Part shown: positions 1 through 31,795 of the stretch, piece after piece
Position numbering within the stretch: the stretch's first letter is position 1
How the letters are laid out: every line of letters starts with the position of its first letter
Assembly: GCA_964534165.1 (NCBI GenBank)
Contig: CAZHOU010000001.1
Coordinates: forward strand, 1 to 31,795
Origin: an uncultured Zetaproteobacteria bacterium
GTDB lineage: Bacteria; Pseudomonadota; Zetaproteobacteria; Mariprofundales; Mariprofundaceae
DNA: 31,795 nt
Direction of reading: 5' to 3'
Notes under the pieces: model-generated
What the model was told of the DNA's origin: nothing
Seen by the model: only the letters and a program-made list of their open reading frames with translations
The model's database searches: none
Made by a program: the position numbers and the translations under genes

Positions 1-486
1 CCTACAGAACCTCCACATGCTGAAAATTCTGTAAACAACGCGGTTAATTCCTACACTTCACTTCACCCGGATTTTTCATGACGACCATACGCTCGCCTAG
101 GCGTCGGTCGGACTCAGGGGGCTCGTATCGTGGGAAACGGGATGCGAGACATAAATGTGCGGATTTCAAGAAGCATGGGAGTACTAGGAACGAGGAAGCC
201 GTGCATTCGGACCGCCGTCCTTGCCGTGCACTCGATTTCTCCTAAGTATTCATGAGATCGCGCCTGGATGGCGCAGAACAGGCGAGGTCGGGGCGCGCAT
301 GCGGGCAAGAAGCACAGAGCCTAACGCTTGTGTTCGCGGCCAAAGGCGCCCCCATGCGGATGTTGAGGACAGGGGAATGGAGGACGGTTGCACATCGCTC
401 AATCCTGTCCGCTTGGTATACGCGAGTTCATGAAAAAGCCGGGTTCATCCAATCCGCGGTTGACAGCATCGGTCCCTCCCTTTGAA

Positions 487-1374
487 ATGCCAGGCGTGAA
501 ACCCCGACTGATCCGCATCTCGTCTGCAACGGTCATCGCAATCCTGTGGGCCGCCTGTCCGATGGCAACCTTCGGCGAGGATGATGTGAACCTCCATGCT
601 GCTGTGGGCGGTCTGGAGACGCAGCTCACCGCTGAACCGGTTACCGTAGCGCCGTCGCGGCTCACCGCTGTAATGTCAAGCATCGATTTCACCGTTGAAG
701 GATTCATGGCGGAAAAGAGGAAACGCCCTGTGTTCAGTGAGGAGCAGATTCACGTCCTGGCGCCGATGATCCGGCGTTCCTTGCAGCAGATACGCGGCCA
801 CCGCGTCGTCGATTTCCGCACAGACGGTCTGCATGGCAGGGTGTTGCATCGCAAAGGCACGCTTTACTGGCATTTTCTCACCATCAACCACCGCCCCGCC
901 CGGCGCATTTACCGCCTCAATGAAAGCACGAGCGATCTGGACGAGGAAAAGGGGGATCAAACGGACAATCGGGTCGTTGAACGCTATTGGCGCCTGATCC
1001 CGTCCCAAGGGCAATCCCTCTACAAAGATCGACCGGATTGGCTCGAAACTCCAATGGGTACGGGAGGATCCCCTCGCTCGAAACAGACGCATCAGCAATC
1101 GACCGCAAAAGCATCTCCTCAACCTGCCCGGCCCGGAGCGGGAACAGGCGGGGATCTTAATGCGCGAATGACCAAGTTGCGGGCCTTGTTGGCCAAGGGG
1201 TTGATCGACCGCAAGGATTACGATGACAAGGTGGCCTCCATGATCGAGGAATACGAATCCGCCCATCCCGCAATTGAAGACCGCCTCGAATTCCTGCGTT
1301 ACCTGCACGATGCGCATTTCATCAGCGATGAGGTGTATGCACGCCACAAGAAACGCCTCCTCGATGCTCTCTAA
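487..1374 (+). CDS. Exported hypothetical protein with two C-terminal SHOCT-like repeats
   Basis: ORF 388..1374; start moved to ATG 487 because a signal-like segment follows (RLIRISSATVIAILWAACPMATFG). Two SHOCT-like helices: RMTKLRALLAKGLIDRKDYDDK and RLEFLRYLHDAHFISDEVYARHKKRLL. Start uncertain (ATG 430 also possible). Confidence 0.6.
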   Translation: MPGVKPRLIRISSATVIAILWAACPMATFGEDDVNLHAAVGGLETQLTAEPVTVAPSRLTAVMSSIDFTVEGFMAEKRKRPVFSEEQIHVLAPMIRRSLQQIRGHRVVDFRTDGLHGRVLHRKGTLYWHFLTINHRPARRIYRLNESTSDLDEEKGDQTDNRVVERYWRLIPSQGQSLYKDRPDWLETPMGTGGSPRSKQTHQQSTAKASPQPARPGAGTGGDLNARMTKLRALLAKGLIDRKDYDDKVASMIEEYESAHPAIEDRLEFLRYLHDAHFISDEVYARHKKRLLDAL

Positions 1375-1511
1375 CACGGATTTTTCCTTGAAAACCATGC
1401 CTGGATTCGCGGCTCGGGGGCGGCCGCCGGTTGCACCATCTCCCGCCTGATAACAAGCATCCTCGCAGCCGATAAGATCGATCGTGTGGACGGTGTAGGC
1501 CTGCCCTCAGC

Positions 1512-2741
1512 ATGAACCAGCGACGTGGTTTTCTTTGGATCCTGGCTCTGTCCCTTCCGGGCTTGGCGGTTTCGCTGTATCTGACCTGGCTGTATCAACA
1601 AATCCTCACCGGTGACCTGAGCGAATTCAGCATCTGCGATTTCAGTCGCCATGTGAGCTGCGGAGCCGTGAGCGCTTCCCCCTGGGCCGAATGGTTCGCT
1701 GTCCCTATCGCCTGGTTCGGTGCCATGGTGTATCTGTTGTGGATGTGCTTGGCCATTCTGGGCCTCAAGGGGAAAAACGCCCCCGCAGCAAGGGCATTGA
1801 TTTTCCTGAGTGCTATGACTGCCGTGGCCATCGATCTCCGGCTGGGCTACATTATGGCCTTTCAAATCCGCAGCCTGTGCCTGCTCTGCCTCCTGACCTA
1901 CATTCTCAATCTCTTCATTCTCTTTCTTTCATGGCATACCATGCCCGTGCCCAGAAGCAGGCATCTGCTTCGTGGTCTGGCGGCGATCCATCCGCTGCGG
2001 CCGCGGGCGGAATACCCGCTTCTGATCGTCCTCCACGTGGTCGCCGGATTGTCGTTGGCCGGAGCCGAGCGGCTGCGCGTAACCGTGGCCAAGTCGACGG
2101 CGAATTTCAACGCCGTGGCCTTTTCCCATTTCTCTGCCACGGCTCCACGCTTCGAAGTCGATACCAGTCAGGACCCCTATCTGGGCGGGAAGAATGCTCC
2201 TCTCACCATTGTGGAGTTCAGTGATTTCCAATGCCCGTATTGCCGCAAAGCACACCTGATGCTGCAAGCACTGCTCCCATCCTACGCCGACGAGGTTAAA
2301 TTCGTTTTCAAGAACCTGCCTCTGGGCATCGATTGCAATCCGCTTCTCAAGGCCCGCTACGGGCGGGATGTGCATCCCTCGGCCTGCACGCTGGCACGTC
2401 TGGGCGAGGCGGCTCATCGACAGCACCGCTTCTGGGCGCTGCATGATCTGATCTTCCGGCGGCAACCGCAATTCGAGGGCAAGAAACTTTCCGAAGATGC
2501 CTTGCTGCGCCTGGCGGAGGCGGCCGGATTAGACATCAACCGCCTCAAGATCGATCTCGAGGATCCGGGCATCGACCGGGCGGTGAGCGCCGATGTACAG
2601 GAGGCCTATCGAGCCGGCATCCATGCCACGCCCACATTCCTGTTCAATGGTCTGAAGATTGAGGGGATGCCGCCGTCGGCCCGCATCCTGCAGCGCATCA
2701 TCGAGATCGAACTGAGGAGGGCCGTGAAACCACAACGGTGA
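1512..2741 (+). CDS. Vitamin K epoxide reductase (VKOR) domain fused to a DsbA-like thioredoxin domain
   Basis: N-terminal TM helices with loop cysteines CDFSRHVSC and redox CLLC; C-terminal domain with EFSDFQCPYC and cis-Pro loop ATPTFLFNG. Confidence 0.88.
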   Translation: MNQRRGFLWILALSLPGLAVSLYLTWLYQQILTGDLSEFSICDFSRHVSCGAVSASPWAEWFAVPIAWFGAMVYLLWMCLAILGLKGKNAPAARALIFLSAMTAVAIDLRLGYIMAFQIRSLCLLCLLTYILNLFILFLSWHTMPVPRSRHLLRGLAAIHPLRPRAEYPLLIVLHVVAGLSLAGAERLRVTVAKSTANFNAVAFSHFSATAPRFEVDTSQDPYLGGKNAPLTIVEFSDFQCPYCRKAHLMLQALLPSYADEVKFVFKNLPLGIDCNPLLKARYGRDVHPSACTLARLGEAAHRQHRFWALHDLIFRRQPQFEGKKLSEDALLRLAEAAGLDINRLKIDLEDPGIDRAVSADVQEAYRAGIHATPTFLFNGLKIEGMPPSARILQRIIEIELRRAVKPQR

Positions 2742-2772
2742 TCTTGTCCACCCCCATCATGCCCGTATTCGT

Positions 2773-3477
2773 TCAGGCTATGCGGATGTAATGCAAGAAA
2801 AGGCTCGGGCGTCCTTCCCTCCATCCCCGCTGCTCGAATTTTGTCCATGGGCGTTCCGCTTCACGCGGCACAAAACCGGCGGTGCCGGCCATGTTGCGCA
2901 GACCTGGAGTGGCATCGAGGATCTCCCGCATCCATTGCGCCAACTCAGGCCAGTCGGTCGCCAAGCGGACAAAGCCCCCAACCTGCAGGCGGGAGACCAA
3001 CAAACGGGCAAATTCCTTCTGTATCAGGCGGCGCTTGTGATGCCGGGCTTTCGGCCAGGGATCGGGGTGATTGATATAGACCCCATGGAGCGCCCCTTCC
3101 GGCACCTGGCGGGAGAGCACGTACTGGGCGGGGAGCTGGGATATACGACAGCGTTCGATGACCCCGGCCGCCTCCAGCCTTGAGACGGCCTTGGCCACGC
3201 CCGGCAGGTAGATTTCGACGCCGAGAAGCTGCCACTGCGGGTGCTCCAAAGCGAGATGGACAAGAAAGTCACCGTTCCCGAAACCGATCTCCATGACCAC
3301 CGGGCGACCGGGATCAAGACCGCAGTCGCGCAGGTTCTTGTTCGCCGGCAAGCCGATCCGCGGCAACCAGCGCTTGAGGCGCGCTTCCTGACCACGGGTT
3401 ACATACCCGTTCTTTCGGCCGTAGGTACGCTGGATCCGTTGCAAATACGCCTGCCGGGACTGGGTTGTCAGCCGCAT
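2773..3477 (-). CDS. trmB: tRNA (guanine-N7)-methyltransferase
   Basis: Motifs MEIGFGNG, GVEIY, HPDPWPKARHHKRRL, LATDW, TKFEQR. Start set at ATG 3477 within ORF 2773..3558. Confidence 0.93.
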   Translation of the reverse strand: MRLTTQSRQAYLQRIQRTYGRKNGYVTRGQEARLKRWLPRIGLPANKNLRDCGLDPGRPVVMEIGFGNGDFLVHLALEHPQWQLLGVEIYLPGVAKAVSRLEAAGVIERCRISQLPAQYVLSRQVPEGALHGVYINHPDPWPKARHHKRRLIQKEFARLLVSRLQVGGFVRLATDWPELAQWMREILDATPGLRNMAGTAGFVPREAERPWTKFEQRGWREGRPSLFLHYIRIA

Positions 3478-3560
3478 TCCCCAAGAATACAGCAGGCTAC
3501 CTGGCCGGGAAACCTTGCCTGCCGGCGGGGACGCGGCATTCATTGAAATTTCATCCAACC

Positions 3561-3974
3561 ATGACTACGATGCGTCGAATGCAGCGGGTGCTTCTACGAC
3601 AGCGGAAGGTCAGAGGCGTTCTATTGACCGCCTTTGCCGTGCAGATCATGGCGATGGGTTTTTGTGCCTTGCCTTCGGCACAGGCCGCCCCGATATATAG
3701 CCATGCAAATGCCGCCATGCATGCACAATGCCCGATGCCTGTTCAAAACGATGCACCCGCCTGCCCGCACTGCACTTGGCCGGACATTGGTGTTTCGGCC
3801 TCTCACGGCCCGGAGGCGGCGGTCCTGTTCTTCCAGGCAGCCACTATCCTTCCTCCGGCGGTTCCAGCAGCTTCCCCACCCCGCGTACTGCACGCATCCT
3901 CGCATCATGCGATCCGACTTGCGGGGCGAGGATCCACCCTGATCTACAGGACCAGTCTGCGCATCCGCATCTGA
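3561..3974 (+). CDS. DUF2946-like exported leader protein with CxxC (candidate copper-sensing regulatory peptide)
   Basis: Signal peptide ending SAQA|AP, Met/His segment (HANAAMHAQCPMP), CPHC motif, Pro-rich tail (LPPAVPAASPPR), end LIYRTSLRIRI; directly upstream of the TolC gene. Family assignment from overall architecture. Confidence 0.7.
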   Translation: MTTMRRMQRVLLRQRKVRGVLLTAFAVQIMAMGFCALPSAQAAPIYSHANAAMHAQCPMPVQNDAPACPHCTWPDIGVSASHGPEAAVLFFQAATILPPAVPAASPPRVLHASSHHAIRLAGRGSTLIYRTSLRIRI

Positions 3975-3976
3975 TT

Positions 3977-4042
3977 CAAACCTCCTAAGCCATTCGTGCA
4001 GGTCTCAGACCTGCATGCTTCTACTGCATTTCAGGAGGTTTG
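3977..4042 (+). promoter_or_regulatory. RBS-sequestering mRNA structure (anti-SD/SD duplex with inner hairpin)
   Basis: CAAACCTCCT (3977-3986) is the exact reverse complement of AGGAGGTTTG (4033-4042), which contains the SD of the TolC gene; inner hairpin TGCAGGTC-TCA-GACCTGCA (3997-4015). Confidence 0.75.
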
Positions 4043-4044
4043 TC

Positions 4045-5349
4045 TTGCCTATTCGAAGAACGATGCTGTCCACGCTGCTGGCGCTGGCAACGGCCGCATT
4101 CCCGGCTCTTGCAATCCCGGCGCAATCCGAAACGACGACACCCATGTCCCTGCATGAAGCCGAAAAGACCGCGCTCGGAGCCAATGCCGGACTGGCCGCA
4201 TCGCGAGCCCATGCGTCGGCCATGGCCGCCATCCCGCCGCAGGTAGGAAGCCTTCCCGACCCGAGTCTTTCCTTCGATGCCGTCAACCTGCCGGTGGACA
4301 CCTTCGCCACGGCGCAGGAGAACATGACACAATTGCGGCTGGGCCTGTCCCAGAAGATCCCCTTCCCCGGCAAACTTCGCCTGCGAAGCGAGGCCGCGCG
4401 GCTCCTGGCGTCCTCGGCCGCAATGGATACGGCGGAAACACGCCTGCGCCTGTTGCGCAACGTGCGCATCCGCTGGTGGAACCTGTTCTATCTCGATCGG
4501 GCACTGGAAATCGTGGAACGCAACGAGGATCTGCTGCGGCAATTCATCACCATTGCCCAAACCAAATACAAGGTGGGCAAGGGCCTGCAGCAGGATGTCC
4601 TTCTGGCGCAACTCGAACTCTCCAAATTGCTGGATATCGAGATCCGGCTCAAGGGCTCGCGCCGGGATGAGGAGGCGCGCTTGAACGCCCTCCTGAACCG
4701 GCCGACGAACCTCCATATTCGTCTGCCGTCACGGGTGAAGGAAACATTGCCGCCCCTTCCAAGCGAAACCAAACTGCATCAATGGGCCCTGGAATCGCGG
4801 CCCCTGCTGGCCGCACGCAGGGATCGGGTCAAGGCGGCGAAAAAACAGGTGGACCTGGCCGAACTCGACTACTACCCCGACTTCAAGATCAAAGGTGCCT
4901 GGGGCTTCCGGGGTGGGAACAACCCGGTGAACAACCAGCCGCGCCCGGATTTCGCCACTCTCGGCATCAGCCTCAACCTGCCGATCTACACCGCCACCAA
5001 GCAGGATCGTGAACTCGAACAGCGCAAGGCGGAAGTGGCCAGGGAAGAGTTCGCGCTGCGTGACACACAGGAGGCGGTGTGGTCCGAGGCATCCAACGCC
5101 CTCGCCGACTATCTCCGCGCCCGCGAACAGGCAAGCCTGTTCAAGACCGGCATCATCCCCCAGGCCAATCAGACCGTGGCCTCGATGCTGGCCGGCTATC
5201 AGGTCAACAAGGTGGATTTTCTGAACCTCGTCCGCTCTCAAATCACGCTCTACAACTATGAAACGCTGTACTGGAAAGCCCTGGCCGGGGCAAGACAGAG
5301 CCTGGCACGCCTGGAAGCGGCGGTTGGAAAGGAGATCGTTCATGAATAA
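4045..5349 (+). CDS. TolC-family outer-membrane efflux channel (CusC-equivalent)
   Basis: ORF 4015..5349; AGGAGG at 4033-4038 favours TTG 4045. Signal peptide, SLPDPSLSF, SQKIPFPGKL, LNALLNRP, ISLNLPIY repeats typical of OEP proteins; first gene of an RND triplet. Confidence 0.9.
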   Translation: MPIRRTMLSTLLALATAAFPALAIPAQSETTTPMSLHEAEKTALGANAGLAASRAHASAMAAIPPQVGSLPDPSLSFDAVNLPVDTFATAQENMTQLRLGLSQKIPFPGKLRLRSEAARLLASSAAMDTAETRLRLLRNVRIRWWNLFYLDRALEIVERNEDLLRQFITIAQTKYKVGKGLQQDVLLAQLELSKLLDIEIRLKGSRRDEEARLNALLNRPTNLHIRLPSRVKETLPPLPSETKLHQWALESRPLLAARRDRVKAAKKQVDLAELDYYPDFKIKGAWGFRGGNNPVNNQPRPDFATLGISLNLPIYTATKQDRELEQRKAEVAREEFALRDTQEAVWSEASNALADYLRAREQASLFKTGIIPQANQTVASMLAGYQVNKVDFLNLVRSQITLYNYETLYWKALAGARQSLARLEAAVGKEIVHE

Positions 5350-6721
5350 ACGCATGCTCGCCATTGTCGTCCTGAGCCTGGCGCTCGGTCTCGGGGCTGG
5401 CTACGGCCTGGCTCATCTGCGTGTCACCAAGGGCATGAACACATCCCCGGCGGCAACCGCGGGAAAGAAGGCGATATCCGAACGCAAACCGCTCTTCTAC
5501 CGCAACCCGATGCATCCGGAAATCACTTCGCCGGTGCCGGCCAAGGATGCCATGGGCATGGACTACATCCCCGTCTACCCCGAAGACCTGGGCGGTGGAG
5601 GCAAAAGGCCCGGCACTGTCGTGATCGACCCGACCGTCGTGCAATCCATCGGTGTGCGCACGGCTATCGCTGTGCGCAAGCAGATCTCCCGCACGATCCA
5701 GACCGTGGGCCGGGTGGACTACGACGAGGAGTTCATGACGCGGCTGCACCCGAAGATCAGCGGCTGGATCGACAAGTTGTTTGTCAGCGACACCGGAACA
5801 AGGGTCAAGCGCAATACGATGCTTCTGGCCTTGTATTCCCCGGAACTCGTGACCAGCGAGGAGGAATACTTACTGGCGCTGAAAAACTACGCCACGCTCA
5901 AGACCAGCCCCTTTCCCGATATCCGCAAGGGTGCCTTGGATCTGCTCCGCTCCGCCCGTGAACGGCTTGAACTGCTGGATGTTCCCAAACACCAGCTCGA
6001 GCAGCTGACCAAAACGAGAAAGGTCATGAAGAACCTGCACATCCATTCCCCGTTTCCGGGCATTGTCGTGCACATCGGTGCCCGCGAGGGCCAATACGTG
6101 ACACCCGCCACCGAACTCTACCGCATCGCCGATTTGTCGCGCGTATGGACCTACGTGGACGTCTATGAATACGAACTGCCGTGGGTTCAGGTGGGGGACA
6201 CGGCCGAAATGCGGCTGGAAGCGATCCCCGGCCGCGTGTTCACCGGCATCATCACCTACATCTACCCGTATCTGGACCCCAAGACACGAACCAACAAGGT
6301 GCGGCTCGAATTCACCAATCCGGACCTGTTGCTCAAACCGGACATGTTCGCCGATGTCACGATCCACGCCCGCCGCAAGATGAACGCCGTGGTCATCCCG
6401 ACCGAGGCCGTGATCCGAACCGGCGGAACGCCCAAGATCTTCGTCGTGCGCGGTCCCGGTGTCTTCGAGCCCCGCGACGTGCGCCTGGGCGTTTCCACCA
6501 ACGCCGAAACGCAGATTCTCGCGGGCGTGTCTCCCGGCGAACGGGTCGTGACCTCGGCGCAATTCCTGATCGATTCCGAATCCTCGCTCAAGGAAGCCGC
6601 GGCCAAGATGATGGCCCCAAAGAAATCCCCCACCCCGGTGCGGGAAGGCGGAGACAAGAAGATGAAAGGCATGCAGGGAATGGACATGCCGGAAACGTCG
6701 GCCGGGGAATCGCATGAATGA
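5342..6721 (+). CDS. cusB: CusB-type RND periplasmic adaptor subunit
   Basis: N-terminal anchor; FYRNPMHP...KDAMGMDY Met-triad region; GWIDKL, YSPELV, IADLSRVW, LKPDMFA, SAQFLIDSES; Met-rich tail. ATG 5342 overlaps the TolC stop. Confidence 0.92.
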   Translation: MNKRMLAIVVLSLALGLGAGYGLAHLRVTKGMNTSPAATAGKKAISERKPLFYRNPMHPEITSPVPAKDAMGMDYIPVYPEDLGGGGKRPGTVVIDPTVVQSIGVRTAIAVRKQISRTIQTVGRVDYDEEFMTRLHPKISGWIDKLFVSDTGTRVKRNTMLLALYSPELVTSEEEYLLALKNYATLKTSPFPDIRKGALDLLRSARERLELLDVPKHQLEQLTKTRKVMKNLHIHSPFPGIVVHIGAREGQYVTPATELYRIADLSRVWTYVDVYEYELPWVQVGDTAEMRLEAIPGRVFTGIITYIYPYLDPKTRTNKVRLEFTNPDLLLKPDMFADVTIHARRKMNAVVIPTEAVIRTGGTPKIFVVRGPGVFEPRDVRLGVSTNAETQILAGVSPGERVVTSAQFLIDSESSLKEAAAKMMAPKKSPTPVREGGDKKMKGMQGMDMPETSAGESHE

Positions 6722-7010
6722 CGCAGGCTATCCAAAAGAAAAGGCCTTCATTCCCCCTGCCTTTTCTTTGCGCAAACCAGCGACCCTGGCCCGGATTTTT
6801 CATGGGAACGCGCCTGCCTGCCGCGACTCCGGCGCAGGCATGGATGGACGGCGCAGGCAAGAAAGGGGCTGCGAAATGCAAGGGGTCACGATGCAAAAGC
6901 ACATCGGTTTCGACGCAACCCCTTCATGCTTTTCGATCGTTCAAATCCCGGCGCGTGATCATCATGAAAGATCCGGGCTGGTGATGAAGGGCATGGTGAA
7001 ATCATCATGA
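6714..7010 (+). other. Possible 98-aa ORF filling the cusB-cusA gap (unverified)
   Basis: ATG overlaps the cusB stop and TGA overlaps the cusA ATG (ATGA); no recognisable family. Confidence 0.25.
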
Positions 7011-10000
7011 TCGGGCGCATCATCGAATTGTCGCTGGCCAACCGCTTCCTGGTCTTCATGGCCACGGCACTCCTGATCGCTGCCGGCGCACTGGCCATCA
7101 AGAAGATGCCGCTCGATGCCATTCCCGATCTCTCCGACGTGCAGGTGATCGTATTCACCGAGTTCCCGGGGCAGGCGCCGCAGGTGGTCGAGGACCAGGT
7201 CACCTATCCGCTGACGACGGCCATGCTGGCCGTGCCGCATGCCAAGGTCGTACGCGGCTATTCCTTTTTCGGCTTTTCGTTCGTGTACATCATCTTCGAG
7301 GACGGCACCGACATGTACTGGGCCCGGAGCCGGGTTCTGGAATACCTGAATTACGCCGCCAAGTTCCTCCCGGCCGGCGTCACCCCGACGCTGGGGCCGG
7401 ACGCCACCGGCGTCGGCTGGGTGTACGAATACGCACTCGTGGACCGTTCCGGAAAACACGACCTGTCGGAACTCCGCTCCATCCAGGACTGGTATCTCCG
7501 GTACGCGTTGCAGACCGTTCCCGGGGTTTCGGAGGTCGCCTCGGTCGGCGGTTATGTCAAGCAGTACCAGGTGGAGGTGGATCCGAACAAGCTGGCCTTC
7601 TATAAGATTCCGCTCTCCAAGGTCAAACGCGCCATCCAGCGAAGCAACAACGATGTCGGGGGCCGCCTGATCGAGATGGCCGAATCCGAATTCATGGTCC
7701 GGGCGCTCGGCTACATCAAGTCCCTCGACGACATCCGCAACATTCCCATTGGTGTCGACAAACAGGGTACACCCATCTACGTGCGCGATGTCGCGGATGT
7801 GCACCTCGGGCCCGAACTGCGCCGGGGCCTTGCGGAGTTGAACGGCGAGGGGGAAGTGGCCGGCGGGGTCATCGTCATGCGCTATCGCGAAAATGCGCTC
7901 GAGGTCATCAAGCGCGTGAAGGCGAAGCTGGAGGAATTGAAGGCCGGCTTGCCCGACGGCGTCGAGATCGTTCCCACCTACGACCGCAGCAGCCTGAGCC
8001 TGCGCGCCGTCGAAAACCTCAAGGACAAGCTGCTGGAGGAGTTCATCGTCATCTCTCTCGTCTGCGTGCTGTGTCTGCTGCATGCCAGGAGCGCCTTGGT
8101 CGCCGTGCTGACCCTGCCGCTGGGTGTGCTCGTGGCCTTTATCCTCATGCAATGGCAGGGGCTTGCGGCCAACATCATGAGCCTGGGCGGCATCGCCATC
8201 ACGCTTGGCGCCATGGTGGATGGGGCCATTGTGTTGATCGAAAATGCCCACAAGCATCTCGAGCGGGCGCTGGTCAAAAAACAGAACGTCATTGCGAGCA
8301 GTTCGGAGCAATCTTCGGAGGCCGAGGTTGCCACCGGGGCCCCGCCTTCTCGCCATGACGCGGATGTCACCCTCACCACCAAGGAGCGCTGGAAGGCCGT
8401 GAGCACGGCCGCCAAGGAGGTCGGCCCGGCGCTGTTCTTCTCGCTCGTCATCATCACCATCTCCTACACCGCGGTGTTCACCCTGGAAGCACAGGAGGGA
8501 CGGCTGTTCAAGCCGCTGGCCTTCACCGCCACCTACGCCATGCTCGGTGTCGCCCTGCTGGCAGTGACGCTGACGCCGGTGTTGATGGGTTATTTCATCC
8601 GTGGCCTCATCCTGCCGGAGAAGAAAAACCCGGTGAATCGCGGGCTCATCGCTGTGCACCGGCCGCTTTTGAACCTCACGCTCAAGGGCAAATGGATCTC
8701 GCTTCTCTTGGCGCTGGTGCTCCTCTCAAGCGCCGCCTGGCCACTTTCCAAACTGGGGAGCGAATTCATGCCGCCGCTGGACGAGGGGGACATCCTCTAC
8801 ATGCCCACCACCTTTCCCGGCGTCTCGATCACCAAGGCCAAGGAAATGCTGCAACAGACGGACAAGATCCTGAAAACCTTTCCGGAGGTGAAGACCGTGT
8901 TCGGCAAGGTCGGTCGCGCCGAGACCTCCACCGACCCGGCCCCGCTGTCGATGATGGAGACCATCATCCAGCTCAAGCCCCGCTCCGAGTGGCCGCATCC
9001 GGAGATGAGCACACGCGCGCTGATGCGCAAGATGGACAAGGCCATTCATTTTCCAGGACTGGCCAATGCCTGGACCTATCCGATCAAGACCCGCAACGAC
9101 ATGCTCTCCACCGGCATCAAGACGCCCATCGGCGTGAAGATCTCCGGTCCCGACCTTTCCACCCTGCAGCGCCTGACGGAAAAGATCGAGGATGTGCTGA
9201 AGGGCCTTCCGGAAACCCTGTCCGCGTTCGGTGATCGTGCCGTCGGCGGCCATTACGTGGACTTCCGCATCAAGCGCAAGGAGGCGGCCCGGTACGGCCT
9301 GACCGTTGGGGACGTCGAGGACGTGATCCAATCAGCCATCGGCGGCATGAACATCACGCAGACGGTGGAAGGACTGGAACGCTACCCGGTCAACCTGCGC
9401 TACCCGCGGGCCTACCGGGATGACATTGAGGTCTTGAAGCGGGTGTTGATCCCGACTCCCACCGGCGCCCAGATCCCGCTGGTGCAGGTGGCGGACATTC
9501 GCCTTGTCGGCGGCCCGCCGTCCATCAAGAGCGAGGCGGCCCGTCCCAATGCCTGGATCTACGTCGACCTCAAAACCTCGGATATCGGCGGCTATGTGGC
9601 CAAGGCCAAACAAGCCATCGCCGCACATGTCAAGCTTCCGCCCGGCTACGCCATTGGCTGGTCCGGCCAGTTAGAGTACATGCAGAGAGCGGCGGCCCGG
9701 CTTCGAATCGTCATCCCGCTGACGTTGGTGGCCATCTTCCTGCTGCTCTACTTCAATTTCCGCAATCTGACGGAGCCGCTCGTGGTCATGCTCGCCGTCC
9801 CCTTTGGGCTGATCGGAGGATTCTGGCTCGTCTGGTGGCTGGGTTTCAATCTCAGCGTCGCTGTCGGTGTCGGCTTCATCGCCCTGGCCGGTGTGGCAGT
9901 GGAAATCGGAGTTCTGGTGCTCACATTCATCGACCAGGAGGTGGCTGAGTTCCGGAAGGACAGGCAGGGAGGTGGGCTGACCGCGGTGGAGATCATGGAA

Positions 10001-10246
10001 GCGGTACGCAGCGGCACTGGCAAACGCGTGCGTCCGATCGCGATGACGGCAACGGCGGTAATCGCGGGGCTGTTGCCCATCATGTGGGGGTCGGGCACCG
10101 GCTCGGATGTCATGCAACGCATCGCCGCGCCGATGATCGGCGGCATGCTGACCACCACCCTCCTGTGCCTGCTGATCCTGCCGCTCATCTACGCCCTGAT
10201 CCTGCAGGTGCAGGAGCGGCGCCGCCTGAAGAGGGAGGAGCAATGA
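7007..10246 (+). CDS. cusA: CusA/SilA-family Cu(I)/Ag(I) RND efflux permease
   Basis: LDAIPDLSDVQVI, GPDATGVGW, NIMSLGGIA; the three metal-site Met contexts EFMPPLDEG, PAPLSMMET, DMLSTG; KRVRPIAMT. Confidence 0.96.
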   Translation: MIGRIIELSLANRFLVFMATALLIAAGALAIKKMPLDAIPDLSDVQVIVFTEFPGQAPQVVEDQVTYPLTTAMLAVPHAKVVRGYSFFGFSFVYIIFEDGTDMYWARSRVLEYLNYAAKFLPAGVTPTLGPDATGVGWVYEYALVDRSGKHDLSELRSIQDWYLRYALQTVPGVSEVASVGGYVKQYQVEVDPNKLAFYKIPLSKVKRAIQRSNNDVGGRLIEMAESEFMVRALGYIKSLDDIRNIPIGVDKQGTPIYVRDVADVHLGPELRRGLAELNGEGEVAGGVIVMRYRENALEVIKRVKAKLEELKAGLPDGVEIVPTYDRSSLSLRAVENLKDKLLEEFIVISLVCVLCLLHARSALVAVLTLPLGVLVAFILMQWQGLAANIMSLGGIAITLGAMVDGAIVLIENAHKHLERALVKKQNVIASSSEQSSEAEVATGAPPSRHDADVTLTTKERWKAVSTAAKEVGPALFFSLVIITISYTAVFTLEAQEGRLFKPLAFTATYAMLGVALLAVTLTPVLMGYFIRGLILPEKKNPVNRGLIAVHRPLLNLTLKGKWISLLLALVLLSSAAWPLSKLGSEFMPPLDEGDILYMPTTFPGVSITKAKEMLQQTDKILKTFPEVKTVFGKVGRAETSTDPAPLSMMETIIQLKPRSEWPHPEMSTRALMRKMDKAIHFPGLANAWTYPIKTRNDMLSTGIKTPIGVKISGPDLSTLQRLTEKIEDVLKGLPETLSAFGDRAVGGHYVDFRIKRKEAARYGLTVGDVEDVIQSAIGGMNITQTVEGLERYPVNLRYPRAYRDDIEVLKRVLIPTPTGAQIPLVQVADIRLVGGPPSIKSEAARPNAWIYVDLKTSDIGGYVAKAKQAIAAHVKLPPGYAIGWSGQLEYMQRAAARLRIVIPLTLVAIFLLLYFNFRNLTEPLVVMLAVPFGLIGGFWLVWWLGFNLSVAVGVGFIALAGVAVEIGVLVLTFIDQEVAEFRKDRQGGGLTAVEIMEAVRSGTGKRVRPIAMTATAVIAGLLPIMWGSGTGSDVMQRIAAPMIGGMLTTTLLCLLILPLIYALILQVQERRRLKREEQ

Positions 10247-10719
10247 GAGAGAAAACCATGCGAAAGATCGTTTGTAGCGTCACCTGCATCCTGTGCATCG
10301 GATTCGCACCGGGTACGGTTGTACAGGCTCAGGAGGAACCACACCACCAGGTGGATGGCGCGCAAAAAACCCGGGCACTTGAGGGTGTAGCCATGATTCG
10401 GGAACACGTGGATGGTTACACGGTGAGCTTCCGCGTCATGCCCGCGACAGCGGACATGCGGCACGGCGGCACGCACAATCTGATGATTCGGGTGGAAAAG
10501 GACGGACGGGCGCTTCACGACCTGCTCGTCAACTCCAGGGTGTCCCACCCGATCAAGGAGACGGAGAACAAGATGATGGCCAGAATGGGGGATTGGTACA
10601 TGGCCGGATTTGATCTGGGTCATCCCGGAACACATCAAATCATGGTCCTGTTCAAGACTCCGGACGGGAAGGTCCATCTGGGAAGCATCGAATATCGAAC
10701 AGGGAGGAACAAGAAATGA
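10243..10719 (+). CDS. Exported Met/His-rich small protein (YtkA/FixH-like fold suspected), paralog A
   Basis: ATG overlaps cusA stop; signal peptide; motif KMMARMGDWYM; clear similarity to 11432..11890. Confidence 0.75.
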   Translation: MREKTMRKIVCSVTCILCIGFAPGTVVQAQEEPHHQVDGAQKTRALEGVAMIREHVDGYTVSFRVMPATADMRHGGTHNLMIRVEKDGRALHDLLVNSRVSHPIKETENKMMARMGDWYMAGFDLGHPGTHQIMVLFKTPDGKVHLGSIEYRTGRNKK

Positions 10720-11435
10720 ACATCAATGAGACGACAACCACAGTTGCAGGTATACGAACCATCCTTCAGGAAGCGCTCCAGCCCGTGCGTGCGGGATTGC
10801 TGATGGCGACAGGAGCCATGATCCTCGGCGTGCTGTGGGCCGGATACATGGCGATCAATCATGAGCAATTGCACGGCGGCTTCGAGAAGCAGGAAGCCGT
10901 ACTCAAGGCGGGAGGAACACCACCACGGATCGATGAAAATAACACGTCAATGGGCATCAAGCTGATTCCCCGGGCCTATGCCCACGGGGATCACGAAGAC
11001 CATGGAACAGGCCTTCCCGATGCTTTGCACCAGCATTCCCACTCGGGCAGCCTGGCCATGGATGCCATGCGGCGCCTGCTGCGCGGCCACATCCATTGGA
11101 TGGGACTTGGACTCCTGTCCGCCATGATGTTGCTTGTCCTCGCCTTCACTTCCCTGCGACCCGGCTGGAAAACCCTCCTCGGATGGGCCTTAGGCATTGG
11201 CGCGCTGGCCTACCCTTCCGCCTGGATCCTGATGGGCTTCCGCACCGTGGTCATGGGCCCGGATGCAGCCAAAGCAAGCGTGATGTGGCTGTTCGTCCCG
11301 CCAGCCGTCCTGCTGCTGGGATCGCTGGTCGTCGTTTTCGGTATCCTGATGCTTGAAATGACGGGTTGGCACAGGAAGACATTTTTCCCCCGCTTTTTTG
11401 AAAAGCCCGTGCCGGTTGCCGAGGAACGGGAATGA
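10716..11435 (+). CDS. 4-TM membrane protein with His-rich loop
   Basis: Four hydrophobic segments, loop AHGDHEDH...LHQHSH, HIH motif at the start of TM2; overlaps neighbours by 4 nt at both ends. Confidence 0.75.
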   Translation: MNINETTTTVAGIRTILQEALQPVRAGLLMATGAMILGVLWAGYMAINHEQLHGGFEKQEAVLKAGGTPPRIDENNTSMGIKLIPRAYAHGDHEDHGTGLPDALHQHSHSGSLAMDAMRRLLRGHIHWMGLGLLSAMMLLVLAFTSLRPGWKTLLGWALGIGALAYPSAWILMGFRTVVMGPDAAKASVMWLFVPPAVLLLGSLVVVFGILMLEMTGWHRKTFFPRFFEKPVPVAEERE

Positions 11436-11890
11436 AATTTCTGCCGCTCTTTCTTGTCGCCCTTGGCCTGATGGACCCCGGCTACGTCCACGCCACCGAG
11501 GCTGGGCCCGGCCACAACCAGGCTTCGATGCGGCATGAGGAGGGATTCATCGTCCGCAAGGGGATTCGCGACGATTACACGGTGGTCTTTCACATCATGC
11601 GCTCACCCAAGGGCATGCGCTACAGCAAGGAGCAGTATCACCTGATGGTGGTGGTGGAGAAGGAAGGCCGGCCGATCACCGGCCTGCACATGATCTCCAG
11701 GGTCAAACACCCCGACGGAAGCGTTGAACGGAAGAGCATGATGCACATGGGAGAATGGTACATGGCGCTCTACAACCTGAGTCACGATACGGGCAGGCAT
11801 TGGATCACCGTCGAATTCGAGGTGGGTGGAGAGAAATACCTGGCCGGCACCTATTATCCTGAAATGGATTTTAGTGGTGAGTCAAGATGA
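11432..11890 (+). CDS. Exported Met/His-rich small protein, paralog B
   Basis: Signal peptide; motif KSMMHMGEWYM; similarity to 10243..10719; coupled start and stop. Confidence 0.75.
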   Translation: MKFLPLFLVALGLMDPGYVHATEAGPGHNQASMRHEEGFIVRKGIRDDYTVVFHIMRSPKGMRYSKEQYHLMVVVEKEGRPITGLHMISRVKHPDGSVERKSMMHMGEWYMALYNLSHDTGRHWITVEFEVGGEKYLAGTYYPEMDFSGESR

Positions 11891-12276
11891 ATCCCATGAA
11901 GTCGAAAAGCTTGTTTTCAATCTTGCTACTGATTCTCTTGGCAAGCACGATGAACTTTTTCCCCGAATCCTCATGGGGAGAGCCCTTGCAGATGGTGGAT
12001 CCCAAAAATGTCTGCATGGTCAACGACAAGAACATGGGCAAGCCGCAAATTCCCATTATCGTACAAGGCCGAACCTATTACGGCTGTTGCAACATGTGCG
12101 TGGGCGCACTGACCAATGATCAAGAAATGCGCCGGGCCATCGATCCGCTAAGCGGCCGAAAGGTGGACAAGTCTCAAGCGATCATTGGTGCGAGAGAAAA
12201 TGGGGACGTGCTCTATTTCGAGAGCAGATCAAACTTCGCTGCTTATCAAAAAAGCCATAAGAGGGGACGGCCATGA
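11887..12276 (+). CDS. Exported TRASH/YHS-domain metal-binding protein
   Basis: Signal peptide, VCMVND...GRTYYGCCNMC, AIDPLSGRKVDK. Confidence 0.8.
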   Translation: MNPMKSKSLFSILLLILLASTMNFFPESSWGEPLQMVDPKNVCMVNDKNMGKPQIPIIVQGRTYYGCCNMCVGALTNDQEMRRAIDPLSGRKVDKSQAIIGARENGDVLYFESRSNFAAYQKSHKRGRP

Positions 12277-12506
12277 AAGAAATCATCTTCTGGATCGGCG
12301 GCATGAAATGCGACGGATGCGAACTGACCGTCCGAAAGGCACTGTTGAAACTCGGCGGGATCATCGATGTCCATGCCAATCACAAGACAGGTCAAGTGCG
12401 ACTGAAGATCCATGAACCCGATTTCAGCATCCGGGAAGTTGACAACACCCTTTGCAGCCTCGGCTTTGAACCCATTGTTTATGAAGGCCTCAAGCATGCC
12501 AGATAA
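12273..12506 (+). CDS. HMA-domain copper chaperone (CopZ-like)
   Basis: 77 aa with IGGMKCDGC metal-binding loop and ferredoxin-like pattern. Confidence 0.88.
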   Translation: MKEIIFWIGGMKCDGCELTVRKALLKLGGIIDVHANHKTGQVRLKIHEPDFSIREVDNTLCSLGFEPIVYEGLKHAR

Positions 12507-12813
12507 CGAAACAGCCATCGAAATGGAACGAAGCTTTCGGGTGGACAAAACACAGTGTGCGGGGTGTGAGGCCACCATCGAGCAACGGCTTCTCGCCATC
12601 CCGGGTGTACTGGATGCAAAGGCGGATGCTGCAACCGGCGAGATCCGGGTTCGTTATGATTTGCGCAAAGTCCGTTTCGATACTCTTCCGACTGTCGTTG
12701 AAGAGGCCGGATTTCCACGTGTCTTTGAGTTCAGCGATGAACATCACCAGGATTTCCTCTGGAGTCTGAAGGAGGAGGAGGCTCTGAAGGAAGCAAGGCG
12801 CCATGCGAAGTAG
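12496..12813 (+). CDS. HMA-domain protein with acidic/His C-terminal extension
   Basis: TQCAGC loop, IPGVLDAKAD, VRYDLRKV; tail DEHHQD. Start moved to ATG 12496 overlapping the upstream gene end. Confidence 0.8.
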   Translation: MPDNETAIEMERSFRVDKTQCAGCEATIEQRLLAIPGVLDAKADAATGEIRVRYDLRKVRFDTLPTVVEEAGFPRVFEFSDEHHQDFLWSLKEEEALKEARRHAK

Positions 12814-12840
12814 CGGACACTCTCCCGCGAGCGCTCCGCC

Positions 12841-12904
12841 CGGTGGGCTTCATGTTGAACGATGGAGGAGGATCCGAATTGAGCGTCGAGTGGGAAGCCC
12901 ACCG
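12841..12904. repeat. Perfect 11-bp inverted repeat with 42-nt spacer
   Basis: CGGTGGGCTTC (12841-12851) and GAAGCCCACCG (12894-12904); spacer contains GGAGGAGG. Confidence 0.7.
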
Positions 12905-13002
12905 AAACCGTTCATTGTGGCGGCACGTGAACTCCCCATCCGAACCTTAGCCCGCGCGTGGACGAATCCGCAGATCTTTCCGACCGTTGCCGGGGGAGCG
13001 GG

Positions 13003-13740
13003 ATGATCCGGGATCCGGTATGCCTGATGGTGGTCCACCCCGGAAACGCGGCCGGCATGTTGGAGTACGAAGGCCGCAGTTACTATTTCTGTTCCAAGGC
13101 ATGCCGGAATAAGTTCATACAGCGACCGCAGAAGTTCATTGAGAACACCCCCGGTATGCGCATAACCGTTGGAGTCATGGGCTCGGCCGATACGGAGCAT
13201 ACCGATGCCATCCGGGAGCGGGTGTTTGCGATGGGTCAGGCTATTGCCAAGCGAGGATTGGTCCTTGTCACCGGAGCTTGCCCGGGCTTGCCCTATGATT
13301 GCGCCATGGGTGCAAAAAAAGCAGGAGGTCTGTCAGTCGGCACCTCTCCGGCCCTGAGTCTCGATGAGCATGTCCACAAGTATCACTCTCCCCCCGATGC
13401 TTTTGATGTATTGATTTATACCGGTAGTGGGTTGATGGGGCGCGAGGTGACAAACATTCGCTCCAGTGACATGGTGATTATCGTGGGGGGGCGCTCGGGC
13501 ACCCTTGGGGAATTCGCCATTGCCTACGATGAAGGAAAGCTGATCGGCGTACTCAAGGGCAGCGGTGGTATCACGGATCTGATTCCGGACCTGGTGGCAA
13601 GCTTTGGCAAAAACACGGGGGCGTATATCGTCTATGCCACCGATCCCAATTCCTTGGTTGCACAGCTCCTCTCACGCTATGAAACTCACCATTTCAGGCG
13701 GCCGTCGTGCTTTTGTGACGAGCGGCCGGCCTCCGGGTAA
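13003..13740 (+). CDS. YHS domain fused to a LOG/SLOG-family nucleotide-binding domain
   Basis: DPVCLMVV...YEGRSYYFCSKAC (YHS), then ITVGVMGSA, VTGACPG, GGRSGTLGEF (LOG). Start at ATG 13003 after a GGGGGAG SD. Confidence 0.85.
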   Translation: MIRDPVCLMVVHPGNAAGMLEYEGRSYYFCSKACRNKFIQRPQKFIENTPGMRITVGVMGSADTEHTDAIRERVFAMGQAIAKRGLVLVTGACPGLPYDCAMGAKKAGGLSVGTSPALSLDEHVHKYHSPPDAFDVLIYTGSGLMGREVTNIRSSDMVIIVGGRSGTLGEFAIAYDEGKLIGVLKGSGGITDLIPDLVASFGKNTGAYIVYATDPNSLVAQLLSRYETHHFRRPSCFCDERPASG

Positions 13741-13742
13741 CC

Positions 13743-14681
13743 ATGCCACCCTCTCGAATTGGAGTGGTGTTGAGCGCAGGCGGTATACGCGGCGTCTATG
13801 CTCACACGGGATTCCTGCAAGCCGCGGAGGAGATGGACATTCCCATCTCGGCCATGGCCGGATGTAGCGCGGGCGCCGTCGTGGGTGGAATCTACGCGAG
13901 TGGGACCGCATTGAAAACGTGGGCACAGGCTCTCTACAGGGTGCGGCCGGAAGACTTTTGGCCCCCACGATCGTTATGGTGTTCCATGTGGGATGTGGTC
14001 GTAACCAAAGGCCGAAGGTTCACGGGCATCTCCAAAGTGGACCCTGCAACCACATTCTGCCGCAAACACCTGGCGGTCTGCGATTTCGAGGATTGCCGCA
14101 TCCCGTTCTATGCCCTTGCAATCTGTCTTGCCAGTGGAGAAAAAACCGTTTTCTCGAAAGGGGATCTGGCACCGCGTATTGTCGCCAGTGCTGCAATTCC
14201 GTTTTTGTTCCAGCCGGTTGAGATTGAAGGAAAGTATTTTTGCGACGGTGCCGTCATTGACCTGGCGCCAACCGATGCGATTTGTTGCAAGCATGGTCTG
14301 GATGTCTTGATCGTCCACCATGTCGCAAACCGGAAACGGGGGTTCCATGGCGTAAGAGCGGCATCCCCGGAAGCCTGGCCTATGGTGGAGATTCTCGACA
14401 CATTGCTATTCCGTCACCGTCCGTGGTACCTCTCCGAGCAAAGACTCGCGTTCAGGCGCTGCCCCTGCGGCTGCAAGGCGTTGATTGTGGTCTTGGAACC
14501 CGATTTGCCGGAATTGCCCTGGCCCCAAACGCAACAAGGGCCAACCATACTTCGCTCGGCCTGCAATCAAGTCAAATCCTTGCTGGCCCCACATTTGGAA
14601 GCGTTGTGCAGGAATCCAACCAGCCTTTATGCATTGGCGAGAAACGTTCGCCAAATCCGCGGCAGGGACGTACAATGTTAG
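13743..14681 (+). CDS. Patatin-like phospholipase
   Basis: Oxyanion loop LSAGGIRG, nucleophile GCSAG, ASAAIP, catalytic DGA. Confidence 0.88.
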   Translation: MPPSRIGVVLSAGGIRGVYAHTGFLQAAEEMDIPISAMAGCSAGAVVGGIYASGTALKTWAQALYRVRPEDFWPPRSLWCSMWDVVVTKGRRFTGISKVDPATTFCRKHLAVCDFEDCRIPFYALAICLASGEKTVFSKGDLAPRIVASAAIPFLFQPVEIEGKYFCDGAVIDLAPTDAICCKHGLDVLIVHHVANRKRGFHGVRAASPEAWPMVEILDTLLFRHRPWYLSEQRLAFRRCPCGCKALIVVLEPDLPELPWPQTQQGPTILRSACNQVKSLLAPHLEALCRNPTSLYALARNVRQIRGRDVQC

Positions 14682-14714
14682 GAAATCCGGCAAGCTCTAC
14701 GGAGGATGTGAGTA

Positions 14715-14798
14715 ATGTACTGTTCCCCGTTCTACGACTTGCGCAGAAACCCGCATACGATGAATCCATGGGTAGCGCCCCCCGATCTCCTTGCGTAG
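14715..14798 (+). other. Possible 27-aa upstream ORF before copA ([27 protein letters not shown])
   Basis: GGAGG at 14701-14705, ATG 14715, TAG 14796-14798; no family recognised. Confidence 0.25.
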
Positions 14799-14973
14799 CC
14801 GCTCTTCGACACAAAAGAGGTTTTTCCATGCTTCTGCGCCATCCGGATCCCAAGCAGTTGTGGGTTTCGGCTTCAAGCGATGTGACTCCGGTCATGGCAG
14901 CCGCCGTTCCATGCGGGGGCCATGGGGTGGGAAACAAACTATTTGCACGATCAATGTTGGAAAGGAGAGCGGC

Positions 14974-17544
14974 ATGAGAAAAGACCCGGTATGCGGCATG
15001 GAGGTTGACGAAAAGAGCAGGTTCCGCCGCACCTTTCGTGGCGCCGAATTCCTGTTCTGCAGCGAACGTTGCCTCGAACGCTTCAGCGAGAATCCAAACG
15101 ACTGGTTGCCCGAGAAATGCGCCTTCGATCCGGTCTGCGGCATGAAGGTGCCTCTCGAATCCACGAACCGCATCGAACATGCCGGACAAAACTATTATTT
15201 CTGTTCGCAGCACTGCATCGACAAGTTCCGTGAAAACCCCGGCGCCTACACGGGCAGGAAACACCCTCCCCGTCACGAACACGAGAAGAAGCCGACACCG
15301 GAAACCACCGCTGCGGAAGGGATGTATTTCTGCCCCATGTGCCCCGGGCAAGAGCAGCAGGGGCCTGGGGTGTGCAAATCGTGCGGCATGGCCCTGGAGC
15401 CGATGCCGGGAGCCCAAACACCCGGGAAGACCGAGTATTTCTGTCCCATGCATCCGGAGATCGTCCGTGATCAGCCCGGGAGTTGCCCGAAGTGCGGGAT
15501 GGCGCTGGAAGCGCGCCTTGTCGCCGTCCAGGAAGAAGAAAATCCGGAATACCGGGATATGCTGCGGCGTTTCAAGCTCGGCGTGGTGCTGATCGTTCCC
15601 CTGTTCCTCCTCGCCCTCGGCAGCGAACTCGCGCCCTCTCACCTGCCCGCATGGCTGTCGCCGAAGCTCGTCCAGTGGCTCGAATTCATCCTTGCCGCTC
15701 CCGTCGTTCTGTGGGGTGGCTGGCCCTTCTTCGTCCGCGGCTGGCAATCGCTCTTCCACCGGCATCTGAACATGTTCACGTTGATCGGCCTGGGCGTGGC
15801 GGTTGCCTTCACCTACAGCCTCGTGGCACTGCTAGCCCCCGATTTGTTCCCGGCGATCATGCGCAAGGCCGGGGGGCGGGTTGACGTTTATTTCGAGGCC
15901 GCGGCCGCCATCACCGTCCTCGTGCTGCTGGGGCAGGTGTTGGAGCTGCGCGCCCGATCCCGCACCAACGAAGCCATCAAGCTCCTGCTCGGCATGGCGC
16001 CGAAAACGGCCCGGCGCGTCCGTGCCGACGGCAGCGAGGAGGATGTGCCGCTGCAAGACGTCCATCCCGGCGATATTCTGCGCATCCGGCCGGGAGAGAA
16101 GGTGCCGGTGGATGGCGTGGTCACCGATGGCGAGAGCCATGTAGATGAATCGATGGTCACCGGCGAGCCGATGCCGGTGGTGAAAAGCGCGGGCGATCCC
16201 CTGATCGGCGCCACGGTCAACGGCAACGGCACGCTGCTCATGCGGGCCGAGAAGGTTGGATCGGAAACCCTGTTGGCGCAGATCGTGGACATGGTCCGCG
16301 AGGCGCAGCGGACCCGGGCCCCGATCCAAAGGCTCGCCGACATGGTGGCCTCCTGGTTCGTGCCCGCGGTCGTGGCGGTCTCCGCCATCACCTTCGTCGT
16401 CTGGTTCGTGGCTGGCCCCGAGCCCCGGCTTGCGCATGCCGTCGTCAACGCGGTCGCCGTTCTGATCATTGCCTGTCCCTGCGCCCTGGGGCTGGCCACA
16501 CCGATCTCGATCATGGTCGGTACCGGCCGCGGCGCCACGGCCGGTGTTCTGATCAAGAACGCCGAGGCCCTGGAGATGATGGAAAAGGTGGATACACTGG
16601 TCGTGGACAAGACCGGCACACTGACCGAGGGCAAACCGCGGCTTACCAGCATCCTTCCGCTCGGTGATTTCAGTGAGGAGGAAATCTTGAAATGGGCCGC
16701 TGGTGTCGAACGCGCCAGCGAGCATCCCCTGGCCACGGCCATACTGGAAGCGGCGCGAATACGCGGCCTCAAACCGGAATCCATCGAAAATTTCAAGGCC
16801 GTCACCGGCAAGGGAGTGCGCGCGAAGGTCGCAGGGCACGAAATCCTGCTGGGCAATGTGGCCCTGATGCGGGAAGCCGGCATCGACACCTCCCCCATGG
16901 AAGCGCTTCGGGGAGAACAAAGACAGGCCGGAGAGACCATCCTCCATCTTGCCGTGGACGGGGAGGCGGCCGCGCAGCTCGGTGTCTCCGACCCGATCAA
17001 GTCCTCGACACCCGCGGCCATCCAGGCCTTACATGCCGAGGGTCTTGAAGTGGTGATGTTGACCGGGGACCGGCACGACACCGCCGCGCTCGTTGCGGAA
17101 AAACTCGGAATCGATCGCGTCATCGCCGAGGTCCTGCCGCAGCAAAAGGCGGAGGTCGTGAAGGAACTGCAACGCGAGGGACGCATCGTGGCCATGGCCG
17201 GAGACGGCATCAACGATGCCCCGGCGCTGGCCGCCGCCCATGTCGGCATCGCCATGGGAACGGGTACGGATGTGGCAATGGAGTCGGCCGGAATCACGCT
17301 GGTCAAGGGGGATCTGAACGGCATCGTCCGAGCCCGCCGCCTATCGCGGGCCGTGATGCGGAACATCCGTCAGAATCTGTTCTTCGCCTTTGTTTACAAC
17401 TCCCTCGGCGTGCCGGTCGCTGCCGGTGTCCTATATCCTTTCTTTGGCGTCCTTCTTTCACCGATCATCGCCGCGGCGGCCATGAGCTTCTCCTCGGTTT
17501 CGGTGATCACCAATGCCCTCAGACTGCGGAAAGTGAGGCTGTAA
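14974..17544 (+). CDS. copA: Cu(I)-translocating P1B-1 ATPase with two YHS and two CPM-type metal-binding domains
   Basis: DPVCGM x2, [37 protein letters not shown] and MSFSS; SD AAGGAG before ATG 14974. Confidence 0.96.
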
Positions 17545-17996
17545 TGCCGGAAACATTCGCTTTTCTCACCCGAACGAAGAGGCGCCGGTCCCTTATGCGT
17601 GAAATGACGACGACCGCTCTGGTCATCGCCACCGCCGACCTGGCCGGCTGCGGCTCCGAGTCCCCCGCCGACAAGATCCATGCAAGAACCACTTCCTTGG
17701 CCGGGGAAATCGTCCCACCGGACCCCATTCGCGGTTCTTCTCTGTTCGCCGCCAACTGCAGCCGCTGCCATGGTGAAAAGGGGATGGGCAGCCGGCTGGG
17801 ACCACCACTCATCCACCGCATCTATGCGCCGACCCGTCCCAGTGATCTGGCCTTCTATCGCGCCATCCTCGGTGGCAGCCGTCAGCACCATTGGTCATTC
17901 GGCAACATGCAGCCGATCGCCGGCGTGAAAGTCTGGGATATCGCACACATCATCGCTTACGTCCGACAACAGCAGCGGCGGGTGGGGATCGAATAA
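17544..17996 (+). CDS. Monoheme cytochrome c lipoprotein of copper-resistance clusters
   Basis: LAGC lipobox, CSRCH heme motif, HHWSFGNM with the likely axial Met; TAATG overlap with copA. True start may be 17595 or 17604. Confidence 0.78.
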   Translation: MPETFAFLTRTKRRRSLMREMTTTALVIATADLAGCGSESPADKIHARTTSLAGEIVPPDPIRGSSLFAANCSRCHGEKGMGSRLGPPLIHRIYAPTRPSDLAFYRAILGGSRQHHWSFGNMQPIAGVKVWDIAHIIAYVRQQQRRVGIE

Positions 17997-18524
17997 ATGG
18001 GAAAGATTGCCTCTCTGTTCATCTTGATGCTGACACTCTCCTCGTGCAGTGCTCCAAGCAACACCGCAATCGATCGAGGAGACATGATGCCGGCCATGAA
18101 GTTGCACGATCTGAACGACCACATCGTTTACAGCCGTGAGCGATTCAGTGGCAAGGTGATCGTTTTCAACGTATGGGCCACATGGTGCCCCCCCTGCCGC
18201 AAGGAAATGCCCGATCTGCAGCGATTGAGTACGATCCTGCCACGGGATCGTTACAGCGTCGTGGCCCTGTCGGTGGACCGGAATCTCGCCGATGTCAAAA
18301 CCTTCGTGCATGAACACGGGCTCCGCTTCCCGGTCTTCTGGGACCAGGGTGGCGCGTCCATCGCAACTCCAAAACTTGGCGTCTTCAAATATCCCGAAAC
18401 CTTCATCGTCAATCGCGAGGGCCGGGTGGTCGTCAAGGTCATCGGAGCCTATCCATGGGCAAGCGATGATACCGTGAAAGCGCTCAAATACATCGCCAAA
18501 TTCGGGAAGCTCCCCCGGGGTTAG
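17997..18524 (+). CDS. TlpA-family thiol-disulfide oxidoreductase lipoprotein
   Basis: LSSC lipobox, NVWATWCPPC, YPETFIVNREG. Confidence 0.9.
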   Translation: MGKIASLFILMLTLSSCSAPSNTAIDRGDMMPAMKLHDLNDHIVYSRERFSGKVIVFNVWATWCPPCRKEMPDLQRLSTILPRDRYSVVALSVDRNLADVKTFVHEHGLRFPVFWDQGGASIATPKLGVFKYPETFIVNREGRVVVKVIGAYPWASDDTVKALKYIAKFGKLPRG

Positions 18525-18526
18525 CT

Positions 18527-19981
18527 GTGCGTGCGCCGCTTGCATGGAAGATCGGCTGCTGGCTCGGCGTAGTGTTCGCACTGGTCGTCTATGTCGGCTG
18601 GCACATGGTGATGGATTTCAATGCTCTTCACCGCGAGGCGCGATTCATCGAAACCGTCAATCATGAAAGCCATTACCTGCATGAGCTGGAGATGGCGCTT
18701 GTCCATACCATCGCTCCGGTGAGATCGTATCTGATCAGTGGCGACTGGCGCCTGCCGGACGCGTTCGCAAGGAAAAGCGCCCACATGCGCCATTTGCTGC
18801 ACGCCTCCGTCTCCGGCCGTGTACGTGATCTCCATCTCGAACGTTCCCTGGCAGAAATCACCGTCCGGGCCAAGCATATCTTCTCGTTGCCGTTTCCCGT
18901 CGGCAACCTGGAGGGCCCGATTCTCATGCGCGAGATCGACGATATCGTCAACCACGTATCGCAGCGACTGTCGGCAAGGCACGACGAGCTGCACCAGGGA
19001 GTGGTAATGTCGATGCGCAAGGTTGGTGTCATGCGCAAGGACATGCGGACGGACTTCCAGCTTTCCATCCTTCTTCTTTTCTTCATTCTGACCGGCATGA
19101 CCATGTGGCTCTACATGCACATGGTCCGCCCGCTCGTGCACCTGCAACGTGAGCTGAAAAAAGTGGGTCGGGGAGAATTCGACATCCATTGCCCCAGACT
19201 GCCGATGGATGAACTGGGAGAACTGGCACAGGCCTGCAATTTGATGGGTGAAGCGCTGCAGACACGGGAGGCCATGTTGAACCATGCACGCAACATGGCC
19301 GCCCATCACGAGAAAATGCGGGCACTGGGACTGATGGCCGCCGGCATCGCCCATGAAGTGGGGAACCCGCTGTCGGCCACTTCGGTTTCCCTCGAAACCG
19401 CCTTGCGCGGCCTGGAGCGGAAGAATTACGAAAAATGCAGAGAGGGGGTGTTGACGGCCCTGGAGGAATTGAAACGTATGGAGAGCATCATCCGCAACAT
19501 CCTCGATTACGGCGCCGTCAACAATGAAACCTCCTTGACCCGCATTGATGCCGTACCGGTGGCTCGGAGCGCCTTCTCCCTGGCGCGCATGTCACCGCAA
19601 CGACGGCAAGTGGATCTCAAATTTGAAATCGAATCCTCAAGCCTGTTCGCCCGTGGCAATGCCTCCATCCTGCGACAGGTCCTGGTCAATCTTCTCCTCA
19701 ACGCCATGGATGCCTGCAGCGAAGAAGGATGCGTCTCGCTCAAGGCCACGCGTCTGGACGGCGGTATCGCTCTGGATGTTTCCGACAACGGCCCCGGTGT
19801 ACCGGAACATATGCGGGAGGAAATTTTCACACCGTTGTTCACCACCAAATGCAGCGGTTCCGGTTCAGGGGTCGGCCTGGCCATCAGCCGCGAGCTGATG
19901 CAACGTATGCACGGAAAACTTGAACTCGTGCACAGCGACGGCCGCGGCAGCCGATTCCGTGCCTGGCTGCCTGCGGGATAA
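18527..19981 (+). CDS. Sensor histidine kinase (2 TM, periplasmic sensor, HAMP, HisKA, HATPase)
   Basis: H-box AHEVGNPL, N-box LLLNAMDA, DNGPGV, FTPLFTTK, GSGVGL; HAMP DELGELA. Confidence 0.92.
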   Translation: MRAPLAWKIGCWLGVVFALVVYVGWHMVMDFNALHREARFIETVNHESHYLHELEMALVHTIAPVRSYLISGDWRLPDAFARKSAHMRHLLHASVSGRVRDLHLERSLAEITVRAKHIFSLPFPVGNLEGPILMREIDDIVNHVSQRLSARHDELHQGVVMSMRKVGVMRKDMRTDFQLSILLLFFILTGMTMWLYMHMVRPLVHLQRELKKVGRGEFDIHCPRLPMDELGELAQACNLMGEALQTREAMLNHARNMAAHHEKMRALGLMAAGIAHEVGNPLSATSVSLETALRGLERKNYEKCREGVLTALEELKRMESIIRNILDYGAVNNETSLTRIDAVPVARSAFSLARMSPQRRQVDLKFEIESSSLFARGNASILRQVLVNLLLNAMDACSEEGCVSLKATRLDGGIALDVSDNGPGVPEHMREEIFTPLFTTKCSGSGSGVGLAISRELMQRMHGKLELVHSDGRGSRFRAWLPAG

Positions 19982-19992
19982 AGGCGGATCGC

Positions 19993-21300
19993 ATGCGTAT
20001 ACTGATCGTCGAAGACGAACGACATATCCGACAAGGCGTCATGAACGTACTCAACGAGGAAGGTTTCGATACCCTGGAAGCCGGCAACCTGCGGAAAGCG
20101 CTCGACATCCTTCGGGCGGGGGATGTGGACGCGATCCTGAGCGATATAAGGCTCCCTGACGGCGACGGTTTCGATCTTTTGCATGCCCTGAAGGCCAGGA
20201 ACGATCCCGTTCCATGCATTCTGATGACCGCCTTCGGCAATCGGGATATCGCCAACCAGGCCCTGAAGGAAGGCGCCTACGACTATATTTCGAAGCCCAT
20301 TCGCTTCGATGAATTGCTGGCGCGGCTGTTTTGCTTGCAAGAAAGGATCGAGCTGGAAAGGCGGCTGCAAAGCATGGCCGCCGCCCTCAAGGATGAAGGC
20401 AAACTCGCTTCGATGGGGAATTCCGCAGCCATGCGACAGGTTCGTTTCCTGGCCGAAAAGGCCGCGGCGGCCCGCTCGCCGGTGCTCATCCGTGGAGAAA
20501 GGGGAGTGGGCAAGCGAAGACTGGCTCACCTGATCCACATGACGAGCGAACGGGCGGCCGAACCGTTTGTGCAGTTGAGCTGCGCCTCCATTCCGGAGGA
20601 ATTGATGGAGCGGGAGCTGTTCGGCTATCGCCGCGGCGCCTTTCCGGGCGCGGACCGCGGATACGAGGGTATCTTGTCCAAGGCCGGGCGCGGCACATTG
20701 TTCTTGGATGAGGTCAGCGAGCTTCCGCGCATCATCCAGGCGGCGTTGTTGCGCGTACTGGACGACGGCTGCTTCCAGCCCTTGGGGGAGACCCGCAGGC
20801 AACCCTTTCAGGCCCGCATTATCACCGCCACCGACAAGGATCTGAGAAACGAGACCCTGCATGGGCGCTTTCGTGAGGACCTGTTTTTCTGCCTCGATGT
20901 GCTGCATATCGATATCCCGCCTCTGCGGGAGCGCCGGGAGGACATCGTGCCGCTGGCGGTGTCTATCCTGGAAAAGCTGGCCGCGGACCGGTCGATCCGG
21001 ATTGCACCCCTGGACGCCCGCCAATGCCTGTGGCTCAAATCGCAGGAATGGCCCGGCAATGTGCGGGAGTTGAGAAACACCCTGGAACGAGCATTGCTCC
21101 TGGCCCGGGACGGCAGGCTGGATCTGCCGCCTCGGAGAATGGTCGAAGGAAGAACGGGAGCGACACTCGCCGAGGCCACGGCGAATTTTGAGCGCAGCCT
21201 GATTCTGCAAACGATCGAGGCCTGCGACGGTGACAAGGAGGAGGCCAGCCGTCGTCTGGGTATCGGCTTGTCCACCCTGTATCGCAAATTGGGAACCTGA
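19993..21300 (+). CDS. NtrC-family response regulator (REC-AAA+-Fis HTH) with degenerate sigma-54 interaction motifs
   Basis: REC with VED, SDIRLPD, SKP; Walker A GERGVGK, GAFPGA, Walker B FLDEV, WPGNVREL; HTH LGIGLSTLYRKL. Confidence 0.9.
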   Translation: MRILIVEDERHIRQGVMNVLNEEGFDTLEAGNLRKALDILRAGDVDAILSDIRLPDGDGFDLLHALKARNDPVPCILMTAFGNRDIANQALKEGAYDYISKPIRFDELLARLFCLQERIELERRLQSMAAALKDEGKLASMGNSAAMRQVRFLAEKAAAARSPVLIRGERGVGKRRLAHLIHMTSERAAEPFVQLSCASIPEELMERELFGYRRGAFPGADRGYEGILSKAGRGTLFLDEVSELPRIIQAALLRVLDDGCFQPLGETRRQPFQARIITATDKDLRNETLHGRFREDLFFCLDVLHIDIPPLRERREDIVPLAVSILEKLAADRSIRIAPLDARQCLWLKSQEWPGNVRELRNTLERALLLARDGRLDLPPRRMVEGRTGATLAEATANFERSLILQTIEACDGDKEEASRRLGIGLSTLYRKLGT

Positions 21301-21349
21301 ATCCCATAATCGGGATTCCCGACCCCGGTATATTTCCCAAATATGGGAA
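21301..21349. promoter_or_regulatory. Tandem palindromic operator-like sites upstream of cyc2
   Basis: ATCCC-N6-GGGAT (21301-21316) and perfect TTCCCA-N4-TGGGAA (21334-21349), starts 33 bp apart. Confidence 0.55.
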
Positions 21350-21390
21350 TAAAGGCCCTTGCACACAAAATCCTTGGAAATCCATCCATC

Positions 21391-21419
21391 TTGTATCTAC
21401 TTGATTAGATTATCATATT
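21391..21419 (+). promoter_or_regulatory. Candidate sigma-70 promoter for cyc2
   Basis: TTGTAT-N17-CATATT, 4/6 match at each hexamer, in an AT-rich patch. Confidence 0.3.
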
Positions 21420-21518
21420 CCACATGTTCACCCACACCGCGGGTGACTGTTGCATATTGCTACATGCCTCGCCATCGACGTTGATCACCCGTCGCTGCGG
21501 CTTCATCGTTTCTTCCAT

Positions 21519-21636
21519 TCTTCCCGGGAGAGGAGGCTTTCCTGCCCGTCTTTCGCCTCGGTCGCGGAAGGAAGCGGGCAGGTCGAAGGAGAGCATCGCT
21601 TGAAAGCGGGAAGACCCATCAAGGCTCCACGGAGCC
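21519..21636 (+). ncRNA. Candidate structured 5' leader of cyc2 (unassigned)
   Basis: Helices 21519-21525/21608-21614, 21541-21556/21564-21582, 21597-21600/21605-21608 and 21623-21627/21632-21636, found by eye. Confidence 0.35.
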
Positions 21637-21665
21637 GAATCAAGAACCTTGGAGGTTAAACACTC

Positions 21666-22940
21666 ATGAGAAAAATTCTGCTTACAACCGCAGCCCTGGC
21701 GCTGGTCCTGGTTTCCGGCGTTGCGCTGTCGCCCAACAAGGCTGAGGCTTTTCCGGCCTTCGCACGCCAGACCGGGGCCGCCTGCCTGAGCTGCCACTTC
21801 CAGACCTTCCCGGCGCTGACCGCCTTCGGACGCGCCTTCATGATGGGCTCGTTCACCGATGTCGGCGATCAGGCCTTGGTCGAGGACGACAACCTCTCCA
21901 TCCCGTCCGTGCTCAACGCCTCGTTCGAGGTGCGTGCCAACGCCACCCATACCAGCAGCTCCGGCGCCGCACCGTCGGATACCACATATTCCATTCCCGC
22001 CGACGAGACACGTTTGTTCGTGGCCGGACGCATCGGAGCGCATACCGGTGCCGTGATCGTGTTCACGGGCGGCAGTGATGCCATGAACATGAAACCAACC
22101 CCCGTCTGGATGCTCTTGAATTCCTGGGATGTGGGCGGCTTCAAACTCGGCCTCGGTGCCCACAAGAGTCCCTGGGGCGGCTCCAACGTGATGGAGGTGT
22201 CGAACGTCTTCGGTCACCGCGGCGACAAACTCGGCGGCCAAGACATCTCCGCCATCTCCAACTCCGGCTTCACCAAGATGACCACCGGTATCGGTACTTG
22301 GGTCGGCAACGATCTCGGCTACCTTCAGTTCTCACTCGTGGCCCCTGCCAACAAGACCCTGGGTGGAACGAACATCGGCCTGAATTTCGGCAAGCTGGTG
22401 CGTGGCGTGGCGACGCTTGATATCGGCGGCTGGGATACCCTGGTCGGCTTCGGCATCGTCACCGGCACCGCCGGCAAGAACAACGCCGGTGCCAGCGGTT
22501 CCACCGGAGCCCGGGTGCCGATGAAGCTGCAATTCGTGGATGCCCAGATGCAGGGCGAGGTCGGCGACATGAGTGTCGGCGTCTACGGCGACTACGCTCA
22601 TGCCAAGGGCAGGACTTCCGCGGCCGGTACGGCCAACTTCTACGGTTCCAATCTCGGAACAAACACCAACGGCAGCAAATTCGACGCCTTCTCGATCCGC
22701 GCCGAAATCGAGCCGATCAACCGCTTCCTGTTCGGTGTCGGCTACGGCTATCAGAAGTTCACGCAACTGGGTAAGAACGATATCACCCAGAAGACCGTGC
22801 ATCTTGCCGCCACCTACAAGGTGTACCAGAACTTCGACATCAACGTGCGCTTCGACAACGAGAAGCTCAGTGACGGGGTAACGCCGAGCAATTCCGTGAC
22901 GACTCGCACGACCGTCTTTGAGGTCGACGCTCTGATGTAA
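21666..22940 (+). CDS. cyc2: Cyc2 outer-membrane cytochrome c-porin fusion (putative Fe(II) oxidase)
   Basis: Signal peptide ending KAEA, then FPAFARQTGAACLSCHFQTFPALTAFGRAF (Cyc2 signature with a single CxxCH), followed by an amphipathic beta-strand region; GGAGG SD at 21651. Confidence 0.9.
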   Translation: MRKILLTTAALALVLVSGVALSPNKAEAFPAFARQTGAACLSCHFQTFPALTAFGRAFMMGSFTDVGDQALVEDDNLSIPSVLNASFEVRANATHTSSSGAAPSDTTYSIPADETRLFVAGRIGAHTGAVIVFTGGSDAMNMKPTPVWMLLNSWDVGGFKLGLGAHKSPWGGSNVMEVSNVFGHRGDKLGGQDISAISNSGFTKMTTGIGTWVGNDLGYLQFSLVAPANKTLGGTNIGLNFGKLVRGVATLDIGGWDTLVGFGIVTGTAGKNNAGASGSTGARVPMKLQFVDAQMQGEVGDMSVGVYGDYAHAKGRTSAAGTANFYGSNLGTNTNGSKFDAFSIRAEIEPINRFLFGVGYGYQKFTQLGKNDITQKTVHLAATYKVYQNFDINVRFDNEKLSDGVTPSNSVTTRTTVFEVDALM

Positions 22941-22951
22941 GGATTGGTTAT

Positions 22952-23006
22952 CCTCCGAGTGGGGAGCGGCAAATCCGCTCCCCACCATGGAGGTCCGATT
23001 TTTTTT
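22952..23006 (+). terminator. Intrinsic terminator of cyc2
   Basis: GTGGGGAGCGG-CAAAT-CCGCTCCCCAC perfect 11-bp stem (22959-22985), extended by CCTCC/GGAGG, then T8 at 22999-23006. Confidence 0.85.
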
Positions 23007-23017
23007 GAAATTATATT

Positions 23018-23036
23018 GATAATGATTCTTGTTATT
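23018..23036. promoter_or_regulatory. Fur box
   Basis: GATAATGATTCTTGTTATT matches GATAATGATAATCATTATC at 14/19, first 9 positions exact; an overlapping weaker copy lies on the other strand; AT-rich context just upstream of the next SD. Confidence 0.72.
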
Positions 23037-23061
23037 ATTCTCATAAAGGAGCTGTTTTTCC

Positions 23062-23907
23062 ATGTTGAACAATCATTCACCCATGAAAACCTTCCTGTCT
23101 CTGGGAATCGCCATCCTCCTTCCCGTCACGGCCTACGCAGCCAACGGTGCCAATTTCGTTCTCTACAACCATCACATGGCCGAAGTGGGCGAAAAAGAGC
23201 TGATGCTGATGAACGATATCGGCCAATTGCCGGATGGAACCCGATACACAGCCCAGATGCTCGAATTCGAACTGGGGATCACGGCGCAATGGACCACGGA
23301 GTTCATGATCGAGGGACAGAACACCTCCGGCCAGGGCGGCTACAACTTCACCGGTTTCCGCTGGGAGAACCGCTATCGCGTTTTCGATCGCGAGGTGACT
23401 TTAAACCCGGTTCTGTATCTCGAATACGAAGACCTGAGTTCGGACACCTTGTACCTGATGGAGGTGAGCGGACGCGAAGACGCAACCAGAAGGGTCAAAT
23501 CGAGGCCACGGGAGCGGGTCCTGGAGACGAGACTGATCCTGTCCCAGAACGTGGGCAAGCGACTCAACATCGCCGCCAACTGGCTGAATGAGAGCGATCT
23601 TGATACCGGCGTCACCGCCTTCGGCTACGCAGTCGGCATCAACTTCAGGCTCGACACTCCGGTTCTCCTTCCGGGTAGGGAGGATGAAGACGGGGATGCA
23701 GGCGTCGTGCTCGGACTCGAACTCTTCGGCGGCGCGGGTGACGCAGACAAGGGTCCGACCCTGGACGGGGCCGTCACCCAGCACTACCTGGCGCCGAACC
23801 TGCTGTTGCAGGGACGACATGGCTGGAAACTGAAATTCGGCGGCGCCATCGGGCTGACCAATGTCAGCCAGGACCTCTTCCGCATGGCCGTGGCCTACGA
23901 GTTCTGA
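23062..23907 (+). CDS. Putative outer-membrane beta-barrel protein (DUF6662-like)
   Basis: Signal peptide (AYA|A), alternating beta-strand pattern, NPVLYLEYED, C-terminal YEF (BamA-type terminal Phe). Start 23062 or 23083; family name tentative. Confidence 0.72.
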   Translation: MLNNHSPMKTFLSLGIAILLPVTAYAANGANFVLYNHHMAEVGEKELMLMNDIGQLPDGTRYTAQMLEFELGITAQWTTEFMIEGQNTSGQGGYNFTGFRWENRYRVFDREVTLNPVLYLEYEDLSSDTLYLMEVSGREDATRRVKSRPRERVLETRLILSQNVGKRLNIAANWLNESDLDTGVTAFGYAVGINFRLDTPVLLPGREDEDGDAGVVLGLELFGGAGDADKGPTLDGAVTQHYLAPNLLLQGRHGWKLKFGGAIGLTNVSQDLFRMAVAYEF

Positions 23908-23920
23908 GCCGGCATGCACG

Positions 23921-23974
23921 GGCCTGAACCGCGCCCGCTTGGCGGTTCGGGCCGTTTGCGTCTATGATTTTTTT
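23921..23974 (+). terminator. Probable terminator hairpin
   Basis: 12-bp stem 23921-23932/23942-23953 (one G-U); the T7 run at 23968-23974 is somewhat distant. Confidence 0.45.
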
Positions 23975-24047
23975 ATGCATCCGGACCAGGGAGATGCAAA
24001 CGCGCCTTCTCGAAGCGGAACCAGTGTCACAAAAAACCGGGGGAATC

Positions 24048-25325
24048 ATGAACCAACTCCAACAGAGCACCCGAACACAAGGGCTTGACACGCATCCGGG
24101 CCTGGAGGACACGGCCGCAATCCTGCGTGAACTGCTCGCCGGCTACTGCGGCCCGGTGGCGGTGGAGCTGTGGAACGGAGAGACGGTAATCGGAGATGAG
24201 CCATCTTCCTGCCGCATCGTCTTTCACCGGCCGGAACCGCTGCGTGATCTGATCCTGCACCGGGATCTTCTGCGTCTGGCCGAGGCGTACCTGAGGGAGG
24301 AAGTCGATGTCGAAGGGGACATCGAAGCCGTCTTCGACCTCGCCGATTTCATCCAGACACTGTCTCCACCGTGGCCCAAGCGCTTCCATCTGCTGCGCCA
24401 TGCCCTGCGCCTGCAGGCCGGAATCCATCCCCTCCCCGCACTTGGACTGCTGCGAACGCAGAGACGCAACACCAAGGCCAGCATCGCCTACCACTACGAC
24501 GTCTCCAACGATTTCTACCGCCTGTGGCTGGATCCACAGATGGTGTATTCCTGCGCCTATTTCAAGGATGGGGGCCAGAGCCTCGCCGCGGCACAATGCG
24601 ACAAGCTGGACCGCATCTGCCGCAAACTGTGCCTGGCCCCGGATCAAACCCTGCTCGATATCGGCTGCGGCTGGGGCGCCCTCGTTTGCTGGGCCGCCCG
24701 GAACTACGGTGTGCGTGCCACAGGCATCACCCTGAGCGCCGAGCAGCACACCCTCGCATCCGAGCGCATTGAGCGGGAGGGTCTAAAGGACAGGGTTCGC
24801 GTCGAATTGCGCGATTACCGGGATCTGGCGGAGGAGGAACGCTTCGATCGCATCGTCAGCGTCGGCATGTTCGAACACATCGGCGTCAGAAATTTTCCGC
24901 TCTATTTCGGCAAGATACGGCGCTTGCTCAAACCGGGCGGCCTGTTTCTGAACCACGGCATCACAAACGACACCGGTTGGCGCGACACGCCCCTGACACG
25001 TTTCATCAACCGCTATGTATTCCCGGATGGAGAGCTGGCCCGCATCAGCCATGTCATCACGGCCATGGAGGACACTGGTTTTGAAATCATAGACGTCGAA
25101 GGCATGCGCCGCCACTACGCCCTCACCCTGCGCCGCTGGGTGGAGGCTCTCAGGCGCCAGAAGACGCGGGCTGTCGAGATCGCCGGCGAACGCATCTATC
25201 GCATCTGGCAGCTGTACATGGCCGGCAGCGCCCATTATTTCGATGAGGGCAGCCTCGGCGTCTACCAGGTCCTGGCCGGCTGTGCCCGCAATCCCCTGGC
25301 CACGCCGCTGCGGCGAAAGCTGTAG
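24048..25325 (+). CDS. cfa: Cyclopropane-fatty-acyl-phospholipid synthase family SAM methyltransferase
   Basis: HYDVSNDFY, MVYSCAYF, LDIGCGWG, VSVGMFEHIG, FINRYVFPDG, RIWQLYMAGSA. Start at ATG 24048. Confidence 0.88.
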   Translation: MNQLQQSTRTQGLDTHPGLEDTAAILRELLAGYCGPVAVELWNGETVIGDEPSSCRIVFHRPEPLRDLILHRDLLRLAEAYLREEVDVEGDIEAVFDLADFIQTLSPPWPKRFHLLRHALRLQAGIHPLPALGLLRTQRRNTKASIAYHYDVSNDFYRLWLDPQMVYSCAYFKDGGQSLAAAQCDKLDRICRKLCLAPDQTLLDIGCGWGALVCWAARNYGVRATGITLSAEQHTLASERIEREGLKDRVRVELRDYRDLAEEERFDRIVSVGMFEHIGVRNFPLYFGKIRRLLKPGGLFLNHGITNDTGWRDTPLTRFINRYVFPDGELARISHVITAMEDTGFEIIDVEGMRRHYALTLRRWVEALRRQKTRAVEIAGERIYRIWQLYMAGSAHYFDEGSLGVYQVLAGCARNPLATPLRRKL

Positions 25326-25479
25326 TGTAGCCTCGCCCACTCTTTCCCCTCGATCCCGCTCATGCATTGCAAGAACGAGAAAGTCGGATCAATCCACGAA
25401 AGAGTACCTCCGTGGCCGGGTGTCGTCACCTCCAGACGGACTTGCGGCTCTCAGTGGATCGGCAATCTGGAAGATCGGC

Positions 25480-25686
25480 ATGATTTCCATCAAGGAAATA
25501 CGCCGCAGAGCCCATGAATTGGGCATCCAGGGCGCGGACAAGATGAATCGAACACAACTGTTCCGGGACATCCAAGTCAAGGAGGGGCACACGCCGTGCT
25601 ACAATACCCCTTGGTGCAAGCCTGAATGGAAGGAACATTGTGCCTGGAGGGATGAATGCGACGCGGAAGATTATTTCCCGGATTAA
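25480..25686 (+). CDS. Small Rho-N/SAP-like helical protein with 4-Cys C-terminus
   Basis: IKEIRRRAHELGI...MNRTQLFRDIQVKEGHTPCY pattern, then C-x5-C-x7-C-x5-C. Confidence 0.75.
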   Translation: MISIKEIRRRAHELGIQGADKMNRTQLFRDIQVKEGHTPCYNTPWCKPEWKEHCAWRDECDAEDYFPD

Positions 25687-25714
25687 CGGAGATGAACAAG
25701 CCATCGGCGTGACC

Positions 25715-28126
25715 ATGAAATTCACGCGTCGCTTCGAGGAGATCGGAATCGACGACGTCGCCACAGTCGGCGGCAAGAATGCCTCACTGGGCGAGATGTA
25801 CCGCGAACTGCGCGGCGAGGGCATGCTCGTGCCCGGCGGTTTCGCCGTCACCGCGGACGCCTACCGCCATGTGCTGGAGACGAACGGCGCCTGGGAAAGA
25901 CTGCACGAGGCCCTGGACGGGCTCGATCCCGATGACGTGCGGGATCTGCAGGAAAGGGGCGCCCGGGCACGGGCGATCATCCACGCCTGCGCCCTGCCCA
26001 AGGATCTGGAGTCCGAGATCCTGGCGCAATACGCGCGGCTCAGGGAGGAATACGGCGACGAGGTTTCCCTGGCCGTACGCTCCTCGGCCACGGCCGAGGA
26101 TTCCCCCGAGGCCTCCTTCGCCGGCCAGAACGACACCTACCTCAACATCTCCGGTGACGAGGCCCTGCTCGATGCCTACAAGCGCTGCCTCGCCTCCAAT
26201 TTCACCGACCGTTCCATCCACTACAAGTACGACAATCACTTCGATCTCTTCAAGGTGTACCTATGCGTGGCGGTCATGAAGATGGTGCGCAGCGACAAGG
26301 GCGCCAGCGGCGTGATGTTCTCGCTCGACACAGAGACCGGCTTCCGCGACGTGGTCTTCATCAACGCCGCATACGGCCTCGGCGAGAACATCGTCCAGGG
26401 GGCGATCGACCCGGACAGCTTTTACGTTCACAAACCCACCTTCATGAACGGGCATCGGGCCGTGCTCCGGCGCCGGCTCGGCAAGAAGGAGATGAGGATG
26501 GTGTTCGCAGGCTCGCTCAGCCGCGGTACCATCGCCGCCGAATACACGCGCAACATTCCCACGAGCGAGGAGGAGCGGAACCGCTTCTGCATCAGCGACG
26601 ACGACGTCATGGTGCTGGCCGATTACGCCATCAAGGTGGAACGGCATTACTCGAACAAGGCCGGGATCCCCAAGCCCATGGACATGGAATGGGCGAAGGA
26701 CGGCCTCGACGGTCGCATCTACATGGTGCAGGCGCGGCCGGAGACCGTGCAGTCGCAGAAGCAGGGGCACATCCTCAAGATCTACCGCCTCCAAAAACGT
26801 TCCCTTGTCCTGGCCCGCGGCCGCGCCGTGGGCATGATGGTCGGCGCCGGCCGTGCCCGCGTCATCCCCGACGTCAAGCATCTGGGCGAGTTCAAGCCGG
26901 GTGAGGTGCTGGTGGCCGACACGACGACGCCCGACTGGGAACCGGTGATGAAAACCGCATCGGCGATCGTCACCAATCGCGGCGGCCGCACTTGCCATGC
27001 GGCTATCGTCTCGCGCGAACTCGGCATTCCCGCCGTCGTCGGAACCGGCAACGCCACCGAAGTCGTCGACAGCGGCCGGGAGATCACCGTGAGTTGCGCC
27101 GAGGGGGAAACGGGCTATGTCTACGACGGCATCCTGCCCTTCGATATCGAGGAGACTGACCTAAGCCGGATGCCACGCCCCAGGACTCACATCATGATGA
27201 ACCTCGGCGATCCCGACCTCGCCTTCAGCCTCGCCGCCCTGCCGGTGGACGGCGTCGGTCTGGCACGCATGGAATTCATCGTCACCGAATCGATCAAGGT
27301 CCATCCGATGGCCATCCGCCATCCGCAAAAAGTGGATGCGGCCACGCGCCGGAGCATCGCGATACTGGCCCGTGCCTTCGAGGATGCGGAGGACTTTTTC
27401 ATCAAGACCCTGTCCGAGGGCGTGGCGACCATCGCCGCCGCCGTCTATCCCAAGCCGTGCATCGTGCGCATGAGCGATTTCAAGAGCAACGAGTATGCCG
27501 CCCTCCTCGGCGGTTCCGGATTCGAGCCCGAGGAGGACAACCCCATGCTCGGTTTCCGCGGCGCCGCCCGCTACGTGCATCCGGCCTACGCCGACGGCTT
27601 CGCCCTCGAGTGCGCGGCCATGAAGCGCGTGCGCGACGACATGGGCTTCACCAATGTCAAGCTGATGATTCCCTTCTGCCGCCGCGTGGAGGAAGGAAGA
27701 AAAGTGCTGGAAGCCATGGCCGCCCACGGCCTGCGCCGGGGCGAAAACGGCCTCGAGATCTACGTCATGTGCGAAATTCCGAACAACGTCATCCTTATCG
27801 ATGCCTTCGCGGAGCTGTTCGACGGCTTCTCCATCGGTTCCAACGATCTGACGCAGCTCACGCTGGGCGTGGACCGGGATTCCGAGATCCTCGCCTCCGT
27901 CTTCGACGAGCGCGATGCCGGCGTCAAGGAGATGATCCGCCTGGCCGTCGAAGGCGCACGCCGCAACCGGCGCCATTCCGGCATCTGCGGACAGGCGCCG
28001 TCCGATTATCCGGAGATGGCCGCCTATCTGGTCGGGCTCGGCATCGATTCGATCAGCCTCAATCCGGACACGGTGCTGAAGACGACCCTGCACGTGCTGG
28101 AGGTGGAGAAGCGGCTACGTTCGTAG
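25715..28126 (+). CDS. ppsA: Phosphoenolpyruvate synthase (pyruvate, water dikinase)
   Basis: VGGKNASLGEM, AVRSSATAED, phospho-His GGRTCHAAIVSRE, VGLARMEF, NPMLGFRGA, FSIGSNDLTQ, GICGQAPSD. Confidence 0.96.
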   Translation: MKFTRRFEEIGIDDVATVGGKNASLGEMYRELRGEGMLVPGGFAVTADAYRHVLETNGAWERLHEALDGLDPDDVRDLQERGARARAIIHACALPKDLESEILAQYARLREEYGDEVSLAVRSSATAEDSPEASFAGQNDTYLNISGDEALLDAYKRCLASNFTDRSIHYKYDNHFDLFKVYLCVAVMKMVRSDKGASGVMFSLDTETGFRDVVFINAAYGLGENIVQGAIDPDSFYVHKPTFMNGHRAVLRRRLGKKEMRMVFAGSLSRGTIAAEYTRNIPTSEEERNRFCISDDDVMVLADYAIKVERHYSNKAGIPKPMDMEWAKDGLDGRIYMVQARPETVQSQKQGHILKIYRLQKRSLVLARGRAVGMMVGAGRARVIPDVKHLGEFKPGEVLVADTTTPDWEPVMKTASAIVTNRGGRTCHAAIVSRELGIPAVVGTGNATEVVDSGREITVSCAEGETGYVYDGILPFDIEETDLSRMPRPRTHIMMNLGDPDLAFSLAALPVDGVGLARMEFIVTESIKVHPMAIRHPQKVDAATRRSIAILARAFEDAEDFFIKTLSEGVATIAAAVYPKPCIVRMSDFKSNEYAALLGGSGFEPEEDNPMLGFRGAARYVHPAYADGFALECAAMKRVRDDMGFTNVKLMIPFCRRVEEGRKVLEAMAAHGLRRGENGLEIYVMCEIPNNVILIDAFAELFDGFSIGSNDLTQLTLGVDRDSEILASVFDERDAGVKEMIRLAVEGARRNRRHSGICGQAPSDYPEMAAYLVGLGIDSISLNPDTVLKTTLHVLEVEKRLRS

Positions 28127-28216
28127 AAGAAGGCGATGGGTCGGATATCATTGCAATAAATTTTTGCTTGAACCGACTTATTGCCTGCAGGGGATTCATC
28201 CGGCGGGGAAACAGGT

Positions 28217-28645
28217 ATGGAAAAGGAGGACTTGTCGTTCCTGAAGCAATGCCAGAGGGAAAGAGACCAATGGCAGCGGGAGTGCGCGACATGGCTGGCG
28301 GAGATCAAGCGCTGGCGACGGGAAGAGCAGAAGATACTGGGTCTTCTCTTCAATCTTGAACACGCCATTCCCGACTACAGAAAATTGCTTGATGTCCATT
28401 TTGATACCATAAGAACCCATGAGAAAGGCCTTGGCGACTTTGAAGCGCACCTACTTGATTGCCATCTGAACGGGCTTGAGAGAACACAATACCAAACCTT
28501 GTTAACCGGTTATCAACTGCATGCCAGGCAGCATACCCGGGTGAAGAAGGCACATATGGAATTGCAGTCAAAAACCAAGGCCGCCATGGCTGAACAGTTG
28601 CAGCTTACCCGGGCACTGATCACTGCCCTGGAAAATGCGGGCTAA
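28217..28645 (+). CDS. Hypothetical all-helical His-patterned protein
   Basis: 142-aa ORF with SD-like CAGG/GGGGAA upstream; amphipathic helices with spaced His; visibly more AT-rich than neighbours. Confidence 0.65.
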   Translation: MEKEDLSFLKQCQRERDQWQRECATWLAEIKRWRREEQKILGLLFNLEHAIPDYRKLLDVHFDTIRTHEKGLGDFEAHLLDCHLNGLERTQYQTLLTGYQLHARQHTRVKKAHMELQSKTKAAMAEQLQLTRALITALENAG

Positions 28646-28895
28646 CCCAATTAGCCCATGAGATCGCGGATGGCAAACTGACAGAACTGCGCGACGAGCT
28701 ATGAGAAACCATCTCTCACTCCCCAAATATGGTCCTTTCTTTTTCTCGGCCTTCCGTTCTCATCGACCGCATGGACAAGCCTACCACCTTGATGCACAAA
28801 GCGTCTCCTTTCGAAGGATCTTTCGTCATCATGCAAGCCCTTGATCCTTCATAGTATTTTTACATTCCAGCGTAAGGTCCCATGATTTATTCGGG

Positions 28896-30581
28896 TTATG
28901 TTTCCTCCTCCATGCGGATGAAGCCGCAGGGGCATTCGCTGGCGCAGATGCCACAGCCCTTGCAATAATCGTAATCGAACACATAGGGGGAGCCATCCGC
29001 CGGCATCTCCTCCGTCTTGAGCACGGCGTTGTCGGGGCACAGTGTCCAGCAATTGTCGCAGGCCAGGCACTGACCGCAGGAGAAACATCGTCCCGCCTCG
29101 TCCCTGGCCTGATCCCGGTTCAGGCCGCTCTCGACCTCCTCGTCGCCGCGGCGTTTCTCCACCGGCAAAAGCGGCATGGGAGCGCGGGGTTTGTGCTCGT
29201 AGTAGTGCAGGTTTAGATGCTTGAAGGCGATGGCGGCACTCACCTCCCGGATGTCGATCTCCCCGCCGCCGAGAAAGGCATCCATCGCCGCCGCCGCACG
29301 CCGGCCGTCGGCGACGGATGCGGCCACGGTGCCGGTCCCACCCCGGGCGTCGCCGCCGGTGAAGATGCCTGCATGCGCGGTTCGCCCCCAGCGGTCGGCC
29401 TCAAGATACGGTTTGCCGCCCAGGATCTCCTCTATGCCCTCATCCTCCACCTGCTGCCCAACGGCCGGAATCACCTGGTCCACATGCAGAATCTCCTCGG
29501 TGCCTTCGAACGGAACCCGCCGCAGCTGTCCCTGCTCGTCGAACAACTTTTTCATCCGCACCATCTCCACGCCCGCCACGCGGCCGCCGTACAGGATCAG
29601 GCGCGTGACACCGTGATGCGCATGGATCATCACCCCCTCGGCGAGGGCCTGTTCGATCTCGTTCGGATTGGCCGTCATGCACGCGTGCGGCGGCAACTCG
29701 GGATCCGGCAGTTCGCGATGGGTGATCACATGCACCTCTTCCACGCCGGCGCGACGCAACACGCGCGCCACGTCGATGGCCGTATTGCCGCCACCGATGA
29801 TGGCGGCGCTCTTCATCTCCGGCACGGCCCCGAATTCCACCCATTGGTTCAACAGGTGCACGCCGACGTGCAGATCCGCCGGCACGGCGCCGGCGGCGCT
29901 CCACGGCCTGGGACGCTGCGCCCCCGGGGCGAGGAAGATGGCGGCGTAATCATCCTGAAGTTCGCGCAGGGAAACGTCCTTGCCCAGGGAGGTGTGGAAG
30001 TGGGTTTCCAGGCCGATGGCCAGCAGGCGCTCGCATTCGGCATCCAGTACCGCCCGCGGCAGGCGGTAGGCGGGCAGGGCCGTGCGCAGGATGCCGCCGG
30101 CCAGCTTCTCGCGCTCGAACAGACCGACGCGATAGCCCCGCCGGCGCAGATGGTAGGCGGCGGAAAGGCCGGCCGGGCCGGCGCCGACCACGGCGACGGC
30201 CCGGGCGGAGGCGGGCAAATCCGGGACCTCGTATTTCCATCCCGCCTCGATGGCCTGATCGCCGACAAAGCGTTCGCCGCCGTGAATGCACACGGCCTCG
30301 TCGTATTGTCCTCGATTGCAGGCGGTCTCGCACGGATGCGGGCATACGCGGCCGGTGATGGCCGGAAGCGGATTGACGGCCACGATCTCCCCCCAGGCCC
30401 GCTCGACATCCCCCTGCTCCAGCAAGGCCAGCCACGCCTGCGGGTTCTCCTCCGCCAGACAGGTGGCGTGACACGGTGCCGGCATCGGGTGATGCACGGG
30501 CCGATGCGTGCGCCAGGTGCCGGTCTTGAATGTGAGCGAACTGCCCGCTTTCCCGTATGCCCCGCGCGTAAGAATCGCCAT
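28896..30581 (-). CDS. GltD/SudA-like FAD/NAD(P) Fe-S oxidoreductase fused to a C-terminal 2x[4Fe-4S] (PorD-like) domain
   Basis: GRVCPHPCETAC, GAGPAG, GGGNTAID; C-terminal CFSCGQCLACDNCWTLCP and CKGCGICASECP. Start set at ATG 30581 after porB. Confidence 0.87.
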   Translation of the reverse strand: MAILTRGAYGKAGSSLTFKTGTWRTHRPVHHPMPAPCHATCLAEENPQAWLALLEQGDVERAWGEIVAVNPLPAITGRVCPHPCETACNRGQYDEAVCIHGGERFVGDQAIEAGWKYEVPDLPASARAVAVVGAGPAGLSAAYHLRRRGYRVGLFEREKLAGGILRTALPAYRLPRAVLDAECERLLAIGLETHFHTSLGKDVSLRELQDDYAAIFLAPGAQRPRPWSAAGAVPADLHVGVHLLNQWVEFGAVPEMKSAAIIGGGNTAIDVARVLRRAGVEEVHVITHRELPDPELPPHACMTANPNEIEQALAEGVMIHAHHGVTRLILYGGRVAGVEMVRMKKLFDEQGQLRRVPFEGTEEILHVDQVIPAVGQQVEDEGIEEILGGKPYLEADRWGRTAHAGIFTGGDARGGTGTVAASVADGRRAAAAMDAFLGGGEIDIREVSAAIAFKHLNLHYYEHKPRAPMPLLPVEKRRGDEEVESGLNRDQARDEAGRCFSCGQCLACDNCWTLCPDNAVLKTEEMPADGSPYVFDYDYCKGCGICASECPCGFIRMEEET

Positions 30582-30592
30582 CTTCGCCTCCG

Positions 30593-31597
30593 TCAGCCCC
30601 GCCGTCCGCCGCCGCGATGCACGGTGTCGGCGCTTTCCGTGTCCCATTCCCCTGCGTCGGCGGTCAACCCGAAACGCTCGATGTTGTAATCGGCCAACGC
30701 CTGCAGGTGCTCCAATTCCTCCTTGGCCCTGGGTTTGCCGCTGAACAGGTGGGCGAAGCGTGTCTGCAGGGCCAGGTATTCGCGCACGGGCCGCGGCGAA
30801 CGGATCGGCATGACACCGACCACCTGGCCCCGCTCCATCTCGATCAACGGAAACAGCCCGCTCTCCACCGCCAAGCGGGCCACGGCGATGGTCGCCTCCG
30901 AGGCGTGACCCCAGCCCAGGGGGCAAGGGGAATGCACATGCAGGAAGGTGGGACCGGTGACGCCGATGGCCCGGCGTACCTTCAGACGCAGATCGGCGGG
31001 ATAGGCGACCGTGGCCGTGGCGGCATAGGGAATGTGATGGGCGGCGATGATGTTGATCAGATCCTTCTTCAAATGCCGCTTGCCCATGCGCTCCTTGCCC
31101 GCGGGCGAGGTTGTCGTCGCCGCCGCATGCGGGGTGGAACTCGAGCGCTGGATGCCGGTGTTCATGTAGGCTTCGTTGTCGAAGCAGACATAGAGAACGT
31201 CATGCTCGCGTTCGAGCATCCCCGACAGGGCTTGAAAGCCGATGTCGAAGGTGCCGCCGTCGCCGCCGAAGGCGAGCACCTTCGCATCGAGTCCCCGCGC
31301 CTTCGCCGCCGCCTCGATGCCCGCCGCCACGGCGGCGGCGTTCTCGAACACCGAATGCAGCCATGGAACGCGCCAGGCCGACTCGGGCCACGGGGTTGTG
31401 AACACCTCCAGACAGCCCGTGGCGTTGGCCACGATGACATCCGGCCCGGCGGCCTCCAGCACCAGCCGCGCCGCCAGTGCCTGGCCGCAGCCCTGGCAGG
31501 CGCGGTGACCGGACTCGAGGCCCGTGAAGCGCGGCTGCCGACGACGCAGCTCCAGCAACCGTCCGACTTCCCTCCCCGCTTTCGTTTCTGCGTTCAT
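30593..31597 (-). CDS. porB: Pyruvate/2-oxoacid:ferredoxin oxidoreductase beta subunit
   Basis: GHRACQGCG, ANATGCLEV, TPP-binding GGDGGTFDIG...DNEAYMNTG, HSPCPLGW. Confidence 0.93.
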   Translation of the reverse strand: MNAETKAGREVGRLLELRRRQPRFTGLESGHRACQGCGQALAARLVLEAAGPDVIVANATGCLEVFTTPWPESAWRVPWLHSVFENAAAVAAGIEAAAKARGLDAKVLAFGGDGGTFDIGFQALSGMLEREHDVLYVCFDNEAYMNTGIQRSSSTPHAAATTTSPAGKERMGKRHLKKDLINIIAAHHIPYAATATVAYPADLRLKVRRAIGVTGPTFLHVHSPCPLGWGHASEATIAVARLAVESGLFPLIEMERGQVVGVMPIRSPRPVREYLALQTRFAHLFSGKPRAKEELEHLQALADYNIERFGLTADAGEWDTESADTVHRGGGRRG

Positions 31598-31795
31598 CGA
31601 TCCTCCTCCGGCAGCTTCTCCGGCTCGACGTCCAGGATGGCGAAACGGCAGGGACGCTCCTCCCGGGCGGCATCGAGCAGGCGCGCATAGGTGTCAAGCG
31701 GGATGTCGCGGCCGCCCAGGCCAGCGGCAAAGCCGTGCACCCGCGGCGGCGAGGGCATCTCCGAGAGTGCGGCGCGCACCTCGGCAGTCACGATC
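31594..31795 (-). CDS. porA: Pyruvate/2-oxoacid:ferredoxin oxidoreductase alpha subunit, 3' end (truncated by window edge)
   Basis: EVRAAL...FAAGLGGRDI C-terminal motif; stop overlaps the porB ATG. Confidence 0.85.
   Translation of the reverse strand, partial: IVTAEVRAALSEMPSPPRVHGFAAGLGGRDIPLDTYARLLDAAREERPCRFAILDVEPEKLPEEDR

Follow-up and report, generated by a model that had tools for sequence, protein, structure and literature searches.

In the cutF-cutO system of Rhodobacter capsulatus, the Shine-Dalgarno sequence (SD) is shielded and copper induces stalling of the co-translationally exported leader (PMC9973294; 10.1101/2025.02.05.636593). SilD and CusD, uncharacterized “copper resistance proteins,” have been placed among the CutF-like proteins, being labelled in the published network, and OEP/CusC/CzcC/SilC genes are the commonest downstream neighbors of this group (PMC9973294). 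In Cupriavidus metallidurans, cusD is constitutively transcribed while cusCBAF is silent without metal, and there is no local two-component system (PMC9045368, PMC10304878). CzcI, encoded upstream of czcCBA in the same organism, lacks a C-terminal proline motif (PMC9973294) and has been termed a “quencher” of Czc activity (PMC9045368). The preliminary description of the DNA studied here had presented an efflux pump as a new target class for such a leader, which overstates the case, given that pump OEP genes already rank first among the published neighbors. The kind of system is known, and the novelty lies in the proline-free variant of the leader that we describe.

We analyzed a 31,795-nt stretch of DNA (hereafter, the window), in which all the features of the locus lie on the forward strand. 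Translation of positions 3561 to 3974 yields 137 aa with a CPHC motif and ends at a TGA stop codon (3972–3974), as first described. Using a consensus scan, we located a predicted sigma70-type promoter (3543–3571), consisting of a -35 element TTGAAA (3543–3548), a 17-nt spacer, and a -10 element TACGAT (3566–3571). Given that this conserved promoter ends 7 nt 5′ of ATG 3579, the true leader start is probably this codon (Met7) rather than ATG 3561, giving a leader ORF of 131 aa (3579–3974) and an mRNA that is probably leaderless, starting at ATG 3579. Of 41 distinct leader 5′ regions, 33 share the corresponding layout, TTGnnn-17-TAnnnT-(6–7 nt)-ATG, for which 0.0008 occurrences would be expected per 180-nt window. 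In addition, the -35 element is overlapped by conserved TTCAT/TTTCAT direct repeats, which could represent an operator. We considered and rejected a sigma54 promoter 5′ of the leader, as matches to TGGCAC-N5-TTGC occur at chance level, with none near 3500.

The leader is followed by a cusC-like outer-membrane factor gene (4045–5349; Pfam OEP, E = 3.7e-40), a cusB-like membrane-fusion protein gene (5258–6721; HlyD_D23, E = 6e-80; best NCBIfam match, CusB subfamily), whose true start may lie nearer 5346, and a gene for a Cu(I)/Ag(I) heavy-metal-efflux RND pump (7007–10246; TIGR00914, 1243 bits). The latter protein scores 1266 bits against Escherichia coli CusA vs. 530 against ZneA, its methionine-triad positions (LYMP, SMMET, DMLSTG) are conserved, and the positions aligned to M573, M623, and M672 are all Met; judged by these alignments, the pump is a true CusA orthologue. 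The TTG proposed earlier as the start of the TolC-type gene is indeed the best-placed codon, 6 nt past AGGAGG, whereas its rival ATG 4015 precedes the SD and falls within a hairpin, and ATG 4063 is 24 nt away from the SD. A 98-aa ORF between cusB and cusA (6714–7010) was discarded, having no family match and an implausible sequence. Farther downstream are genes for HMA, YHS, and Cu-type P-ATPase proteins. The earlier statement that no CusRS or CueR is recognizable holds in so far as the window ORFs scanned include no gene of the CusR, CopR, or CueR type, but the window does contain a histidine kinase gene (18527–19981) paired with one for a sigma54-type response regulator (19993–21300). Given this pair and the conserved repeats over the -35 element, additional transcriptional control of the pump may exist.

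No match to the leader was found in Pfam or NCBIfam, and tblastn against plasmids gave no real match. A word-indexed protein search returned one homologue, and the family emerged only by an exhaustive profile search, which gave about 90 distinct relatives, mainly from marine metagenomes, the few with organism names being Zetaproteobacteria. A scan of genome contigs found a single leader locus, identical to the related locus L001. A first metagenome scan gave no match, and the full-family alignment was too diverse for search patterns; a tighter sub-alignment led to 37 loci. No second copy of the leader was found within the window. Small ORFs of this type escape current annotation as well as Pfam. 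Among 42 leader loci, 38 precede OEP-CusB-CusA and 2 precede a multicopper oxidase, multicopper oxidase-CopB operons being among those that the family precedes. By the Pfam model, the window leader is not itself a member of DUF2946, with whose proteins the preliminary description had compared it, and has no match even at E = 10, but sub-threshold matches were found in 13 of 46 relatives, the best with E = 0.0045; one relative (P0012) aligns to positions 3–113 of 117 with 16.8 bits, the gathering score of PF11162 being 23.7 bits. Using hhalign, we found that the family profile matches that of the SilD/CusD family with 95.5% probability (E = 1.6e-8, 102 columns) and SilD alone with 82% (E = 1e-5), and on this profile evidence the leaders are remote relatives of the published CutF-like proteins.

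We infer that the leader ORF encodes a SilD/CusD-like peptide of the CutF superfamily that would be exported. Its N terminus (3579–3686) is a predicted signal peptide or N-terminal anchor, in which inspection of the sequence revealed a hydrophobic core of 18 residues behind a basic n-region, with AQA|AP as a cleavage-type motif. Within the core, Q28 and C35 are near-invariant, with a Q-to-C spacing of 7–9 residues in 87 proteins, and residues 2–36 were modeled by AF2 as a helix (pLDDT 90–96), while for residues 40–137 the AF2 model predicted no fold. The CPHC motif (C68-x-H70-C71; 3762–3773; numbered from ATG 3561) corresponds to a family motif C-x-H-C-D-x-P-D, a putative metal or disulfide site, and is preceded by C57 (in QCPMP); C57, C68, H70, C71, and P74 are near-invariant among 46 representatives of the family. 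The linker that separates CPHC from the C-terminal tail (3774–3932; pLDDT 52–62) is kept in length rather than in sequence, as would be a “ruler.” Its identity between the window leader and a relative (P0001) is about 16%, vs. 75–87% in the neighboring genes, and yet the distance from CxHC to the C terminus is 61–66 residues in 89 distinct proteins (66 in the window leader), with an sd of 1.03 aa vs. 4.4–5.5 aa for the other inter-Cys segments. The Pro-rich stretch of the leader (residues 97–110) lies inside this linker; what had been called a Pro-rich tail is therefore misplaced, the last 27 residues being free of proline.

The C-terminal tail itself (3933–3974, STLIYRTSLRIRI followed by TGA) is a candidate arrest or termination-pause peptide; the window leader ends in GRGSTLIYRTSLRIRI. 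The window leader and that of L001 are 40% identical overall (flanking genes, 75–87%), and they share 11 of their 13 final residues. Across the family, the tail follows the consensus (PP)RSSSLLYxTTQRIRI-stop with invariant length, PP occupying positions -17/-16, 47 residues after CxHC, with 15 codons always lying between that position and the stop; neither L(-11) nor R(-4) varies. The tail is kept at the amino acid level while synonymous codons are free, Ser -14 being coded by six different codons. Thus, as proposed in the preliminary description, comparison of the relatives supports a distinct and strongly conserved C-terminal motif. Such a conserved end, held at a constant distance from the stop, is typically seen in peptides that interact with the tunnel. 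The stop codons of the leaders are TGA in 30 cases, TAA in 9, and TAG in none, vs. 20% TAG for other genes of the same loci. UGA and UAA stops fit RF2-dependent termination pausing, as in TnaC.

We next considered the junction between the leader and the pump genes. The segment CAAACCTCCT (3977–3986), which begins 3 nt after the leader stop and would act as anti-SD, is the exact reverse complement of AGGAGGTTTG (4033–4042), which holds the SD AGGAGG (4033–4038) of the cusC-like gene, so that the two arms form a perfect 10-bp duplex (P1). Inside it lies a hairpin (P2; 3996–4016), GUGCAGGUC-UCA-GACCUGCAU, whose arms (3996–4004 and 4008–4016) form 8 Watson-Crick pairs plus one G.U pair. Both helices had been read from the letters, and the folds bear them out: positions 3940–4060 fold with -38.1 kcal/mol (z = -3.06) and positions 3972–4047 with -29.4 kcal/mol (z = -4.77), none of 200 shuffles being as stable. 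The SD is paired with a probability of 0.99, and none of 400 random 33-nt windows of the same sequence matched the pairing of the stop-proximal segment with the SD region. Rfam contains no family at the leader-cusC junction.

Compensatory change, which the preliminary description had set out as a check on this duplex, was found across 36 distinct intergenic regions. In these regions, the median SD pairing probability is 0.996, and in most of them the SD is sequestered by stop-proximal sequence, the median for pairing with the closest 30 nt being 0.965; the equivalent anti-SD arm starts 3 to 8 nt past the stop in nearly all loci, while the sequences of the P1 arms vary from locus to locus. Paired cells amount to 86.4% vs. 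36–54% with slid partners, double-sided changes occur in 25 of 28 pairs, and none of 500 shuffles reaches the observed values, although these statistics derive in part from an alignment that had been fitted to the structure under test, and many of the loci are interrelated. RNAalifold, run independently on a MAFFT alignment, recovered P1 and P2 as well as a third helix, P3. P2 is present in all relatives with differing sequences, GC-to-AU swaps occurring in 11–17 sequences per pair. Compared across these loci, the succession of a putatively exported Cys-motif leader, its stop, an anti-SD, and the hidden SD of the first pump gene is a real and conserved architecture.

This architecture resembles that of the known systems in different respects. 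As predicted for the window leader, SilD and CusD of C. metallidurans CH34 (silDCBA of pMOL30 and cusDCBAF of the chromid) are small exported proteins encoded directly 5′ of a Cu/Ag RND outer-membrane gene. They share with the leader family a predicted signal peptide with Q...C, a C-x(1–2)-H-C motif, PP followed by a 12–15-residue tail, and a terminal [FI]RI-stop, and folding of the silD-silC junction of pMOL30 indicates that the SD is also masked by a stem starting at the stop codon. However, the alignable region ends before the tail (LAILHCCFRI vs. SLLYxTTQRIRI), the conserved SilD/CusD C terminus PPPPLAILHCCFRI does not occur in the leader, and what is shared with the wider family comes down to the terminal [FI]RI and the place of PP. 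The PPP retained in SilD and CusD is missing from the window leader, the 5′ leaders of the CH34 genes measure 16–20 nt (PMC9045368) in contrast to the probably leaderless layout described here, and the hosts differ at the phylum level. With cutF-cutO, the window locus shares a Cys-motif leader, Sec-exported in CutF and presumably so here, and a stem-loop over the SD of the next gene, which the ribosome is proposed to melt upon Cu-induced arrest, and some leaders of the family also precede multicopper oxidases. In keeping with the published rules for CutF-like proteins (PMC9973294), the leader is shorter than 150 aa (131–137 aa), its stop lies 70 nt from TTG 4045, and an SD-masking stem lies close to the stop as in a gate of the cutF-cutO type, but the proline that these rules expect near the C terminus is missing from the last 27 residues. 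The target is an RND pump instead of the multicopper oxidase cutO, the motif is CxHC instead of CxxxC, and the junction RNA of the family has two or three helices instead of a single stem-loop. EF-P-sensitive proline stalling would be impossible in the window leader because it lacks the C-terminal PPP of CutF, and the stall site would be the stop codon. Arrest in CutF and CruR is driven by PP, and its loss from the window leader counts against the gate model, as does the fact that no arrest peptide with an RIRI-stop tail is known to us.

CruR (Bp2923) of Bordetella pertussis, encoded upstream of bfrG, is also a leader ORF heading a copper-related operon. As in the leader family, a spacer of conserved length separates its CXXC motif from a C-terminal motif, with 47 residues from CxxC to PP in both (PMC9426467). 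In CruR, RAPP lies 3 residues from the end, whereas in the leader family 15 residues follow the PP position, and the window leader has no such RAPP. CruR moreover controls a TonB-dependent importer through a long intergenic region, by Rho-dependent termination and with opposite polarity, and its signal peptide is dispensable (PMC9426467). CzcI is likewise a small exported Cys/His protein encoded 5′ of an RND outer-membrane gene, with a weak DUF2946 match like some relatives of the window leader, but it ends in ...PQWQRLA with no RIRI-type tail and serves a divalent-cation pump.

Based on these parts, whose conservation, covariation, and geometry were observed across the loci, we hypothesized that the leader forms a cis-acting translational gate on the cusCBA copper/silver efflux operon, in which copper controls how long the ribosome dwells on the leader. 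We regard this as the probable reading. In this model, the sigma70 promoter would give an mRNA probably starting at the leader AUG (3579). By default, the SD of cusC would be locked in P1 and cusC left untranslated, cusB and cusA following via coupling or polarity. A ribosome with the leader stop in its A site would occupy about 7–9 nt further in the mRNA channel, melting 5–7 of the 10 P1 pairs and freeing the SD; the dwell time on the final leader codons would consequently set cusC initiation. At this point, CPHC would be 66 residues from the peptidyl-transferase center, which is approximately the length spanning the exit tunnel and SecYEG, such that the motif would have just arrived in the periplasm. 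Cu(I) bound to the cysteines, in place of disulfide formation and pulling, may then lengthen a pause imposed at the UGA stop by the conserved tail LIYRTSLRIRI, turning the pump on, with the polarity shown for CutF. Since the window leader has no prolines near its end, arrest, if there is any, must take place at the stop codon. In TnaC, SpeFL, SecM, VemP, and MifM, the exit tunnel holds a conserved C-terminal peptide, and the stalled ribosome remodels the downstream mRNA and exposes an SD; these peptides have no sequence similarity to the leader, in which ligand sensing would take place across the membrane, at the opposite end of the same nascent chain. The most specific form of the model, in which L-I-Y-x-T-S-x-R-I-R-I-UGA would be a proline-independent termination arrest peptide whose dwell is set from across the inner membrane by Cu(I) via the CxHC motif, fixed at 64–66 residues away on the nascent chain, on a leaderless mRNA and with a covarying stem at the junction that unmasks the SD, is put forward tentatively, as an appreciable possibility. 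The periplasmic-sensing geometry in particular may not transfer, since in CruR the export signal was dispensable for regulation.

The strongest alternative, although in our view rather unlikely, is that the leader acts as a mature Cu(I)-binding chaperone, attached to the inner membrane or periplasmic, that feeds the pump, the stem only coupling cusC translation to give a fixed stoichiometry with no nascent-chain sensing. The Cys and His motifs of the leader are conserved, and CusD of C. metallidurans has been interpreted in this way (PMC10304878). Given that any ribosome reaching the stop opens P1 transiently, plain translational coupling would also explain the RNA architecture with no sensor, and the conserved -35 repeats permit transcriptional control instead. 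In contrast, the mature leader shows little conservation and no fold is predicted for it, its linker is kept in length and not in sequence, and its most conserved element is the last 13–17 residues, at a fixed distance from the stop, where TGA is enriched and TAG absent. All of these features argue against a chaperone, as does the fact that CutF is undetectable in vivo, being quickly degraded (PMC9973294).

We consider it much less probable still that the leader is a switch of the CruR type with reversed polarity, in which a copper-free arrest would shield the transcript from Rho and copper would relieve the arrest, so that Rho terminates before cusC. The relationship to DUF2946 and the 47-residue spacing shared with CruR (PMC9426467) speak for it, and an untranslated cusC would leave the nascent RNA open to Rho; however, it would be physiologically senseless for copper to turn off its own exporter, the intergenic region (70 nt vs. 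162 nt in cruR-bfrG) is built around SD masking, and the window leader entirely lacks RAPP and PP. A transcription attenuator, with P2 as an intrinsic terminator whose formation is set by ribosome position, seems highly improbable: it finds support in ATTTTCATTTTTT, which comes after the inner hairpin of L001, but a T-run after the hairpin is absent in the window and in most relatives, and a terminator scan of 3975–4044 found no terminator-like site, which led us to reject P2 as a terminator in the window. That the leader is a functionless chance ORF beside a chance hairpin, for which one could cite the lack of a curated family match, is refuted by the comparative data, namely about 90 distinct homologues, purifying selection, synteny, the promoter, and a covarying RNA.

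Taken together, these results partly support the interpretation first given to this locus and favor a translational gate on the pump operon. Nascent-chain copper sensing has been demonstrated for just CutF and CruR, neither of which governs an efflux pump and both of which rely on proline. If the full arrest-peptide model is true, the leader would be the first transmembrane metal-sensing arrest peptide controlling an RND efflux system, with a new arrest motif. Such a gate would explain how cus-type operons respond to copper in the absence of a local CusRS or CueR, a gap that has been noted for cusDCBAF of Cupriavidus. With its fixed-length ruler, its invariant tail at the stop, its proline-free members, and its covarying RNA gate, the leader family offers a natural comparison set for studying how a metal signal travels from the periplasm to the ribosome.

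According to the preliminary description, a perfect duplex with a hairpin inside it buries the cusC Shine-Dalgarno (SD) sequence between the CPHC-containing leader ORF and the cusC-like OEP gene. Our reading of positions 3300-4300 bears this out: CAAACCTCCT at 3977-3986 and AGGAGGTTTG at 4033-4042 are exact reverse complements. Folding energies are -38.1 kcal/mol for 3940-4060 (z = -3.06) and -29.4 kcal/mol for 3972-4047 (z = -4.77), the latter with 0/200 shuffles as stable. The SD is paired with a probability of 0.99 in the window, and 400 segments drawn at random from this sequence include none that pairs equally well with the SD region. TTG 4045 (+ strand), 6 nt past AGGAGG, is the sensible cusC start, since the alternatives are poorly placed, in-frame ATG 4015 falling upstream of the SD, within the hairpin, and ATG 4063 lying 24 nt from the SD.

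Across homologous loci, a pyrimidine-rich arm starting 3-8 nt past the leader stop pairs in nearly all cases with the following gene's SD, while the sequences of the anti-SD and SD arms vary by locus (CAAACCTCCT / AGGAGGTTTG; AACTCCTCG / CGAGGAGTT; CGCTTTCTGCT / AGCAGGAGGCG; TTCCGTTTCTCTG / CGGAGAGATGGAA). The median pairing probability of the SD core is 0.996 across junctions, and 0.965 for pairing with the 30 stop-proximal nt. From 32 junctions aligned with MAFFT, RNAalifold recovered this anti-SD/SD helix (P1), with compensatory changes, as well as two inner hairpins (P2 and P3) that carry many GC-to-AU and UA-to-CG swaps. A covariance model of the P1-P2-P3 structure finds one element per locus. 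In the alignment fitted to this model, 86.4% of cells are paired (36-54% with slid partners), 25/28 pairs show double-sided changes and the covariation score is 0.418 versus 0.06-0.14, observed values attained by 0/500 shuffles; these figures lean towards the structure because of that fitting, of which the RNAalifold result is independent. The window junction displays P1 and P2 (3996-4016) only, scores low against the covariance model (31.7 bits) and matches no Rfam family.

Translation of 3561-3974 yields a 137-aa protein with a basic N terminus, a hydrophobic segment and an AQA/AP sequence, in agreement with the exported-type CPHC ORF initially described as stopping at 3974. The CPHC motif (nt 3762-3773, +) corresponds to residues 68-71, and the stop is a TGA (3972-3974, +). 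In contrast to the Pro-rich tail that had been proposed, the proline-rich stretch spans residues 97-110 and the last 27 residues contain no proline. Encoded 0.8 kb upstream in the same orientation (1512-2741) is a disulfide-forming system, a VKOR-DsbA/thioredoxin fusion, whose gene does not adjoin the leader in L001, a related Zetaproteobacteria MAG locus; it may be relevant if disulfide formation in the leader cysteines takes part in sensing.

The suggested DUF2946 membership did not hold for the leader itself, which has no match to that Pfam model, or to any other in Pfam and NCBIfam, even at E = 10. A word-indexed protein search returned a single homologue, P0001 (40% identity), whose locus, L001, shares the gene order of the window: trmB in the opposite direction, leader, OEP, CusB, CusA, three unknown genes and HMA. 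Exhaustive searching by HMMER, based on a two-sequence profile, then gave 48 representatives of 126-150 aa, and a further profile search and metagenome scan enlarged the family to about 90 distinct proteins, the few named members being Mariprofundus or Mariprofundaceae. Conserved residues are Q28 and C35 within the putative signal-peptide core, followed by C57, C68-x-H-C71 and P74, and the C-terminal consensus is PTGPPRSSSLLYxTTQRIRI, then stop, with no variation at L(-11) or R(-4) and a constant 15 codons from PP to the stop. Between the window and L001, flanking proteins are 75-87% identical and the leaders 40% overall, yet 11/13 of the last residues are identical. PP is lost in the window leader (GRGS), its closest relative (LRSS) and several other members, all of which keep the tail. 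The tail codons vary freely at constant amino acids (six codons from both families for Ser -14; CGC, CGT, CGA and AGA for Arg), indicating selection on the peptide rather than on the RNA. In 89 proteins, 61-66 residues separate the second CxHC cysteine from the C terminus (64-65 in 67 proteins), with a standard deviation of 1.03 versus 4.4-5.5 for the other inter-Cys segments, and this linker is the least conserved stretch of the leader in sequence. Finally, 39 distinct leaders (window and L001-L051) end in TGA (30) or TAA (9) and never in TAG, compared with 39% TGA, 40% TAA and 20% TAG in 109 other long ORFs from these loci, a bias consistent with, though no more than suggestive of, pausing at RF2-read stops.

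Sub-threshold DUF2946 matches occur in 13/46 leader relatives, one covering nearly the whole model. SilD of the Cupriavidus metallidurans plasmid pMOL30 has the same layout (VQLAAAAYAC, CQAHC, PPPRPLAILHCCFRI then stop); its family of 80 proteins, many named "copper resistance protein" and two carrying PF11162, aligns with that of the window leader (95.5% probability, E = 1.6e-8), and SilD, CusD, CopL and CruR share one CutF-like network (PMC9973294). By these sequence links, the window leader is a remote member of the CutF-like superfamily, although it lacks the PP within the last 15 residues that this study requires of CutF-like proteins (PMC9973294).

Upstream, a consensus scan identified a sigma70-like promoter (-35 TTGAAA, 3543-3548; 17-nt spacer; -10 TACGAT, 3566-3571) ending 7 nt before ATG 3579. 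This ATG, which has no preceding SD and aligns with Met1 of P0001, is probably the start of the ORF, rather than 3561. The layout TTGnnn-17-TAnnnT-(6-7 nt)-ATG is present in 33/41 distinct leader 5′ regions, for an expectation of 0.0008 per 180-nt window, so that translation of the leader very probably uses a leaderless mRNA, expected to start at ATG 3579. Within this region (3538-3581), the -35 is overlapped by conserved direct repeats (TTCAT/TTTCAT) spaced by about 11 bp, which could be an operator, perhaps a response-regulator box; no OmpR-type regulator was found in the window.

After the leader come genes for an OEP, for a CusB-like adaptor and for a CusA orthologue that retains the methionine triad and scores 1266 bits against E. 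coli CusA versus 530 against ZneA. The first gene is an OEP homologue in 38/42 loci and a multicopper oxidase in 2/42; in L008 (6001-9174) and L050 (2501-3488) the leader precedes multicopper oxidase-CopB-DUF411 operons, and in L008 its last codons and stop, instead of the post-stop arm, pair with the region beside the SD. In L004 (1-5808), leader-cusCBA lies directly downstream of Tn7-like genes (TnsB, TnsC/TniB, TniQ/TnsD) and may be transposon cargo. The cusB-cusA gap is unusually long in the window (285 nt, 6722-7006, versus 127 nt in L001), and its sole ORF (6714-7010) looks spurious. Directly past cusA, three consecutive overlapping ORFs (10243-11890; about 158, 239 and 152 aa) match nothing in Pfam or NCBIfam, are conserved in the same order in L001 (14552-16223; 57-68% identity) and may be accessory genes of the cus operon. 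The next stretch (11887-14681) holds a run of small metal-binding genes, for a YHS/TRASH-like exported protein (11887-12276), for two HMA proteins overlapping in different frames (12273-12506 and 12412-12813) and for a YHS-SLOG fusion (12958-13740), and then a patatin-like phospholipase gene. Further along are a Cu-type P-ATPase with YHS and HMBD (14791-17544), a cytochrome c and AhpC/TSA. The copper cluster ends with a histidine kinase of HAMP-HisKA-HATPase architecture and a response regulator of the NtrC type, a sigma54 activator (both within 18527-21300). A sigma54-like TGGAACCCGATTTGC lies upstream of the P-ATPase (14494-14508), a match of a quality found at chance frequency in the window.

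Taken together, the cusC SD is locked by a stop-proximal anti-SD, and conservation extends to this lock and its position as well as to the tail and to the ruler formed by the CxHC-to-C-terminus linker. When a stop codon occupies the A site of a ribosome, about 7-9 nt past it lie inside the mRNA channel. At the leader stop the ribosome would cover 3975 to about 3983 and break 5-7 of the 10 P1 pairs, such that cusC initiation would be set by the dwell time of the ribosome on the last leader codons. CPHC would then be 66 residues from the peptidyl-transferase centre, just past the tunnel and translocon. A stall at the family PP, 45-51 nt upstream of the anti-SD, is out of reach as gate opener, which makes the stop-proximal tail the plausible arrest element, and necessarily so in the window leader, devoid of PP. 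By analogy with CutF, for which this was demonstrated (PMC9973294; 10.1101/2025.02.05.636593), copper binding would prolong the pause.

Alternatively, the leader could be a working mature chaperone whose gene is merely translationally coupled to cusC, as in the published reading of CusD (PMC10304878). We consider this a minority possibility, given that the ruler and tail argue against it, as does the absence of a fold: run with the family alignment, AlphaFold2 gives high confidence to the N-terminal helix alone (pLDDT 90-96 at residues 2-36), against 52-62 for residues 40-137. CruR-like Rho control would need reversed polarity, unlikely for an exporter, and is improbable. Intrinsic termination is more improbable still, a terminator scan having found no terminator-like site in the window junction, and a chance ORF and hairpin are excluded. 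In Cupriavidus, cusD is transcribed constitutively while cusCBAF is silent without metal, with no local two-component system (PMC9045368, PMC10304878), a behavior that fits post-transcriptional gating.

The kind of system is already known, since OEP genes are reported as the commonest neighbours of CutF-like leaders (PMC9973294) and since the silD-silC junction of pMOL30 folds like that of the window: there (L014 19945-20040, minus strand), a stem starting within the silD stop codon sequesters the silC SD (-37 kcal/mol, z = -3.5). In the literature, we found no experimental test of any CutF-like member upstream of an RND pump. What is new is a leader family overlooked by curated models, with its invariant RIRI-stop tail and proline loss in some members, a 64-66-residue ruler to the stop codon, a covarying multi-helix junction and a leaderless layout, and silD-silC of C. 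metallidurans provides a tractable model for the same gate.

Follow-up and report, generated by a model that had tools for sequence, protein, structure and literature searches.

The window, 31,795 nucleotides of an uncultured Zetaproteobacteria bacterium, carries a block of co-oriented copper genes between positions 4015 and 21300, all on the + strand, which ends in a two-component system in front of a cyc2 gene. Gene content and orientation agree with the original prediction. The block comprises cusCBA, two CopZ-like genes, a Cu(I) P-type ATPase and YHS proteins, followed at its 3′ end by genes for a cytochrome c, a TlpA/ResA-like thioredoxin, a histidine kinase and a response regulator. It begins with an OEP/CusC-like outer-membrane efflux protein (4015..5349; Pfam OEP, 4e-40) and a CusB-like membrane-fusion protein (5258..6721; HlyD_D23, 6e-80), whose best NCBIfam match is CusB and whose real start is probably near 5342. 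The CusA-type Cu(I)/Ag(I) RND pump (7007..10246) passes TIGR00914, matches E. coli CusA with 1266 bits and ZneA with 530, and keeps the Met triad (equivalents of M573, M623, and M672). Met-triad pump, membrane-fusion protein and outer-membrane factor together identify the system as CusCBA. Two ORFs, at 3465-3974 and 6714-7010, appear not to be real genes.

Four conserved proteins encoded at 10243-12276 are Met/His-rich or YHS-like and have no assigned family. Two of them, the Met/His-rich secreted proteins g09 (10243..10719) and g11 (11432..11890), are paralogues; g09 has homologues in loci L001 and L097 and in Mariprofundus ferrooxydans PV-1 but no match in Pfam or NCBIfam, and g11 is 51% identical to a PV-1 homologue in a regulator-linked operon. 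The His-rich membrane protein g10 (10716..11435) is 48% identical to the product of a PV-1 gene located 3′ of a Cyc2-like gene, and its homologue sits between cyc2 and copA in L002 and L087. The last one, g12 (11887..12276), is a secreted YHS/TRASH-like Cys-rich protein with the motif VCMV...YYGCCNMC, for which the family search returned no match.

Further downstream lie two tandem HMA proteins, the first CopZ-like with a GMKCDGC motif (12273..12506; Pfam HMA, 4e-11) and the second at 12496..12813 (8e-13), then a YHS-SLOG fusion (12958..13740) and a patatin-like phospholipase (13743..14681), both assigned with Pfam and kept as a pair in L001. The Cu(I)-exporting ATPase (CopA; 14791..17544) has two YHS domains and HMBD repeats and reaches 610 bits with TIGR01511 (cut-off 397). 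Its CPC562, DKTGT606, YN869 and MSFSS898 (MxxSS) motifs, together with the N-terminal metal-binding domains, are those of a P1B-1 CopA. It is followed by a mono-haem cytochrome c (CSRCH; 17544..17996; Pfam Cytochrom_C), probably a lipoprotein, whose gene is common to L001, L003 and L087, and by a TlpA/ResA-like thiol-disulfide oxidoreductase (WCPPC; 17997..18524; Pfam AhpC-TSA and Redoxin) scoring under the NCBIfam cut-offs for both ResA and TlpA. No multicopper oxidase domain was found in the ORFs scanned in the window or among the genes listed for the fetched loci.

As originally predicted, no convincing intrinsic terminator was recognised inside the copper block, where 13 terminator-like sites compare with 17.3 expected by chance. 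The block is interrupted by gaps of 285 bp (6722-7006), 144 bp (12814-12957) and 109 bp (14682-14790) and probably forms several transcription units; from copA to the regulator the genes lie close together, neighbours overlapping by 1 bp or being at most 11 bp apart.

The sensor histidine kinase (18527..19981; Pfam, AF2 model) combines a periplasmic all-alpha sensor with HAMP, HisKA and HATPase domains. The sensor, modelled as a four-helix periplasmic domain, is essentially confined to Zetaproteobacteria, and among 1.84 billion representatives its family amounts to no more than 24 clusters. Residues H49, H52, E55 and H152 are invariant, and D156 and M163 are kept in at least 90% of the sequences. 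A CusS-like kinase was rejected, the score with the heavy-metal kinase model TIGR01386 being 77 bits (cut-off 292). The response regulator (19993..21300) is of the NtrC family, with REC, AAA+ sigma-54-interaction and HTH_8 domains (Pfam E-values of 3.5e-55, 4.5e-29 and 2.6e-11) and PDB matches to NtrC1 and NtrC4. The presence of AAA+ and HTH_8 and the absence of a Trans_reg_C match led us to reject an OmpR/CusR-type regulator, and a ZraSR equivalog was rejected on its scores (ZraS, 120 versus 479 bits; ZraR, 260 versus 760 bits). The Walker A and B motifs appear intact. The sigma-54 contact loop is not: GAFPGA replaces GAFTGA.

The cyc2 gene (21666..22940, + strand) encodes a fused mono-haem cytochrome and porin of 424 aa. 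Its translation starts with a Sec signal peptide, MRKILLTTAALALVLVSGVALSPNKAEA, and contains a single CXXCH motif (CLSCH, residue 40) that holds the only two Cys residues of the protein. An AF2 model (pLDDT 74.8, pTM 0.76) shows a helical N-terminus and then 17 strand segments over residues 83-423, an approximate count; we predict an N-terminal haem domain and a beta-barrel of about 16 strands. The expected Cluster 1 placement was borne out by 52-54% identity to M. ferrooxydans proteins and by nesting within Zetaproteobacterial Cyc2 sequences in an NJ tree built without Cluster 2 and 3 references. This Cyc2 is an accessory Cluster-1-type paralogue and not the canonical copy. Just 3′ of it lies an intrinsic terminator (22942..23006, + strand; −36.9 kcal/mol, z=−4.7, then U8), and cyc2, which also has its own control region upstream, is predicted to form a separate transcription unit. 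Beyond the terminator we found the best Fur-box-like site of the window (23018..23036, 15/19) and the gene of a small outer-membrane beta-barrel protein, g22 (23083..23907, + strand; C-terminal motif YEF). It is 64% identical to the product of a PV-1 gene (L092 13205-14005) that separates the regulator gene there from the Cyc2-like gene; the PV-1 protein has a weak OMP_b-brl match and g22 itself has none.

In the synteny survey, the regulator was directly upstream in every Cyc2 locus at least 58% identical with enough flanking sequence (about 8 lineages), and these regulator-linked Cyc2 proteins form one clade (NJ bootstrap 100/100). Of about 40 Cyc2 loci at greater distance, none had it upstream of cyc2; the M. 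ferrooxydans locus L006, where feoB lies upstream of cyc2, and 34 other distinct, more distant loci are without it. Copper or RND genes are at most 10 kb away in 7/7 lineages with the linkage versus 3/35 others (Fisher p=4e-6); as the loci are related by descent, the Fisher and Poisson p-values treat them as more independent than they are. Around the regulator-cyc2 pair, copper genes recur in differing arrangements; in L087 and L002 copA is downstream of cyc2, which thus sits between the regulator and copA. The MAG CAZUWV has three cyc2 copies, one of them shown to be regulator-linked; the contigs of the other two are too short, or truncated, to show whether a regulator adjoins them. Hence the linkage is not unique to one genome, and since the junction is common to independent assemblies a contig misjoin near 21300, the other doubt raised at the outset, is excluded.

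The regulator stop and the cyc2 start are separated by a 365-bp spacer. Palindromes of the type TTCCC-N6-GGGAA begin one base 3′ of the regulator stop codon: the first (21301..21316, ATCCC-N6-GGGAT) is a candidate regulator binding site, and the second (21334..21349, TTCCCAAATATGGGAA) is the sole exact match in the window. Across 14 regulator loci such palindromes are 8.8-fold enriched 3′ of the regulator genes (p=2.6e-16, to be read with the same phylogenetic caution), are mostly paired with copies 31-33 bp apart, and are kept although the spacers have otherwise diverged. None was found upstream of the copper genes in the window, so nothing visible places these genes in the same regulon.

Alignments, a PWM scan and comparison with L087 delimit a conserved promoter-region block (21450..21509, + strand), which has TTGCAT where relatives have the −24 element TGGCAC, and then TTGATC-N17-CATCGT. 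No −24/−12 promoter (TGGCAC-N5-TTGC) was found at the window cyc2, the best intergenic sigma-54 PWM score being 4.0 compared with 13.8 in L087 and 10.0 in L002. The only strong sigma-54 site, at 21083, was dismissed, as it is within the regulator coding sequence and encodes LERALL. L087 has a textbook layout, with two palindromes, about 95 bp, and TGGCACACCCCTTGCG 117 nt 5′ of the cyc2 ATG; L002 has a weaker form of it, with TGGCATCATGCTTGTT 105 nt 5′ of the ATG. The regulator motif tracks promoter type across loci. GAFPGA is found in the window, L001, L009, L010/L090 and L012, and GALPGT in L003, and none of these loci has a sigma-54 match in the intergenic region; L087 (GAFSGA) and L002 and L092-L097 (GAFTGA) belong to the loci with PWM matches of at least 9. 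On the Cyc2 tree, L087 nests among GAFPGA lineages, so a loss scenario needs more than one event, or recombination. Between the promoter region and the gene, RNAalifold predicts a conserved structured 5′ leader (21520..21640, + strand) made up of a long hairpin and, ahead of the ribosome-binding site, a GGCUC..GAGCC hairpin; 7 of the 36 pairs show compensatory changes, and the window sequence alone gives z=−1.5. It matched no Rfam family.

More distant homologues of the kinase-regulator pair adjoin CopA, RND, CDF or DUF411 genes in 6/6 loci, and in four of these six a Met-rich Cyc2-like gene follows, as in M. ferrooxydans PV-1, L093, L094 and L097 (6-7% Met for the PV-1 type). The PV-1 regulator-linked operon contains homologues of g09, g10, g11 and g22, the last with a Fur-box-like site (18/19) that adjoins a sigma-54 promoter. 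Some relatives of the pair adjoin CDF/Czc-type rather than copper exporters. In all, metal-export genes flank it in 13/13 lineages examined, with a predominance of copper-specific ones (Met-triad CusA, P1B-1 ATPase, DUF411, HMA, YHS). The kinase family is Zetaproteobacteria-specific and linked to metal clusters in all loci examined.

The sequences themselves show the gene families and that linkage and sites are conserved; from these we infer how the regulator may bind, what signal it may answer and what physiological role it may serve. We consider it somewhat probable (about 0.55) that an accessory Cluster-1-type cyc2 is controlled by a dedicated NtrC-family system belonging to a heavy-metal export cluster. 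The four-helix sensor, with a conserved His/His/Glu plus His/Asp site, would detect a periplasmic metal signal; gene context favours copper, while the His, Glu and Asp residues would fit Fe(II), Zn, Ni and Cu equally well. The kinase would phosphorylate the regulator, which would bind both palindromes just 3′ of its own stop codon and activate a cyc2-specific promoter; the resulting cyc2 mRNA would be monocistronic, with a long structured leader in front and a terminator of its own. Canonical sigma-54 activation, still seen in relatives, may be the ancestral mode; in the window genome and its nearest relatives the change from GAFTGA to GAFPGA and the decay of the −24/−12 elements would have gone together, so that activation here is probably sigma-54-independent, as in atypical enhancer-binding proteins. 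Such proteins, with an altered GAFTGA and working with sigma-70, are documented (PMC6158489). Under metal stress the system would likely serve to provide an additional cytochrome-porin for the outer membrane, along with the co-encoded periplasmic cytochrome c and a TlpA/ResA-like reductant, which would shield CXXCH maturation from copper; that copper harms c-type cytochrome assembly is documented (PMC4600104). The marine iron-oxidising Zetaproteobacterium of the window thus has an extra Cyc2 of a kind that, in the loci surveyed, always adjoins its own two-component regulator amid copper-export genes, which offers a first testable lead on cyc2 regulation and on why these bacteria keep several copies.

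The kinase could instead sense Fe(II), iron or redox state and act as an iron-responsive switch for an alternative Cyc2, the exporters being co-located through life in metal-rich vent fluids. The conserved sensor residues (His, Glu and Asp, not Met or Cys), a sensor family essentially limited to obligate iron oxidisers, the Fur-box-like sites flanking the linked outer-membrane protein gene in the window and PV-1, and the CDF and Czc-type exporters among the neighbours all point this way, and Fe(II) addition raises environmental cyc2 expression (PMC7029218). However, copper-specific genes predominate among the flanking exporters, the canonical M. ferrooxydans cyc2, of the kind reported as highly expressed (PMC7029218), is without this system, and the Met-rich PV-1-type target points to Cu(I); we regard iron sensing as the less probable reading. 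The same Met-rich targets, typical of Cu(I)-binding proteins, are consistent with regulated cytochrome-porins that are outer-membrane Cu(I) oxidases or copper handlers, which would stand in for the periplasmic multicopper oxidase (CueO/PcoA) and feed the respiratory chain with electrons via the co-encoded cytochrome c, as are the lack of a multicopper oxidase domain in the genes surveyed and the position of cyc2 between regulator and copA in L087 and L002. No Cyc2 is known to oxidise Cu(I). The window Cyc2 is only slightly raised in Met (3.25% versus 2.67% in other Cyc2 proteins) and nests in Cluster 1, whose tested member oxidises Fe(II) (PMC8406198), and we regard this reading as doubtful.

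The original prediction went further and suggested that copper status may regulate iron oxidation through the kinase and regulator. The linkage, the palindromes and the copper context support this in part; copper is a candidate signal, and an extension to the canonical copy is not supported. Terminal oxidases require copper, and with the conserved linkage this could suggest control of the main iron-oxidation pathway. But the linked Cyc2 is one paralogue (in CAZUWV, one of three copies is shown to be linked), the M. ferrooxydans cyc2 adjoins feoB without a regulator, and the locus has no oxidase, cyc1 or cupredoxin gene. With an accessory Cyc2 and 35 distant loci lacking the regulator, "copper regulates iron oxidation" is an overstatement, and such control is improbable. 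Least credible of all is a fortuitous adjacency by rearrangement or misassembly without any regulatory link: the length of the spacer and the separate transcription unit of cyc2 would allow it, but the junction is the same in independent assemblies and about 8 lineages, the palindromes persist where the rest of the spacer has diverged, and relatives have a sigma-54 promoter, all of which contradicts it.

Compared with known systems, the window Cyc2 resembles that of M. ferrooxydans PV-1 (PMC8406198, PMC7029218) in its signal peptide, single N-terminal CXXCH and barrel of about 16 strands, but belongs to a separate, well-supported paralogue clade with an NtrC-type regulator upstream and copper genes around. 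The rus operon of Acidithiobacillus ferrooxidans (cyc2-cyc1-cox-rus, RegBA; PMC5506826) also combines cyc2 and copper-related genes under two-component control; it differs by its Cluster 2 Cyc2, co-transcribed oxidase and rusticyanin, other regulator family and lack of copper-export genes, and the analogy drawn in the original prediction does not apply to a locus with no co-transcribed oxidase or cupredoxin gene. The periplasmic Cu(I) oxidase systems PcoAB/CueO and the thiol-reductant modules Scs/TlpA-CcdA likewise bring together, in a copper resistance cluster, an outer-membrane barrel with a redox and a thioredoxin-like protein, the last accompanied by DsbD_TM in relatives; in contrast, the ORFs scanned in the window include no multicopper oxidase, and the redox protein is a haem cytochrome-porin. 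CusRS/CopRS, encoded beside cusCBA or cop genes, are the copper sensors expected in such a cluster, but the window regulator is not OmpR-type and the kinase falls well below the heavy-metal cut-off (77 versus 292 bits). E. coli ZraSR (HydHG; Zn/Pb, sigma-54), among the best named NCBIfam matches for both partners, pairs a periplasm-sensing kinase with an NtrC-family regulator for an envelope metal-stress gene, as may the window system, whose sensor domain is, in contrast, unrelated and lineage-specific, whose target is a cytochrome-porin, and whose GAFTGA and −24/−12 elements are degenerate. In this last respect it resembles TyrR, HupR, PhhR, NtrX and VpsR (PMC6158489), which are NtrC-like with an altered GAFTGA and promoters without −24/−12, and by analogy we infer that the window regulator may use sigma-70. 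It differs from these proteins by Walker A and B motifs that appear intact and by close relatives that keep the sigma-54 mode, so that the state in the window looks like a recent switch.

The cyc2 homologue of the window (21666-22940, 424 aa) lies 365 bp after a response regulator gene (19993-21300), which itself follows a histidine kinase gene (18527-19981). According to the original prediction, copper status may regulate iron oxidation through this kinase and regulator. We collected loci around Cyc2 homologues (5 from genomes and 80 from metagenomes, plus the contigs of selected proteins) and mapped all window proteins onto them. In our survey, wherever upstream DNA sufficed, the same regulator gene stood directly upstream of each Cyc2 with 58% or more identity to that of the window, across a spacer of 260-400 bp. 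This linked set comprises the window and the homologous loci L087, L001, L002, L003, L008/L009/L088/L089, L010/L090/L091 and L012, and its Cyc2 proteins form one clade (NJ bootstrap 100/100). At 54% identity or less, none of about 40 Cyc2 loci carries the regulator upstream of cyc2; at the Mariprofundus ferrooxydans locus of canonical type (L006), feoB is found upstream of cyc2 in the regulator's place.

All seven linked lineages with enough flank have copper or RND genes within 10 kb, compared with 3 of the 35 remaining distinct loci (Fisher p=4e-6, an upper bound on the significance, the lineages being related). The arrangements vary. The copper ATPase gene is downstream of cyc2 in L087 and L002, so that cyc2 is embedded in the copper cluster there; in L090/L010, cyc2 has divergent cusCBA genes and an orphan regulator on its flanks; L009 shows copA, DsbD_TM, redoxin, kinase, regulator and cyc2, in that order. 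The survey excludes a contig misjoin near 21300 and makes an accidental adjacency of regulator and cyc2 very unlikely. The predicted linkage of kinase and regulator with cyc2 is confirmed, and it is not a peculiarity of this genome.

The window Cyc2 carries a signal peptide and one CLSCH motif, and in its AF2 model an N-terminal helical domain precedes about 16-17 beta-strands; it shows the sequence and structure features given for the Cyc2 fused cytochrome-porin in PMC8406198. Its named relatives are Mariprofundus proteins (52-54% identity). The window comes from a Zetaproteobacterium, and its 31,795 bp make up the entire contig. Since the MAG CAZUWV contains three cyc2 copies, the regulator-linked clade is a paralogue; the regulator link is shown for the L090 copy only, the contigs of the two others (L004 and L005) being too short or truncated to judge it.

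Upstream of cyc2, the genes of the copper block are all co-oriented on the plus strand, as shown by the ORF listing and Pfam/NCBIfam scans. They encode a CusC-like outer-membrane factor (4015-5349), a CusB-like adaptor (5258-6721), CusA (7007-10246), four conserved proteins without family (10243-12276; two Met/His-rich secreted paralogues, g09 and g11, the His-rich membrane protein g10 and the YHS/TRASH-like secreted protein g12), two tandem CopZ-like HMA proteins (12273-12506 and 12496-12813), a YHS-SLOG fusion with a patatin-like lipase (12958-14681), a P1B ATPase (14791-17544), a mono-haem cytochrome c (17544-17996) and a TlpA/ResA-like thioredoxin (17997-18524), before the kinase and the regulator, also on the plus strand. 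With 1266 bits, the RND pump matches E. coli CusA better than ZneA (530 bits), and the three Met residues of its Cu(I) site are conserved; the ATPase passes the copper-subfamily model with CPC, YN and MxxSS motifs. Judged from these scores and motifs, we consider the copper assignment of the cluster solid. Among the ORFs scanned in the window and the genes listed for the collected loci, none encodes a multicopper oxidase domain.

The usual arrangement has cusB and cusA adjacent; here they are separated by 285 bp (6722-7006), in which the ORFs look spurious and a CusF-like gene is absent. The ORFs at 3465-3974 and 6714-7010 were rejected as genes on their composition and lack of homologues. Within the copper cluster, the YHS domain is fused to a SLOG/LOG-like domain (LDcluster4) and followed by the patatin-like phospholipase, a pair kept in L001 (3926-5575; 77% and 71% identity). 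A metal-binding domain and a nucleotide-processing fold beside a lipase are an unusual pairing for a copper locus. Pfam/NCBIfam searches gave no significant family for g09-g12, for the small outer-membrane beta-barrel protein g22 (23083-23907, plus strand) or for the Met-rich Cyc2-like protein discussed below; a Ctr match (E=0.045) was disregarded. A scan of the cluster for sigma-70 promoters and terminators returned sites no more numerous than in shuffled sequence, and it overlooked the genuine cyc2 terminator.

Just upstream of the cluster lies a VKOR-DsbA fusion gene, for a disulfide-forming system (1512-2741), with a divergent TrmB-like methyltransferase gene (2773-3558, minus strand) in between. 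Two genes of the downstream group (23964-31597) encode a cyclopropane-fatty-acid synthase (23964-25325) and a PEP synthase (25640-28126). The minus strand of this region carries the genes of a GltD-like Fe-S flavoprotein (28896-30926) and of a TPP enzyme (30593-31597) that may be a subunit of a 2-oxoacid:ferredoxin oxidoreductase. G+C is 0.67-0.69 past 29 kb versus 0.52-0.62 over most of the cluster (up to 0.66 in copA).

The regulator belongs to the NtrC family, with REC, AAA+ sigma-54-interaction and HTH_8 domains, and in the PDB it matches Aquifex NtrC1 and NtrC4 best; it is no regulator of the OmpR/CusR type. Neither kinase nor regulator reaches any NCBIfam equivalog cut-off, the nearest named models being AtoS/ZraS and NtrC/AtoC/ZraR. 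Immediately 3' of the regulator stop codon are two palindromes of the TTCCC-N6-GGGAA type, ATCCCATAATCGGGAT at 21301 and TTCCCAAATATGGGAA at 21334, the latter being the sole exact copy in the window. Over 14 loci, the spacer behind the regulator gene is enriched 8.8-fold in these candidate regulator-binding sites (26 in 5.7 kb vs 108 in 207 kb, Poisson p=2.6e-16), which occur mostly in pairs 31-33 bp apart. Searched for upstream of the window copper genes, the palindrome precedes none of them.

In the L087 spacer, two palindromes are followed after about 95 bp by TGGCACACCCCTTGCG, 117 nt before the cyc2 ATG, a layout that reads as a textbook enhancer-dependent promoter. The L087 regulator has GAFSGA as its sigma-54 contact loop, and L002 combines TGGCATCATGCTTGTT with a GAFTGA regulator. 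The loop is GAFPGA in the window, L001, L009, L010/L090 and L012, and GALPGT in L003. At these loci, the sequence aligned with the -24 element is TTGCAT, TGCCAC, TGACAC or TGATAC with no TTGC after it, and sigma-54 PWM scores of the spacers are at background. Pattern and PWM scans found no sigma-54 promoter upstream of the window cyc2. The strongest sigma-54-like site of the window, TGGAACGAGCATTGCT (21083-21098, 583 nt before cyc2), is probably a coding coincidence, because it lies inside the regulator CDS within the codons of a conserved LERALL peptide and is weakened at synonymous positions in relatives.

At the GAFPGA/GALPGT loci, a conserved (A)TGTTGAC-N17-CAnnGT block is found instead, and a leader of about 150 nt, also conserved, comes after it. 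Action with sigma-70 is documented for enhancer-binding proteins whose GAFTGA is altered (PMC6158489), and we infer that the sub-lineage of the window has left the sigma-54 mode and kept the candidate binding sites. The L087 Cyc2 is the closest to that of the window (76%), but for kinase and regulator other lineages are at least as close, and L087 also retains the sigma-54 promoter, which the window and L001 lack; set against the Cyc2 tree, this pattern hints at recombination between cyc2 and the regulator genes, or at repeated promoter loss.

The leader (21520-21640 in the window) contains a long hairpin and, immediately ahead of the ribosome-binding site, a small one. Support for this structure comes only from six aligned sequences, with compensatory changes in 7 of 36 pairs, since the fold of the window sequence alone is not significant (z=-1.5). 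The structured leader also occurs in L001, L003, L009, L010 and L012 and is confined to lineages without the sigma-54 promoter. Rfam gave no window match above the gathering score; the leader had only a chance miRNA match and no family. After cyc2, a very stable hairpin with U8 (-36.9 kcal/mol, z=-4.7) forms a strong terminator, which makes cyc2 a transcription unit of its own, although transcription of the regulator gene may still read through into it.

The kinase has two transmembrane segments, and the periplasmic sensor domain that they enclose (residues about 27-178) is predicted to be all-alpha and to comprise four helices. H49, H52 and E55 in the first helix and H152 in the last are invariant in 39-83 homologues; conservation of at least 90% is seen for D156 and M163 in the last helix and for most of the GNxEGPILM loop. 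These residues would stand at similar heights above the membrane, so that a shared metal site is plausible. A word-indexed search with the sensor fragment gave only 2 matches, and full-length and exhaustive searches were required. Only 24 clusters with this sensor came out of the exhaustive search of 1.84 billion representative proteins (E up to 1e-3), and almost all of them are kinases of Zetaproteobacteria about 490 aa long.

Six more distant kinases of the family (35-47% identity) all adjoin heavy-metal export genes (CopA with YHS/HMBD, RND, CDF or DUF411), and all six regulators carry GAFTGA. Downstream of the kinase-regulator pair, four of these loci then encode a Met-rich protein (6-7% Met) of 450-480 aa: L092, which is M. 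ferrooxydans PV-1 (14346-15797), L093 (13193-14551), L094 (13808-14470) and L097 (10978-11601). By hhalign, Cyc2 aligns with these proteins over the haem domain and first strands only (97% probability, 127 columns); the barrels, outside this match, may or may not be homologous. This Met-rich Cyc2-like family may or may not be the published 'Cluster 3' Zetaproteobacterial Cyc2.

The PV-1 locus (DS022294.1, about 654-676 kb) reads kinase, regulator, two palindromes, TGGTATAACATTTGCT, a Fur box matching 18/19 positions directly after the sigma-54 promoter (L092 13165-13183), an outer-membrane protein gene (64% identical to g22), two more palindromes, the Met-rich Cyc2-like gene, and homologues of g10 (48%) and g11 (51%). 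These homologues place the family-less genes of the window in the same conserved gene set. The best Fur-box-like site of the window (15/19, 23018-23036) lies between the cyc2 terminator and g22; upstream of the window cyc2, the best matches (12/19) are at background level. The PV-1 and g22 sites suggest an iron/Fur input into the shared gene set.

Together, these data make a regulatory coupling of the two-component system with an accessory cyc2 well supported on comparative grounds, and likewise the coupling of the kinase-regulator-cyc2 unit to metal-export genes. The proposed control of iron oxidation by copper and the regulator thus stands in part: the linkage and a probable regulation are retained; copper as the signal, and a role in the main pathway, were overstated for what is an accessory paralogue. 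Copper is favoured as the kinase signal by the predominantly Cu(I)-specific neighbours and the Met-rich targets. The His/Glu/Asp sensor site, the Fur boxes, the Zetaproteobacterial restriction of the sensor and the CDF/Czc neighbours of relatives speak for Fe(II) or another divalent metal.

As to the role of the gene set, copper in the periplasm attacks c-type cytochrome maturation, according to PMC4600104. A metal-induced spare cytochrome-porin, with a cytochrome c and a TlpA/ResA-like reductant of its own (a module that in relatives also includes DsbD_TM), would keep electron uptake going, a plausible rationale for this set of genes. Another, less probable option is that the cytochrome-porins oxidise Cu(I), standing in for the multicopper oxidase absent from the clusters. 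A broader reading, which we regard as improbable, is a lineage-specific Zetaproteobacterial metal-stress regulon, in which the novel periplasmic sensor kinase and the NtrC-type regulator would drive specialised porins that oxidise Cu(I) or remove Cu(II)-reducing Fe(II) at the cell surface. These porins would be of the Met-rich type in PV-1 and a recruited Cluster-1 Cyc2 in the window clade, a haem-based substitute for periplasmic multicopper oxidases that iron oxidisers could not afford.

Cyc2 is the main genetic marker for tracing neutrophilic iron oxidation. Should the paralogue respond to metal stress and not to iron used for energy, metagenomic cyc2 counts and transcripts have to be separated by clade before they are taken as iron-oxidation activity. 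Were the metal-stress regulon real, the Cyc2 family would not consist exclusively of energy-conserving iron oxidases, and cyc2 presence would be no clean marker of iron oxidation. The locus also appears to capture a recent move of an enhancer-binding protein away from sigma-54, both states being kept in close relatives.

Full-text searches turned up no paper that connects the cyc2 of neutrophilic iron oxidisers with sigma-54, a copper cluster or an NtrC-type regulator; the PV-1 genome paper makes only the general remark that genes of two-component systems are situated close to those for heavy-metal secretion. With a homologous regulon in the culturable PV-1, induction by Cu, Fe(II) and other metals is directly measurable. 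By the field's own statement, cyc2 regulation is untested and the cause of its multiple copies unexplained (PMC7029218). This locus offers a concrete regulator, candidate binding sites and a canonical promoter in relatives, and defines a Cyc2 paralogue clade, a status that fits the several unrelated cyc2 copies of unexplained significance described in Zetaproteobacteria (PMC7029218).

Follow-up and report, generated by a model that had tools for sequence, protein, structure and literature searches.

Two small secreted proteins encoded in a copper export operon of an uncultured Zetaproteobacteria bacterium, P0001 and P0002, are on balance best read as accessories of Cus export that bind copper in the periplasm and belong to an Ig-like branch of the YtkA/CrdA proteins. 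The part they play probably resembles that of E. coli CusF and Helicobacter pylori CrdA; metal binding, ligands and direction of transfer are inferred. Many bacteria carry CusCBA without CusF, and the family of P0001 and P0002 is a concrete candidate for copper supply to such pumps. It is found in two thirds of Zetaproteobacteria genomes, and after cusA in distant metagenomic lineages too. A literature search on the family and on copper genes of Zetaproteobacteria returned no reports.

Gene content of the cus operon

The window, i.e., the whole stretch of 31,795 nucleotides that was analysed, contains the following genes around P0001 and P0002.

4015..5349, + strand: CusC-like outer-membrane factor (Pfam OEP, E 4e-40)
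5258..6721, + strand: CusB-like membrane fusion protein (NCBIfam CusB, 167 bits; Pfam HlyD_D23, E 6e-80)
7007..10246, + strand: CusA, Cu(I)/Ag(I) RND pump (1266 bits to E. coli CusA vs 530 to ZneA)
10243..10719, + strand: P0001, YtkA-like secreted His/Met/Trp protein of clade A, 158 aa
10716..11435, + strand: P0003, 4-helix inner-membrane protein, 239 aa (AF2 model, conserved motifs)
11432..11890, + strand: P0002, YtkA-like secreted His/Met/Trp protein of clade B, paralog of P0001, 152 aa
11887..12276, + strand: P0004, secreted Cys-rich protein (Pfam Arc_trans_TRASH, E 0.011, below the cut-off)
12273..12506, + strand: CopZ-like HMA protein (Pfam HMA, E 4e-11; NCBIfam CopZ models)
14791..17544, + strand: P1B-type Cu ATPase with N-terminal YHS and HMBD (Pfam E1-E2_ATPase, YHS, HMBD; start codon uncertain)

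The likely start of the CusB-like ORF is Met29, near position 5342. The protein has a Met-rich C-terminal tail, and its alignment with E. coli CusB, in which 'npMhpe...daMgMdyipvy' is paired with 'dpMypn...pfMdMdlvpky', keeps the N-terminal Met triad that accepts Cu(I). In the window CusA, M599, M649, and M699 are the equivalents of M573, M623, and M672. A CzcA-type pump for Zn/Co/Cd was considered and rejected because of this Met triad and the higher score to CusA.

All five junctions from cusA through the CopZ-like gene are ATGA overlaps, and the start of P0001 lies within the stop of cusA. Translation of the small genes is thus coupled to that of cusCBA, which is a true one. The preliminary description had both paralogs follow cusA. 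This is true of P0001, while P0002 is separated from the pump gene by the membrane protein P0003. The CopZ-like protein is cytoplasmic and has a CxxC motif. Also encoded in the island are a cytochrome c and a TlpA-like redoxin, and a sensor kinase gene lies 7 kb from P0001 and P0002.

Conservation and composition of the two paralogs

It had been proposed that the two proteins align along their length. All of the sequence blocks quoted in support are present, and BLASTP aligns P0001 with P0002 at 37% identity over 131 residues (E 2e-19), a similarity far beyond chance at this E-value. Both are secreted, with signal peptides ending at VQA|QEE in P0001 and VHA|TEA in P0002. The mature proteins have 9-10 His each and no Cys. 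The family falls into two old clades with 100/100 support, clade A of the P0001 type and clade B of the P0002 type. Across 87 family sequences, the blocks K-x-M-M-x-M-G-[DE]-W-Y-M and S-x-V-x-H-P are conserved at 86% or more in both.

A shared His combined with an M-x-x-M-G-[DE]-W-Y-M motif had also been suggested as a Cu(I) site. The K-x-M-M-x-M-G-[DE]-W-Y-M block is indeed conserved. The His of F-H-x-M, however, is not common to the two proteins, since P0001 has Arg64 where His stands in 89% of clade A. The conserved residue types are H69/70, M72, M104, M106, W109, and M111, and the most distant members of the family are without Trp109 and Met111. Strand order and hairpin geometry, together with a mapping onto the published CrdA model, suggest that the conserved residues probably form two poles, one of Met/Trp and the other of His, and not one site.

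Some RND pumps are known to have small accessory proteins, and metal binding by the present family is a prediction. P0001 and P0002 could serve the structure or assembly of the RND complex, have no metal role, and be rich in His and Met only incidentally. This is very improbable. At 11 positions, His, Met, or Trp is conserved at 80% or more in both clades. His and Met together make up 19% of clade A and 12% of clade B proteins, against a background of 5.4%, which is a 2- to 3.5-fold excess. Homology to the copper-linked YtkA and CrdA proteins, described below, argues against it as well.

Fold and relation to YtkA and CrdA

The AF2 model of P0002 is all-beta, with a core pLDDT of ~89-97. By this model, the fold is an Ig-like beta-sandwich and not the OB fold of CusF. 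A fold search with P0002 returned generic Ig-like domains only (best E 2.8e-3). Copper-bound P19 came at rank 10 of the Foldseek search (E 0.025, TM 0.51), and the Iron_transport model (P19/FetP, PF10634) gave weak matches in two of 57 relatives (best E 0.01). The spacing of the P19 ligands does not correspond.

Against Pfam and NCBIfam, P0001 and P0002 gave only spurious sub-threshold matches (PipB2_N and TrbG, a result that also covers the scan of P0003). Neither protein matched YtkA (PF13115) at E <= 0.1, PCuAC (PF04314), or CopC (PF04234); of 57 relatives, a single one matched the last (E 0.034). Searching the PDB with single sequences was unproductive, and profile A1 searched against the PDB gave only non-significant matches to RhoGDI and filamin. 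YtkA, on the other hand, is matched weakly by 23 of 57 relatives, with a best E of 3.2e-6. When ten family members were scanned singly against YtkA, the scores were 22.7 bits or lower, the Pfam gathering cut-off being 25.9 bits.

A profile of the family matches PDB entry 9ll2, 'Copper resistance protein', with an hmmsearch E of 0.0056. This entry was identified as CrdA because the motif of the 9ll2 fragment is the one published for HpCrdA (PMC9182242), and not by the organism field of the PDB. hhalign aligns the family with the CrdA fragment over 62 columns at E 2e-5 and a probability of 76%, which is below the usual bar of 90-95%. The fragment itself scores 71 bits to Pfam YtkA, which suggests that CrdA, usually called CopC-like, is a YtkA-family protein. 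The link between the present family and YtkA/CrdA is a remote one, most of it in the C-terminal two thirds. Like YtkA-type proteins, the family members consist of a single extracytoplasmic Ig-like domain with conserved His and Met. These profile comparisons suggest that the family is a remote and unannotated branch of the YtkA/CrdA (YtkA/FixH-like) proteins. A YtkA/FixH Ig-like fold had been raised as a possibility from the DNA, and the Ig-like model, the weak YtkA matches, and the profile match to CrdA all speak for it.

Comparison with known copper proteins

CrdA (HP1326; PDB 9ll2/9ll4/9ll5) is secreted and ~110-130 aa long. In solution it is beta-rich, and its model is CopC-like. Like the mature P0001 and P0002, it is rich in Met and free of Cys. 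Its gene shares an operon with a copper RND pump (crdA-crdB-czcB-czcA), and clade A likewise adjoins a copper RND pump. In H. pylori, loss of crdA or of czcA makes growth sensitive to 50 uM CuSO4 (PMC12319023). CrdA is a precedent for the idea that proteins of the YtkA fold serve copper RND pumps, which is less new than first assumed. The two differ in their motifs and gene order. CrdA lacks His altogether, and the long MMxEMPGMxxMxEM loop by which it binds is absent from the present family. In the latter, H-P-[DN]-G-x-x-E replaces the Met loop, and there are four to five conserved His and an M-x-M-G-[DE]-W-Y-M hairpin. The crdA operon begins with crdA itself, whereas the present genes come after cusA, as two paralogs with a membrane partner.

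E. coli CusF is the periplasmic partner of CusCBA, and its Cu(I) site consists of a His, two Met, and a capping Trp. These ligand residue types match those conserved in the present family. As in the present family, the M-x-M and Trp of CusF are no more than six residues apart, but their order is reversed. CusF is an OB barrel with no sequence similarity to the Ig-like sandwich of the present family and no Pfam match in common. The folds are unrelated, and any shared function would be convergent.

Classical CopC and PcoC have a Met-rich site for Cu(I) at one end and a His-based site for Cu(II) at the other. Both are beta-sandwiches of the periplasm and fall in the same Pfam clan, and the two-pole layout predicted for P0001 and P0002 resembles that of CopC. 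They differ in their motifs; the present proteins have no CopD partner, and those of the window have no match to the CopC model of Pfam.

Another relative is CtaK/YtkA, which falls in the same Pfam superfamily by weak transitive matches. These proteins are extracytoplasmic, and some are lipoproteins. CtaK/YtkA is genetically implicated as a copper-assembly factor for the CuA site and has conserved His and Met (PMC9145763, PMC13344008), which are thought to bind copper (PMC9145763). YcnJ is a case of a YtkA domain associated with a membrane protein that handles copper (PMC12362106, PMC13344008). Unlike the present family, CtaK serves to assemble CuA when copper is limiting, and its gene does not accompany an efflux pump.

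Distribution of the family and absence of CusF

No cusF had been recognised in the window, and the search agrees, as PF11604 (CusF) is unmatched there. The model is also without a match in the rest of this ~90%-complete genome, while the control genomes were matched. Among 133 Zetaproteobacteria genomes, 109 have CusA, 87 have the family, and only one has CusF. The family and CusA co-occur in these genomes with an odds ratio of 16 (p 8e-8). Of the genomes with CusA, 26 have neither CusF nor the family, so the latter is apparently dispensable for the pump. In the sole bearer of CusF (genome G082), cusF lies directly after a foreign cusA, in the slot of the clade A gene, and a clade A gene comes after each of the two native cusA genes.

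Gene neighbourhoods of the two clades

Of 39 informative loci, 25 have a CusA-type RND gene directly upstream of the clade A gene. All 28 CusA pumps found upstream keep the Met triad, including those of distant metagenomic loci, where members of the family adjoin OEP-CusB-RND operons. The genes upstream of clade B are different: the transmembrane (TM) protein in 13 cases, clade A in 12, HMA in eight, and RND in one. Enrichment of homologs near copper efflux genes had been put forward as a check on the copper role. Such enrichment is found for clade A, which goes with cusA, but clade B goes with the 4-TM protein, the other paralog, and a CopZ-like gene. Clade A also adjoins a TlpA-like redoxin in eight loci and a sensor kinase in seven, arrangements that fit other roles.

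One such role is that of a cuproenzyme-assembly chaperone like B. subtilis CtaK/YtkA or PCuAC, serving a respiratory oxidase or other periplasmic copper protein and not the pump. Among YtkA proteins, genetic studies exist only for CtaK and the C-terminal domain of YcnJ, and these act in CuA assembly (PMC9145763, PMC13344008). Besides the redoxin genes found upstream of clade A, the cytochrome c and redoxin of the island would suit this role, and so would the lipobox found in 11 of 43 clade B proteins, as in CtaK. A canonical PCuAC is already present on another contig (C61) of the source genome, and 63 of the 133 genomes of the class likewise have one, indicating that the slot of an oxidase chaperone is filled. 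The tightest and widest linkage is that to CusA pumps whose Met triad for Cu(I) is intact, also in distant phyla. The surroundings are those of export and resistance (CusCBA, the P1B ATPase with YHS/HMBD, CopZ, and, at locus L024, CopG/DUF411). Chaperones of this kind keep a small share of the probability.

Where the clade A gene stands directly upstream of a gene pair for a kinase and a sigma-54 regulator (the seven loci above), a partnership with the kinase may be considered. The proteins would sense or buffer copper and tune induction of the island without feeding the pump, as in CopM-CopRS and ZraP-ZraS. The His/Met-rich flexible N-terminal tails of many family members would be in keeping with this. 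Distant members, however, follow RND pumps with no sensor kinase nearby, and the window genes are coupled to cusA far from the kinase gene. A sensory role is unlikely.

The preferred reading, an accessory role in Cus export, assigns different tasks to the two clades. Clade A is produced along with CusA. Its most likely place for binding Cu(I)/Ag(I) is the Met/Trp pole, formed by the M-x-M-G-[DE]-W-x-M hairpin and the H-x-x-M strand, and it would pass the metal to the N-terminal three-Met site of CusB or to the CusA cleft. Clade B, as an old duplicate, may work with P0003 and the CopZ/P1B-ATPase side, and would probably collect or buffer copper at the inner membrane. If CrdA is a YtkA-family protein, YtkA-like domains may be general periplasmic copper handlers for both efflux and enzyme assembly. 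As the proteins are small and soluble, with mature parts largely free of Cys and with clear candidate ligands, experiments on binding, transfer, and structure are straightforward.

The membrane protein P0003

P0003 is modelled by AF2 (pLDDT 81.5) as four long helices with a disordered, His-rich periplasmic loop. HExxH and H-x-H-x-M motifs are conserved at the helix ends, and the invariant residues are H49, E50, H53, H109, D116, M118, H125, H127, and M129. All names given to its 181 relatives are 'hypothetical protein', from MAGs of Zetaproteobacteria (Mariprofundaceae/Mariprofundales), and none of these relatives has a Pfam domain. In the fold search, nothing was better than E 0.2. Weak matches to MAPEG reflect only the 4-helix bundle, and this candidate was rejected.

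P0003 is flanked by both paralogs in the window. The pair of the TM protein and clade B recurs in 14 loci, and that of clade A and the TM protein in 11. Together with the invariant His, Met, and Glu motifs, which lie where the helices end on the periplasmic side, this could point to a unit for copper uptake or inner-membrane handling, in which the small proteins would deliver copper to a membrane channel like CopC/CopD or YcnJ (CopC-CopD-YtkA). YcnJ is itself a YtkA domain fused to a copper-handling membrane domain (PMC12362106). Such a unit is unlikely. Kinship of P0003 to CopD or to any solved transporter was not detected, many clade A genes come after cusA with no P0003 nearby, and import would be odd within an export operon.

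A more specific form of the export reading is a CusF-independent periplasmic relay of P0001, P0002, and P0003. Copper would go from the P1B ATPase to P0002 docked on P0003, then to P0001, and finally to the Met site of CusB. In each paralog, the His pole would consist of H93, H118, H123, and D47, and the Met/Trp pole of M104, M106, W109, and M111 with H69/70 and M72. This relay is a speculative proposal with a small chance of being right. If true, it would add a new membrane component to copper export, widespread in iron-oxidising Zetaproteobacteria and linked to a Cyc2-like porin-cytochrome at some loci. Another small gene accompanies clade B: P0004, the secreted protein with a weak TRASH/YHS-like match, is found 3' of clade B genes in six related loci.

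Organization of the copper island

The secreted His/Met-rich proteins P0001 and P0002 are encoded in a copper island of the window whose genes are all co-oriented:

4015-5349, outer-membrane factor
5258-6721, CusB-like adaptor
7007-10246, RND pump (cusA)
10243-10719, P0001, 158 aa, signal peptide
10716-11435, P0003, membrane protein
11432-11890, P0002, 152 aa, signal peptide
11887-12276, P0004, secreted Cys-rich TRASH/YHS-like protein
12273-12506, CopZ-like HMA protein, then a second HMA protein
next, YHS-SLOG fusion and patatin
then, P1B ATPase with YHS and HMBD domains
then, cytochrome c and TlpA-like redoxin
then, sensor kinase and sigma-54-type regulator

From cusA through the CopZ-like gene, each of the five junctions is an ATGA overlap of stop and start codons, which makes this stretch one translationally coupled unit. 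The preliminary description placed both paralogs after cusA; they are coupled to it, but the P0003 gene lies between them. Their paralogy is confirmed (131 aligned residues, 37% identity, E 2e-19), and every sequence block quoted for them is found in the two proteins. The His of the F-H-x-M block is not common to both, since the window's P0001 has Arg instead. The mature proteins are Cys-free, and His or Met makes up about 15% of their residues. A sensing or buffering role in partnership with the sensor kinase appears very unlikely.

Judged by its sequence, the RND protein is a genuine copper pump: its bit score is 1266 with E. coli CusA and 530 with ZneA, a Zn pump, and Met occupies the positions aligned to CusA M573, M623, and M672. 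In the alignment of the adaptor with E. coli CusB, the N-terminal P-M ... M-x-M triad, where CusB accepts Cu(I) from CusF, is conserved. At its C-terminus (6640-6721) the adaptor has a Met-rich tail, KKMKGMQGMDMPETSAGESHE, which lies outside the E. coli CusB alignment, as this stops at query residue 453. A small ORF at 3465-3974, upstream of the outer-membrane factor gene, is found at the same position in six related loci (L001, L011, L043, L049, L073, and L074).

Two clades and their neighbors

A scan with one genome per species gave 60 loci, nearly all from Zetaproteobacteria with a few Gammaproteobacteria MAGs, onto which the window's proteins were mapped. The tree of 87 family proteins consists of two clades, A (P0001 type) and B (P0002 type), both supported at 100/100, with a long branch between them.

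Table. Upstream genes of family members
Clade A (44 rows): CusA-like RND 25, redoxin 7, other 5, clade A 2, contig edge 5
Clade B (43 rows): P0003-type 13, clade A 12, HMA 8, other 4, RND 1, contig edge 5

P0003-type genes have clade A upstream in 11 loci and clade B downstream in 14. From these counts, the cusA linkage first proposed for both paralogs is a feature of the P0001 clade, and that of the P0002 clade is with the P0003-type membrane protein and the CopZ side. That homologues adjoin CusA-type pumps was borne out in 25 of the 39 clade A rows left after removing contig edges and on distant metagenomic contigs. All five distant members with informative contigs, from unrelated metagenomes, adjoin OEP-CusB(HMBD)-RND operons, either immediately downstream or in divergent orientation; in one case a small ORF and then a NosL gene come next. 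A sixth, P0084, is on a 760-base contig with no informative neighbors. Full-length pumps beside distant members share 52-53% identity with the window's CusA (about 1220-1230 bits). Of the pumps directly upstream of family genes, 28/28 keep the three Met: 24 in related loci, that of the window, and three beside distant members. The link between the family and copper pumps is general.

In many loci (L002, L004, L005, L014, L018, L021, L023, L037, L042, L048, L050, and L051), tandem CusA-type RND genes, about 66-72% identical to the window's CusA, are found ahead of the clade A gene, raising the possibility of paired or heteromeric pumps.

Exchange with CusF

As the preliminary description noted for the window, no cusF was found: the ~90%-complete genome gave no PF11604 match, whereas control genomes gave matches. 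Among 133 species genomes of the class Zetaproteobacteria, which are MAGs of uneven completeness, the family is present in 87, a CusA-like pump in 109, and CusF in one. Family and CusA occur together in 83 genomes, the family only in 4, CusA only in 26, and neither in 20 (odds ratio 16, Fisher p 8e-8, phylogeny and genome completeness uncorrected). Since 26 CusA genomes have neither CusF nor the family, the accessory is not obligatory or something else replaces it.

The single CusF-bearing genome, G082, has three cus operons (contig 13, L072 at about 9992-16376, compared against L073 and L074). Two are native-type cusCBA with 68% identical pumps, each followed by clade A genes. The third cusCBA is divergent (49% identical) and has cusF in the clade A slot, with no family gene nearby. 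This genome is the best evidence in this analysis for CusF and the clade A protein being accessories that can replace one another.

Fold and relatives of the family

P0001 and P0002 match no Pfam or NCBIfam model and no PDB sequence. A word-index search returned 28 relatives for P0002 and 14 for P0001; the few named ones are hypothetical proteins, and no Pfam domain is recorded for any. The family is small: when 1.84 billion cluster representatives were searched with a HMMER profile, just 85 clusters reached E <= 0.001. In the AlphaFold2 model of P0002, ten strands in residues 39-142 make up a confident all-beta core (block pLDDT mostly 89-97). With this model, Foldseek gave Ig-like sandwiches only, none at E <= 0.001, with the copper-bound C. 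jejuni P19 at rank 10. When 57 diverse members were scanned singly, weak Pfam matches were to YtkA in 23 (best 3.2e-6), filamin in 12, and FixH in 5.

A broader family profile matched one solved structure, 9ll2, 'Copper resistance protein' (E 0.0056; hhalign against the fragment, 76% probability, E 2e-5). The aligned fragment includes MMPEMPGMPAMKEM, an instance of MMxEMPGMxxMxEM, the published motif of H. pylori CrdA (PMC9182242). The weak YtkA/FixH matches, the all-beta model, and the CrdA match support the YtkA/FixH-like Ig fold guessed in the preliminary description, through a remote, sub-threshold relationship; the nearest characterised relatives would be CrdA and B. subtilis CtaK/YtkA, both remote. 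The literature presents CrdA as CopC/PcoC-like, but given the fragment's score of 71 bits with Pfam YtkA (E 1e-19), with only YtkA and FixH reported at E <= 1, it may be a misfiled YtkA-family protein. According to a 2025 paper, no YtkA domain other than that of CtaK has been experimentally studied (PMC12362106); CrdA seems to be an exception that has gone unrecognised.

Candidate metal ligands

Positions conserved at >= 80% in both clades (P0002 numbering) are F39, D47, Y49, F53, H54, M56, G61, M72, E76, S89, H93, P94, M103, M104, M106, G107, W109, Y110, M111, Y114, L116, H118, G121, H123, V127, F129, G133, G139, and Y142.

Table. Retention of candidate ligands in 57 diverse representatives
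His at position 69: 43
M72: 47
M104: 37
M106: 43
W109: 36
H93: 17
H118: 16
H123: 27

H93, H118, and H123 occur mostly in closer relatives of the window's proteins; retention of the Met/Trp positions is much broader. By DSSP, M104 and M106 end one strand and W109 and M111 start the next, across a two-residue turn (G107-E108). Residues 106/109 and 104/111 would be cross-strand neighbors on one face, giving a Met3-Trp patch at the hairpin tip. With short connections throughout, successive strands are expected to be antiparallel. The ends of strands 2 and 3 (M56, H69/70, and M72) would lie at the same pole as this tip, and D47, H93, H118, and H123 at the opposite one.

In the hhalign alignment, CrdA Met69 is opposite H93 and Met99 opposite H118, with Met72, Met75, and Met78 in the following loop; the published CrdA model has these five Met as one sulfur cluster (PMC9182242). 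Independently of the strand reasoning, this agrees with H93 and H118 being neighbors. Each protein would likely have two sites, a layout recalling CopC. The family-wide Met/Trp/His pole resembles the His-Met2-Trp chemistry of CusF and would suit Cu(I)/Ag(I). The His pole, best kept in Zetaproteobacteria-type members, would be at the place of CrdA's Met cluster. A purely structural role is most improbable.

The membrane partner P0003 and the secreted protein P0004

The P0003 model (pLDDT 81.5) has four long helices and a disordered His-rich loop (residues 67-112), which should be periplasmic because the C-terminal tail is positively charged. Invariant residues at the periplasmic helix ends are H49, E50, H53, H109, D116, M118, R120, R123, H125, H127, and M129, including the motifs H-E-x-x-H and H-x-H-x-M. 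All names given to its 181 relatives are 'hypothetical protein', from Zetaproteobacteria (Mariprofundaceae/Mariprofundales) MAGs. Neither P0003 nor these relatives have a Pfam domain, and a fold search gave no significant match. P0003 probably handles metal together with the paralogs. That they form a CopC/CopD-like uptake unit with it is unlikely.

P0004 (129 aa, motif CMVNDKNMG...YYGCCNMC) has a weak TRASH match (E 0.011). Its gene is translationally coupled between those of P0002 and the CopZ-like protein, and is found after clade B genes in 6 loci. P0004 is a further candidate for carrying metal in the periplasm, in this case by means of Cys.

Proposed role

We lean towards P0001 and P0002 being accessories of the Cus route that bind Cu(I)/Ag(I) in the periplasm. 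The clade A protein would be the functional equivalent of CusF and CrdA for the Cus pump, and the clade B protein would act with P0003 at the inner membrane. A role in oxidase assembly, like that of CtaK or PCuAC, is fairly unlikely, as the gene context is that of export and a canonical PCuAC already exists in this genome and in 63/133 genomes of the class. A literature search found no paper describing the family. H. pylori, which lacks CusF, already provides a case of a copper RND pump served by a small secreted protein of YtkA fold. CrdA has a Met-only loop, whereas the candidate ligands here are in a His/Met/Trp hairpin. The paralog pair with divided gene contexts, the new membrane partner P0003, and the clean natural swap with cusF in G082 are further differences from the H. 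pylori case.

Other genes of related islands

In L024, CopG/DUF411 is found directly after the pump (637-1158), and a YHS protein, a YHS-HD phosphohydrolase fusion, and cytochrome b561 are downstream of the clade B gene (8360-10424). In loci without an RND pump, a secreted protein of ~460 aa (L013:5713-7095 and L024:5387-6802) is encoded with the sigma-54 regulator on one side and the P0003/clade B pair on the other. It has Met-rich stretches and no Pfam match, and its N-terminus is like that of the window ORF at 21666-22940 (E 1e-13), including the CxxCH haem motif. It seems to be a porin-cytochrome associated with the copper module.

Follow-up and report, generated by a model that had tools for sequence, protein, structure and literature searches.

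The stretch of DNA analysed here, referred to as the window, comprises 31,795 nucleotides from an uncultured Zetaproteobacteria bacterium and carries, on its forward strand, two adjacent genes within a copper-export cluster. The first gene (13003..13740, from an ATG at 13003 to the stop at 13740) encodes a protein of 245 residues, termed YHS-SLOG for its Pfam YHS and LDcluster4 domains, and the second (13743..14681) encodes a patatin-like lipase of 312 residues. The two open reading frames are 2 nt apart, as the initial annotation had claimed, with the junction sequence placing the patatin ATG at 13743 directly past the TAA of YHS-SLOG and these 2 nt. The surrounding copper cluster is likewise borne out by Pfam. 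The genes cusC, cusB and cusA (OEP, HlyD_D23 and ACR_tran) occupy 4015..10246, two CopZ-like HMA genes lie upstream of the pair at 12273..12813 (12273-12506 and 12412-12813, the start of the second being provisional; HMA E-values of 4.4e-11 and 1.4e-12), and copA, coding for a P1B ATPase with two YHS and two HMBD domains at its N-terminus, is located downstream at 14974..17544, all on the forward strand. The start of YHS-SLOG is placed at 13003, and not at the GTG at 12958, because a GGGGGAG sequence lies about 7 nt 5′ of this ATG and because homologues open with M-x-x-D-P-V-C. The GC content at 12-15 kb of the window is 0.54-0.58, against approximately 0.62 in the flanks. Scans of positions 12500-15200 gave no usable signal for either sigma-70 promoters (two promoter-like sites, 1.3 expected) or terminators (two terminator-like sites, 2.7 expected).

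YHS-SLOG is a cytosolic protein, with no signal peptide seen in its sequence. Its N-terminal YHS/TRASH-type domain (residues 3-46; 13009..13140) matches PF04945 with an E-value of 4.6e-12 and 46.2 bits against a cut-off of 30.3 (49.5 bits in a genome-wide search with this model), and is followed by a domain on residues 53-218 (13159..13656) that matches PF18306, known as LDcluster4 or SLOG cluster4, with an E-value of 6.9e-44 and 149.6 bits against a cut-off of 26.3. The latter assignment also draws on conserved columns, alignments and Foldseek, and the AF2 model of the whole protein has a pLDDT of 91.5 and a pTM of 0.88. The architecture recurs widely: homologues number 5919 at E ≤ 1e-3, and all 120 of those listed combine YHS with PF18306, at 62-100% identity, in Zeta- and Gammaproteobacteria and Nitrospirota. 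The orthologue of a congener is 78% identical, identity across phyla is 55-78%, and 45 columns are invariant in an alignment of 38 sequences. The YHS ligand set, Asp/Cys-x2-Cys followed by Cys-x3-Cys, can be read from the sequence as D4, C7, C30 and C34, each of which is present in 44 of the 45 alignment rows L001-L045 (SLOG loci, best 80 of 458). The same pattern of one Asp and three Cys is given, in the available part of the source, for the YHS domain of a Mycobacterium phlei cyclase, the experimental precedent for a copper switch acting on an enzyme through such a domain (PMC4626032). With these four putative ligands, the YHS domain of YHS-SLOG most likely binds copper. The window's genome contains three PF04945 matches, two of them in copA and one in YHS-SLOG, leaving copA as the sole other YHS-bearing gene found there.

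The SLOG families were reportedly defined by Burroughs et al. in 2015. The nearest sequence relatives of the present domain are TM1055 and the Moco carrier proteins (MCPs), with best E-values of 9e-12 to 4e-13 (3.8e-13 to 6y01) and one of 2e-9 to 2iz5, and the best Foldseek matches are 1rcu, 2iz5 and 6y01 (E-values of 2e-10 to 5e-10; TMt 0.79-0.85). Of the metal-binding YHS domain fused to a LOG/SLOG domain that was initially annotated, both domains are thus confirmed by Pfam, and what does not stand is LOG proper, the domain belonging instead to the TM1055/MCP branch of SLOG cluster4. According to the available part of the source, the catalytic residues of LOG enzymes are an Arg (Arg155 of CgLOGII) and the Glu of PGGxGTxxE (PMC5379747). 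YHS-SLOG keeps this Glu as E170, within the motif GGRSGTLGE. Alignment to the LOG Rv1205 places an invariant Gly146 in the column of the catalytic Arg and R147 in the next column, that of a Lys, equivalences that rest, as do those to the MCPs, on alignments at 25-32% identity in which a shift of one residue would bring R147 onto the catalytic Arg. Curated LOG models remain below their cut-offs (TIGR00730, 29.3 versus 96.35; NF058542, 23.7 versus 300), as does the equivalog TIGR00725 (68.4 bits versus 106.9). Because the catalytic Arg is missing by alignment, the proposed NMP phosphoribohydrolase activity is doubtful, and the SLOG domain is probably not an enzyme of the LOG type. The anion- and Moco-site residues of RoMCP are Arg42, Ser67, Arg89 and Thr109 in the available part of its description (PMC7470044); Arg89 and Thr109 are matched by R147 and T167, while A117 stands opposite Ser67 and no residue stands opposite Arg42. 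In the 38-sequence alignment, H123, R147, E148, D156, T167, E170 and K203 are invariant. With R147, T167, E170 and many other polar residues retained, this TM1055/Moco-carrier type of SLOG body would be expected to bind a ligand that bears phosphate, possibly processing it as well.

Two cysteine segments had been singled out as lying near the C-termini of the two proteins. Both RRPSCFC (YHS-SLOG residues 232-238; 13696..13716) and RRCPCGC (patatin residues 238-244) are present, and both are conserved in their families. The location holds for YHS-SLOG, the tail of which is predicted to be disordered (pLDDT below 50 for residues 236-245 in the AF2 model), but the patatin motif is not truly C-terminal, since some 70 residues follow it. 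Among rows L001-L045, which are mostly proteobacterial (best 80 of 458 SLOG loci), C236 is present in 42 of 45, C238 in 44, C93 in all 45, C100 in 42 and C34 in 44. The actinobacterial-type rows L046-L064 of the same set, among which L054 is proteobacterial by a quick tree, have instead Ala93 and Ser100 (18/19 each), His34 (16/19), V or I at position 236 (18/19) and V or M at position 238 (13/19). Cys93 and Cys100 are specific to the copper-island form of the SLOG domain. Together, the four extra cysteines of this form (C93, C100, C236 and C238), absent from the actinobacterial type, fit an older enzyme that in this version responds to Cu(I).

The patatin matches PF01734 on residues 8-178 with an E-value of 6.6e-22 and 79.1 bits against a cut-off of 27.7, and its AF2 model has a pLDDT of 82.7. 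Conservation identifies the codons of the catalytic Ser42 (in G-C-S-A-G; 13866..13868) and Asp168 (in C-D-G; 14244..14246). G13, G14, R16, S42 and D168 are invariant in all 32 aligned homologues, with the GxSxG, GGxRG and DG motifs intact; S42 is also kept in 9/9 more distant relatives, and D168 and G169 are invariant in both sets. Past the Pfam model lies a Cys/His region (14283..14474) composed of C181 C182, H192 H193 and C240-P-C242-G-C244, in which all of these residues, P241 included, are invariant in 32/32 homologues. This conservation is specific to the subfamily, as the CC and C-x-C-x-C motifs are present in relatives at 35-38% identity and gone in those at 22-30%. By tblastn, one of two patatin paralogues in the window's genome aligns with residues 8-176 only and the other gives no alignment, so that neither matches the Cys/His region. 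From the 150 best profile matches, eight long or atypical proteins were scanned with Pfam for YHS-patatin fusions, and no YHS domain was found in any of them. The protein is accordingly described here as a predicted Ser-Asp lipase with its catalytic residues intact, from a small subfamily marked by invariant CC, HH and CPCGC, in which the Cys cluster would form a putative metal site of its own. Its nearest solved structure is PlpD (Foldseek E-value of 1.8e-15, 27-28% identity), against 13-15% identity to CapV, and its best NCBIfam match is RssA (74.9 bits, under the cut-off of 272), whereas CBASS_lipase scores 26.6 bits, its cut-off being 200. The comparison with CapV made initially is therefore not upheld; by these profile and structure searches, the patatin is nearer to PlpD and RssA. 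In PADLOC-DB 2.0, YHS-SLOG matches no family and the patatin matches only generic phospholipase effectors, at 22.2 and 19.8 bits.

Genomic associations were surveyed in the best 80 of 458 SLOG candidate loci and the best 80 of 198 patatin candidate loci, many of which derive from related MAGs, and in which genes were called as greedy longest ORFs, a rough procedure, especially in high-GC DNA. For the patatin, a metagenome scan with the single sequence yielded no relative, and a scan with the patatin alignment yielded relatives. Either copA or cusA is found in 28 of the 80 SLOG genome loci; of the 48 that extend 3 kb or more to each side, 19 contain such a gene. The 80 patatin metagenome loci give the same count (28/80), rising to 16/31 with flanks of at least 3 kb and 12/21 with at least 5.5 kb, and all nine zetaproteobacterial patatin loci fetched contain copA or cusA, six of them without SLOG. 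The chance expectation of a copper gene nearby is about 1%, the window's genome having one CopA-type gene (E ≤ 1e-20) in 1.74 Mb. The association is uneven across the best 80 SLOG loci: CopA, CusA or CusB is encoded in 23/45 of L001-L045, and any copper-linked family in 31/45. Only seven other loci, all within L065-L079, have copA, cusA or cusB among L046-L080, and a copper gene is near YHS-SLOG in none of the 18 actinobacterial-type loci of L046-L064, where the YHS domain is significant. Because Actinomycetota carry YHS-SLOG with no copper gene nearby, the fusion is not in itself a copper adaptation.

The two genes are more often apart than together. Of the loci anchored on one gene, only 10 of 80 include the other, for SLOG anchors (best 80 of 458) and patatin anchors (best 80 of 198) alike, and seven of the 11 patatin-bearing zetaproteobacterial genomes have no YHS-SLOG match. 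The best-80 sets nevertheless hold 16 distinct loci besides the window in which both occur, always co-directional and in 14 cases adjacent, with SLOG preceding the patatin in 10 and following it in six. Both genes thus recur together and near copper genes, contrary to what the initial annotation had said would refute it. A separate observation is that the pair, being neighbours in 14 of these 16 loci and in either order, may have a link more specific than that between two independent accessories. Complex prediction for the two proteins (score 0.00, mark 0.32) speaks neither for nor against binding.

In Actinomycetota and Vulcanimicrobiota, the partner of SLOG is a beta-CASP RNase, the gene for which adjoins SLOG in 20 of the best 80 of 458 loci. 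Fusions of the two form five clusters, with the domain order confirmed for P0241 (692 residues). The nearest beta-CASP orthologue in the window's genome (46% identity) is on another contig, and none was found in the other three zetaproteobacterial carriers of YHS-SLOG. The patatin, for its part, is accompanied by lipid-type genes, which in the best 80 of 198 loci encode a geranylgeranyl-reductase-like flavoprotein (23), a lycopene-cyclase-domain protein (22), ICMT/PEMT-like proteins (20), CFA synthase (8) and a cardiolipin-synthase-like PLD (7; 243 bits). By rough gene calls, the slot beside the patatin in these loci is taken by a CBS-pair protein in 13, by SLOG in eight and by an HD-GYP-like protein in three. 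Cysteine modules also recur elsewhere in the islands, as an ABC ATPase-YHS fusion, a C-terminal Cys cluster on the flavoprotein and an N-terminal CxxC...CCxxC on the HD-GYP-like protein.

YHS-SLOG and the Cys-rich patatin are real, widespread and unstudied accessories of bacterial copper islands. The explanation we favour, with moderate confidence, is that each is an accessory gene in its own right within a widespread, modular copper-stress island, YHS-SLOG being copper-responsive and the patatin lipid-acting; both are probably Cu(I)-responsive enzymes, separately Cys-tagged, of an island rich in lipid genes. In the window, the 2-nt gap suggests that the two are translationally coupled. The copper-island YHS-SLOG would be the Cu(I)-responsive form of an older enzyme, for which the beta-CASP ribonuclease would be the ancestral partner, and the patatin would most likely remodel or repair membrane lipids under copper stress, beside the other lipid enzymes of the island. 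A more speculative extension, to which we give limited credence, is that copper control is post-translational and distributed, with each cytosolic island enzyme (patatin, cardiolipin-synthase-like PLD, geranylgeranyl-reductase-like flavoprotein, ABC ATPase, HD-GYP-like protein and SLOG protein) bearing its own thiolate-rich sensor in the form of a YHS domain, the CPCGC/CC/HH set or a terminal Cys cluster. Cytosolic Cu(I) would then directly switch both membrane-lipid remodelling and nucleotide or RNA turnover, and YHS-SLOG, or a CBS-pair protein in its place, would be the ligand-sensing partner beside the lipase.

Alternatively, YHS-SLOG could act for CopA as a copper chaperone or buffer, with Cu(I) exchanged between its YHS domain and those at the N-terminus of CopA and with the SLOG domain as no more than an oligomerising scaffold. 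Over 42 residues, the YHS domain shares 44% identity with a CopA YHS domain in a genome with no others, many loci have copA next to the gene or close by, and extra cysteines and a disordered CxC tail are present. The MCP relatives are tetramers, according to the available part of PMC7470044, and in cluster P0246 a SLOG domain occupies the N-terminus of a P-type ATPase, the usual place of metal-binding domains. A scaffold, however, would have no need of 45 columns held invariant across phyla, among them H123, R147, E148, D156, T167, E170 and K203; the SLOG body is also found without YHS, alongside the beta-CASP RNase; and P0246 is a single cluster whose ATPase is of type II (Cation_ATPase_C) and not a copper pump. 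The chaperone role is held to be rather improbable.

CapV is activated by cGAMP, and the initial annotation envisaged a comparable pair here. The two genes would form a dedicated module of sensor and effector, in which copper bound by the YHS domain switches nucleotide hydrolysis of the LOG type, and the patatin is activated by the reaction product or by the SLOG protein directly. The 2-nt spacing and the co-directional, mostly adjacent genes of the 16 two-gene loci are in keeping with it, as is the frequent presence of another nucleotide-binding protein (CBS pair, SLOG or HD-GYP-like) next to the patatin, which fits interchangeable regulators. Against it stand the 70 of 80 loci in each direction that lack the other gene, the zetaproteobacterial genomes with patatin and no SLOG, the Gly in the catalytic-Arg column, the CBASS_lipase and PADLOC scores, and the beta-CASP RNase as the main partner of SLOG elsewhere. 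With the genes mostly apart, the LOG Arg absent and the lipase closer to PlpD/RssA than to CapV, there is no indication that a SLOG product activates the patatin, though this might still happen in the subset of loci where the two are neighbours. An obligate CapV-like pair is unlikely, and the module as a whole is considered quite improbable.

Copper binds the dithiolene of molybdopterin, and the SLOG domain might be a Moco carrier protecting the copper-sensitive dithiolene of this cofactor under copper stress. Its best matches do include the two characterised MCPs (Foldseek E-value of 4.5e-10 and TMt 0.82-0.85, besides the sequence matches above), and the LOG catalytic Arg is missing in MCPs also, as far as the available part of PMC5379747 describes them. 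Neither MoaC nor MoeA_N was found in the window's genome (89.8% complete), however, so Moco synthesis by the host is not apparent, and MoaC was found in only one of the three other zetaproteobacterial carriers (present in G017; not found in G039, 99% complete, or G045, 91% complete). Moreover, RoMCP Arg42 has no counterpart, the partnership with beta-CASP has no Moco link, and identity is only 26-32%, just above the band of 20-25% at which the RoMCP authors doubt homologues in the available part of their paper (PMC7470044), a figure that neither establishes nor contradicts MCP membership. Such a role is very unlikely. Least credible of all is an anti-phage or conflict system, a SLOG sensor with a lipase effector hitch-hiking in a mobile metal island: the variety of effector-like enzymes beside the SLOG gene (patatin, PLD, Schlafen/AlbA_2, beta-CASP nuclease and HD domain), the patchy distribution (4/121 zetaproteobacterial genomes) and the GC dip across the pair would suit it, but YHS-SLOG has no PADLOC match and a conservation across phyla that is extreme for a conflict gene, the PLD resembles cardiolipin synthase, and the associated genes are those for copper handling and lipid enzymes, none of phage or defence type having been seen.

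Accounts of copper resistance usually centre on pumps, chaperones and oxidases. The present families, a cofactor- or nucleotide-binding SLOG protein and a lipase, each with a cysteine module of its own, have no described role, yet they are found repeatedly in the copper clusters of several Pseudomonadota classes and of one Nitrospirota MAG; literature searches returned nothing on the YHS-SLOG architecture or on patatins that contribute to resisting copper. Should copper gate YHS-SLOG and the patatin directly, this would show how cells respond to cytosolic Cu(I) by tuning their membranes and their nucleotide or RNA metabolism. The large, uncharacterised SLOG cluster4/TM1055 branch would also gain a first functional handle, in the form of its beta-CASP RNase partner and copper-tagged variant. 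The proposal is testable in culturable carriers, which among the matches include Methylotenera mobilis 13 (L014), Sedimenticola selenatireducens (L032) and Nitrosococcus halophilus Nc 4 (P0091).

Compared with known systems, the window patatin shares its fold most closely with the PlpD/RssA-type patatins, to which it adds the C-terminal extension with CC, HH and CPCGC and a copper-island context. The CBASS phospholipases CapV and CapE also have the patatin fold, yet are second-tier Foldseek matches (E-values of 1e-11 to 1e-8), and Pfam annotation of the recurrent neighbour clusters showed no CD-NTase-like family. With the LOG enzymes (Rv1205, 7w2i; CgLOGII, 5wq3), YHS-SLOG has in common the superfamily, the fold and the G-T-x-x-E residues G166, T167 and E170, but E-values are only 1e-4 to 1e-2, and both the GGRSGTLGE motif and Gly146 set it apart. 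It resembles TM1055 (1rcu), CrMCP (2iz5) and RoMCP (6y01) in the Arg and Thr of the anion/phosphate site and in having no Arg in the LOG column. It differs from them, beyond its low identity and the missing Arg42, in a 7-residue insertion with the invariant H123 and a near-invariant E122 (at least 90%), in the added YHS domain and Cys tail, and in carrier genomes that mostly lack a detectable MoaC. Closer in sequence are the uncharacterised beta-CASP RNase-SLOG pairs and fusions such as P0241, the SLOG domain of which is 56-61% identical to that of the window; this partnership is older and wider, and the fusions, unlike YHS-SLOG, have no YHS domain. Comparable in design is the class IIIc adenylyl cyclase of M. 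phlei, in which a YHS domain of the same ligand pattern is likewise fused to a nucleotide-handling catalytic domain. That YHS domain is C-terminal, whereas in YHS-SLOG it is N-terminal and the partner is SLOG instead of a cyclase; the available part of the cyclase report describes no copper-efflux gene context (PMC4626032). This cyclase, which copper specifically turns on through its YHS domain according to the same part of the report, is the only experimental precedent found for the probable role of the YHS domain of YHS-SLOG (Linder 2015, PMC4626032).

Every gene between approximately 4.0 and 21.3 kb of the window lies on the forward strand. The copper cluster comprises cusC, cusB and cusA (4015-10246), four small genes (10240-12276), two HMA genes (12273-12813), the Pfam-identified YHS-SLOG (13003-13740) and patatin (13743-14681) genes, and copA (14974-17544), whose product carries two YHS and two HMBD domains; genes for a cytochrome c, a TlpA-like redoxin, a histidine kinase and an NtrC-type regulator follow 3' of copA on this strand, in that order. 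The ATG at 13003 is taken as the start of YHS-SLOG because GGGGGAG lies just upstream and the N-termini of homologues coincide with it. The patatin ATG falls 2 nt after the YHS-SLOG TAA stop, and the pair is bounded by non-coding gaps of approximately 190 and 290 nt, around which simple scanning for promoters and terminators turned up nothing beyond the level of shuffled sequence. A cyclopropane-fatty-acyl-phospholipid (CFA) synthase gene (23964-25325, forward strand; CMAS, E = 3.6e-98) lies past the regulator and the cyc2 region, and its tie to the cluster is uncertain.

A 129-residue protein (11887-12276, forward strand) seems to carry a signal peptide, together with a segment resembling YHS (V-C-M-V-N-D ... 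G-R-T-Y-Y-G-C-C-N-M-C). Neither Pfam nor NCBIfam matches it; it is possibly a secreted, divergent copper protein of YHS/TRASH type. The GC content of positions 12001-15000 is 0.54-0.58, against approximately 0.62 on both sides. Among 121 zetaproteobacterial genomes, YHS-SLOG is matched in four (E ≤ 1e-20) and the patatin in 11 (E ≤ 1e-40), and this patchy distribution, with the GC dip, is compatible with horizontal acquisition of that part.

The first protein had been described in the initial annotation as a YHS domain fused to a LOG/SLOG domain. The YHS fusion stands (Pfam, 46.2 bits against a cut-off of 30.3), and the partner matches SLOG cluster4 (LDcluster4; E = 6.9e-44). Its best sequence matches of solved structure are the Rippkaea Moco carrier protein (RoMCP; 6y01, 3.8e-13), TM1055 (1rcu, 9.4e-12) and Chlamydomonas MCP (2iz5, 2.1e-9), with LOG enzymes at just 1e-4 to 1e-2. 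A Foldseek search with an AF2 model (pLDDT 91.5, pTM 0.88; tail 236-245 disordered) gave the same ranking, with 1rcu, 2iz5 and 6y01 at 2-5e-10, LOGs at 1e-8 to 1e-6 and DprA at 2e-7 and weaker. According to PMC5379747, LOG catalysis requires an Arg together with the Glu of the PGGxGTxxE motif; at this Arg position MCPs carry Ala. Aligned with the Rv1205 LOG, YHS-SLOG has an invariant Gly146 in the catalytic Arg column and R147 on the next (Lys) column, and keeps E170. The ranking and Gly146 place the domain in SLOG cluster4, on the TM1055/MCP branch, rather than with LOG, the residue equivalences coming from alignments at 25-32% identity. According to PMC7470044, RoMCP Arg89 and Thr109 bind anions at a proposed Moco/phosphate site; these align with R147 and T167, and RoMCP Arg42 has no counterpart. 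A seven-residue insertion in the family contains an invariant H123 and a near-invariant E122 (at least 90%). Invariance at 45 columns over 38 sequences from several phyla suggests that the SLOG body is an enzyme or a highly specific binder rather than a scaffold.

YHS-SLOG has 5919 homologues at E ≤ 1e-3 in a 90%-clustered protein collection. All 120 listed (62-100% identity) combine YHS with PF18306, and their names include Mariprofundaceae, Gammaproteobacteria, Nitrospirota and Nitrosococcus halophilus; databases label the homologues no more specifically than "YHS domain-containing protein" and "TIGR00725 family". Of 458 loci confirmed in a scan covering 185,579 species genomes, the best 80 (L001-L080) were examined for neighbours by tblastn with 16 window proteins, requiring matches of at least 180 residues at 38% identity or more for copA and 40% or more for cusA. 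Either gene was near YHS-SLOG in 28 of these 80 loci, in 19 of 48 flanked by 3 kb or more on each side, and in 14 of 42 flanked by 5.5 kb or more. When neighbours were clustered and given Pfam labels, CopA, CusA or CusB occurred in 23 of the 45 loci L001-L045 (mostly Pseudomonadota), and at least one copper-linked family (CopA, Cus, MerR, DUF5676, DUF2933, DUF411, small YHS proteins or ICMT-like) in 31; CopA/Cus occurred in just 7/35 of L046-L080. A Schlafen/AlbA_2-domain protein (266 residues, E = 1.7e-17) is encoded directly downstream of YHS-SLOG in three gammaproteobacterial methanotroph-type loci (L029, L030, L033); in L035 (Ectothiorhodospiraceae) its gene precedes YHS-SLOG by two genes.

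In 17 of the 35 loci L046-L080, and in three more among L001-L045, the SLOG gene immediately adjoins one for a beta-CASP metallo-beta-lactamase RNase, which resembles aCPSF1/Cas14-type ribonucleases at scores below the cut-offs of those models. By Pfam, Actinomycetota SLOG forms keep a significant YHS domain, which forms such as those of Vulcanimicrobiota and Chloroflexota lack. Eighteen longer relatives were retrieved by a further search, among them five clusters of beta-CASP and SLOG fusions of approximately 690 residues (beta-CASP then SLOG, an order confirmed for cluster P0241) and one 436-residue fusion in which an MBL-fold (Lactamase_B_2) domain comes after SLOG. These neighbours and fusions make the RNase the oldest and widest partner of the SLOG clade, and one met mainly outside copper clusters; the copper-island setting characterises the proteobacterial-type branch. 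The genome holding the window encodes a beta-CASP RNase on a separate short contig (C86:129-1520, reverse strand; locus L175), sharing 46% identity with the actinobacterial partner of SLOG, and no orthologue was matched in the other three zetaproteobacterial carriers (G017, G039, G045).

The copper-island proteins also bear a distinctive cysteine signature. In L001-L045, Cys occupies position 34 of the YHS domain in 44/45, position 93 in 45/45, 100 in 42/45, 236 in 42/45 and 238 in 44/45; in L046-L064 these positions hold His (16/19), Ala (18/19), Ser (18/19), V/I (18/19) and mostly V/M, respectively. The YHS ligands C7 and C30 are each kept in 44 of the former 45. The sole exception among L046-L064 is L054, proteobacterial (Thioalkalispiraceae) by tree position and name. 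A quick ML tree computed for the SLOG domain (81 rows) has a branch (support 92) that separates off the YHS-less forms; the 18 actinobacterial-type rows form one clade (support 99), the Cys-rich rows being the poorly resolved remainder. The counts per locus group and the tree show that thiolate enrichment accompanies the copper context, and this is the best sequence-level argument for Cu(I) handling by this version. The Cys segments originally remarked upon, RRPSCFC in YHS-SLOG and RRCPCGC in the patatin, were both found.

The patatin (Pfam, E = 6.6e-22) belongs to a small, sharply defined, Cys-rich subfamily. C240, P241, C242 and C244 are invariant in 32 aligned homologues, as are C106, C167, C181, C182, H192, H193 and the catalytic S42 and D168; C181-C244 lies entirely outside the Pfam model coverage (residues 8-178). 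By tblastn, one paralogue in the same genome (L085) aligns over residues 8-176 only and the other (L084) gives no alignment. Relatives at 35-38% identity retain CC and C-x-C-x-C, whereas those at 22-30% do not, and only 58 proteins, mostly fragments, reached E ≤ 1e-30 when 1.84 billion representatives were searched with a profile. Pfam identified no YHS domain in eight long or odd proteins scanned from the 150 best of these profile matches.

The patatin belongs to copper islands independently of YHS-SLOG. It lies directly downstream of YHS-SLOG in all four zetaproteobacterial SLOG genomes, and copA or cusA was present in 9/9 patatin loci fetched from this class outside the window, including six lacking SLOG; the tenth (G049), which matches at 39% identity where its contig ends, was omitted. 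A metagenome scan with a patatin homologue alignment (A2) confirmed 198 loci, and among the best 80, copA or cusA was nearby in 28 (16 of 31 with flanks of at least 3 kb, 12 of 21 with at least 5.5 kb) and YHS-SLOG in 10. The genome holding the window, a zetaproteobacterial MAG judging by what its closest relatives are called (1.74 Mb, 89.8% complete), has one CopA-type gene, and therefore a random gene would be expected within 6 kb of copA less than 1% of the time. The proximity to copper genes that the initial annotation proposed is thus borne out for both genes.

Around the patatin in the same 80 metagenome loci, the recurring families include a GG-reductase-like flavoprotein (23), small YHS proteins (22 and 13), a lycopene-cyclase-domain membrane protein (22), CopA (21), an ICMT/PEMT-like methyltransferase (20), a CBS pair (18), DUF5676 (17), cytochrome c (15), an HD-GYP-like protein (10), CFA synthase (8; the family also present in the window), a cardiolipin-synthase-like PLD (7), MacB/FtsX (7), an ABC ATPase fused to YHS (7) and MerR (6). 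Many members are lipid-modifying enzymes, and Cys modules recur on cytosolic members. The ABC-transporter ATPase (286 residues; ABC_tran 6.8e-37, C-terminal YHS 1.1e-13) adjoins MacB/FtsX permeases and occurs in L104, L106, L124, L157, L165, L167 and L172. One representative flavoprotein (L144:4055-5209) ends in C-x4-C-H-C-x2-C-x3-C and one HD-GYP-like protein (L105:5024-5785) begins with CxxC...CCxxC; both seem to be additional cases of island enzymes bearing Cys modules, each read in a single representative.

Pooling three locus sets, after dropping SLOG matches below 50% identity, patatin matches below 45% and any match under 55 residues, gave 23 loci with both genes, or 16 after collapse at 90% patatin identity. 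The pair suspected initially does recur: the genes are co-directional in all 16, immediate neighbours in 14 (gaps of 12-184 nt by tblastn) and 1.0 and 2.1 kb apart in the others, with SLOG first in 10 and patatin first in six, over several SLOG subclades. Adjacency kept through a change of order exceeds expectation from shared island membership. The link is optional, not constitutive, because 70 of 80 loci, whether SLOG- or patatin-anchored, hold only one of the two genes. By rough gene calls, the immediate patatin neighbour in the 80 loci is a CBS-pair protein in 13, YHS-SLOG in eight and an HD-GYP-like protein in three, the geranylgeranyl-reductase-like flavoprotein often lying one gene further out; that these are interchangeable nucleotide-binding partners is only suggested.

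From the observed domains, conservation, associations and fusions, we infer copper binding, gating, a ligand class and a lipid role. On balance, the two proteins are somewhat better read as separate, cysteine-tagged enzymes that are probably Cu(I)-responsive than as anything else: a YHS switch would act on a SLOG body binding a phosphate-bearing small molecule, for which the beta-CASP partnership points to RNA-derived nucleotides, and the patatin is predicted to be a working lipase that probably has a metal site of its own in the Cys/His cluster. The neighbours of the patatin suggest membrane-lipid remodelling or repair under copper stress.

That YHS-SLOG is instead a chaperone or buffer for CopA is unlikely, although its YHS domain is 44% identical to one in CopA and the only three YHS domains of this genome are all in copA and YHS-SLOG. 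Also in its favour is P0246 (1015 residues; a single cluster, on two contigs), in which SLOG cluster4 (residues 27-183, 54% identical to that of the window) is N-terminal to a type-II P-type ATPase with Cation_ATPase_C, occupying the position where copper pumps bear metal-binding domains; a chaperone would, however, leave the invariant ligand-site residues unexplained. An obligate sensor-effector pair on the lines first envisaged, in which LOG products activate a CapV-like patatin, is decidedly improbable despite the adjacency, as the two distributions are separate, the LOG catalytic Arg is missing and the patatin failed CapV tests. A Moco carrier, as the structural matches might imply, is very doubtful, MoaC and MoeA being undetected in this 89.8% complete genome and MoaC in two of the three other carriers. 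A defence system is highly improbable, given no PADLOC support and extreme sequence conservation.

In the literature collection searched, no paper dealt with the YHS-SLOG architecture or with a patatin acting in resistance to copper. For the YHS domain, the closest parallel is the M. phlei adenylyl cyclase, in which, according to PMC4626032, copper on an Asp and three Cys specifically turns on the fused enzyme. The same four ligands are found in YHS-SLOG, whose YHS domain most likely works by analogy with it. YHS-switched enzymes, SLOG cluster4 proteins and patatins are already known as kinds, and the YHS-SLOG and patatin described here are a variant of these.

Follow-up and report, generated by a model that had tools for sequence, protein, structure and literature searches.

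A probable sigma-54-independent NtrC-family regulator adjacent to a cyc2-like gene in a sub-lineage of Mariprofundaceae

The window analysed here, a stretch of 31,795 nucleotides from an uncultured zetaproteobacterium of the family Mariprofundaceae, carries on its + strand a gene for an NtrC-family response regulator of 435 aa (19993..21300), located between a sensor histidine kinase gene and a cyc2-like gene. Comparison with related loci suggests that this regulator is probably a phosphorylation-dependent, sigma-54-independent ("atypical") enhancer-binding protein (EBP) acting on a predicted non-sigma-54 promoter of cyc2. A sequence-only reading of the window had already proposed a repurposed, sigma-54-independent regulator with predicted palindromic sites before cyc2. 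The comparative evidence supports this proposal: palindromes in about 30 loci, sigma-54 elements in 20/21 relatives versus 0/10 loci of the regulator's own clade (hereafter group A), a single event of change, purifying selection, and the presence of rpoN. Likewise, the best explanation for the arrangement is that the kinase-regulator pair is dedicated to the adjacent cyc2 throughout Mariprofundaceae (Zetaproteobacteria).

The kinase gene (18527..19981, + strand) has the Pfam domain order HAMP-HisKA-HATPase_c, would encode the cognate partner of the regulator and lies upstream of it in nearly all loci of the family. Between its two transmembrane helices the kinase has a periplasmic domain of ~150 aa, rich in His and Met and free of Cys, with similar His and Met counts in all groups of loci. 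On the other side, the presumed target (21666..22940, + strand) encodes a cyc2-like fused cytochrome-porin of 424 aa with one CLSCH haem motif and, as read from the sequence, a signal-like N-terminus (MRKILL...) and a long C-terminal region. No Pfam or NCBIfam model matches this product, which shares 57-75% identity with the proteins encoded after the regulator gene in relatives. When the genome was searched for a second cyc2 cassette, the sole match was a weak one of 37 aa to the haem region, on contig C6.

The regulator has every structural element of the NtrC family, as indicated by Pfam searches: a receiver (Response_reg, residues 3-112; PF00072, E 4.5e-29), a Sigma54_activat AAA+ domain (residues 141-306; PF00158, E 3.5e-55) with its lid (AAA_lid_14, residues 312-377; PF25601, E 1.1e-16), and a C-terminal, Fis-type HTH_8 DNA-binding domain (residues 398-433, 21184..21291, + strand; PF02954, E 2.6e-11). 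The closest solved structures are those of the Aquifex NtrC-family regulators 4l4u (E 6.6e-79), NtrC4 (3dzd) and NtrC1 (1ny5; E 3.9e-74). Nevertheless, the protein scores under the curated cut-off of every NCBIfam equivalog, with 315 bits against 558.6 for NtrC, 313.8 against 714 for AtoC and 304.5 against 600 for NtrX. A separate NtrX-like gene (439 bits) is found on contig C56, beside an NtrY-like kinase gene and trkA.

Motifs were compared over a set of 34 loci, comprising 10 of group A, four of which were added through exact-protein look-ups, and 24 others; a metagenome scan for close relatives yielded none, just generic NtrC proteins at 34-42% identity. The initial impression that the receiver and the HTH are intact held, with conservation of both the catalytic residues and the helix. 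Receiver residues E8/D9, D51, T79 and K101 are all conserved, and the codon for Asp51, the predicted phospho-acceptor (20143..20145, + strand), falls within an LSDIRLPDGDG block found in 34/34 loci. The HTH helix (RLGIGLSTLYRKL) is unaltered, and the recognition helix is identical across all groups of loci.

The AAA+ domain differs. HMMER alignment to Aquifex NtrC1 (1ny5, offset -1) bore out the three substitutions read from the window, GAFPGA, ATD and DLFFCL, including the loss of the arginine finger. The L1 loop (residues 215-220; 20635..20652, + strand) reads GAFPGA instead of GAFTGA, with Pro218 aligned to T217 of NtrC1; sensor I reads T-A-T-D, with Asp281 (20833..20835, + strand) where NtrC1 has Asn (N280); and Cys300 of DLFFCL (20890..20892, + strand) occupies the position of the arginine finger. 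The latter corresponds to R299 of NtrC1, equivalent to R168 of PspF, which contacts the gamma-phosphate in trans, and GAFTGA mutants are mostly unable to activate (PMC7175178). The regulator thus lacks two features of a sigma-54 activator, the Thr of GAFTGA, for which Ser is tolerated, and the arginine finger. The Walker A motif (GERGVGKRRLA; 20494..20526, + strand) keeps Lys174, followed by Arg-Arg where canonical EBPs have Glu and sister groups Gly; Walker B Asp239-Glu240 (20707..20712, + strand) is intact, and R294 and sensor II (GNVREL) are retained. With Lys174, Asp239-Glu240, R294 and sensor II all in place, the window copy may still bind nucleotide and retain some residual hydrolysis.

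In the phylogeny, the ten loci of group A form a single clade (SH-aLRT 99) nested inside the GAFSGA group; their sister is locus L018, which carries a sigma-54 element, and their relatives in the tree have GAFSGA or GAFTGA. The arginine-finger position is occupied by Cys in 10/10 group A loci and by Arg in 24/24 others. The L1 loop varies within the clade, reading GAFPGA (six loci), GAIPGT (two), GALPGT (one) or GAFSDA (one), the Walker B Asp is changed to Asn or His in five of the ten loci, and the sensor I Asn to Asp in four; all 24 remaining loci retain the L1, arginine finger, Walker B and sensor I motifs. Accordingly, of the motifs first described as disabled, the Arg to Cys change is general to the clade, whereas ATD is restricted to 4/10 members. 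The substitutions are not private to this assembly, as they are common to ten loci, and therefore are not an assembly artefact. Together, these data indicate that motif loss is one derived event in one clade.

Within group A, dN/dS is ~0.10-0.14 in the REC, AAA+, lid and HTH domains, and the reading frame is intact in all ten loci, indicating that the regulator is under purifying selection. Relaxed selection over the entire AAA+ domain was rejected (dN/dS 0.11, the same as in sister groups), and relaxation is limited to the motif positions of this domain. Free variation of L1 and loss of the Walker B Asp are as expected if hydrolysis and contact with sigma-54 were no longer selected. Each group A genome yielded one regulator match.

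Two related palindromes follow the regulator gene, as had been noticed from the window. Site 1 (ATCCCATAATCGGGAT; 21301-21316) is imperfect, with the mismatch at an inner position, and begins one base past the stop codon; site 2 (TTCCCAAATATGGGAA; 21334-21349) is perfect, and the centres of both are 33 bp apart. A genome scan for TTCCCA-N4-TGGGAA, which the earlier reading had suggested, produced a single match in 1.74 Mb, that of site 2 in the window, for a chance expectation of ~0.07 estimated from composition. With no second copy of this palindrome in the genome, cyc2 is the one target that can be recognised. Tandem TTCyC-N6-GrGAA sites and the order kinase-regulator-cyc2 are conserved across Mariprofundaceae, with tandem palindromes upstream of cyc2 in ~30 orthologous loci. 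What is conserved is the sequence itself (TTCyC/GrGAA), beyond pairing, in pairs spaced 31-33 bp, and loci with a gene inserted between the regulator and cyc2 have a further set of palindromes, together with a promoter, directly before cyc2.

These observations bear on an alternative in which the regulator is a relic in decay and the palindromes merely terminate the kinase-regulator operon. Several catalytic motifs are indeed degenerate and the palindromes do start next to the stop codon, but we consider this reading highly improbable: all domains have a dN/dS of ~0.1 and ten loci preserve an unbroken frame, while the palindromes are conserved in sequence and spacing, lack a T-run, gave nothing in a terminator scan and, in the loci with inserted genes, recur far from the regulator stop.

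The relatives of group A point to the probable ancestral arrangement. The pattern TGGC-N7-T[TG][GT]C[TA] occurs 52-94 bp before the cyc2 ATG in 20/21 non-A loci, as compared with 0.067 expected after shuffling. The element takes the form TGGCAy-N5-TTTCT, with a -12 box of TTTCT rather than the canonical TTGCW, and is found in loci whose regulators have GAF(T/S)GA and the arginine finger. In non-A loci, the palindrome centres are 31 bp apart and site 2 lies 104-108 bp upstream of the -24 box, many of them with an IHF-like YAA-N4-TTGATW in between. From this architecture, the sister loci are presumably sigma-54 dependent. Scanning the window genome (62% GC) returned two matches to TGGCAy-N5-TTGCW and six to TGGCAy-N5-TTTCW, mostly in or between ambiguous ORFs. 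In the ancestral state, kept in most relatives, the regulator would be an ordinary enhancer-binding protein that, once phosphorylated, binds two TTCyC-N6-GrGAA palindromes 31 bp apart and, by looping over the IHF-like site and hydrolysing ATP, would open a TGGCAy-N5-TTTCT sigma-54 promoter ~105 bp downstream.

Such a promoter was not found in group A. In agreement with the sequence-only reading, no sigma-54 -24/-12 element (TGGCAC-N5-TTGCW) was detected in 21301-21665, where the best weighted match (CGGAAGGAAGCGGGCA) scores 15 of 20.5 and contains neither TGGCA nor TTGC/TTTC; the TGGCA-type -24 box and the sigma-54 pattern are both absent from the 10 group A intergenic regions. These contain instead a candidate non-sigma-54 promoter, predicted in the window at 21481..21509 (+ strand; -35 TTGATC, 21481-21486; 17-bp spacer; -10 CATCGT, 21504-21509), with the start of cyc2 transcription predicted near 21516. 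The typical group A form is TTGAC, 17 bp and a CAGTGT-like -10, and TTGA(C/T), a spacer of exactly 17 bp but variable sequence, and CAnnnT are found in 10/10 loci, and the second and sixth bases of the -10 box are invariably A and T. The -10 box of the window, CATCGT, is a poor one, and a scan of 21200-21720 for strict sigma-70 consensus sequences and terminators found nothing; the promoter proposal is therefore based on conservation, not on consensus strength. The weak sigma-70 candidate initially pointed out (evidently TTGTAT, 21391-21396; 17 bp; CATATT, 21414-21419; + strand) does exist, although it is not conserved in the nine related loci, and the position-conserved pair at 21481-21509 is the better candidate. 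In 10/10 group A loci, 139.5-141.5 bp of poorly conserved sequence separate site 2 and the -35 box. Since motif loss and promoter change fall on the same branch, they count phylogenetically as a single event and not as repeated co-variation.

The regulator might still be a sigma-54 activator if the Pro loop and the missing finger were tolerated, or if another EBP contributed arginine fingers and GAFTGA loops to mixed rings, and if its promoter had diverged too far to be recognised. The machinery exists: a check for rpoN found the gene on contig C25 (Sigma54_DBD, E 6.2e-57), as well as in 5/5 other group A genomes tested, and two further EBPs in the genome retain GAFTGA. Additionally, the window copy has kept the Walker A Lys, Walker B DE and sensor II, and in relatives the -12 box of the sigma-54 element is already an unusual one. 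However, the -24 box, near-invariant in 20/21 relatives, is missing from all ten group A regions, which conserve the promoter-like TTGAC-17-CAnnnT in its place, the Walker B Asp is lost in half of the clade and L1 varies freely, making continued sigma-54 activation improbable.

Two further elements accompany the predicted promoter. A 17-bp dyad (TGTTGCATATTGCTACA; 21448..21464), with the family form TGTnnCA-N3-TGnnACA, is located near -61, its centre 25-26 bp upstream of the -35 box in 10/10 group A loci. We rejected this dyad as a reverse-strand sigma-54 element (TGGCAT...), as it has the wrong GG-to-GC spacing and points away from cyc2; an RNA hairpin is also unlikely, with 4-6 of 7 positions pairing across loci. 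Downstream of the promoter, RNAalifold and pair counts predict a conserved, structured cyc2 leader of ~150 nt (21510..21665, + strand), in which GGGGAGG-like tracts and the Shine-Dalgarno GGAGG (21651-21655) are both paired to CU-rich tracts of the 5' part. The leader is single copy in the genome; scanned against Rfam, 21250-21720 matched no family credibly, the sole hit being a chance miRNA (E 0.56).

These comparisons establish the motif states, gene order, site conservation, promoter difference, fixed spacings, single origin, purifying selection and presence of rpoN. The model for group A that can be proposed from them goes further, in that we infer that the regulator binds DNA and has lost both ATPase activity and contact with sigma-54, and likewise infer which promoter and sigma factor are now used and in which direction cyc2 is regulated. 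The arginine finger (R to C) and the Thr/Ser of L1 would have been lost (GAFPGA and worse), leaving Walker B and sensor I free to drift afterwards. The sigma-54 promoter and short leader of cyc2 would have been replaced by a TTGAC-17-CAGTGT-type promoter, with the gain of a second operator near -61 and of a long leader that would sequester the Shine-Dalgarno. With REC, HTH and sites intact, the regulator would still sense phosphorylation and bind the same palindromes; its AAA+ fold would still be needed, probably to oligomerise and perhaps also to bind nucleotide. From ~-175 and -208, the regulator would modulate a sigma-70-family promoter with no remodelling powered by ATP, and most likely acts through looping, as an activator or co-activator, like Rhodobacter capsulatus NtrC or HupR. 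Sites at these positions are distant for a sigma-70 promoter, which is a point against this best reading. Its most detailed version, in which an ATPase-dead, phosphorylation-gated looping co-activator works at a fixed phase (140 bp) together with a second factor at -61 and a leader that masks the Shine-Dalgarno, we put forward only tentatively.

The factor binding the -61 dyad could be the real activator, and the NtrC-type protein then a modulator or repressor. In its strongest form, the regulator activates nothing and serves as repressor, anti-activator or architectural protein at its old sites, with the -61 factor driving cyc2. The dyad is placed in class-I-like fashion, 25-26 bp upstream of the -35 box in all ten loci, the NtrC-type sites are ~140 bp away from that box, and NtrX, an atypical EBP, has been reported as a repressor, at its own promoter (PMC6158489). 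Conversely, site 2 keeps its distance from the -35 box to within ±1 bp over ten diverged loci, which favours direct communication with the promoter complex in a phase-dependent manner, and a protein acting as roadblock or repressor would normally sit over the promoter itself. We thus regard the absence of any activating role as unlikely, although the evidence otherwise does not separate the sign of regulation.

The preferred reading, an atypical EBP at a non-sigma-54 promoter, has its nearest parallel in R. capsulatus NtrC and HupR, which share the REC/AAA+/HTH architecture, phosphorylation dependence, a non-functional sigma-54 loop and sigma-70-type promoters. Both act at a distance from tandem upstream sites. 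The R. capsulatus and Caulobacter NtrC proteins have a deleted L1 loop, whereas group A regulators keep a full-length loop with point substitutions and have also lost the arginine finger. R. capsulatus NtrC and HupR target nitrogen and hydrogenase genes, as opposed to the presumed iron-oxidase gene target here, and, unlike with these proteins, apparent sigma-54-type orthologues of the window regulator persist in sister lineages. Canonical NtrC/NtrC1-type EBPs share its domain order and, in sister lineages, the tandem dyads and IHF-like site, and differ in that the window regulator lacks the arginine finger, the L1 Thr and a target sigma-54 promoter.

Sigma-54 itself is defunct in pathogenic Neisseria. 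Control of pilE, with Npa, offers a comparable evolutionary switch, between RpoN, IHF and an NtrC-type activator in commensals and RpoD and IHF in pathogens (PMC6528607). Unlike in pathogenic Neisseria, rpoN and other EBPs are kept here, as are the activator, under purifying selection, and its predicted sites.

Atypical EBPs with altered GAFTGA and Walker B motifs work with sigma-70; as defined in PMC6158489, the class includes TyrR, HupR, PhhR, HsfA, NtrX, VpsR and the NtrC of R. capsulatus and Caulobacter. Judged by its sequence, the window regulator would belong here, with an EBP fold, a non-functional sigma-54 contact loop and the non-consensus ATPase motifs often seen in the class. Vibrio cholerae VpsR has no working GAFTGA, has N and D for D and E in Walker B and uses sigma-70 RNA polymerase (PMC6158489), a likeness extended by the five group A members with N or H at the Walker B Asp. 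However, VpsR needs c-di-GMP and binds near its promoter, whereas the window regulator has an adjacent cognate kinase gene and sites ~140 bp upstream of the -35 box. NtrX of Brucella and Caulobacter is likewise a response regulator of the NtrC family, lacks a functional GAFTGA and is regarded as independent of sigma-54. It differs in genomic context and target, and the window regulator scores 304.5 bits against the NtrX cut-off of 600. The kind of regulator is thus already known; its target and the co-evolved promoter are new.

Among neutrophilic iron-oxidising bacteria, Cyc2 serves as the marker gene and is the candidate iron oxidase. Our literature search found no report tying zetaproteobacterial cyc2 to sigma-54, to an NtrC-type regulator or to a dedicated two-component system, and the locus described here is the first concrete candidate for its control. 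It provides a testable, family-wide model that combines a sensor kinase, His/Met-rich in its periplasmic part, and an NtrC-type regulator with tandem palindromes, an IHF-like site and a sigma-54 promoter, together with one sub-lineage where the same cassette appears to have become sigma-54-independent. For the sigma-54 field, it offers closely related proteins from "before" and "after" the change, distinguished by point substitutions and not by deletion of the loop, and a target promoter that has changed to match. If the co-activator reading is true, an EBP and its target promoter would have been rewired together in nature, in an event that can be dated and that has left living "before" and "after" states of the origin of an atypical EBP, and the iron oxidase of these Zetaproteobacteria would be under three stacked controls.

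The regulator encoded in the window (435 aa; 19993..21300, + strand) starts 11 bp after a HAMP-HisKA-HATPase_c kinase gene (18527..19981, +) and is followed, after a 365 bp spacer, by a cyc2-like gene (21666..22940, +), whose 424-aa product has a signal peptide and one CLSCH motif and matched no model in a Pfam search. Domain searches on the called ORF identified a receiver domain (residues 3-112), a Sigma54_activat AAA+ domain (141-306; E 3.5e-55), an AAA+ lid (312-377) and a Fis-type HTH_8 (398-433). Structurally the protein belongs to the NtrC family, and its scores against all NCBIfam equivalogs, NtrC, AtoC and NtrX among them, were under the cut-offs.

Direct examination of the DNA bore out the sequence-only reading, which had proposed three motif substitutions: GAFTGA is replaced by GAFPGA (GGC GCC TTT CCG GGC GCG, 20635-20652), sensor I reads TATD (ACC GCC ACC GAC, Asp281), and the arginine finger is lost from FFCL (TTT TTC TGC CTC, Cys300). 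In an HMMER alignment with Aquifex NtrC1 (1ny5), the kind of check on enhancer-binding proteins (EBPs) that this reading had called for, the offset was constant at -1 across the motif region, so that Pro218 falls on T217 of GAFTGA, Asp281 on N280 and Cys300 on R299. R299 corresponds to PspF R168 and serves in trans as the arginine finger; GAFTGA mutants are mostly unable to activate (PMC7175178). Walker A Lys174, Walker B D239-E240, R294 and sensor II (GNVREL) are still present; likewise, the catalytic residues of the receiver (E8/D9, D51, T79 and K101) and the HTH helix are intact. The proposed absence of a -24/-12 element before cyc2 was also upheld, with a weighted spacer scan peaking at 15/20.5 on sequence without TGGCA or TTGC. 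The protein lacks three features that define a working sigma-54 activator: an arginine finger, the Thr of the L1 loop and, at the target, a -24/-12 promoter.

The genome assembly (1.74 Mb in 259 contigs, ~90% complete, 62% GC) contains rpoN and five full EBP genes: two with GAFTGA, one with GAFAGA, one NtrX-like with GAFPGA, and the window regulator. Judged by the source names of the regulator's nearest homologues, the genome belongs to Mariprofundaceae/Zetaproteobacteria. The NtrX-like gene, a second atypical EBP (contig C56:~2780-4145; locus L005 1078-2442), is flanked by an NtrY-like kinase gene and trkA; its best NCBIfam match is NtrX (439 bits, cut-off 600), and it carries Walker A GEHGTGKA and Walker B LFLEEV. 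The GAFAGA protein (contig C11:10011-10511) has otherwise canonical Walker and finger motifs.

A protein search delimited a regulator family of ~100 members, reaching down to ~46% identity and scoring 381 bits or more, below which scores dropped to generic NtrC/AtoC proteins (337 bits or less). Three motif states occur within it. Group C, including Mariprofundus ferrooxydans, is canonical, with GAFTGA, a finger Arg and a GETGVGKG-type Walker A; group B has GAFSGA with the same finger and type of Walker A; and group A (at least 69% identical to the window protein) shows GAFPGA, GAIPGT, GALPGT or GAFSDA, a finger Cys in all members, Walker A GE(R/K)GVGKRR and, in about half of them, Walker B Asp changed to N/H. 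We collected 34 DNA loci: genomes chosen as species representatives of the family gave 30, and exact-protein look-ups gave four. Ten of these sequences, two of them near-duplicates, belong to group A; all ten carry the finger Cys, and the substitutions are therefore not private to this assembly. In a maximum-likelihood tree (quick method, with five generic NtrC proteins as the root), group A formed a single clade (SH-aLRT 99) nested within the GAFSGA group, with L018 (GAFSGA, Arg, sigma-54 element) as sister. This nested position, with GAFTGA as the outermost state, indicates a trajectory from GAFTGA to GAFSGA, and then to a state lacking both the finger and the Thr/Ser.

Pairwise dN/dS within group A was 0.10 for the receiver, 0.11 for AAA+, 0.14 for the lid and 0.11 for the HTH, similar to groups B and C; relaxation is limited to the motif positions, which vary inside group A, and the protein is maintained. 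Cellular loss of sigma-54 does not account for the change, as rpoN is present in the group A genomes tested (five of five besides that of the window). Each tested group A genome contained one cassette, and no second cassette that could keep sigma-54 control was found in the group A assemblies examined.

The order kinase-regulator-cyc2 is kept in essentially all loci with long enough flanks and, in all groups, tandem TTCyC-N6-GrGAA palindromes begin at or just past the regulator stop codon. Those of the window, site 1 (ATCCCATAATCGGGAT, 21301-21316) and site 2 (TTCCCAAATATGGGAA, 21334-21349), are indeed 33 bp apart, centre to centre, as first noticed, and a genome scan found the exact TTCCCA-N4-TGGGAA only at this site. 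In loci outside group A, 31 bp separate the palindrome centres, and a conserved TGGCAy-N5-TTTCT block comes 104-108 bp after site 2, 52-94 bp 5' of the cyc2 ATG. This sigma-54-like element occurs in 20 of these 21 loci, against 0.067 expected from shuffling, and the remaining locus reads TGGCATCATGCTTGTT. The -24 box (tTGGCAy) is near-invariant among these relatives (L018-L041). The textbook -12 box is TTGCW, from which the TTTCT found in 17 of the 21 departs; TTTCA occurs in one more and TTGCT in two. Many of these loci also contain YAA-N4-TTGATW, the IHF consensus in reverse orientation, between site 2 and the -24/-12 block. We infer that cyc2 is probably sigma-54 dependent in the relatives, because their -24 boxes hardly vary, their regulators have intact EBP motifs, and the DNA before cyc2 combines this spacing with tandem sites and an IHF-like site.

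In L021, L031, L032 and L035, a ~300-aa gene is inserted between regulator and cyc2. Upstream of it, and so next to the same regulators, the last three loci have a -24/-12 element whose -12 box has the usual TGC (TTGCA, GTGCT and CTGCA; e.g. TGGCATGATTGTTGCA), and the best candidate in L021 is weaker (TGGCACAGAAGGTGTT). Directly 5' of cyc2, these loci have a second palindromic site, in two copies in L031 and L035, accompanied by a TTTCT-type element; since this second copy recurs before cyc2, the palindromes go with promoters and not with the end of the regulator gene. The window also encodes, 3' of cyc2 (23062-23907), a 281-aa signal-peptide protein whose homology to the L034 gene is weak (35% identity across 72 aa). 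L034 is another locus with a gene between regulator and cyc2; in L031, L032, L034 and L035 this intervening gene is preceded by palindromes of its own and by a -24/-12 element whose -12 box is of the TGC type. From such an arrangement, it may belong to the same regulon.

The sigma-54-like element was absent from all ten group A intergenic regions, which are ~140 bp longer (352-391 bp). They share instead a TTGA(C/T) block, a variable spacer of exactly 17 bp and a -10-like box, CA(G/T)nnT, with invariant A and T at positions 2 and 6; in the window, the predicted -35 and -10 boxes are at 21481-21486 and 21504-21509. The weak sigma-70 candidate noted earlier (TTGTAT 21391-21396, CATATT 21414-21419) is not conserved in group A. 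Site 2 is centred 139.5-141.5 bp from the -35 box in ten of ten loci, and the DNA between them is poorly conserved. A 17 bp dyad, TGTnnCA-N3-TGnnACA (TGTTGCATATTGCTACA, 21448-21464), also present in all ten, is centred 25-26 bp 5' of the -35 box, which places it near -61, a class-I-like location. In layout it is like enteric NtrC sites, which have the form TGCACC-N5-GGTGCA.

The ~150-nt leader before cyc2 (21510-21665) is conserved in the ten group A loci as a multi-helix fold of 36 predicted pairs, with 87.8% of cells paired versus 37-55% with slid partners; 12 pairs changed on both sides, and none of 500 shuffles reached the observed covariation. It had no match in an Rfam scan and is single-copy in the window's genome. 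The 5'-most helix begins within a few bases of the predicted start, so the transcript may or may not include it, according to where transcription really begins. The CU-rich 5' tracts have as alternative partners an internal GGGGAGG tract or the Shine-Dalgarno GGAGG (21651-21655), and the modelled leader could be a translational switch.

The periplasmic domain of the kinase (~150 aa; window 18600-19065) is rich in His (6-13) and Met (7-14) and free of Cys in all three groups, for the loci where both TM helices were found, suggesting a possibly metal-related input that would have stayed unchanged while the output was rewired. The order of DsbD-like, cytochrome c and TlpA-like thioredoxin genes 5' of the kinase is the same in the group A loci L122-L124 as in the window (17544-19981). 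Genera g16 and g22 each contain A-type and B-type cassettes, indicating that the cassette moved or was replaced between close relatives. The two types reside in different species of one genus (G016/G030 in g16; G083/G035/G066/G072 in g22) and differ in cyc2 sequence type (ARQTGAACLSCH versus ARKYGMSCNSCH), which points to cassette replacement or transfer among these species.

The simplest account of these comparisons would be a switch from a sigma-54 to a sigma-70-family promoter on the stem of group A, with the co-occurrence of motif loss and promoter change counting as one evolutionary event. Ancestrally, cyc2 would have been under a classical enhancer-dependent sigma-54 promoter; on the stem, the regulator would have given up sigma-54 and ATP hydrolysis and cyc2 gained a sigma-70-family promoter. 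The regulator probably still acts on this new promoter from the old sites, because it has kept its receiver and HTH, the operator is retained, and the spacing varies so little. The choice of sigma factor, the part played by the -61 dyad, any residual nucleotide binding and the sign of regulation are points that we infer. Some atypical EBPs act in such a manner (PMC6158489), and the window regulator fits this known class; NtrC of Caulobacter and R. capsulatus behaves comparably to what we propose for group A. Neisseria pilE offers an evolutionary parallel to the cyc2 promoter change: it depends on RpoN, IHF and Npa in commensals and on RpoD and IHF in pathogens (PMC6528607).

We found no literature linking Zetaproteobacterial cyc2 to sigma-54 or to an NtrC-type regulator, in a search whose coverage left out most subscription journals. 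What is new here is cyc2 as a target of the atypical EBP class, a family-wide regulatory model for this gene, and the finding that sister lineages contain both sigma-54-type cassettes and converted ones.

Follow-up and report, generated by a model that had tools for sequence, protein, structure and literature searches.

A putative Fur-controlled, TonB-independent outer-membrane barrel next to cyc2 in an uncultured zetaproteobacterium

Introduction

In textbook models, Fe(II) passes the outer membrane via general porins, and to our knowledge TonB-dependent receptors are the sole dedicated iron gates recognised. Fe(II) uptake with an FTR1-type permease is exemplified by FtrABCD of Brucella, Bordetella, and Burkholderia, a Fur-regulated and Fe(II)-specific system with a periplasmic one-electron oxidant; as described, it has four components, none of them in the outer membrane (PMC11966278). 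For Geobacter and Desulfuromonas, the Fur-boxed porins psp (PF07396-like) and OprB-like beside feoAB have been proposed to admit Fe(II), and these proposals are still predictions (PMC545781). Here, we describe a gene in a 31,795-nucleotide stretch of DNA from an uncultured zetaproteobacterium (the window) whose product shares this idea with the psp and OprB-like porins but matches neither of their families (phosphate-selective porin O/P-like and OprB), and which probably forms an entry route through the outer membrane reserved for ferrous iron.

Results and Discussion

Gene product and predicted fold

The original prediction had described an open reading frame with a signal peptide, an NHHM motif, and a terminal YEF, and such a gene was found:

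23062–23907, plus strand: barrel gene, 281 amino acids, ORF call
23047–23052, plus strand: Shine-Dalgarno sequence AAGGAG, 9 nt 5' of the ATG at 23062, read from the sequence

The signal peptide comprises residues 1–26 and ends in AYA, followed by A. YNHHM occupies residues 35–39, the N-terminal segment NGANFVLYNHH is conserved, the chain terminates in AYEF with a terminal Phe, and Cys is absent from the whole 281-aa sequence. Pfam and NCBIfam searches with the protein yielded no family above noise; an NCBIfam match to undecaprenyl-diphosphate synthase (E 0.013) was dismissed as chance. All relatives are annotated as 'hypothetical', and the family is encoded in at least 591 species genomes. 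Literature searches on the family, on FTR1-barrel fusions, and on iron uptake in Zetaproteobacteria found no description of it, the only precedent being the psp and OprB-like porins of other families. The family is unnamed and widespread.

Structure prediction bore out the proposed barrel: the AlphaFold (AF2) model has 12 β-strands at a mean pLDDT of 89.9. With its signal peptide, a C-terminal aromatic β-signal (YEF), and VIA-align Z scores of 21.5 to FapF, 19.5 to KdgM, 19.3 to COG4313, and 18.4 to NanC, the protein has the features of a 12-stranded outer-membrane β-barrel and is predicted to reside in the outer membrane. The solved structures (FapF, 5O65; KdgM, 4FQE/4PR7; NanC, 2WJQ; COG4313 Pput2725, 4RL8) share its fold and size (Z 18–21.5, rmsd 1.8–2.7 Å, 170–212 residues), and its N-terminal segment lines up with the N-terminal stretch that lies within the barrel of FapF and COG4313. 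Identity to these proteins, however, is 9–14%, the target lacks a family-level HMM match, and these proteins handle amyloid subunits, oligogalacturonate, sialic acid, and hydrophobics rather than metals. The Z scores are alike for KdgM, NanC, and COG4313, similarity among 12-stranded barrels being generic. In Pfam the target gave no match to Phenol_MetA_deg (PF13557) at E ≤ 0.1, weak matches to it occurred in just 3 of 45 relatives (best 1e-4), and one PF13557 cluster was among the ESM Atlas matches, at rank 25; a distant, clan-level relation to COG4313/PF13557 is possible.

No match to the plug domain of TonB-dependent receptors (PF07715) was obtained in Pfam, and the protein has 281 residues and 12 strands as against 22 strands in such receptors. 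The description of the barrel as TonB-independent fits the fold, which carries no TonB plug in the AF2 model and the fold comparisons. Alternating charged residues (E68, E70, E84, R100, E102, R104, E121, E123, E155, R157, E177, and E220) are invariant, and M48, M50, M66, and M82 are kept in the clades having a Fur box, FTR1, or FeoB. Strand alternation and the fold alignments suggest that the Glu, Arg, and Met residues face the lumen and that the N-terminal segment acts as a plug in or at it. If its own N-terminus does plug the barrel in this way, ions might be unable to pass.

Transcription unit and Fur box

The gene is flanked by two hairpins, and its upstream spacer contains the putative control elements:

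22939–23003, plus strand: compound GC-rich hairpin, then a U-run; likely intrinsic terminator of cyc2, which would insulate the barrel gene
23012–23042, plus strand: Fur-box array, best site 23018–23036, with overlapping sites shifted by 6 nt at 23012 (14/19) and 23024 (13/19)
Within 22990–23065: predicted Fur-binding sequence GATAATGAT
23030–23038, plus strand: candidate extended −10 element TGtTATTAT inside the Fur box, read from the sequence
23921–23953, plus strand: 12-bp GC stem, GUUUG, and a later U-run 3' of the stop codon; possible terminator

In RNA folding, the upstream hairpin reached −38.7 kcal/mol (z = −5.74, with 0 of 200 shuffles as stable), and this long hairpin with its U-run corresponds to the strong terminator that had been proposed to insulate cyc2. 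DNA homology to a genome of the same genus (G016) stops within it, at 22984. A simple terminator and promoter scan with strict rules picked up neither feature in this region; the terminator was missed because its stem is compound. Rfam matched no RNA family across 21200–24200. The stem 3' of the stop codon is weaker than the upstream hairpin (−35.5 kcal/mol, z −2.1), and if it terminates transcription the barrel gene may be monocistronic. Co-transcription of the barrel gene with cyc2 was rejected, as the hairpin lies between them, their order is reversed in the zetaproteobacterial genome G081, and each gene has its own upstream element. The candidate extended −10 element suggests a promoter at 23030–23038.

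The best site of the array (GATAATGATTCTTGTTATT) agrees with GATAATGATAATCATTATC at 14 of 19 positions and with the reverse complement of GATAATGATAATCATTATC at 15, so that the 14/19 Fur box originally noticed after cyc2 is present and scores 14 or 15 depending on orientation. An exact Fur-consensus search allowing up to three mismatches gave no match, as expected for a site with four to five. Shuffling the 121-nt spacer gives a probability of 0.0005 for a score of at least 15/19, and shuffling its AT-rich 58 nt gives 0.001. Throughout the 1.74-Mb genome, sites of at least 15/19 occur at three loci only, the other two preceding fur-FTR1 (contig C81) and a paralogous barrel gene (contig C229).

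All close orthologs (59–67% identity) carry a Fur box of 15–17/19 at the same position. These boxed orthologs span four groups, namely Nitrospirota, Deltaproteobacteria, Thermodesulfobacteriota, and Zetaproteobacteria, and boxes of this strength were found in L005–L010, L014, and G081. In L006, L007, L009, and L010, four loci from outside the Zetaproteobacteria, the box has a −35 element (TTGACA, TTGAAA, or TTGATA) on one side and TATAAT on the other. Boxes of at least 14/19 are enriched in the family, preceding 11 of 78 loci against 3 of 661 genes in the control set (Fisher p = 2.6e-9). The box in the window, at 15/19, is weaker than the ortholog boxes, and a clear −35 element is absent there. 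The genome encodes a Fur protein on C81 (PF01475, 121 bits), with a 16/19 box 5' and FTR1 3' of its gene, and a second Fur paralog on C18. The barrel gene thus combines a box beyond chance expectation, conservation of this box over promoter elements in orthologs, and an encoded Fur, as would be expected for a member of a Fur regulon. The conserved box on every close ortholog promoter supports the earlier reading of control by Fur, and we infer that Fur would bind at the box.

Relation to the FTR1-linked barrels

The original prediction had tentatively placed this family near FTR1-type permeases. This link is real: FTR1 is adjacent to or near the barrel gene in three loci (L009, L012, and L023), and hundreds of proteins combine FTR1 with a homologous barrel in a single chain. 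Such FTR1::barrel fusions were found in 23 genomes of Zetaproteobacteria and in no fewer than 236 protein clusters. They sit in Fur-boxed cupredoxin-FTR1::barrel operons, and the model of the fusion shows 12 strands besides seven TM helices and a signal-like helix. Aligned by hhalign to the barrel domain of the fusions, the target family scored 99.7% (E 2.6e-26, 217 columns), and an HMM built from A1 matched the fusions at 1e-11 to 1e-15. The paralogous barrel on C229 is a true member of the FTR1-fused branch, 49% identical to the fusion barrel domain.

The target and the FTR1-fused barrel share homology over the whole barrel, 12 strands, Fur boxes, the residues E102, E121, E123, E155, E220, and H241, and a GYEF-type C-terminus, but they are merely about 23–28% identical. 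The target branch adds the N-terminal motif GNGANFVLYNHH, a long β5–β6 loop, the methionine ladder, and a β8–β9 turn that is variable and acidic or His-rich. The window gene is neither fused to nor in an operon with FTR1 and a cupredoxin, whereas its orthologs in L009 and L012 adjoin FTR1. Since it appears monocistronic and FTR1 lies on C81, we regard the target as belonging to a sister clade rather than to the FTR1-associated barrels themselves; a search for longer, FTR1-fused forms of the target found none, which is weak evidence. The novelty lies in this sister clade of stand-alone barrels with a methionine lining and in its association with the module of histidine kinase (HK), response regulator (RR), and cyc2.

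Genomic context and possible partners

Two features upstream of the barrel gene make up this module:

21666–22940, plus strand: cyc2-like fused cytochrome-porin gene with CLSCH haem motif, a separate transcription unit; ORF and motif
18527–21300, plus strand: histidine kinase and NtrC-type response regulator; Pfam and synteny

The window gene lies between cyc2 and cfa. The HK-RR pair adjoins the barrel gene in all three zetaproteobacterial genomes that carry it, and cyc2 is adjacent in two of the three; in G081, a cyc2-like gene is found 3' rather than 5' of the barrel gene. The motif AATATGGGAAT occurs 5' of cyc2 in the window and with the cyc2-like gene of G081. A loose CCAAATATTTTTGG in G081 is the sole hint of control of the barrel gene by the response regulator. 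Cyc2, too, is a barrel of the outer membrane and connected with Fe(II). Unlike this 424-aa fused cytochrome-porin, the target has 281 residues, 12 strands, its own predicted Fur-controlled promoter, and, because it contains no Cys, no N-terminal CXXCH haem site.

Iron-related genes recur around the family in loci of related genomes, counted with crude greedy ORF calling. A Fur-family gene stands one or two genes upstream (−1 or −2) in 11 of 72 loci from three phyla, FeoB with DtxR-FeoA is near the barrel gene in two loci, and the regulators adjoining family barrels score best against Fe-Fur models. FTR1, the only Fe permease found in the present genome, is encoded on another contig, C81; neither an FtrB-like cupredoxin nor FeoB was convincingly identified in this 90%-complete assembly.

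This context would also suit a protein that is not mainly a diffusion channel but an outer-membrane site of docking or hand-over for a periplasmic redox protein (a cupredoxin, a small cytochrome c, or Cyc2), so that Fe(II) would be oxidised, or Fe(III) reduced, at this membrane. A monohaem cytochrome c gene directly follows the barrel gene in 17–19 acidobacterial loci, a cupredoxin precedes the FTR1::barrel fusions, cluster P0300 joins PF13473 to the barrel, and cyc2 is the neighbour in two of the three zetaproteobacterial carriers. In the window, however, there is no gene for a small periplasmic partner and the barrel gene stands alone between its two hairpins, and we consider this role unlikely; it would, moreover, be compatible with that of a channel.

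The lining of the putative lumen raises the question of which metal might pass. Under iron starvation, the protein could be induced as a channel through which Cu(I) or Cu(II) enters, supplying periplasmic copper to the cupredoxin or multicopper oxidants of FTR1 uptake or to the products of neighbouring copper genes. A methionine ladder (M48, M50, M66, M82, and M133) is conserved in the clade along with H37/H38, a chemistry that would also suit Cu(I). Methionine is not diagnostic of copper, since a single Met selects Fe2+/Mn2+ in NRAMP transporters, and it is precisely in the Met-bearing clade that the links to FTR1 and FeoB are seen. In some relatives the β8–β9 turn contains a His-rich or HMBD (PF19335) insertion, a CusF gene adjoins the barrel gene in L016, and in the zetaproteobacterial loci L008/L106 it sits in or beside putative copper-export genes, namely a gene with an HMA domain and an ORF resembling P-type ATPases, both recognised from sequence motifs and not by Pfam. 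Furthermore, FtrB needs Cu2+ for Fe2+ oxidation (PMC11966278). The regulators beside the family, however, are Fur and DtxR and not CueR, CusRS, or CsoR, and no precedent for Fur-controlled copper import was found, which makes copper a rather improbable substrate.

That the product is simply a structural protein or a general porin, with an AT-rich spacer that only mimics a Fur box, is disfavoured and very improbable: the window box reaches just 14–15/19 in AT-rich intergenic DNA (local GC 0.48), but this score exceeds chance for the local composition, orthologs from other phyla have kept the box in a stronger form, and fur, FTR1, and feoB are recurrent neighbours. Just as little credence attaches to an export channel of the FapF or autotransporter type, or an outlet for the efflux of a metal or a secreted small iron-binding molecule. 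FapF is the nearest solved fold, its plug aligns with the N-terminal segment of the target, and RND and MFP genes occur within a few genes in about six loci, but Fap genes, a passenger domain, and a conserved efflux partner are all absent, the RND genes are neither immediate nor consistent neighbours, and the fold likeness is generic.

Proposed function

We give somewhat better than even chances to a TonB-independent, Fur-repressed 12-stranded barrel that would pass Fe(II) or a similar cation on to FTR1. The gene would form its own transcription unit with a Fur box over the promoter, and because of this overlap holo-Fur would be expected to repress it when iron is plentiful, with iron starvation releasing it. 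As the original prediction proposed, its regulation might run opposite to that of cyc2. The mature barrel would then be placed in the outer membrane with the YNHH segment in or at a lumen lined by invariant Glu, Arg, Tyr, and His residues and, in this clade, the methionine ladder. Fe(II), or another soft transition-metal cation of its kind, could cross to the periplasm, where the iron would be taken up by the Fur-controlled FTR1 permease of the genome. This follows the same logic as FtrABCD, being Fur-regulated and Fe(II)-directed with an FTR1-type permease; compared to the components named for that system (PMC11966278), the barrel would supply the missing outer-membrane step, and the window contains no homolog of FtrA, FtrB, or FtrD.

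More tentatively, and on balance doubtful in its full extent, the barrels might form a dedicated, Fur-controlled superfamily of small outer-membrane Fe(II) gates in Gram-negative bacteria, including an FTR1::barrel polyprotein branch and a stand-alone Met/His-lined branch. In iron-oxidising Zetaproteobacteria, the latter might have been recruited to HK-RR-cyc2, either separating nutrient from energy Fe(II) or passing a metal signal on to the sensor kinase, which is rich in His and Met.

As the protein is small, cysteine-free, and apparently monocistronic, the family should be easy to test. If the proposed function is correct, a family of small barrels found in at least 591 species and tied to FTR1 and FeoB would add the missing outer-membrane step of Fe(II) uptake. 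It would also bear on how a cell living on Fe(II) separates nutritional uptake from respiratory oxidation, which in this organism may be achieved by neighbouring genes under separate controls.

Fur Box and Transcription Unit of the Barrel Gene

The cyc2-like gene and the next ORF, referred to below as the barrel gene or target, are separated by a spacer of 121 nt. The relevant features are:

21666-22940, cyc2-like gene with a CLSCH haem motif
22939-23003, compound hairpin, U-run after the stem
23012, Fur-like site (14/19), overlapping the next site with a 6-nt shift
23018-23036, Fur-box-like site GATAATGATTCTTGTTATT, within an AT-rich stretch after the hairpin
23024, Fur-like site (13/19), again shifted by 6 nt
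23030-23038, extended -10-like TGtTATTAT, inside the candidate Fur box
23047-23052, candidate Shine-Dalgarno AAGGAG, ahead of the ATG
23062-23907, barrel gene, ATG at 23062, 281 aa

The strong terminator that the original prediction had seen insulating cyc2 corresponds to the hairpin at 22939-23003 (-38.7 kcal/mol, z -5.7), the stability of which was reached by 0 of 200 shuffles; a rule-based terminator scan made no call for it. A 12-bp GC stem 3' of the barrel-gene stop codon, together with the flanking layout at the cyc2 end, makes the barrel gene look monocistronic.

Around GATAATGATTCTTGTTATT the local GC content dips to 0.48. This site agrees with the E. coli Fur consensus in 14 of 19 positions, as claimed originally, and with its reverse complement in 15, and the 6-nt-shifted overlap of the three sites is the hexamer-array signature of Fur sites. 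A score of 15/19 exceeds chance, with a probability of 0.0005 in shuffles of the spacer and 0.001 in shuffles of its AT-rich 58 nt. The 1.74-Mb assembly contains only five 19-mers that reach 15/19, in three loci, compared to 0, 0, 4, 0, and 0 in Markov-simulated genomes. Besides the box in the window, these loci are C81:1324-1348 (16/19, immediately 5' of fur, with a gene for an FTR1 iron permease after it) and C229:892-916 (17/19, upstream of a gene for a 261-aa signal-peptide protein), so that the best three Fur-like sites mark fur-FTR1 and two barrel genes. In a scan of the upstream 250 nt, boxes of at least 14/19 were found for 11 of the 78 family genes and for 3 of 661 other genes in the same loci (Fisher p = 2.6e-9, inflated by kinship). 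All orthologs at 59–67% identity (L005, L006, L007, L008, L009, L010, L014) possess a 15–17/19 box 57–104 nt before the start; in L006, L007, L009, and L010 it lies exactly between the -35 element (TTGACA, TTGAAA, or TTGATA) and TATAAT, the predicted arrangement being the classical promoter-occlusion layout. Judged from sequence, the target gene is genuine, as is its conserved Fur box, and it is highly improbable that a chance Fur-like sequence happens to precede an ordinary porin.

Predicted Fold and Conserved Residues

The target protein has a signal peptide ending in AYA|A, the motif NGANFVLYNHHM, and a C-terminal AYEF, in keeping with the expected signal-peptide protein with an N-terminal NHHM motif and a YEF end. 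An AlphaFold2 model built on a 45-sequence alignment (mean pLDDT 89.9, pTM 0.82) has twelve strands, and according to Foldseek and VIA-align the nearest folds are 12-stranded outer-membrane barrels: FapF (Z 21.5, rmsd 2.4 Å, 212 residues aligned), KdgM (Z 19.5, 1.8 Å, 170 residues), the COG4313 channel 4RL8 (Z 19.3, 2.7 Å, 209 residues), and NanC (Z 18.4, 2.6 Å, 187 residues). Autotransporter beta-domains reach Z 16–18. Since model and architecture include neither a plug domain nor a 22-stranded barrel, the target is TonB-independent by architecture, as had been proposed. Residues 27–44 are confidently modeled and non-regular. The FapF and COG4313 alignments begin at model residues 22–32; like the N-terminal segments of those proteins, which are lumenal, the conserved one of the target therefore probably lies inside the barrel lumen.

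Invariant charged strand residues, including E68, E70, E80, E84, R100, E102, R104, R106, E121, E123, E155, R157, E177, E220, and R274, alternate along the strands and would thus share one face; conservation extends to Y35, H37, Y119, Y189, H241, and Y242. The charged face also carries M48, M50, M66, and M82 (plus M133), which are 80–100% conserved in the two clades closest to the target; the acidobacterial clade has other residues at these positions. The beta8-beta9 connection would be a turn on the periplasmic side, provided that the termini face the periplasm. It is acidic (EDEDGD) in the target, carries a His-rich insert in many relatives, and contains an HMBD (PF19335) in Armatimonadota (P0094, P0095, P0098, P0112) as well as in L028 and L030.

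Distribution and the FTR1-Associated Sister Barrel

No Pfam or NCBIfam model matched the target. Among 45 relatives, Pfam returned weak clan-level matches only (OMP_b-brl 9, PF13557 3, DUF5777 4), apart from a real HMBD insertion in four. Membership in PF13557 (no match), in the TonB-dependent receptors (no plug domain or 22-stranded barrel), and in Cyc2 (zero cysteines in 281 aa) was rejected. A word-indexed search yielded 425 relatives and an exhaustive search 308 representatives at 50% identity; all source-given names are “hypothetical” save for that of one relative, which has an HMBD and is named after it, and the ESM Atlas matches are “hypothetical” clusters and one PF13557 cluster. Family members are encoded in at least 591 species genomes, the best 80 of which are all MAGs, affiliated with Nitrospirota, Thermodesulfobacteriota, “Deltaproteobacteria,” Zetaproteobacteria, Acidobacteriota, Omnitrophota, Armatimonadota, Planctomycetota, Chlamydiota, and Alphaproteobacteria.

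A search of 133 Zetaproteobacteria genomes with the family HMM retrieved full-length orthologs in only three (G000, the genome of the window, G081, and G103). In another 23 genomes the match was to the N-terminal half of a barrel within an ORF of ~513 aa, which consists of an FTR1 permease with REVLE, an internal signal-peptide-like helix ending AQA|KK, and a ~240-aa domain ending GYEF. The loci of the fusion and of the C229 and C81 genes are:

L088:1117-2658, minus strand, FTR1::barrel fusion (example; 22 other zetaproteobacterial genomes, L089-L104)
L003:892-1678, stand-alone Ftr-type barrel of C229, 17/19 box
L004:35-1348, fur-FTR1 operon of C81, 16/19 box

The fusion product is probably processed into two proteins, one of the inner and one of the outer membrane; in its AlphaFold2 model, seven TM helices and a helix of low confidence precede a 12-stranded barrel with pLDDT 83–91. 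Profile-profile comparison related the target family to the fusion barrel with 99.7% probability (E = 2.6e-26, 217 columns, target residues 28–281). Upstream of the fusions are a small secreted cupredoxin-like gene and tandem 16–18/19 Fur boxes, and the fusion layout recurs in at least 236 protein clusters, for which “FTR1 family protein” and “high-affinity iron transporter” are the sole annotations. The C229 protein is 49% identical to the fusion barrel domain, so the genome has two Fur-boxed paralogous barrels, a stand-alone Ftr-type and the divergent target; here the usual fusion is divided over two loci (C229, C81). In P0300 (295 aa) a cupredoxin domain (PF13473) is joined to an Ftr-type barrel domain, a second fusion tying the barrel to a periplasmic oxidant. 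Although homologous to the FTR1-associated barrel, the target is neither fused to FTR1 nor in an operon with it and carries motifs of its own, and it is filed as a sister clade, not a member.

Gene Neighborhoods

For the neighborhood survey we called ORFs ourselves, clustered them all against all, and ran Pfam on representatives only. A Fur-family gene occupies position -1 or -2 upstream of the barrel in 11 of 72 loci (Nitrospirota, Chlamydiota, Acidobacteriota); the proteins score best against ferric-uptake Fur models, not Zur, with scores below the curated cut-offs. FTR1 adjoins or lies near the barrel in L009, L012, and L023, which, with the homologous barrel fused to FTR1, confirms the originally suggested proximity to such permeases. 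FeoB and a DtxR-FeoA regulator are found just upstream in L025 and L029, and FMN_bind and ApbE flank the barrel in L025 (2680-7635; by Pfam) and L032 (10318-12217; by clustering only, clusters 51 and 52). TonB-receptor-like genes occur near the barrel in ~6 loci, RND/MFP genes in ~6, and CusF in L016. In acidobacterial loci (L037-L084, e.g., L037:8001-9229), the +1 gene is in 17–19 cases a monohaem cytochrome c of ~135 aa, 15–90 nt past the barrel. A divergent Fur-family gene is often beside these barrels, which have no classical Fur box upstream, where a palindrome of another type, GCAACTGAGTTGC-like, is present.

Orthologs of the histidine kinase (HK) encoded next to cyc2 with an NtrC-type response regulator (RR) exist in 54 of 133 genomes, three of which have the barrel, every time within a few kb of HK-RR. 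The window reads HK-RR-cyc2-[hairpin][Fur box]-barrel and G081 reads HK-RR-[Fur box 17/19]-barrel-AATATGGGAAT motif-cyc2-like; in G103 the barrel and an HMA-HK-RR operon are divergently oriented. As AATATGGGAAT also precedes cyc2 in the window, cyc2 and barrel each retain a control element of their own in either gene order. Downstream of the cyc2-like gene of G081 (L105, C4, minus strand), a His-rich membrane protein (HHEQLH; 7271-8005) and a small secreted protein (6804-7289) are encoded. G016, a 99% complete genome of the same genus, has HK-RR-cyc2 (L107, C13; 72–74% DNA identity) and lacks the barrel: homology to the window ends at 22984, inside the hairpin, past which G016 has OmpA-like and glycogen genes and the window barrel-cfa-ppsA. 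Missing there and present at three HK-RR loci, the barrel is an accessory gene that recurs at this module.

Proposed Function

As far as computation reaches, the original interpretation is borne out in fold, Fur box, and FTR1 link. From the fold, the Fur box and its conservation, the homology, and the neighborhoods we infer binding, location, and transport, and give somewhat better than an even chance to a Fur-repressed barrel that admits Fe(II) to the periplasm for FTR1. Holo-Fur would occlude the barrel promoter under sufficient iron; upon iron starvation the barrel would be synthesized, exported, and placed in the outer membrane by BAM, Fe(II) would enter the periplasm through its lumen, which is lined by carboxylates, His, and Met in this reading, and the ion would then pass to the Fur-controlled FTR1 permease. 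Methionine combined with carboxylates would select for Fe(II) or Mn(II) against the abundant Mg and Ca, as NRAMP transporters do.

That the barrel is instead a docking partner for a periplasmic oxidant seems unlikely. A copper entry channel, to which the chemistry of Met and His, the links to HMBD and CusF, the copper-cluster setting, and the Cu requirement of FtrB-type oxidants (PMC11966278) would all be suited, is in our estimate rather improbable, and an export channel is very doubtful. For the idea of Fe(II) entry under Fur control there are precedents: psp and OprB-like porin genes of Geobacter and Desulfuromonas were proposed earlier as Fur-controlled porins for ferrous iron (PMC545781), sharing this idea with the target, but they belong to other protein families and are still predictions. 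FtrABCD, as described in PMC11966278, has no outer-membrane component. On the evidence of sequence and model, the target represents a new and widespread kind of putative small outer-membrane channel tied to ferrous-iron uptake.
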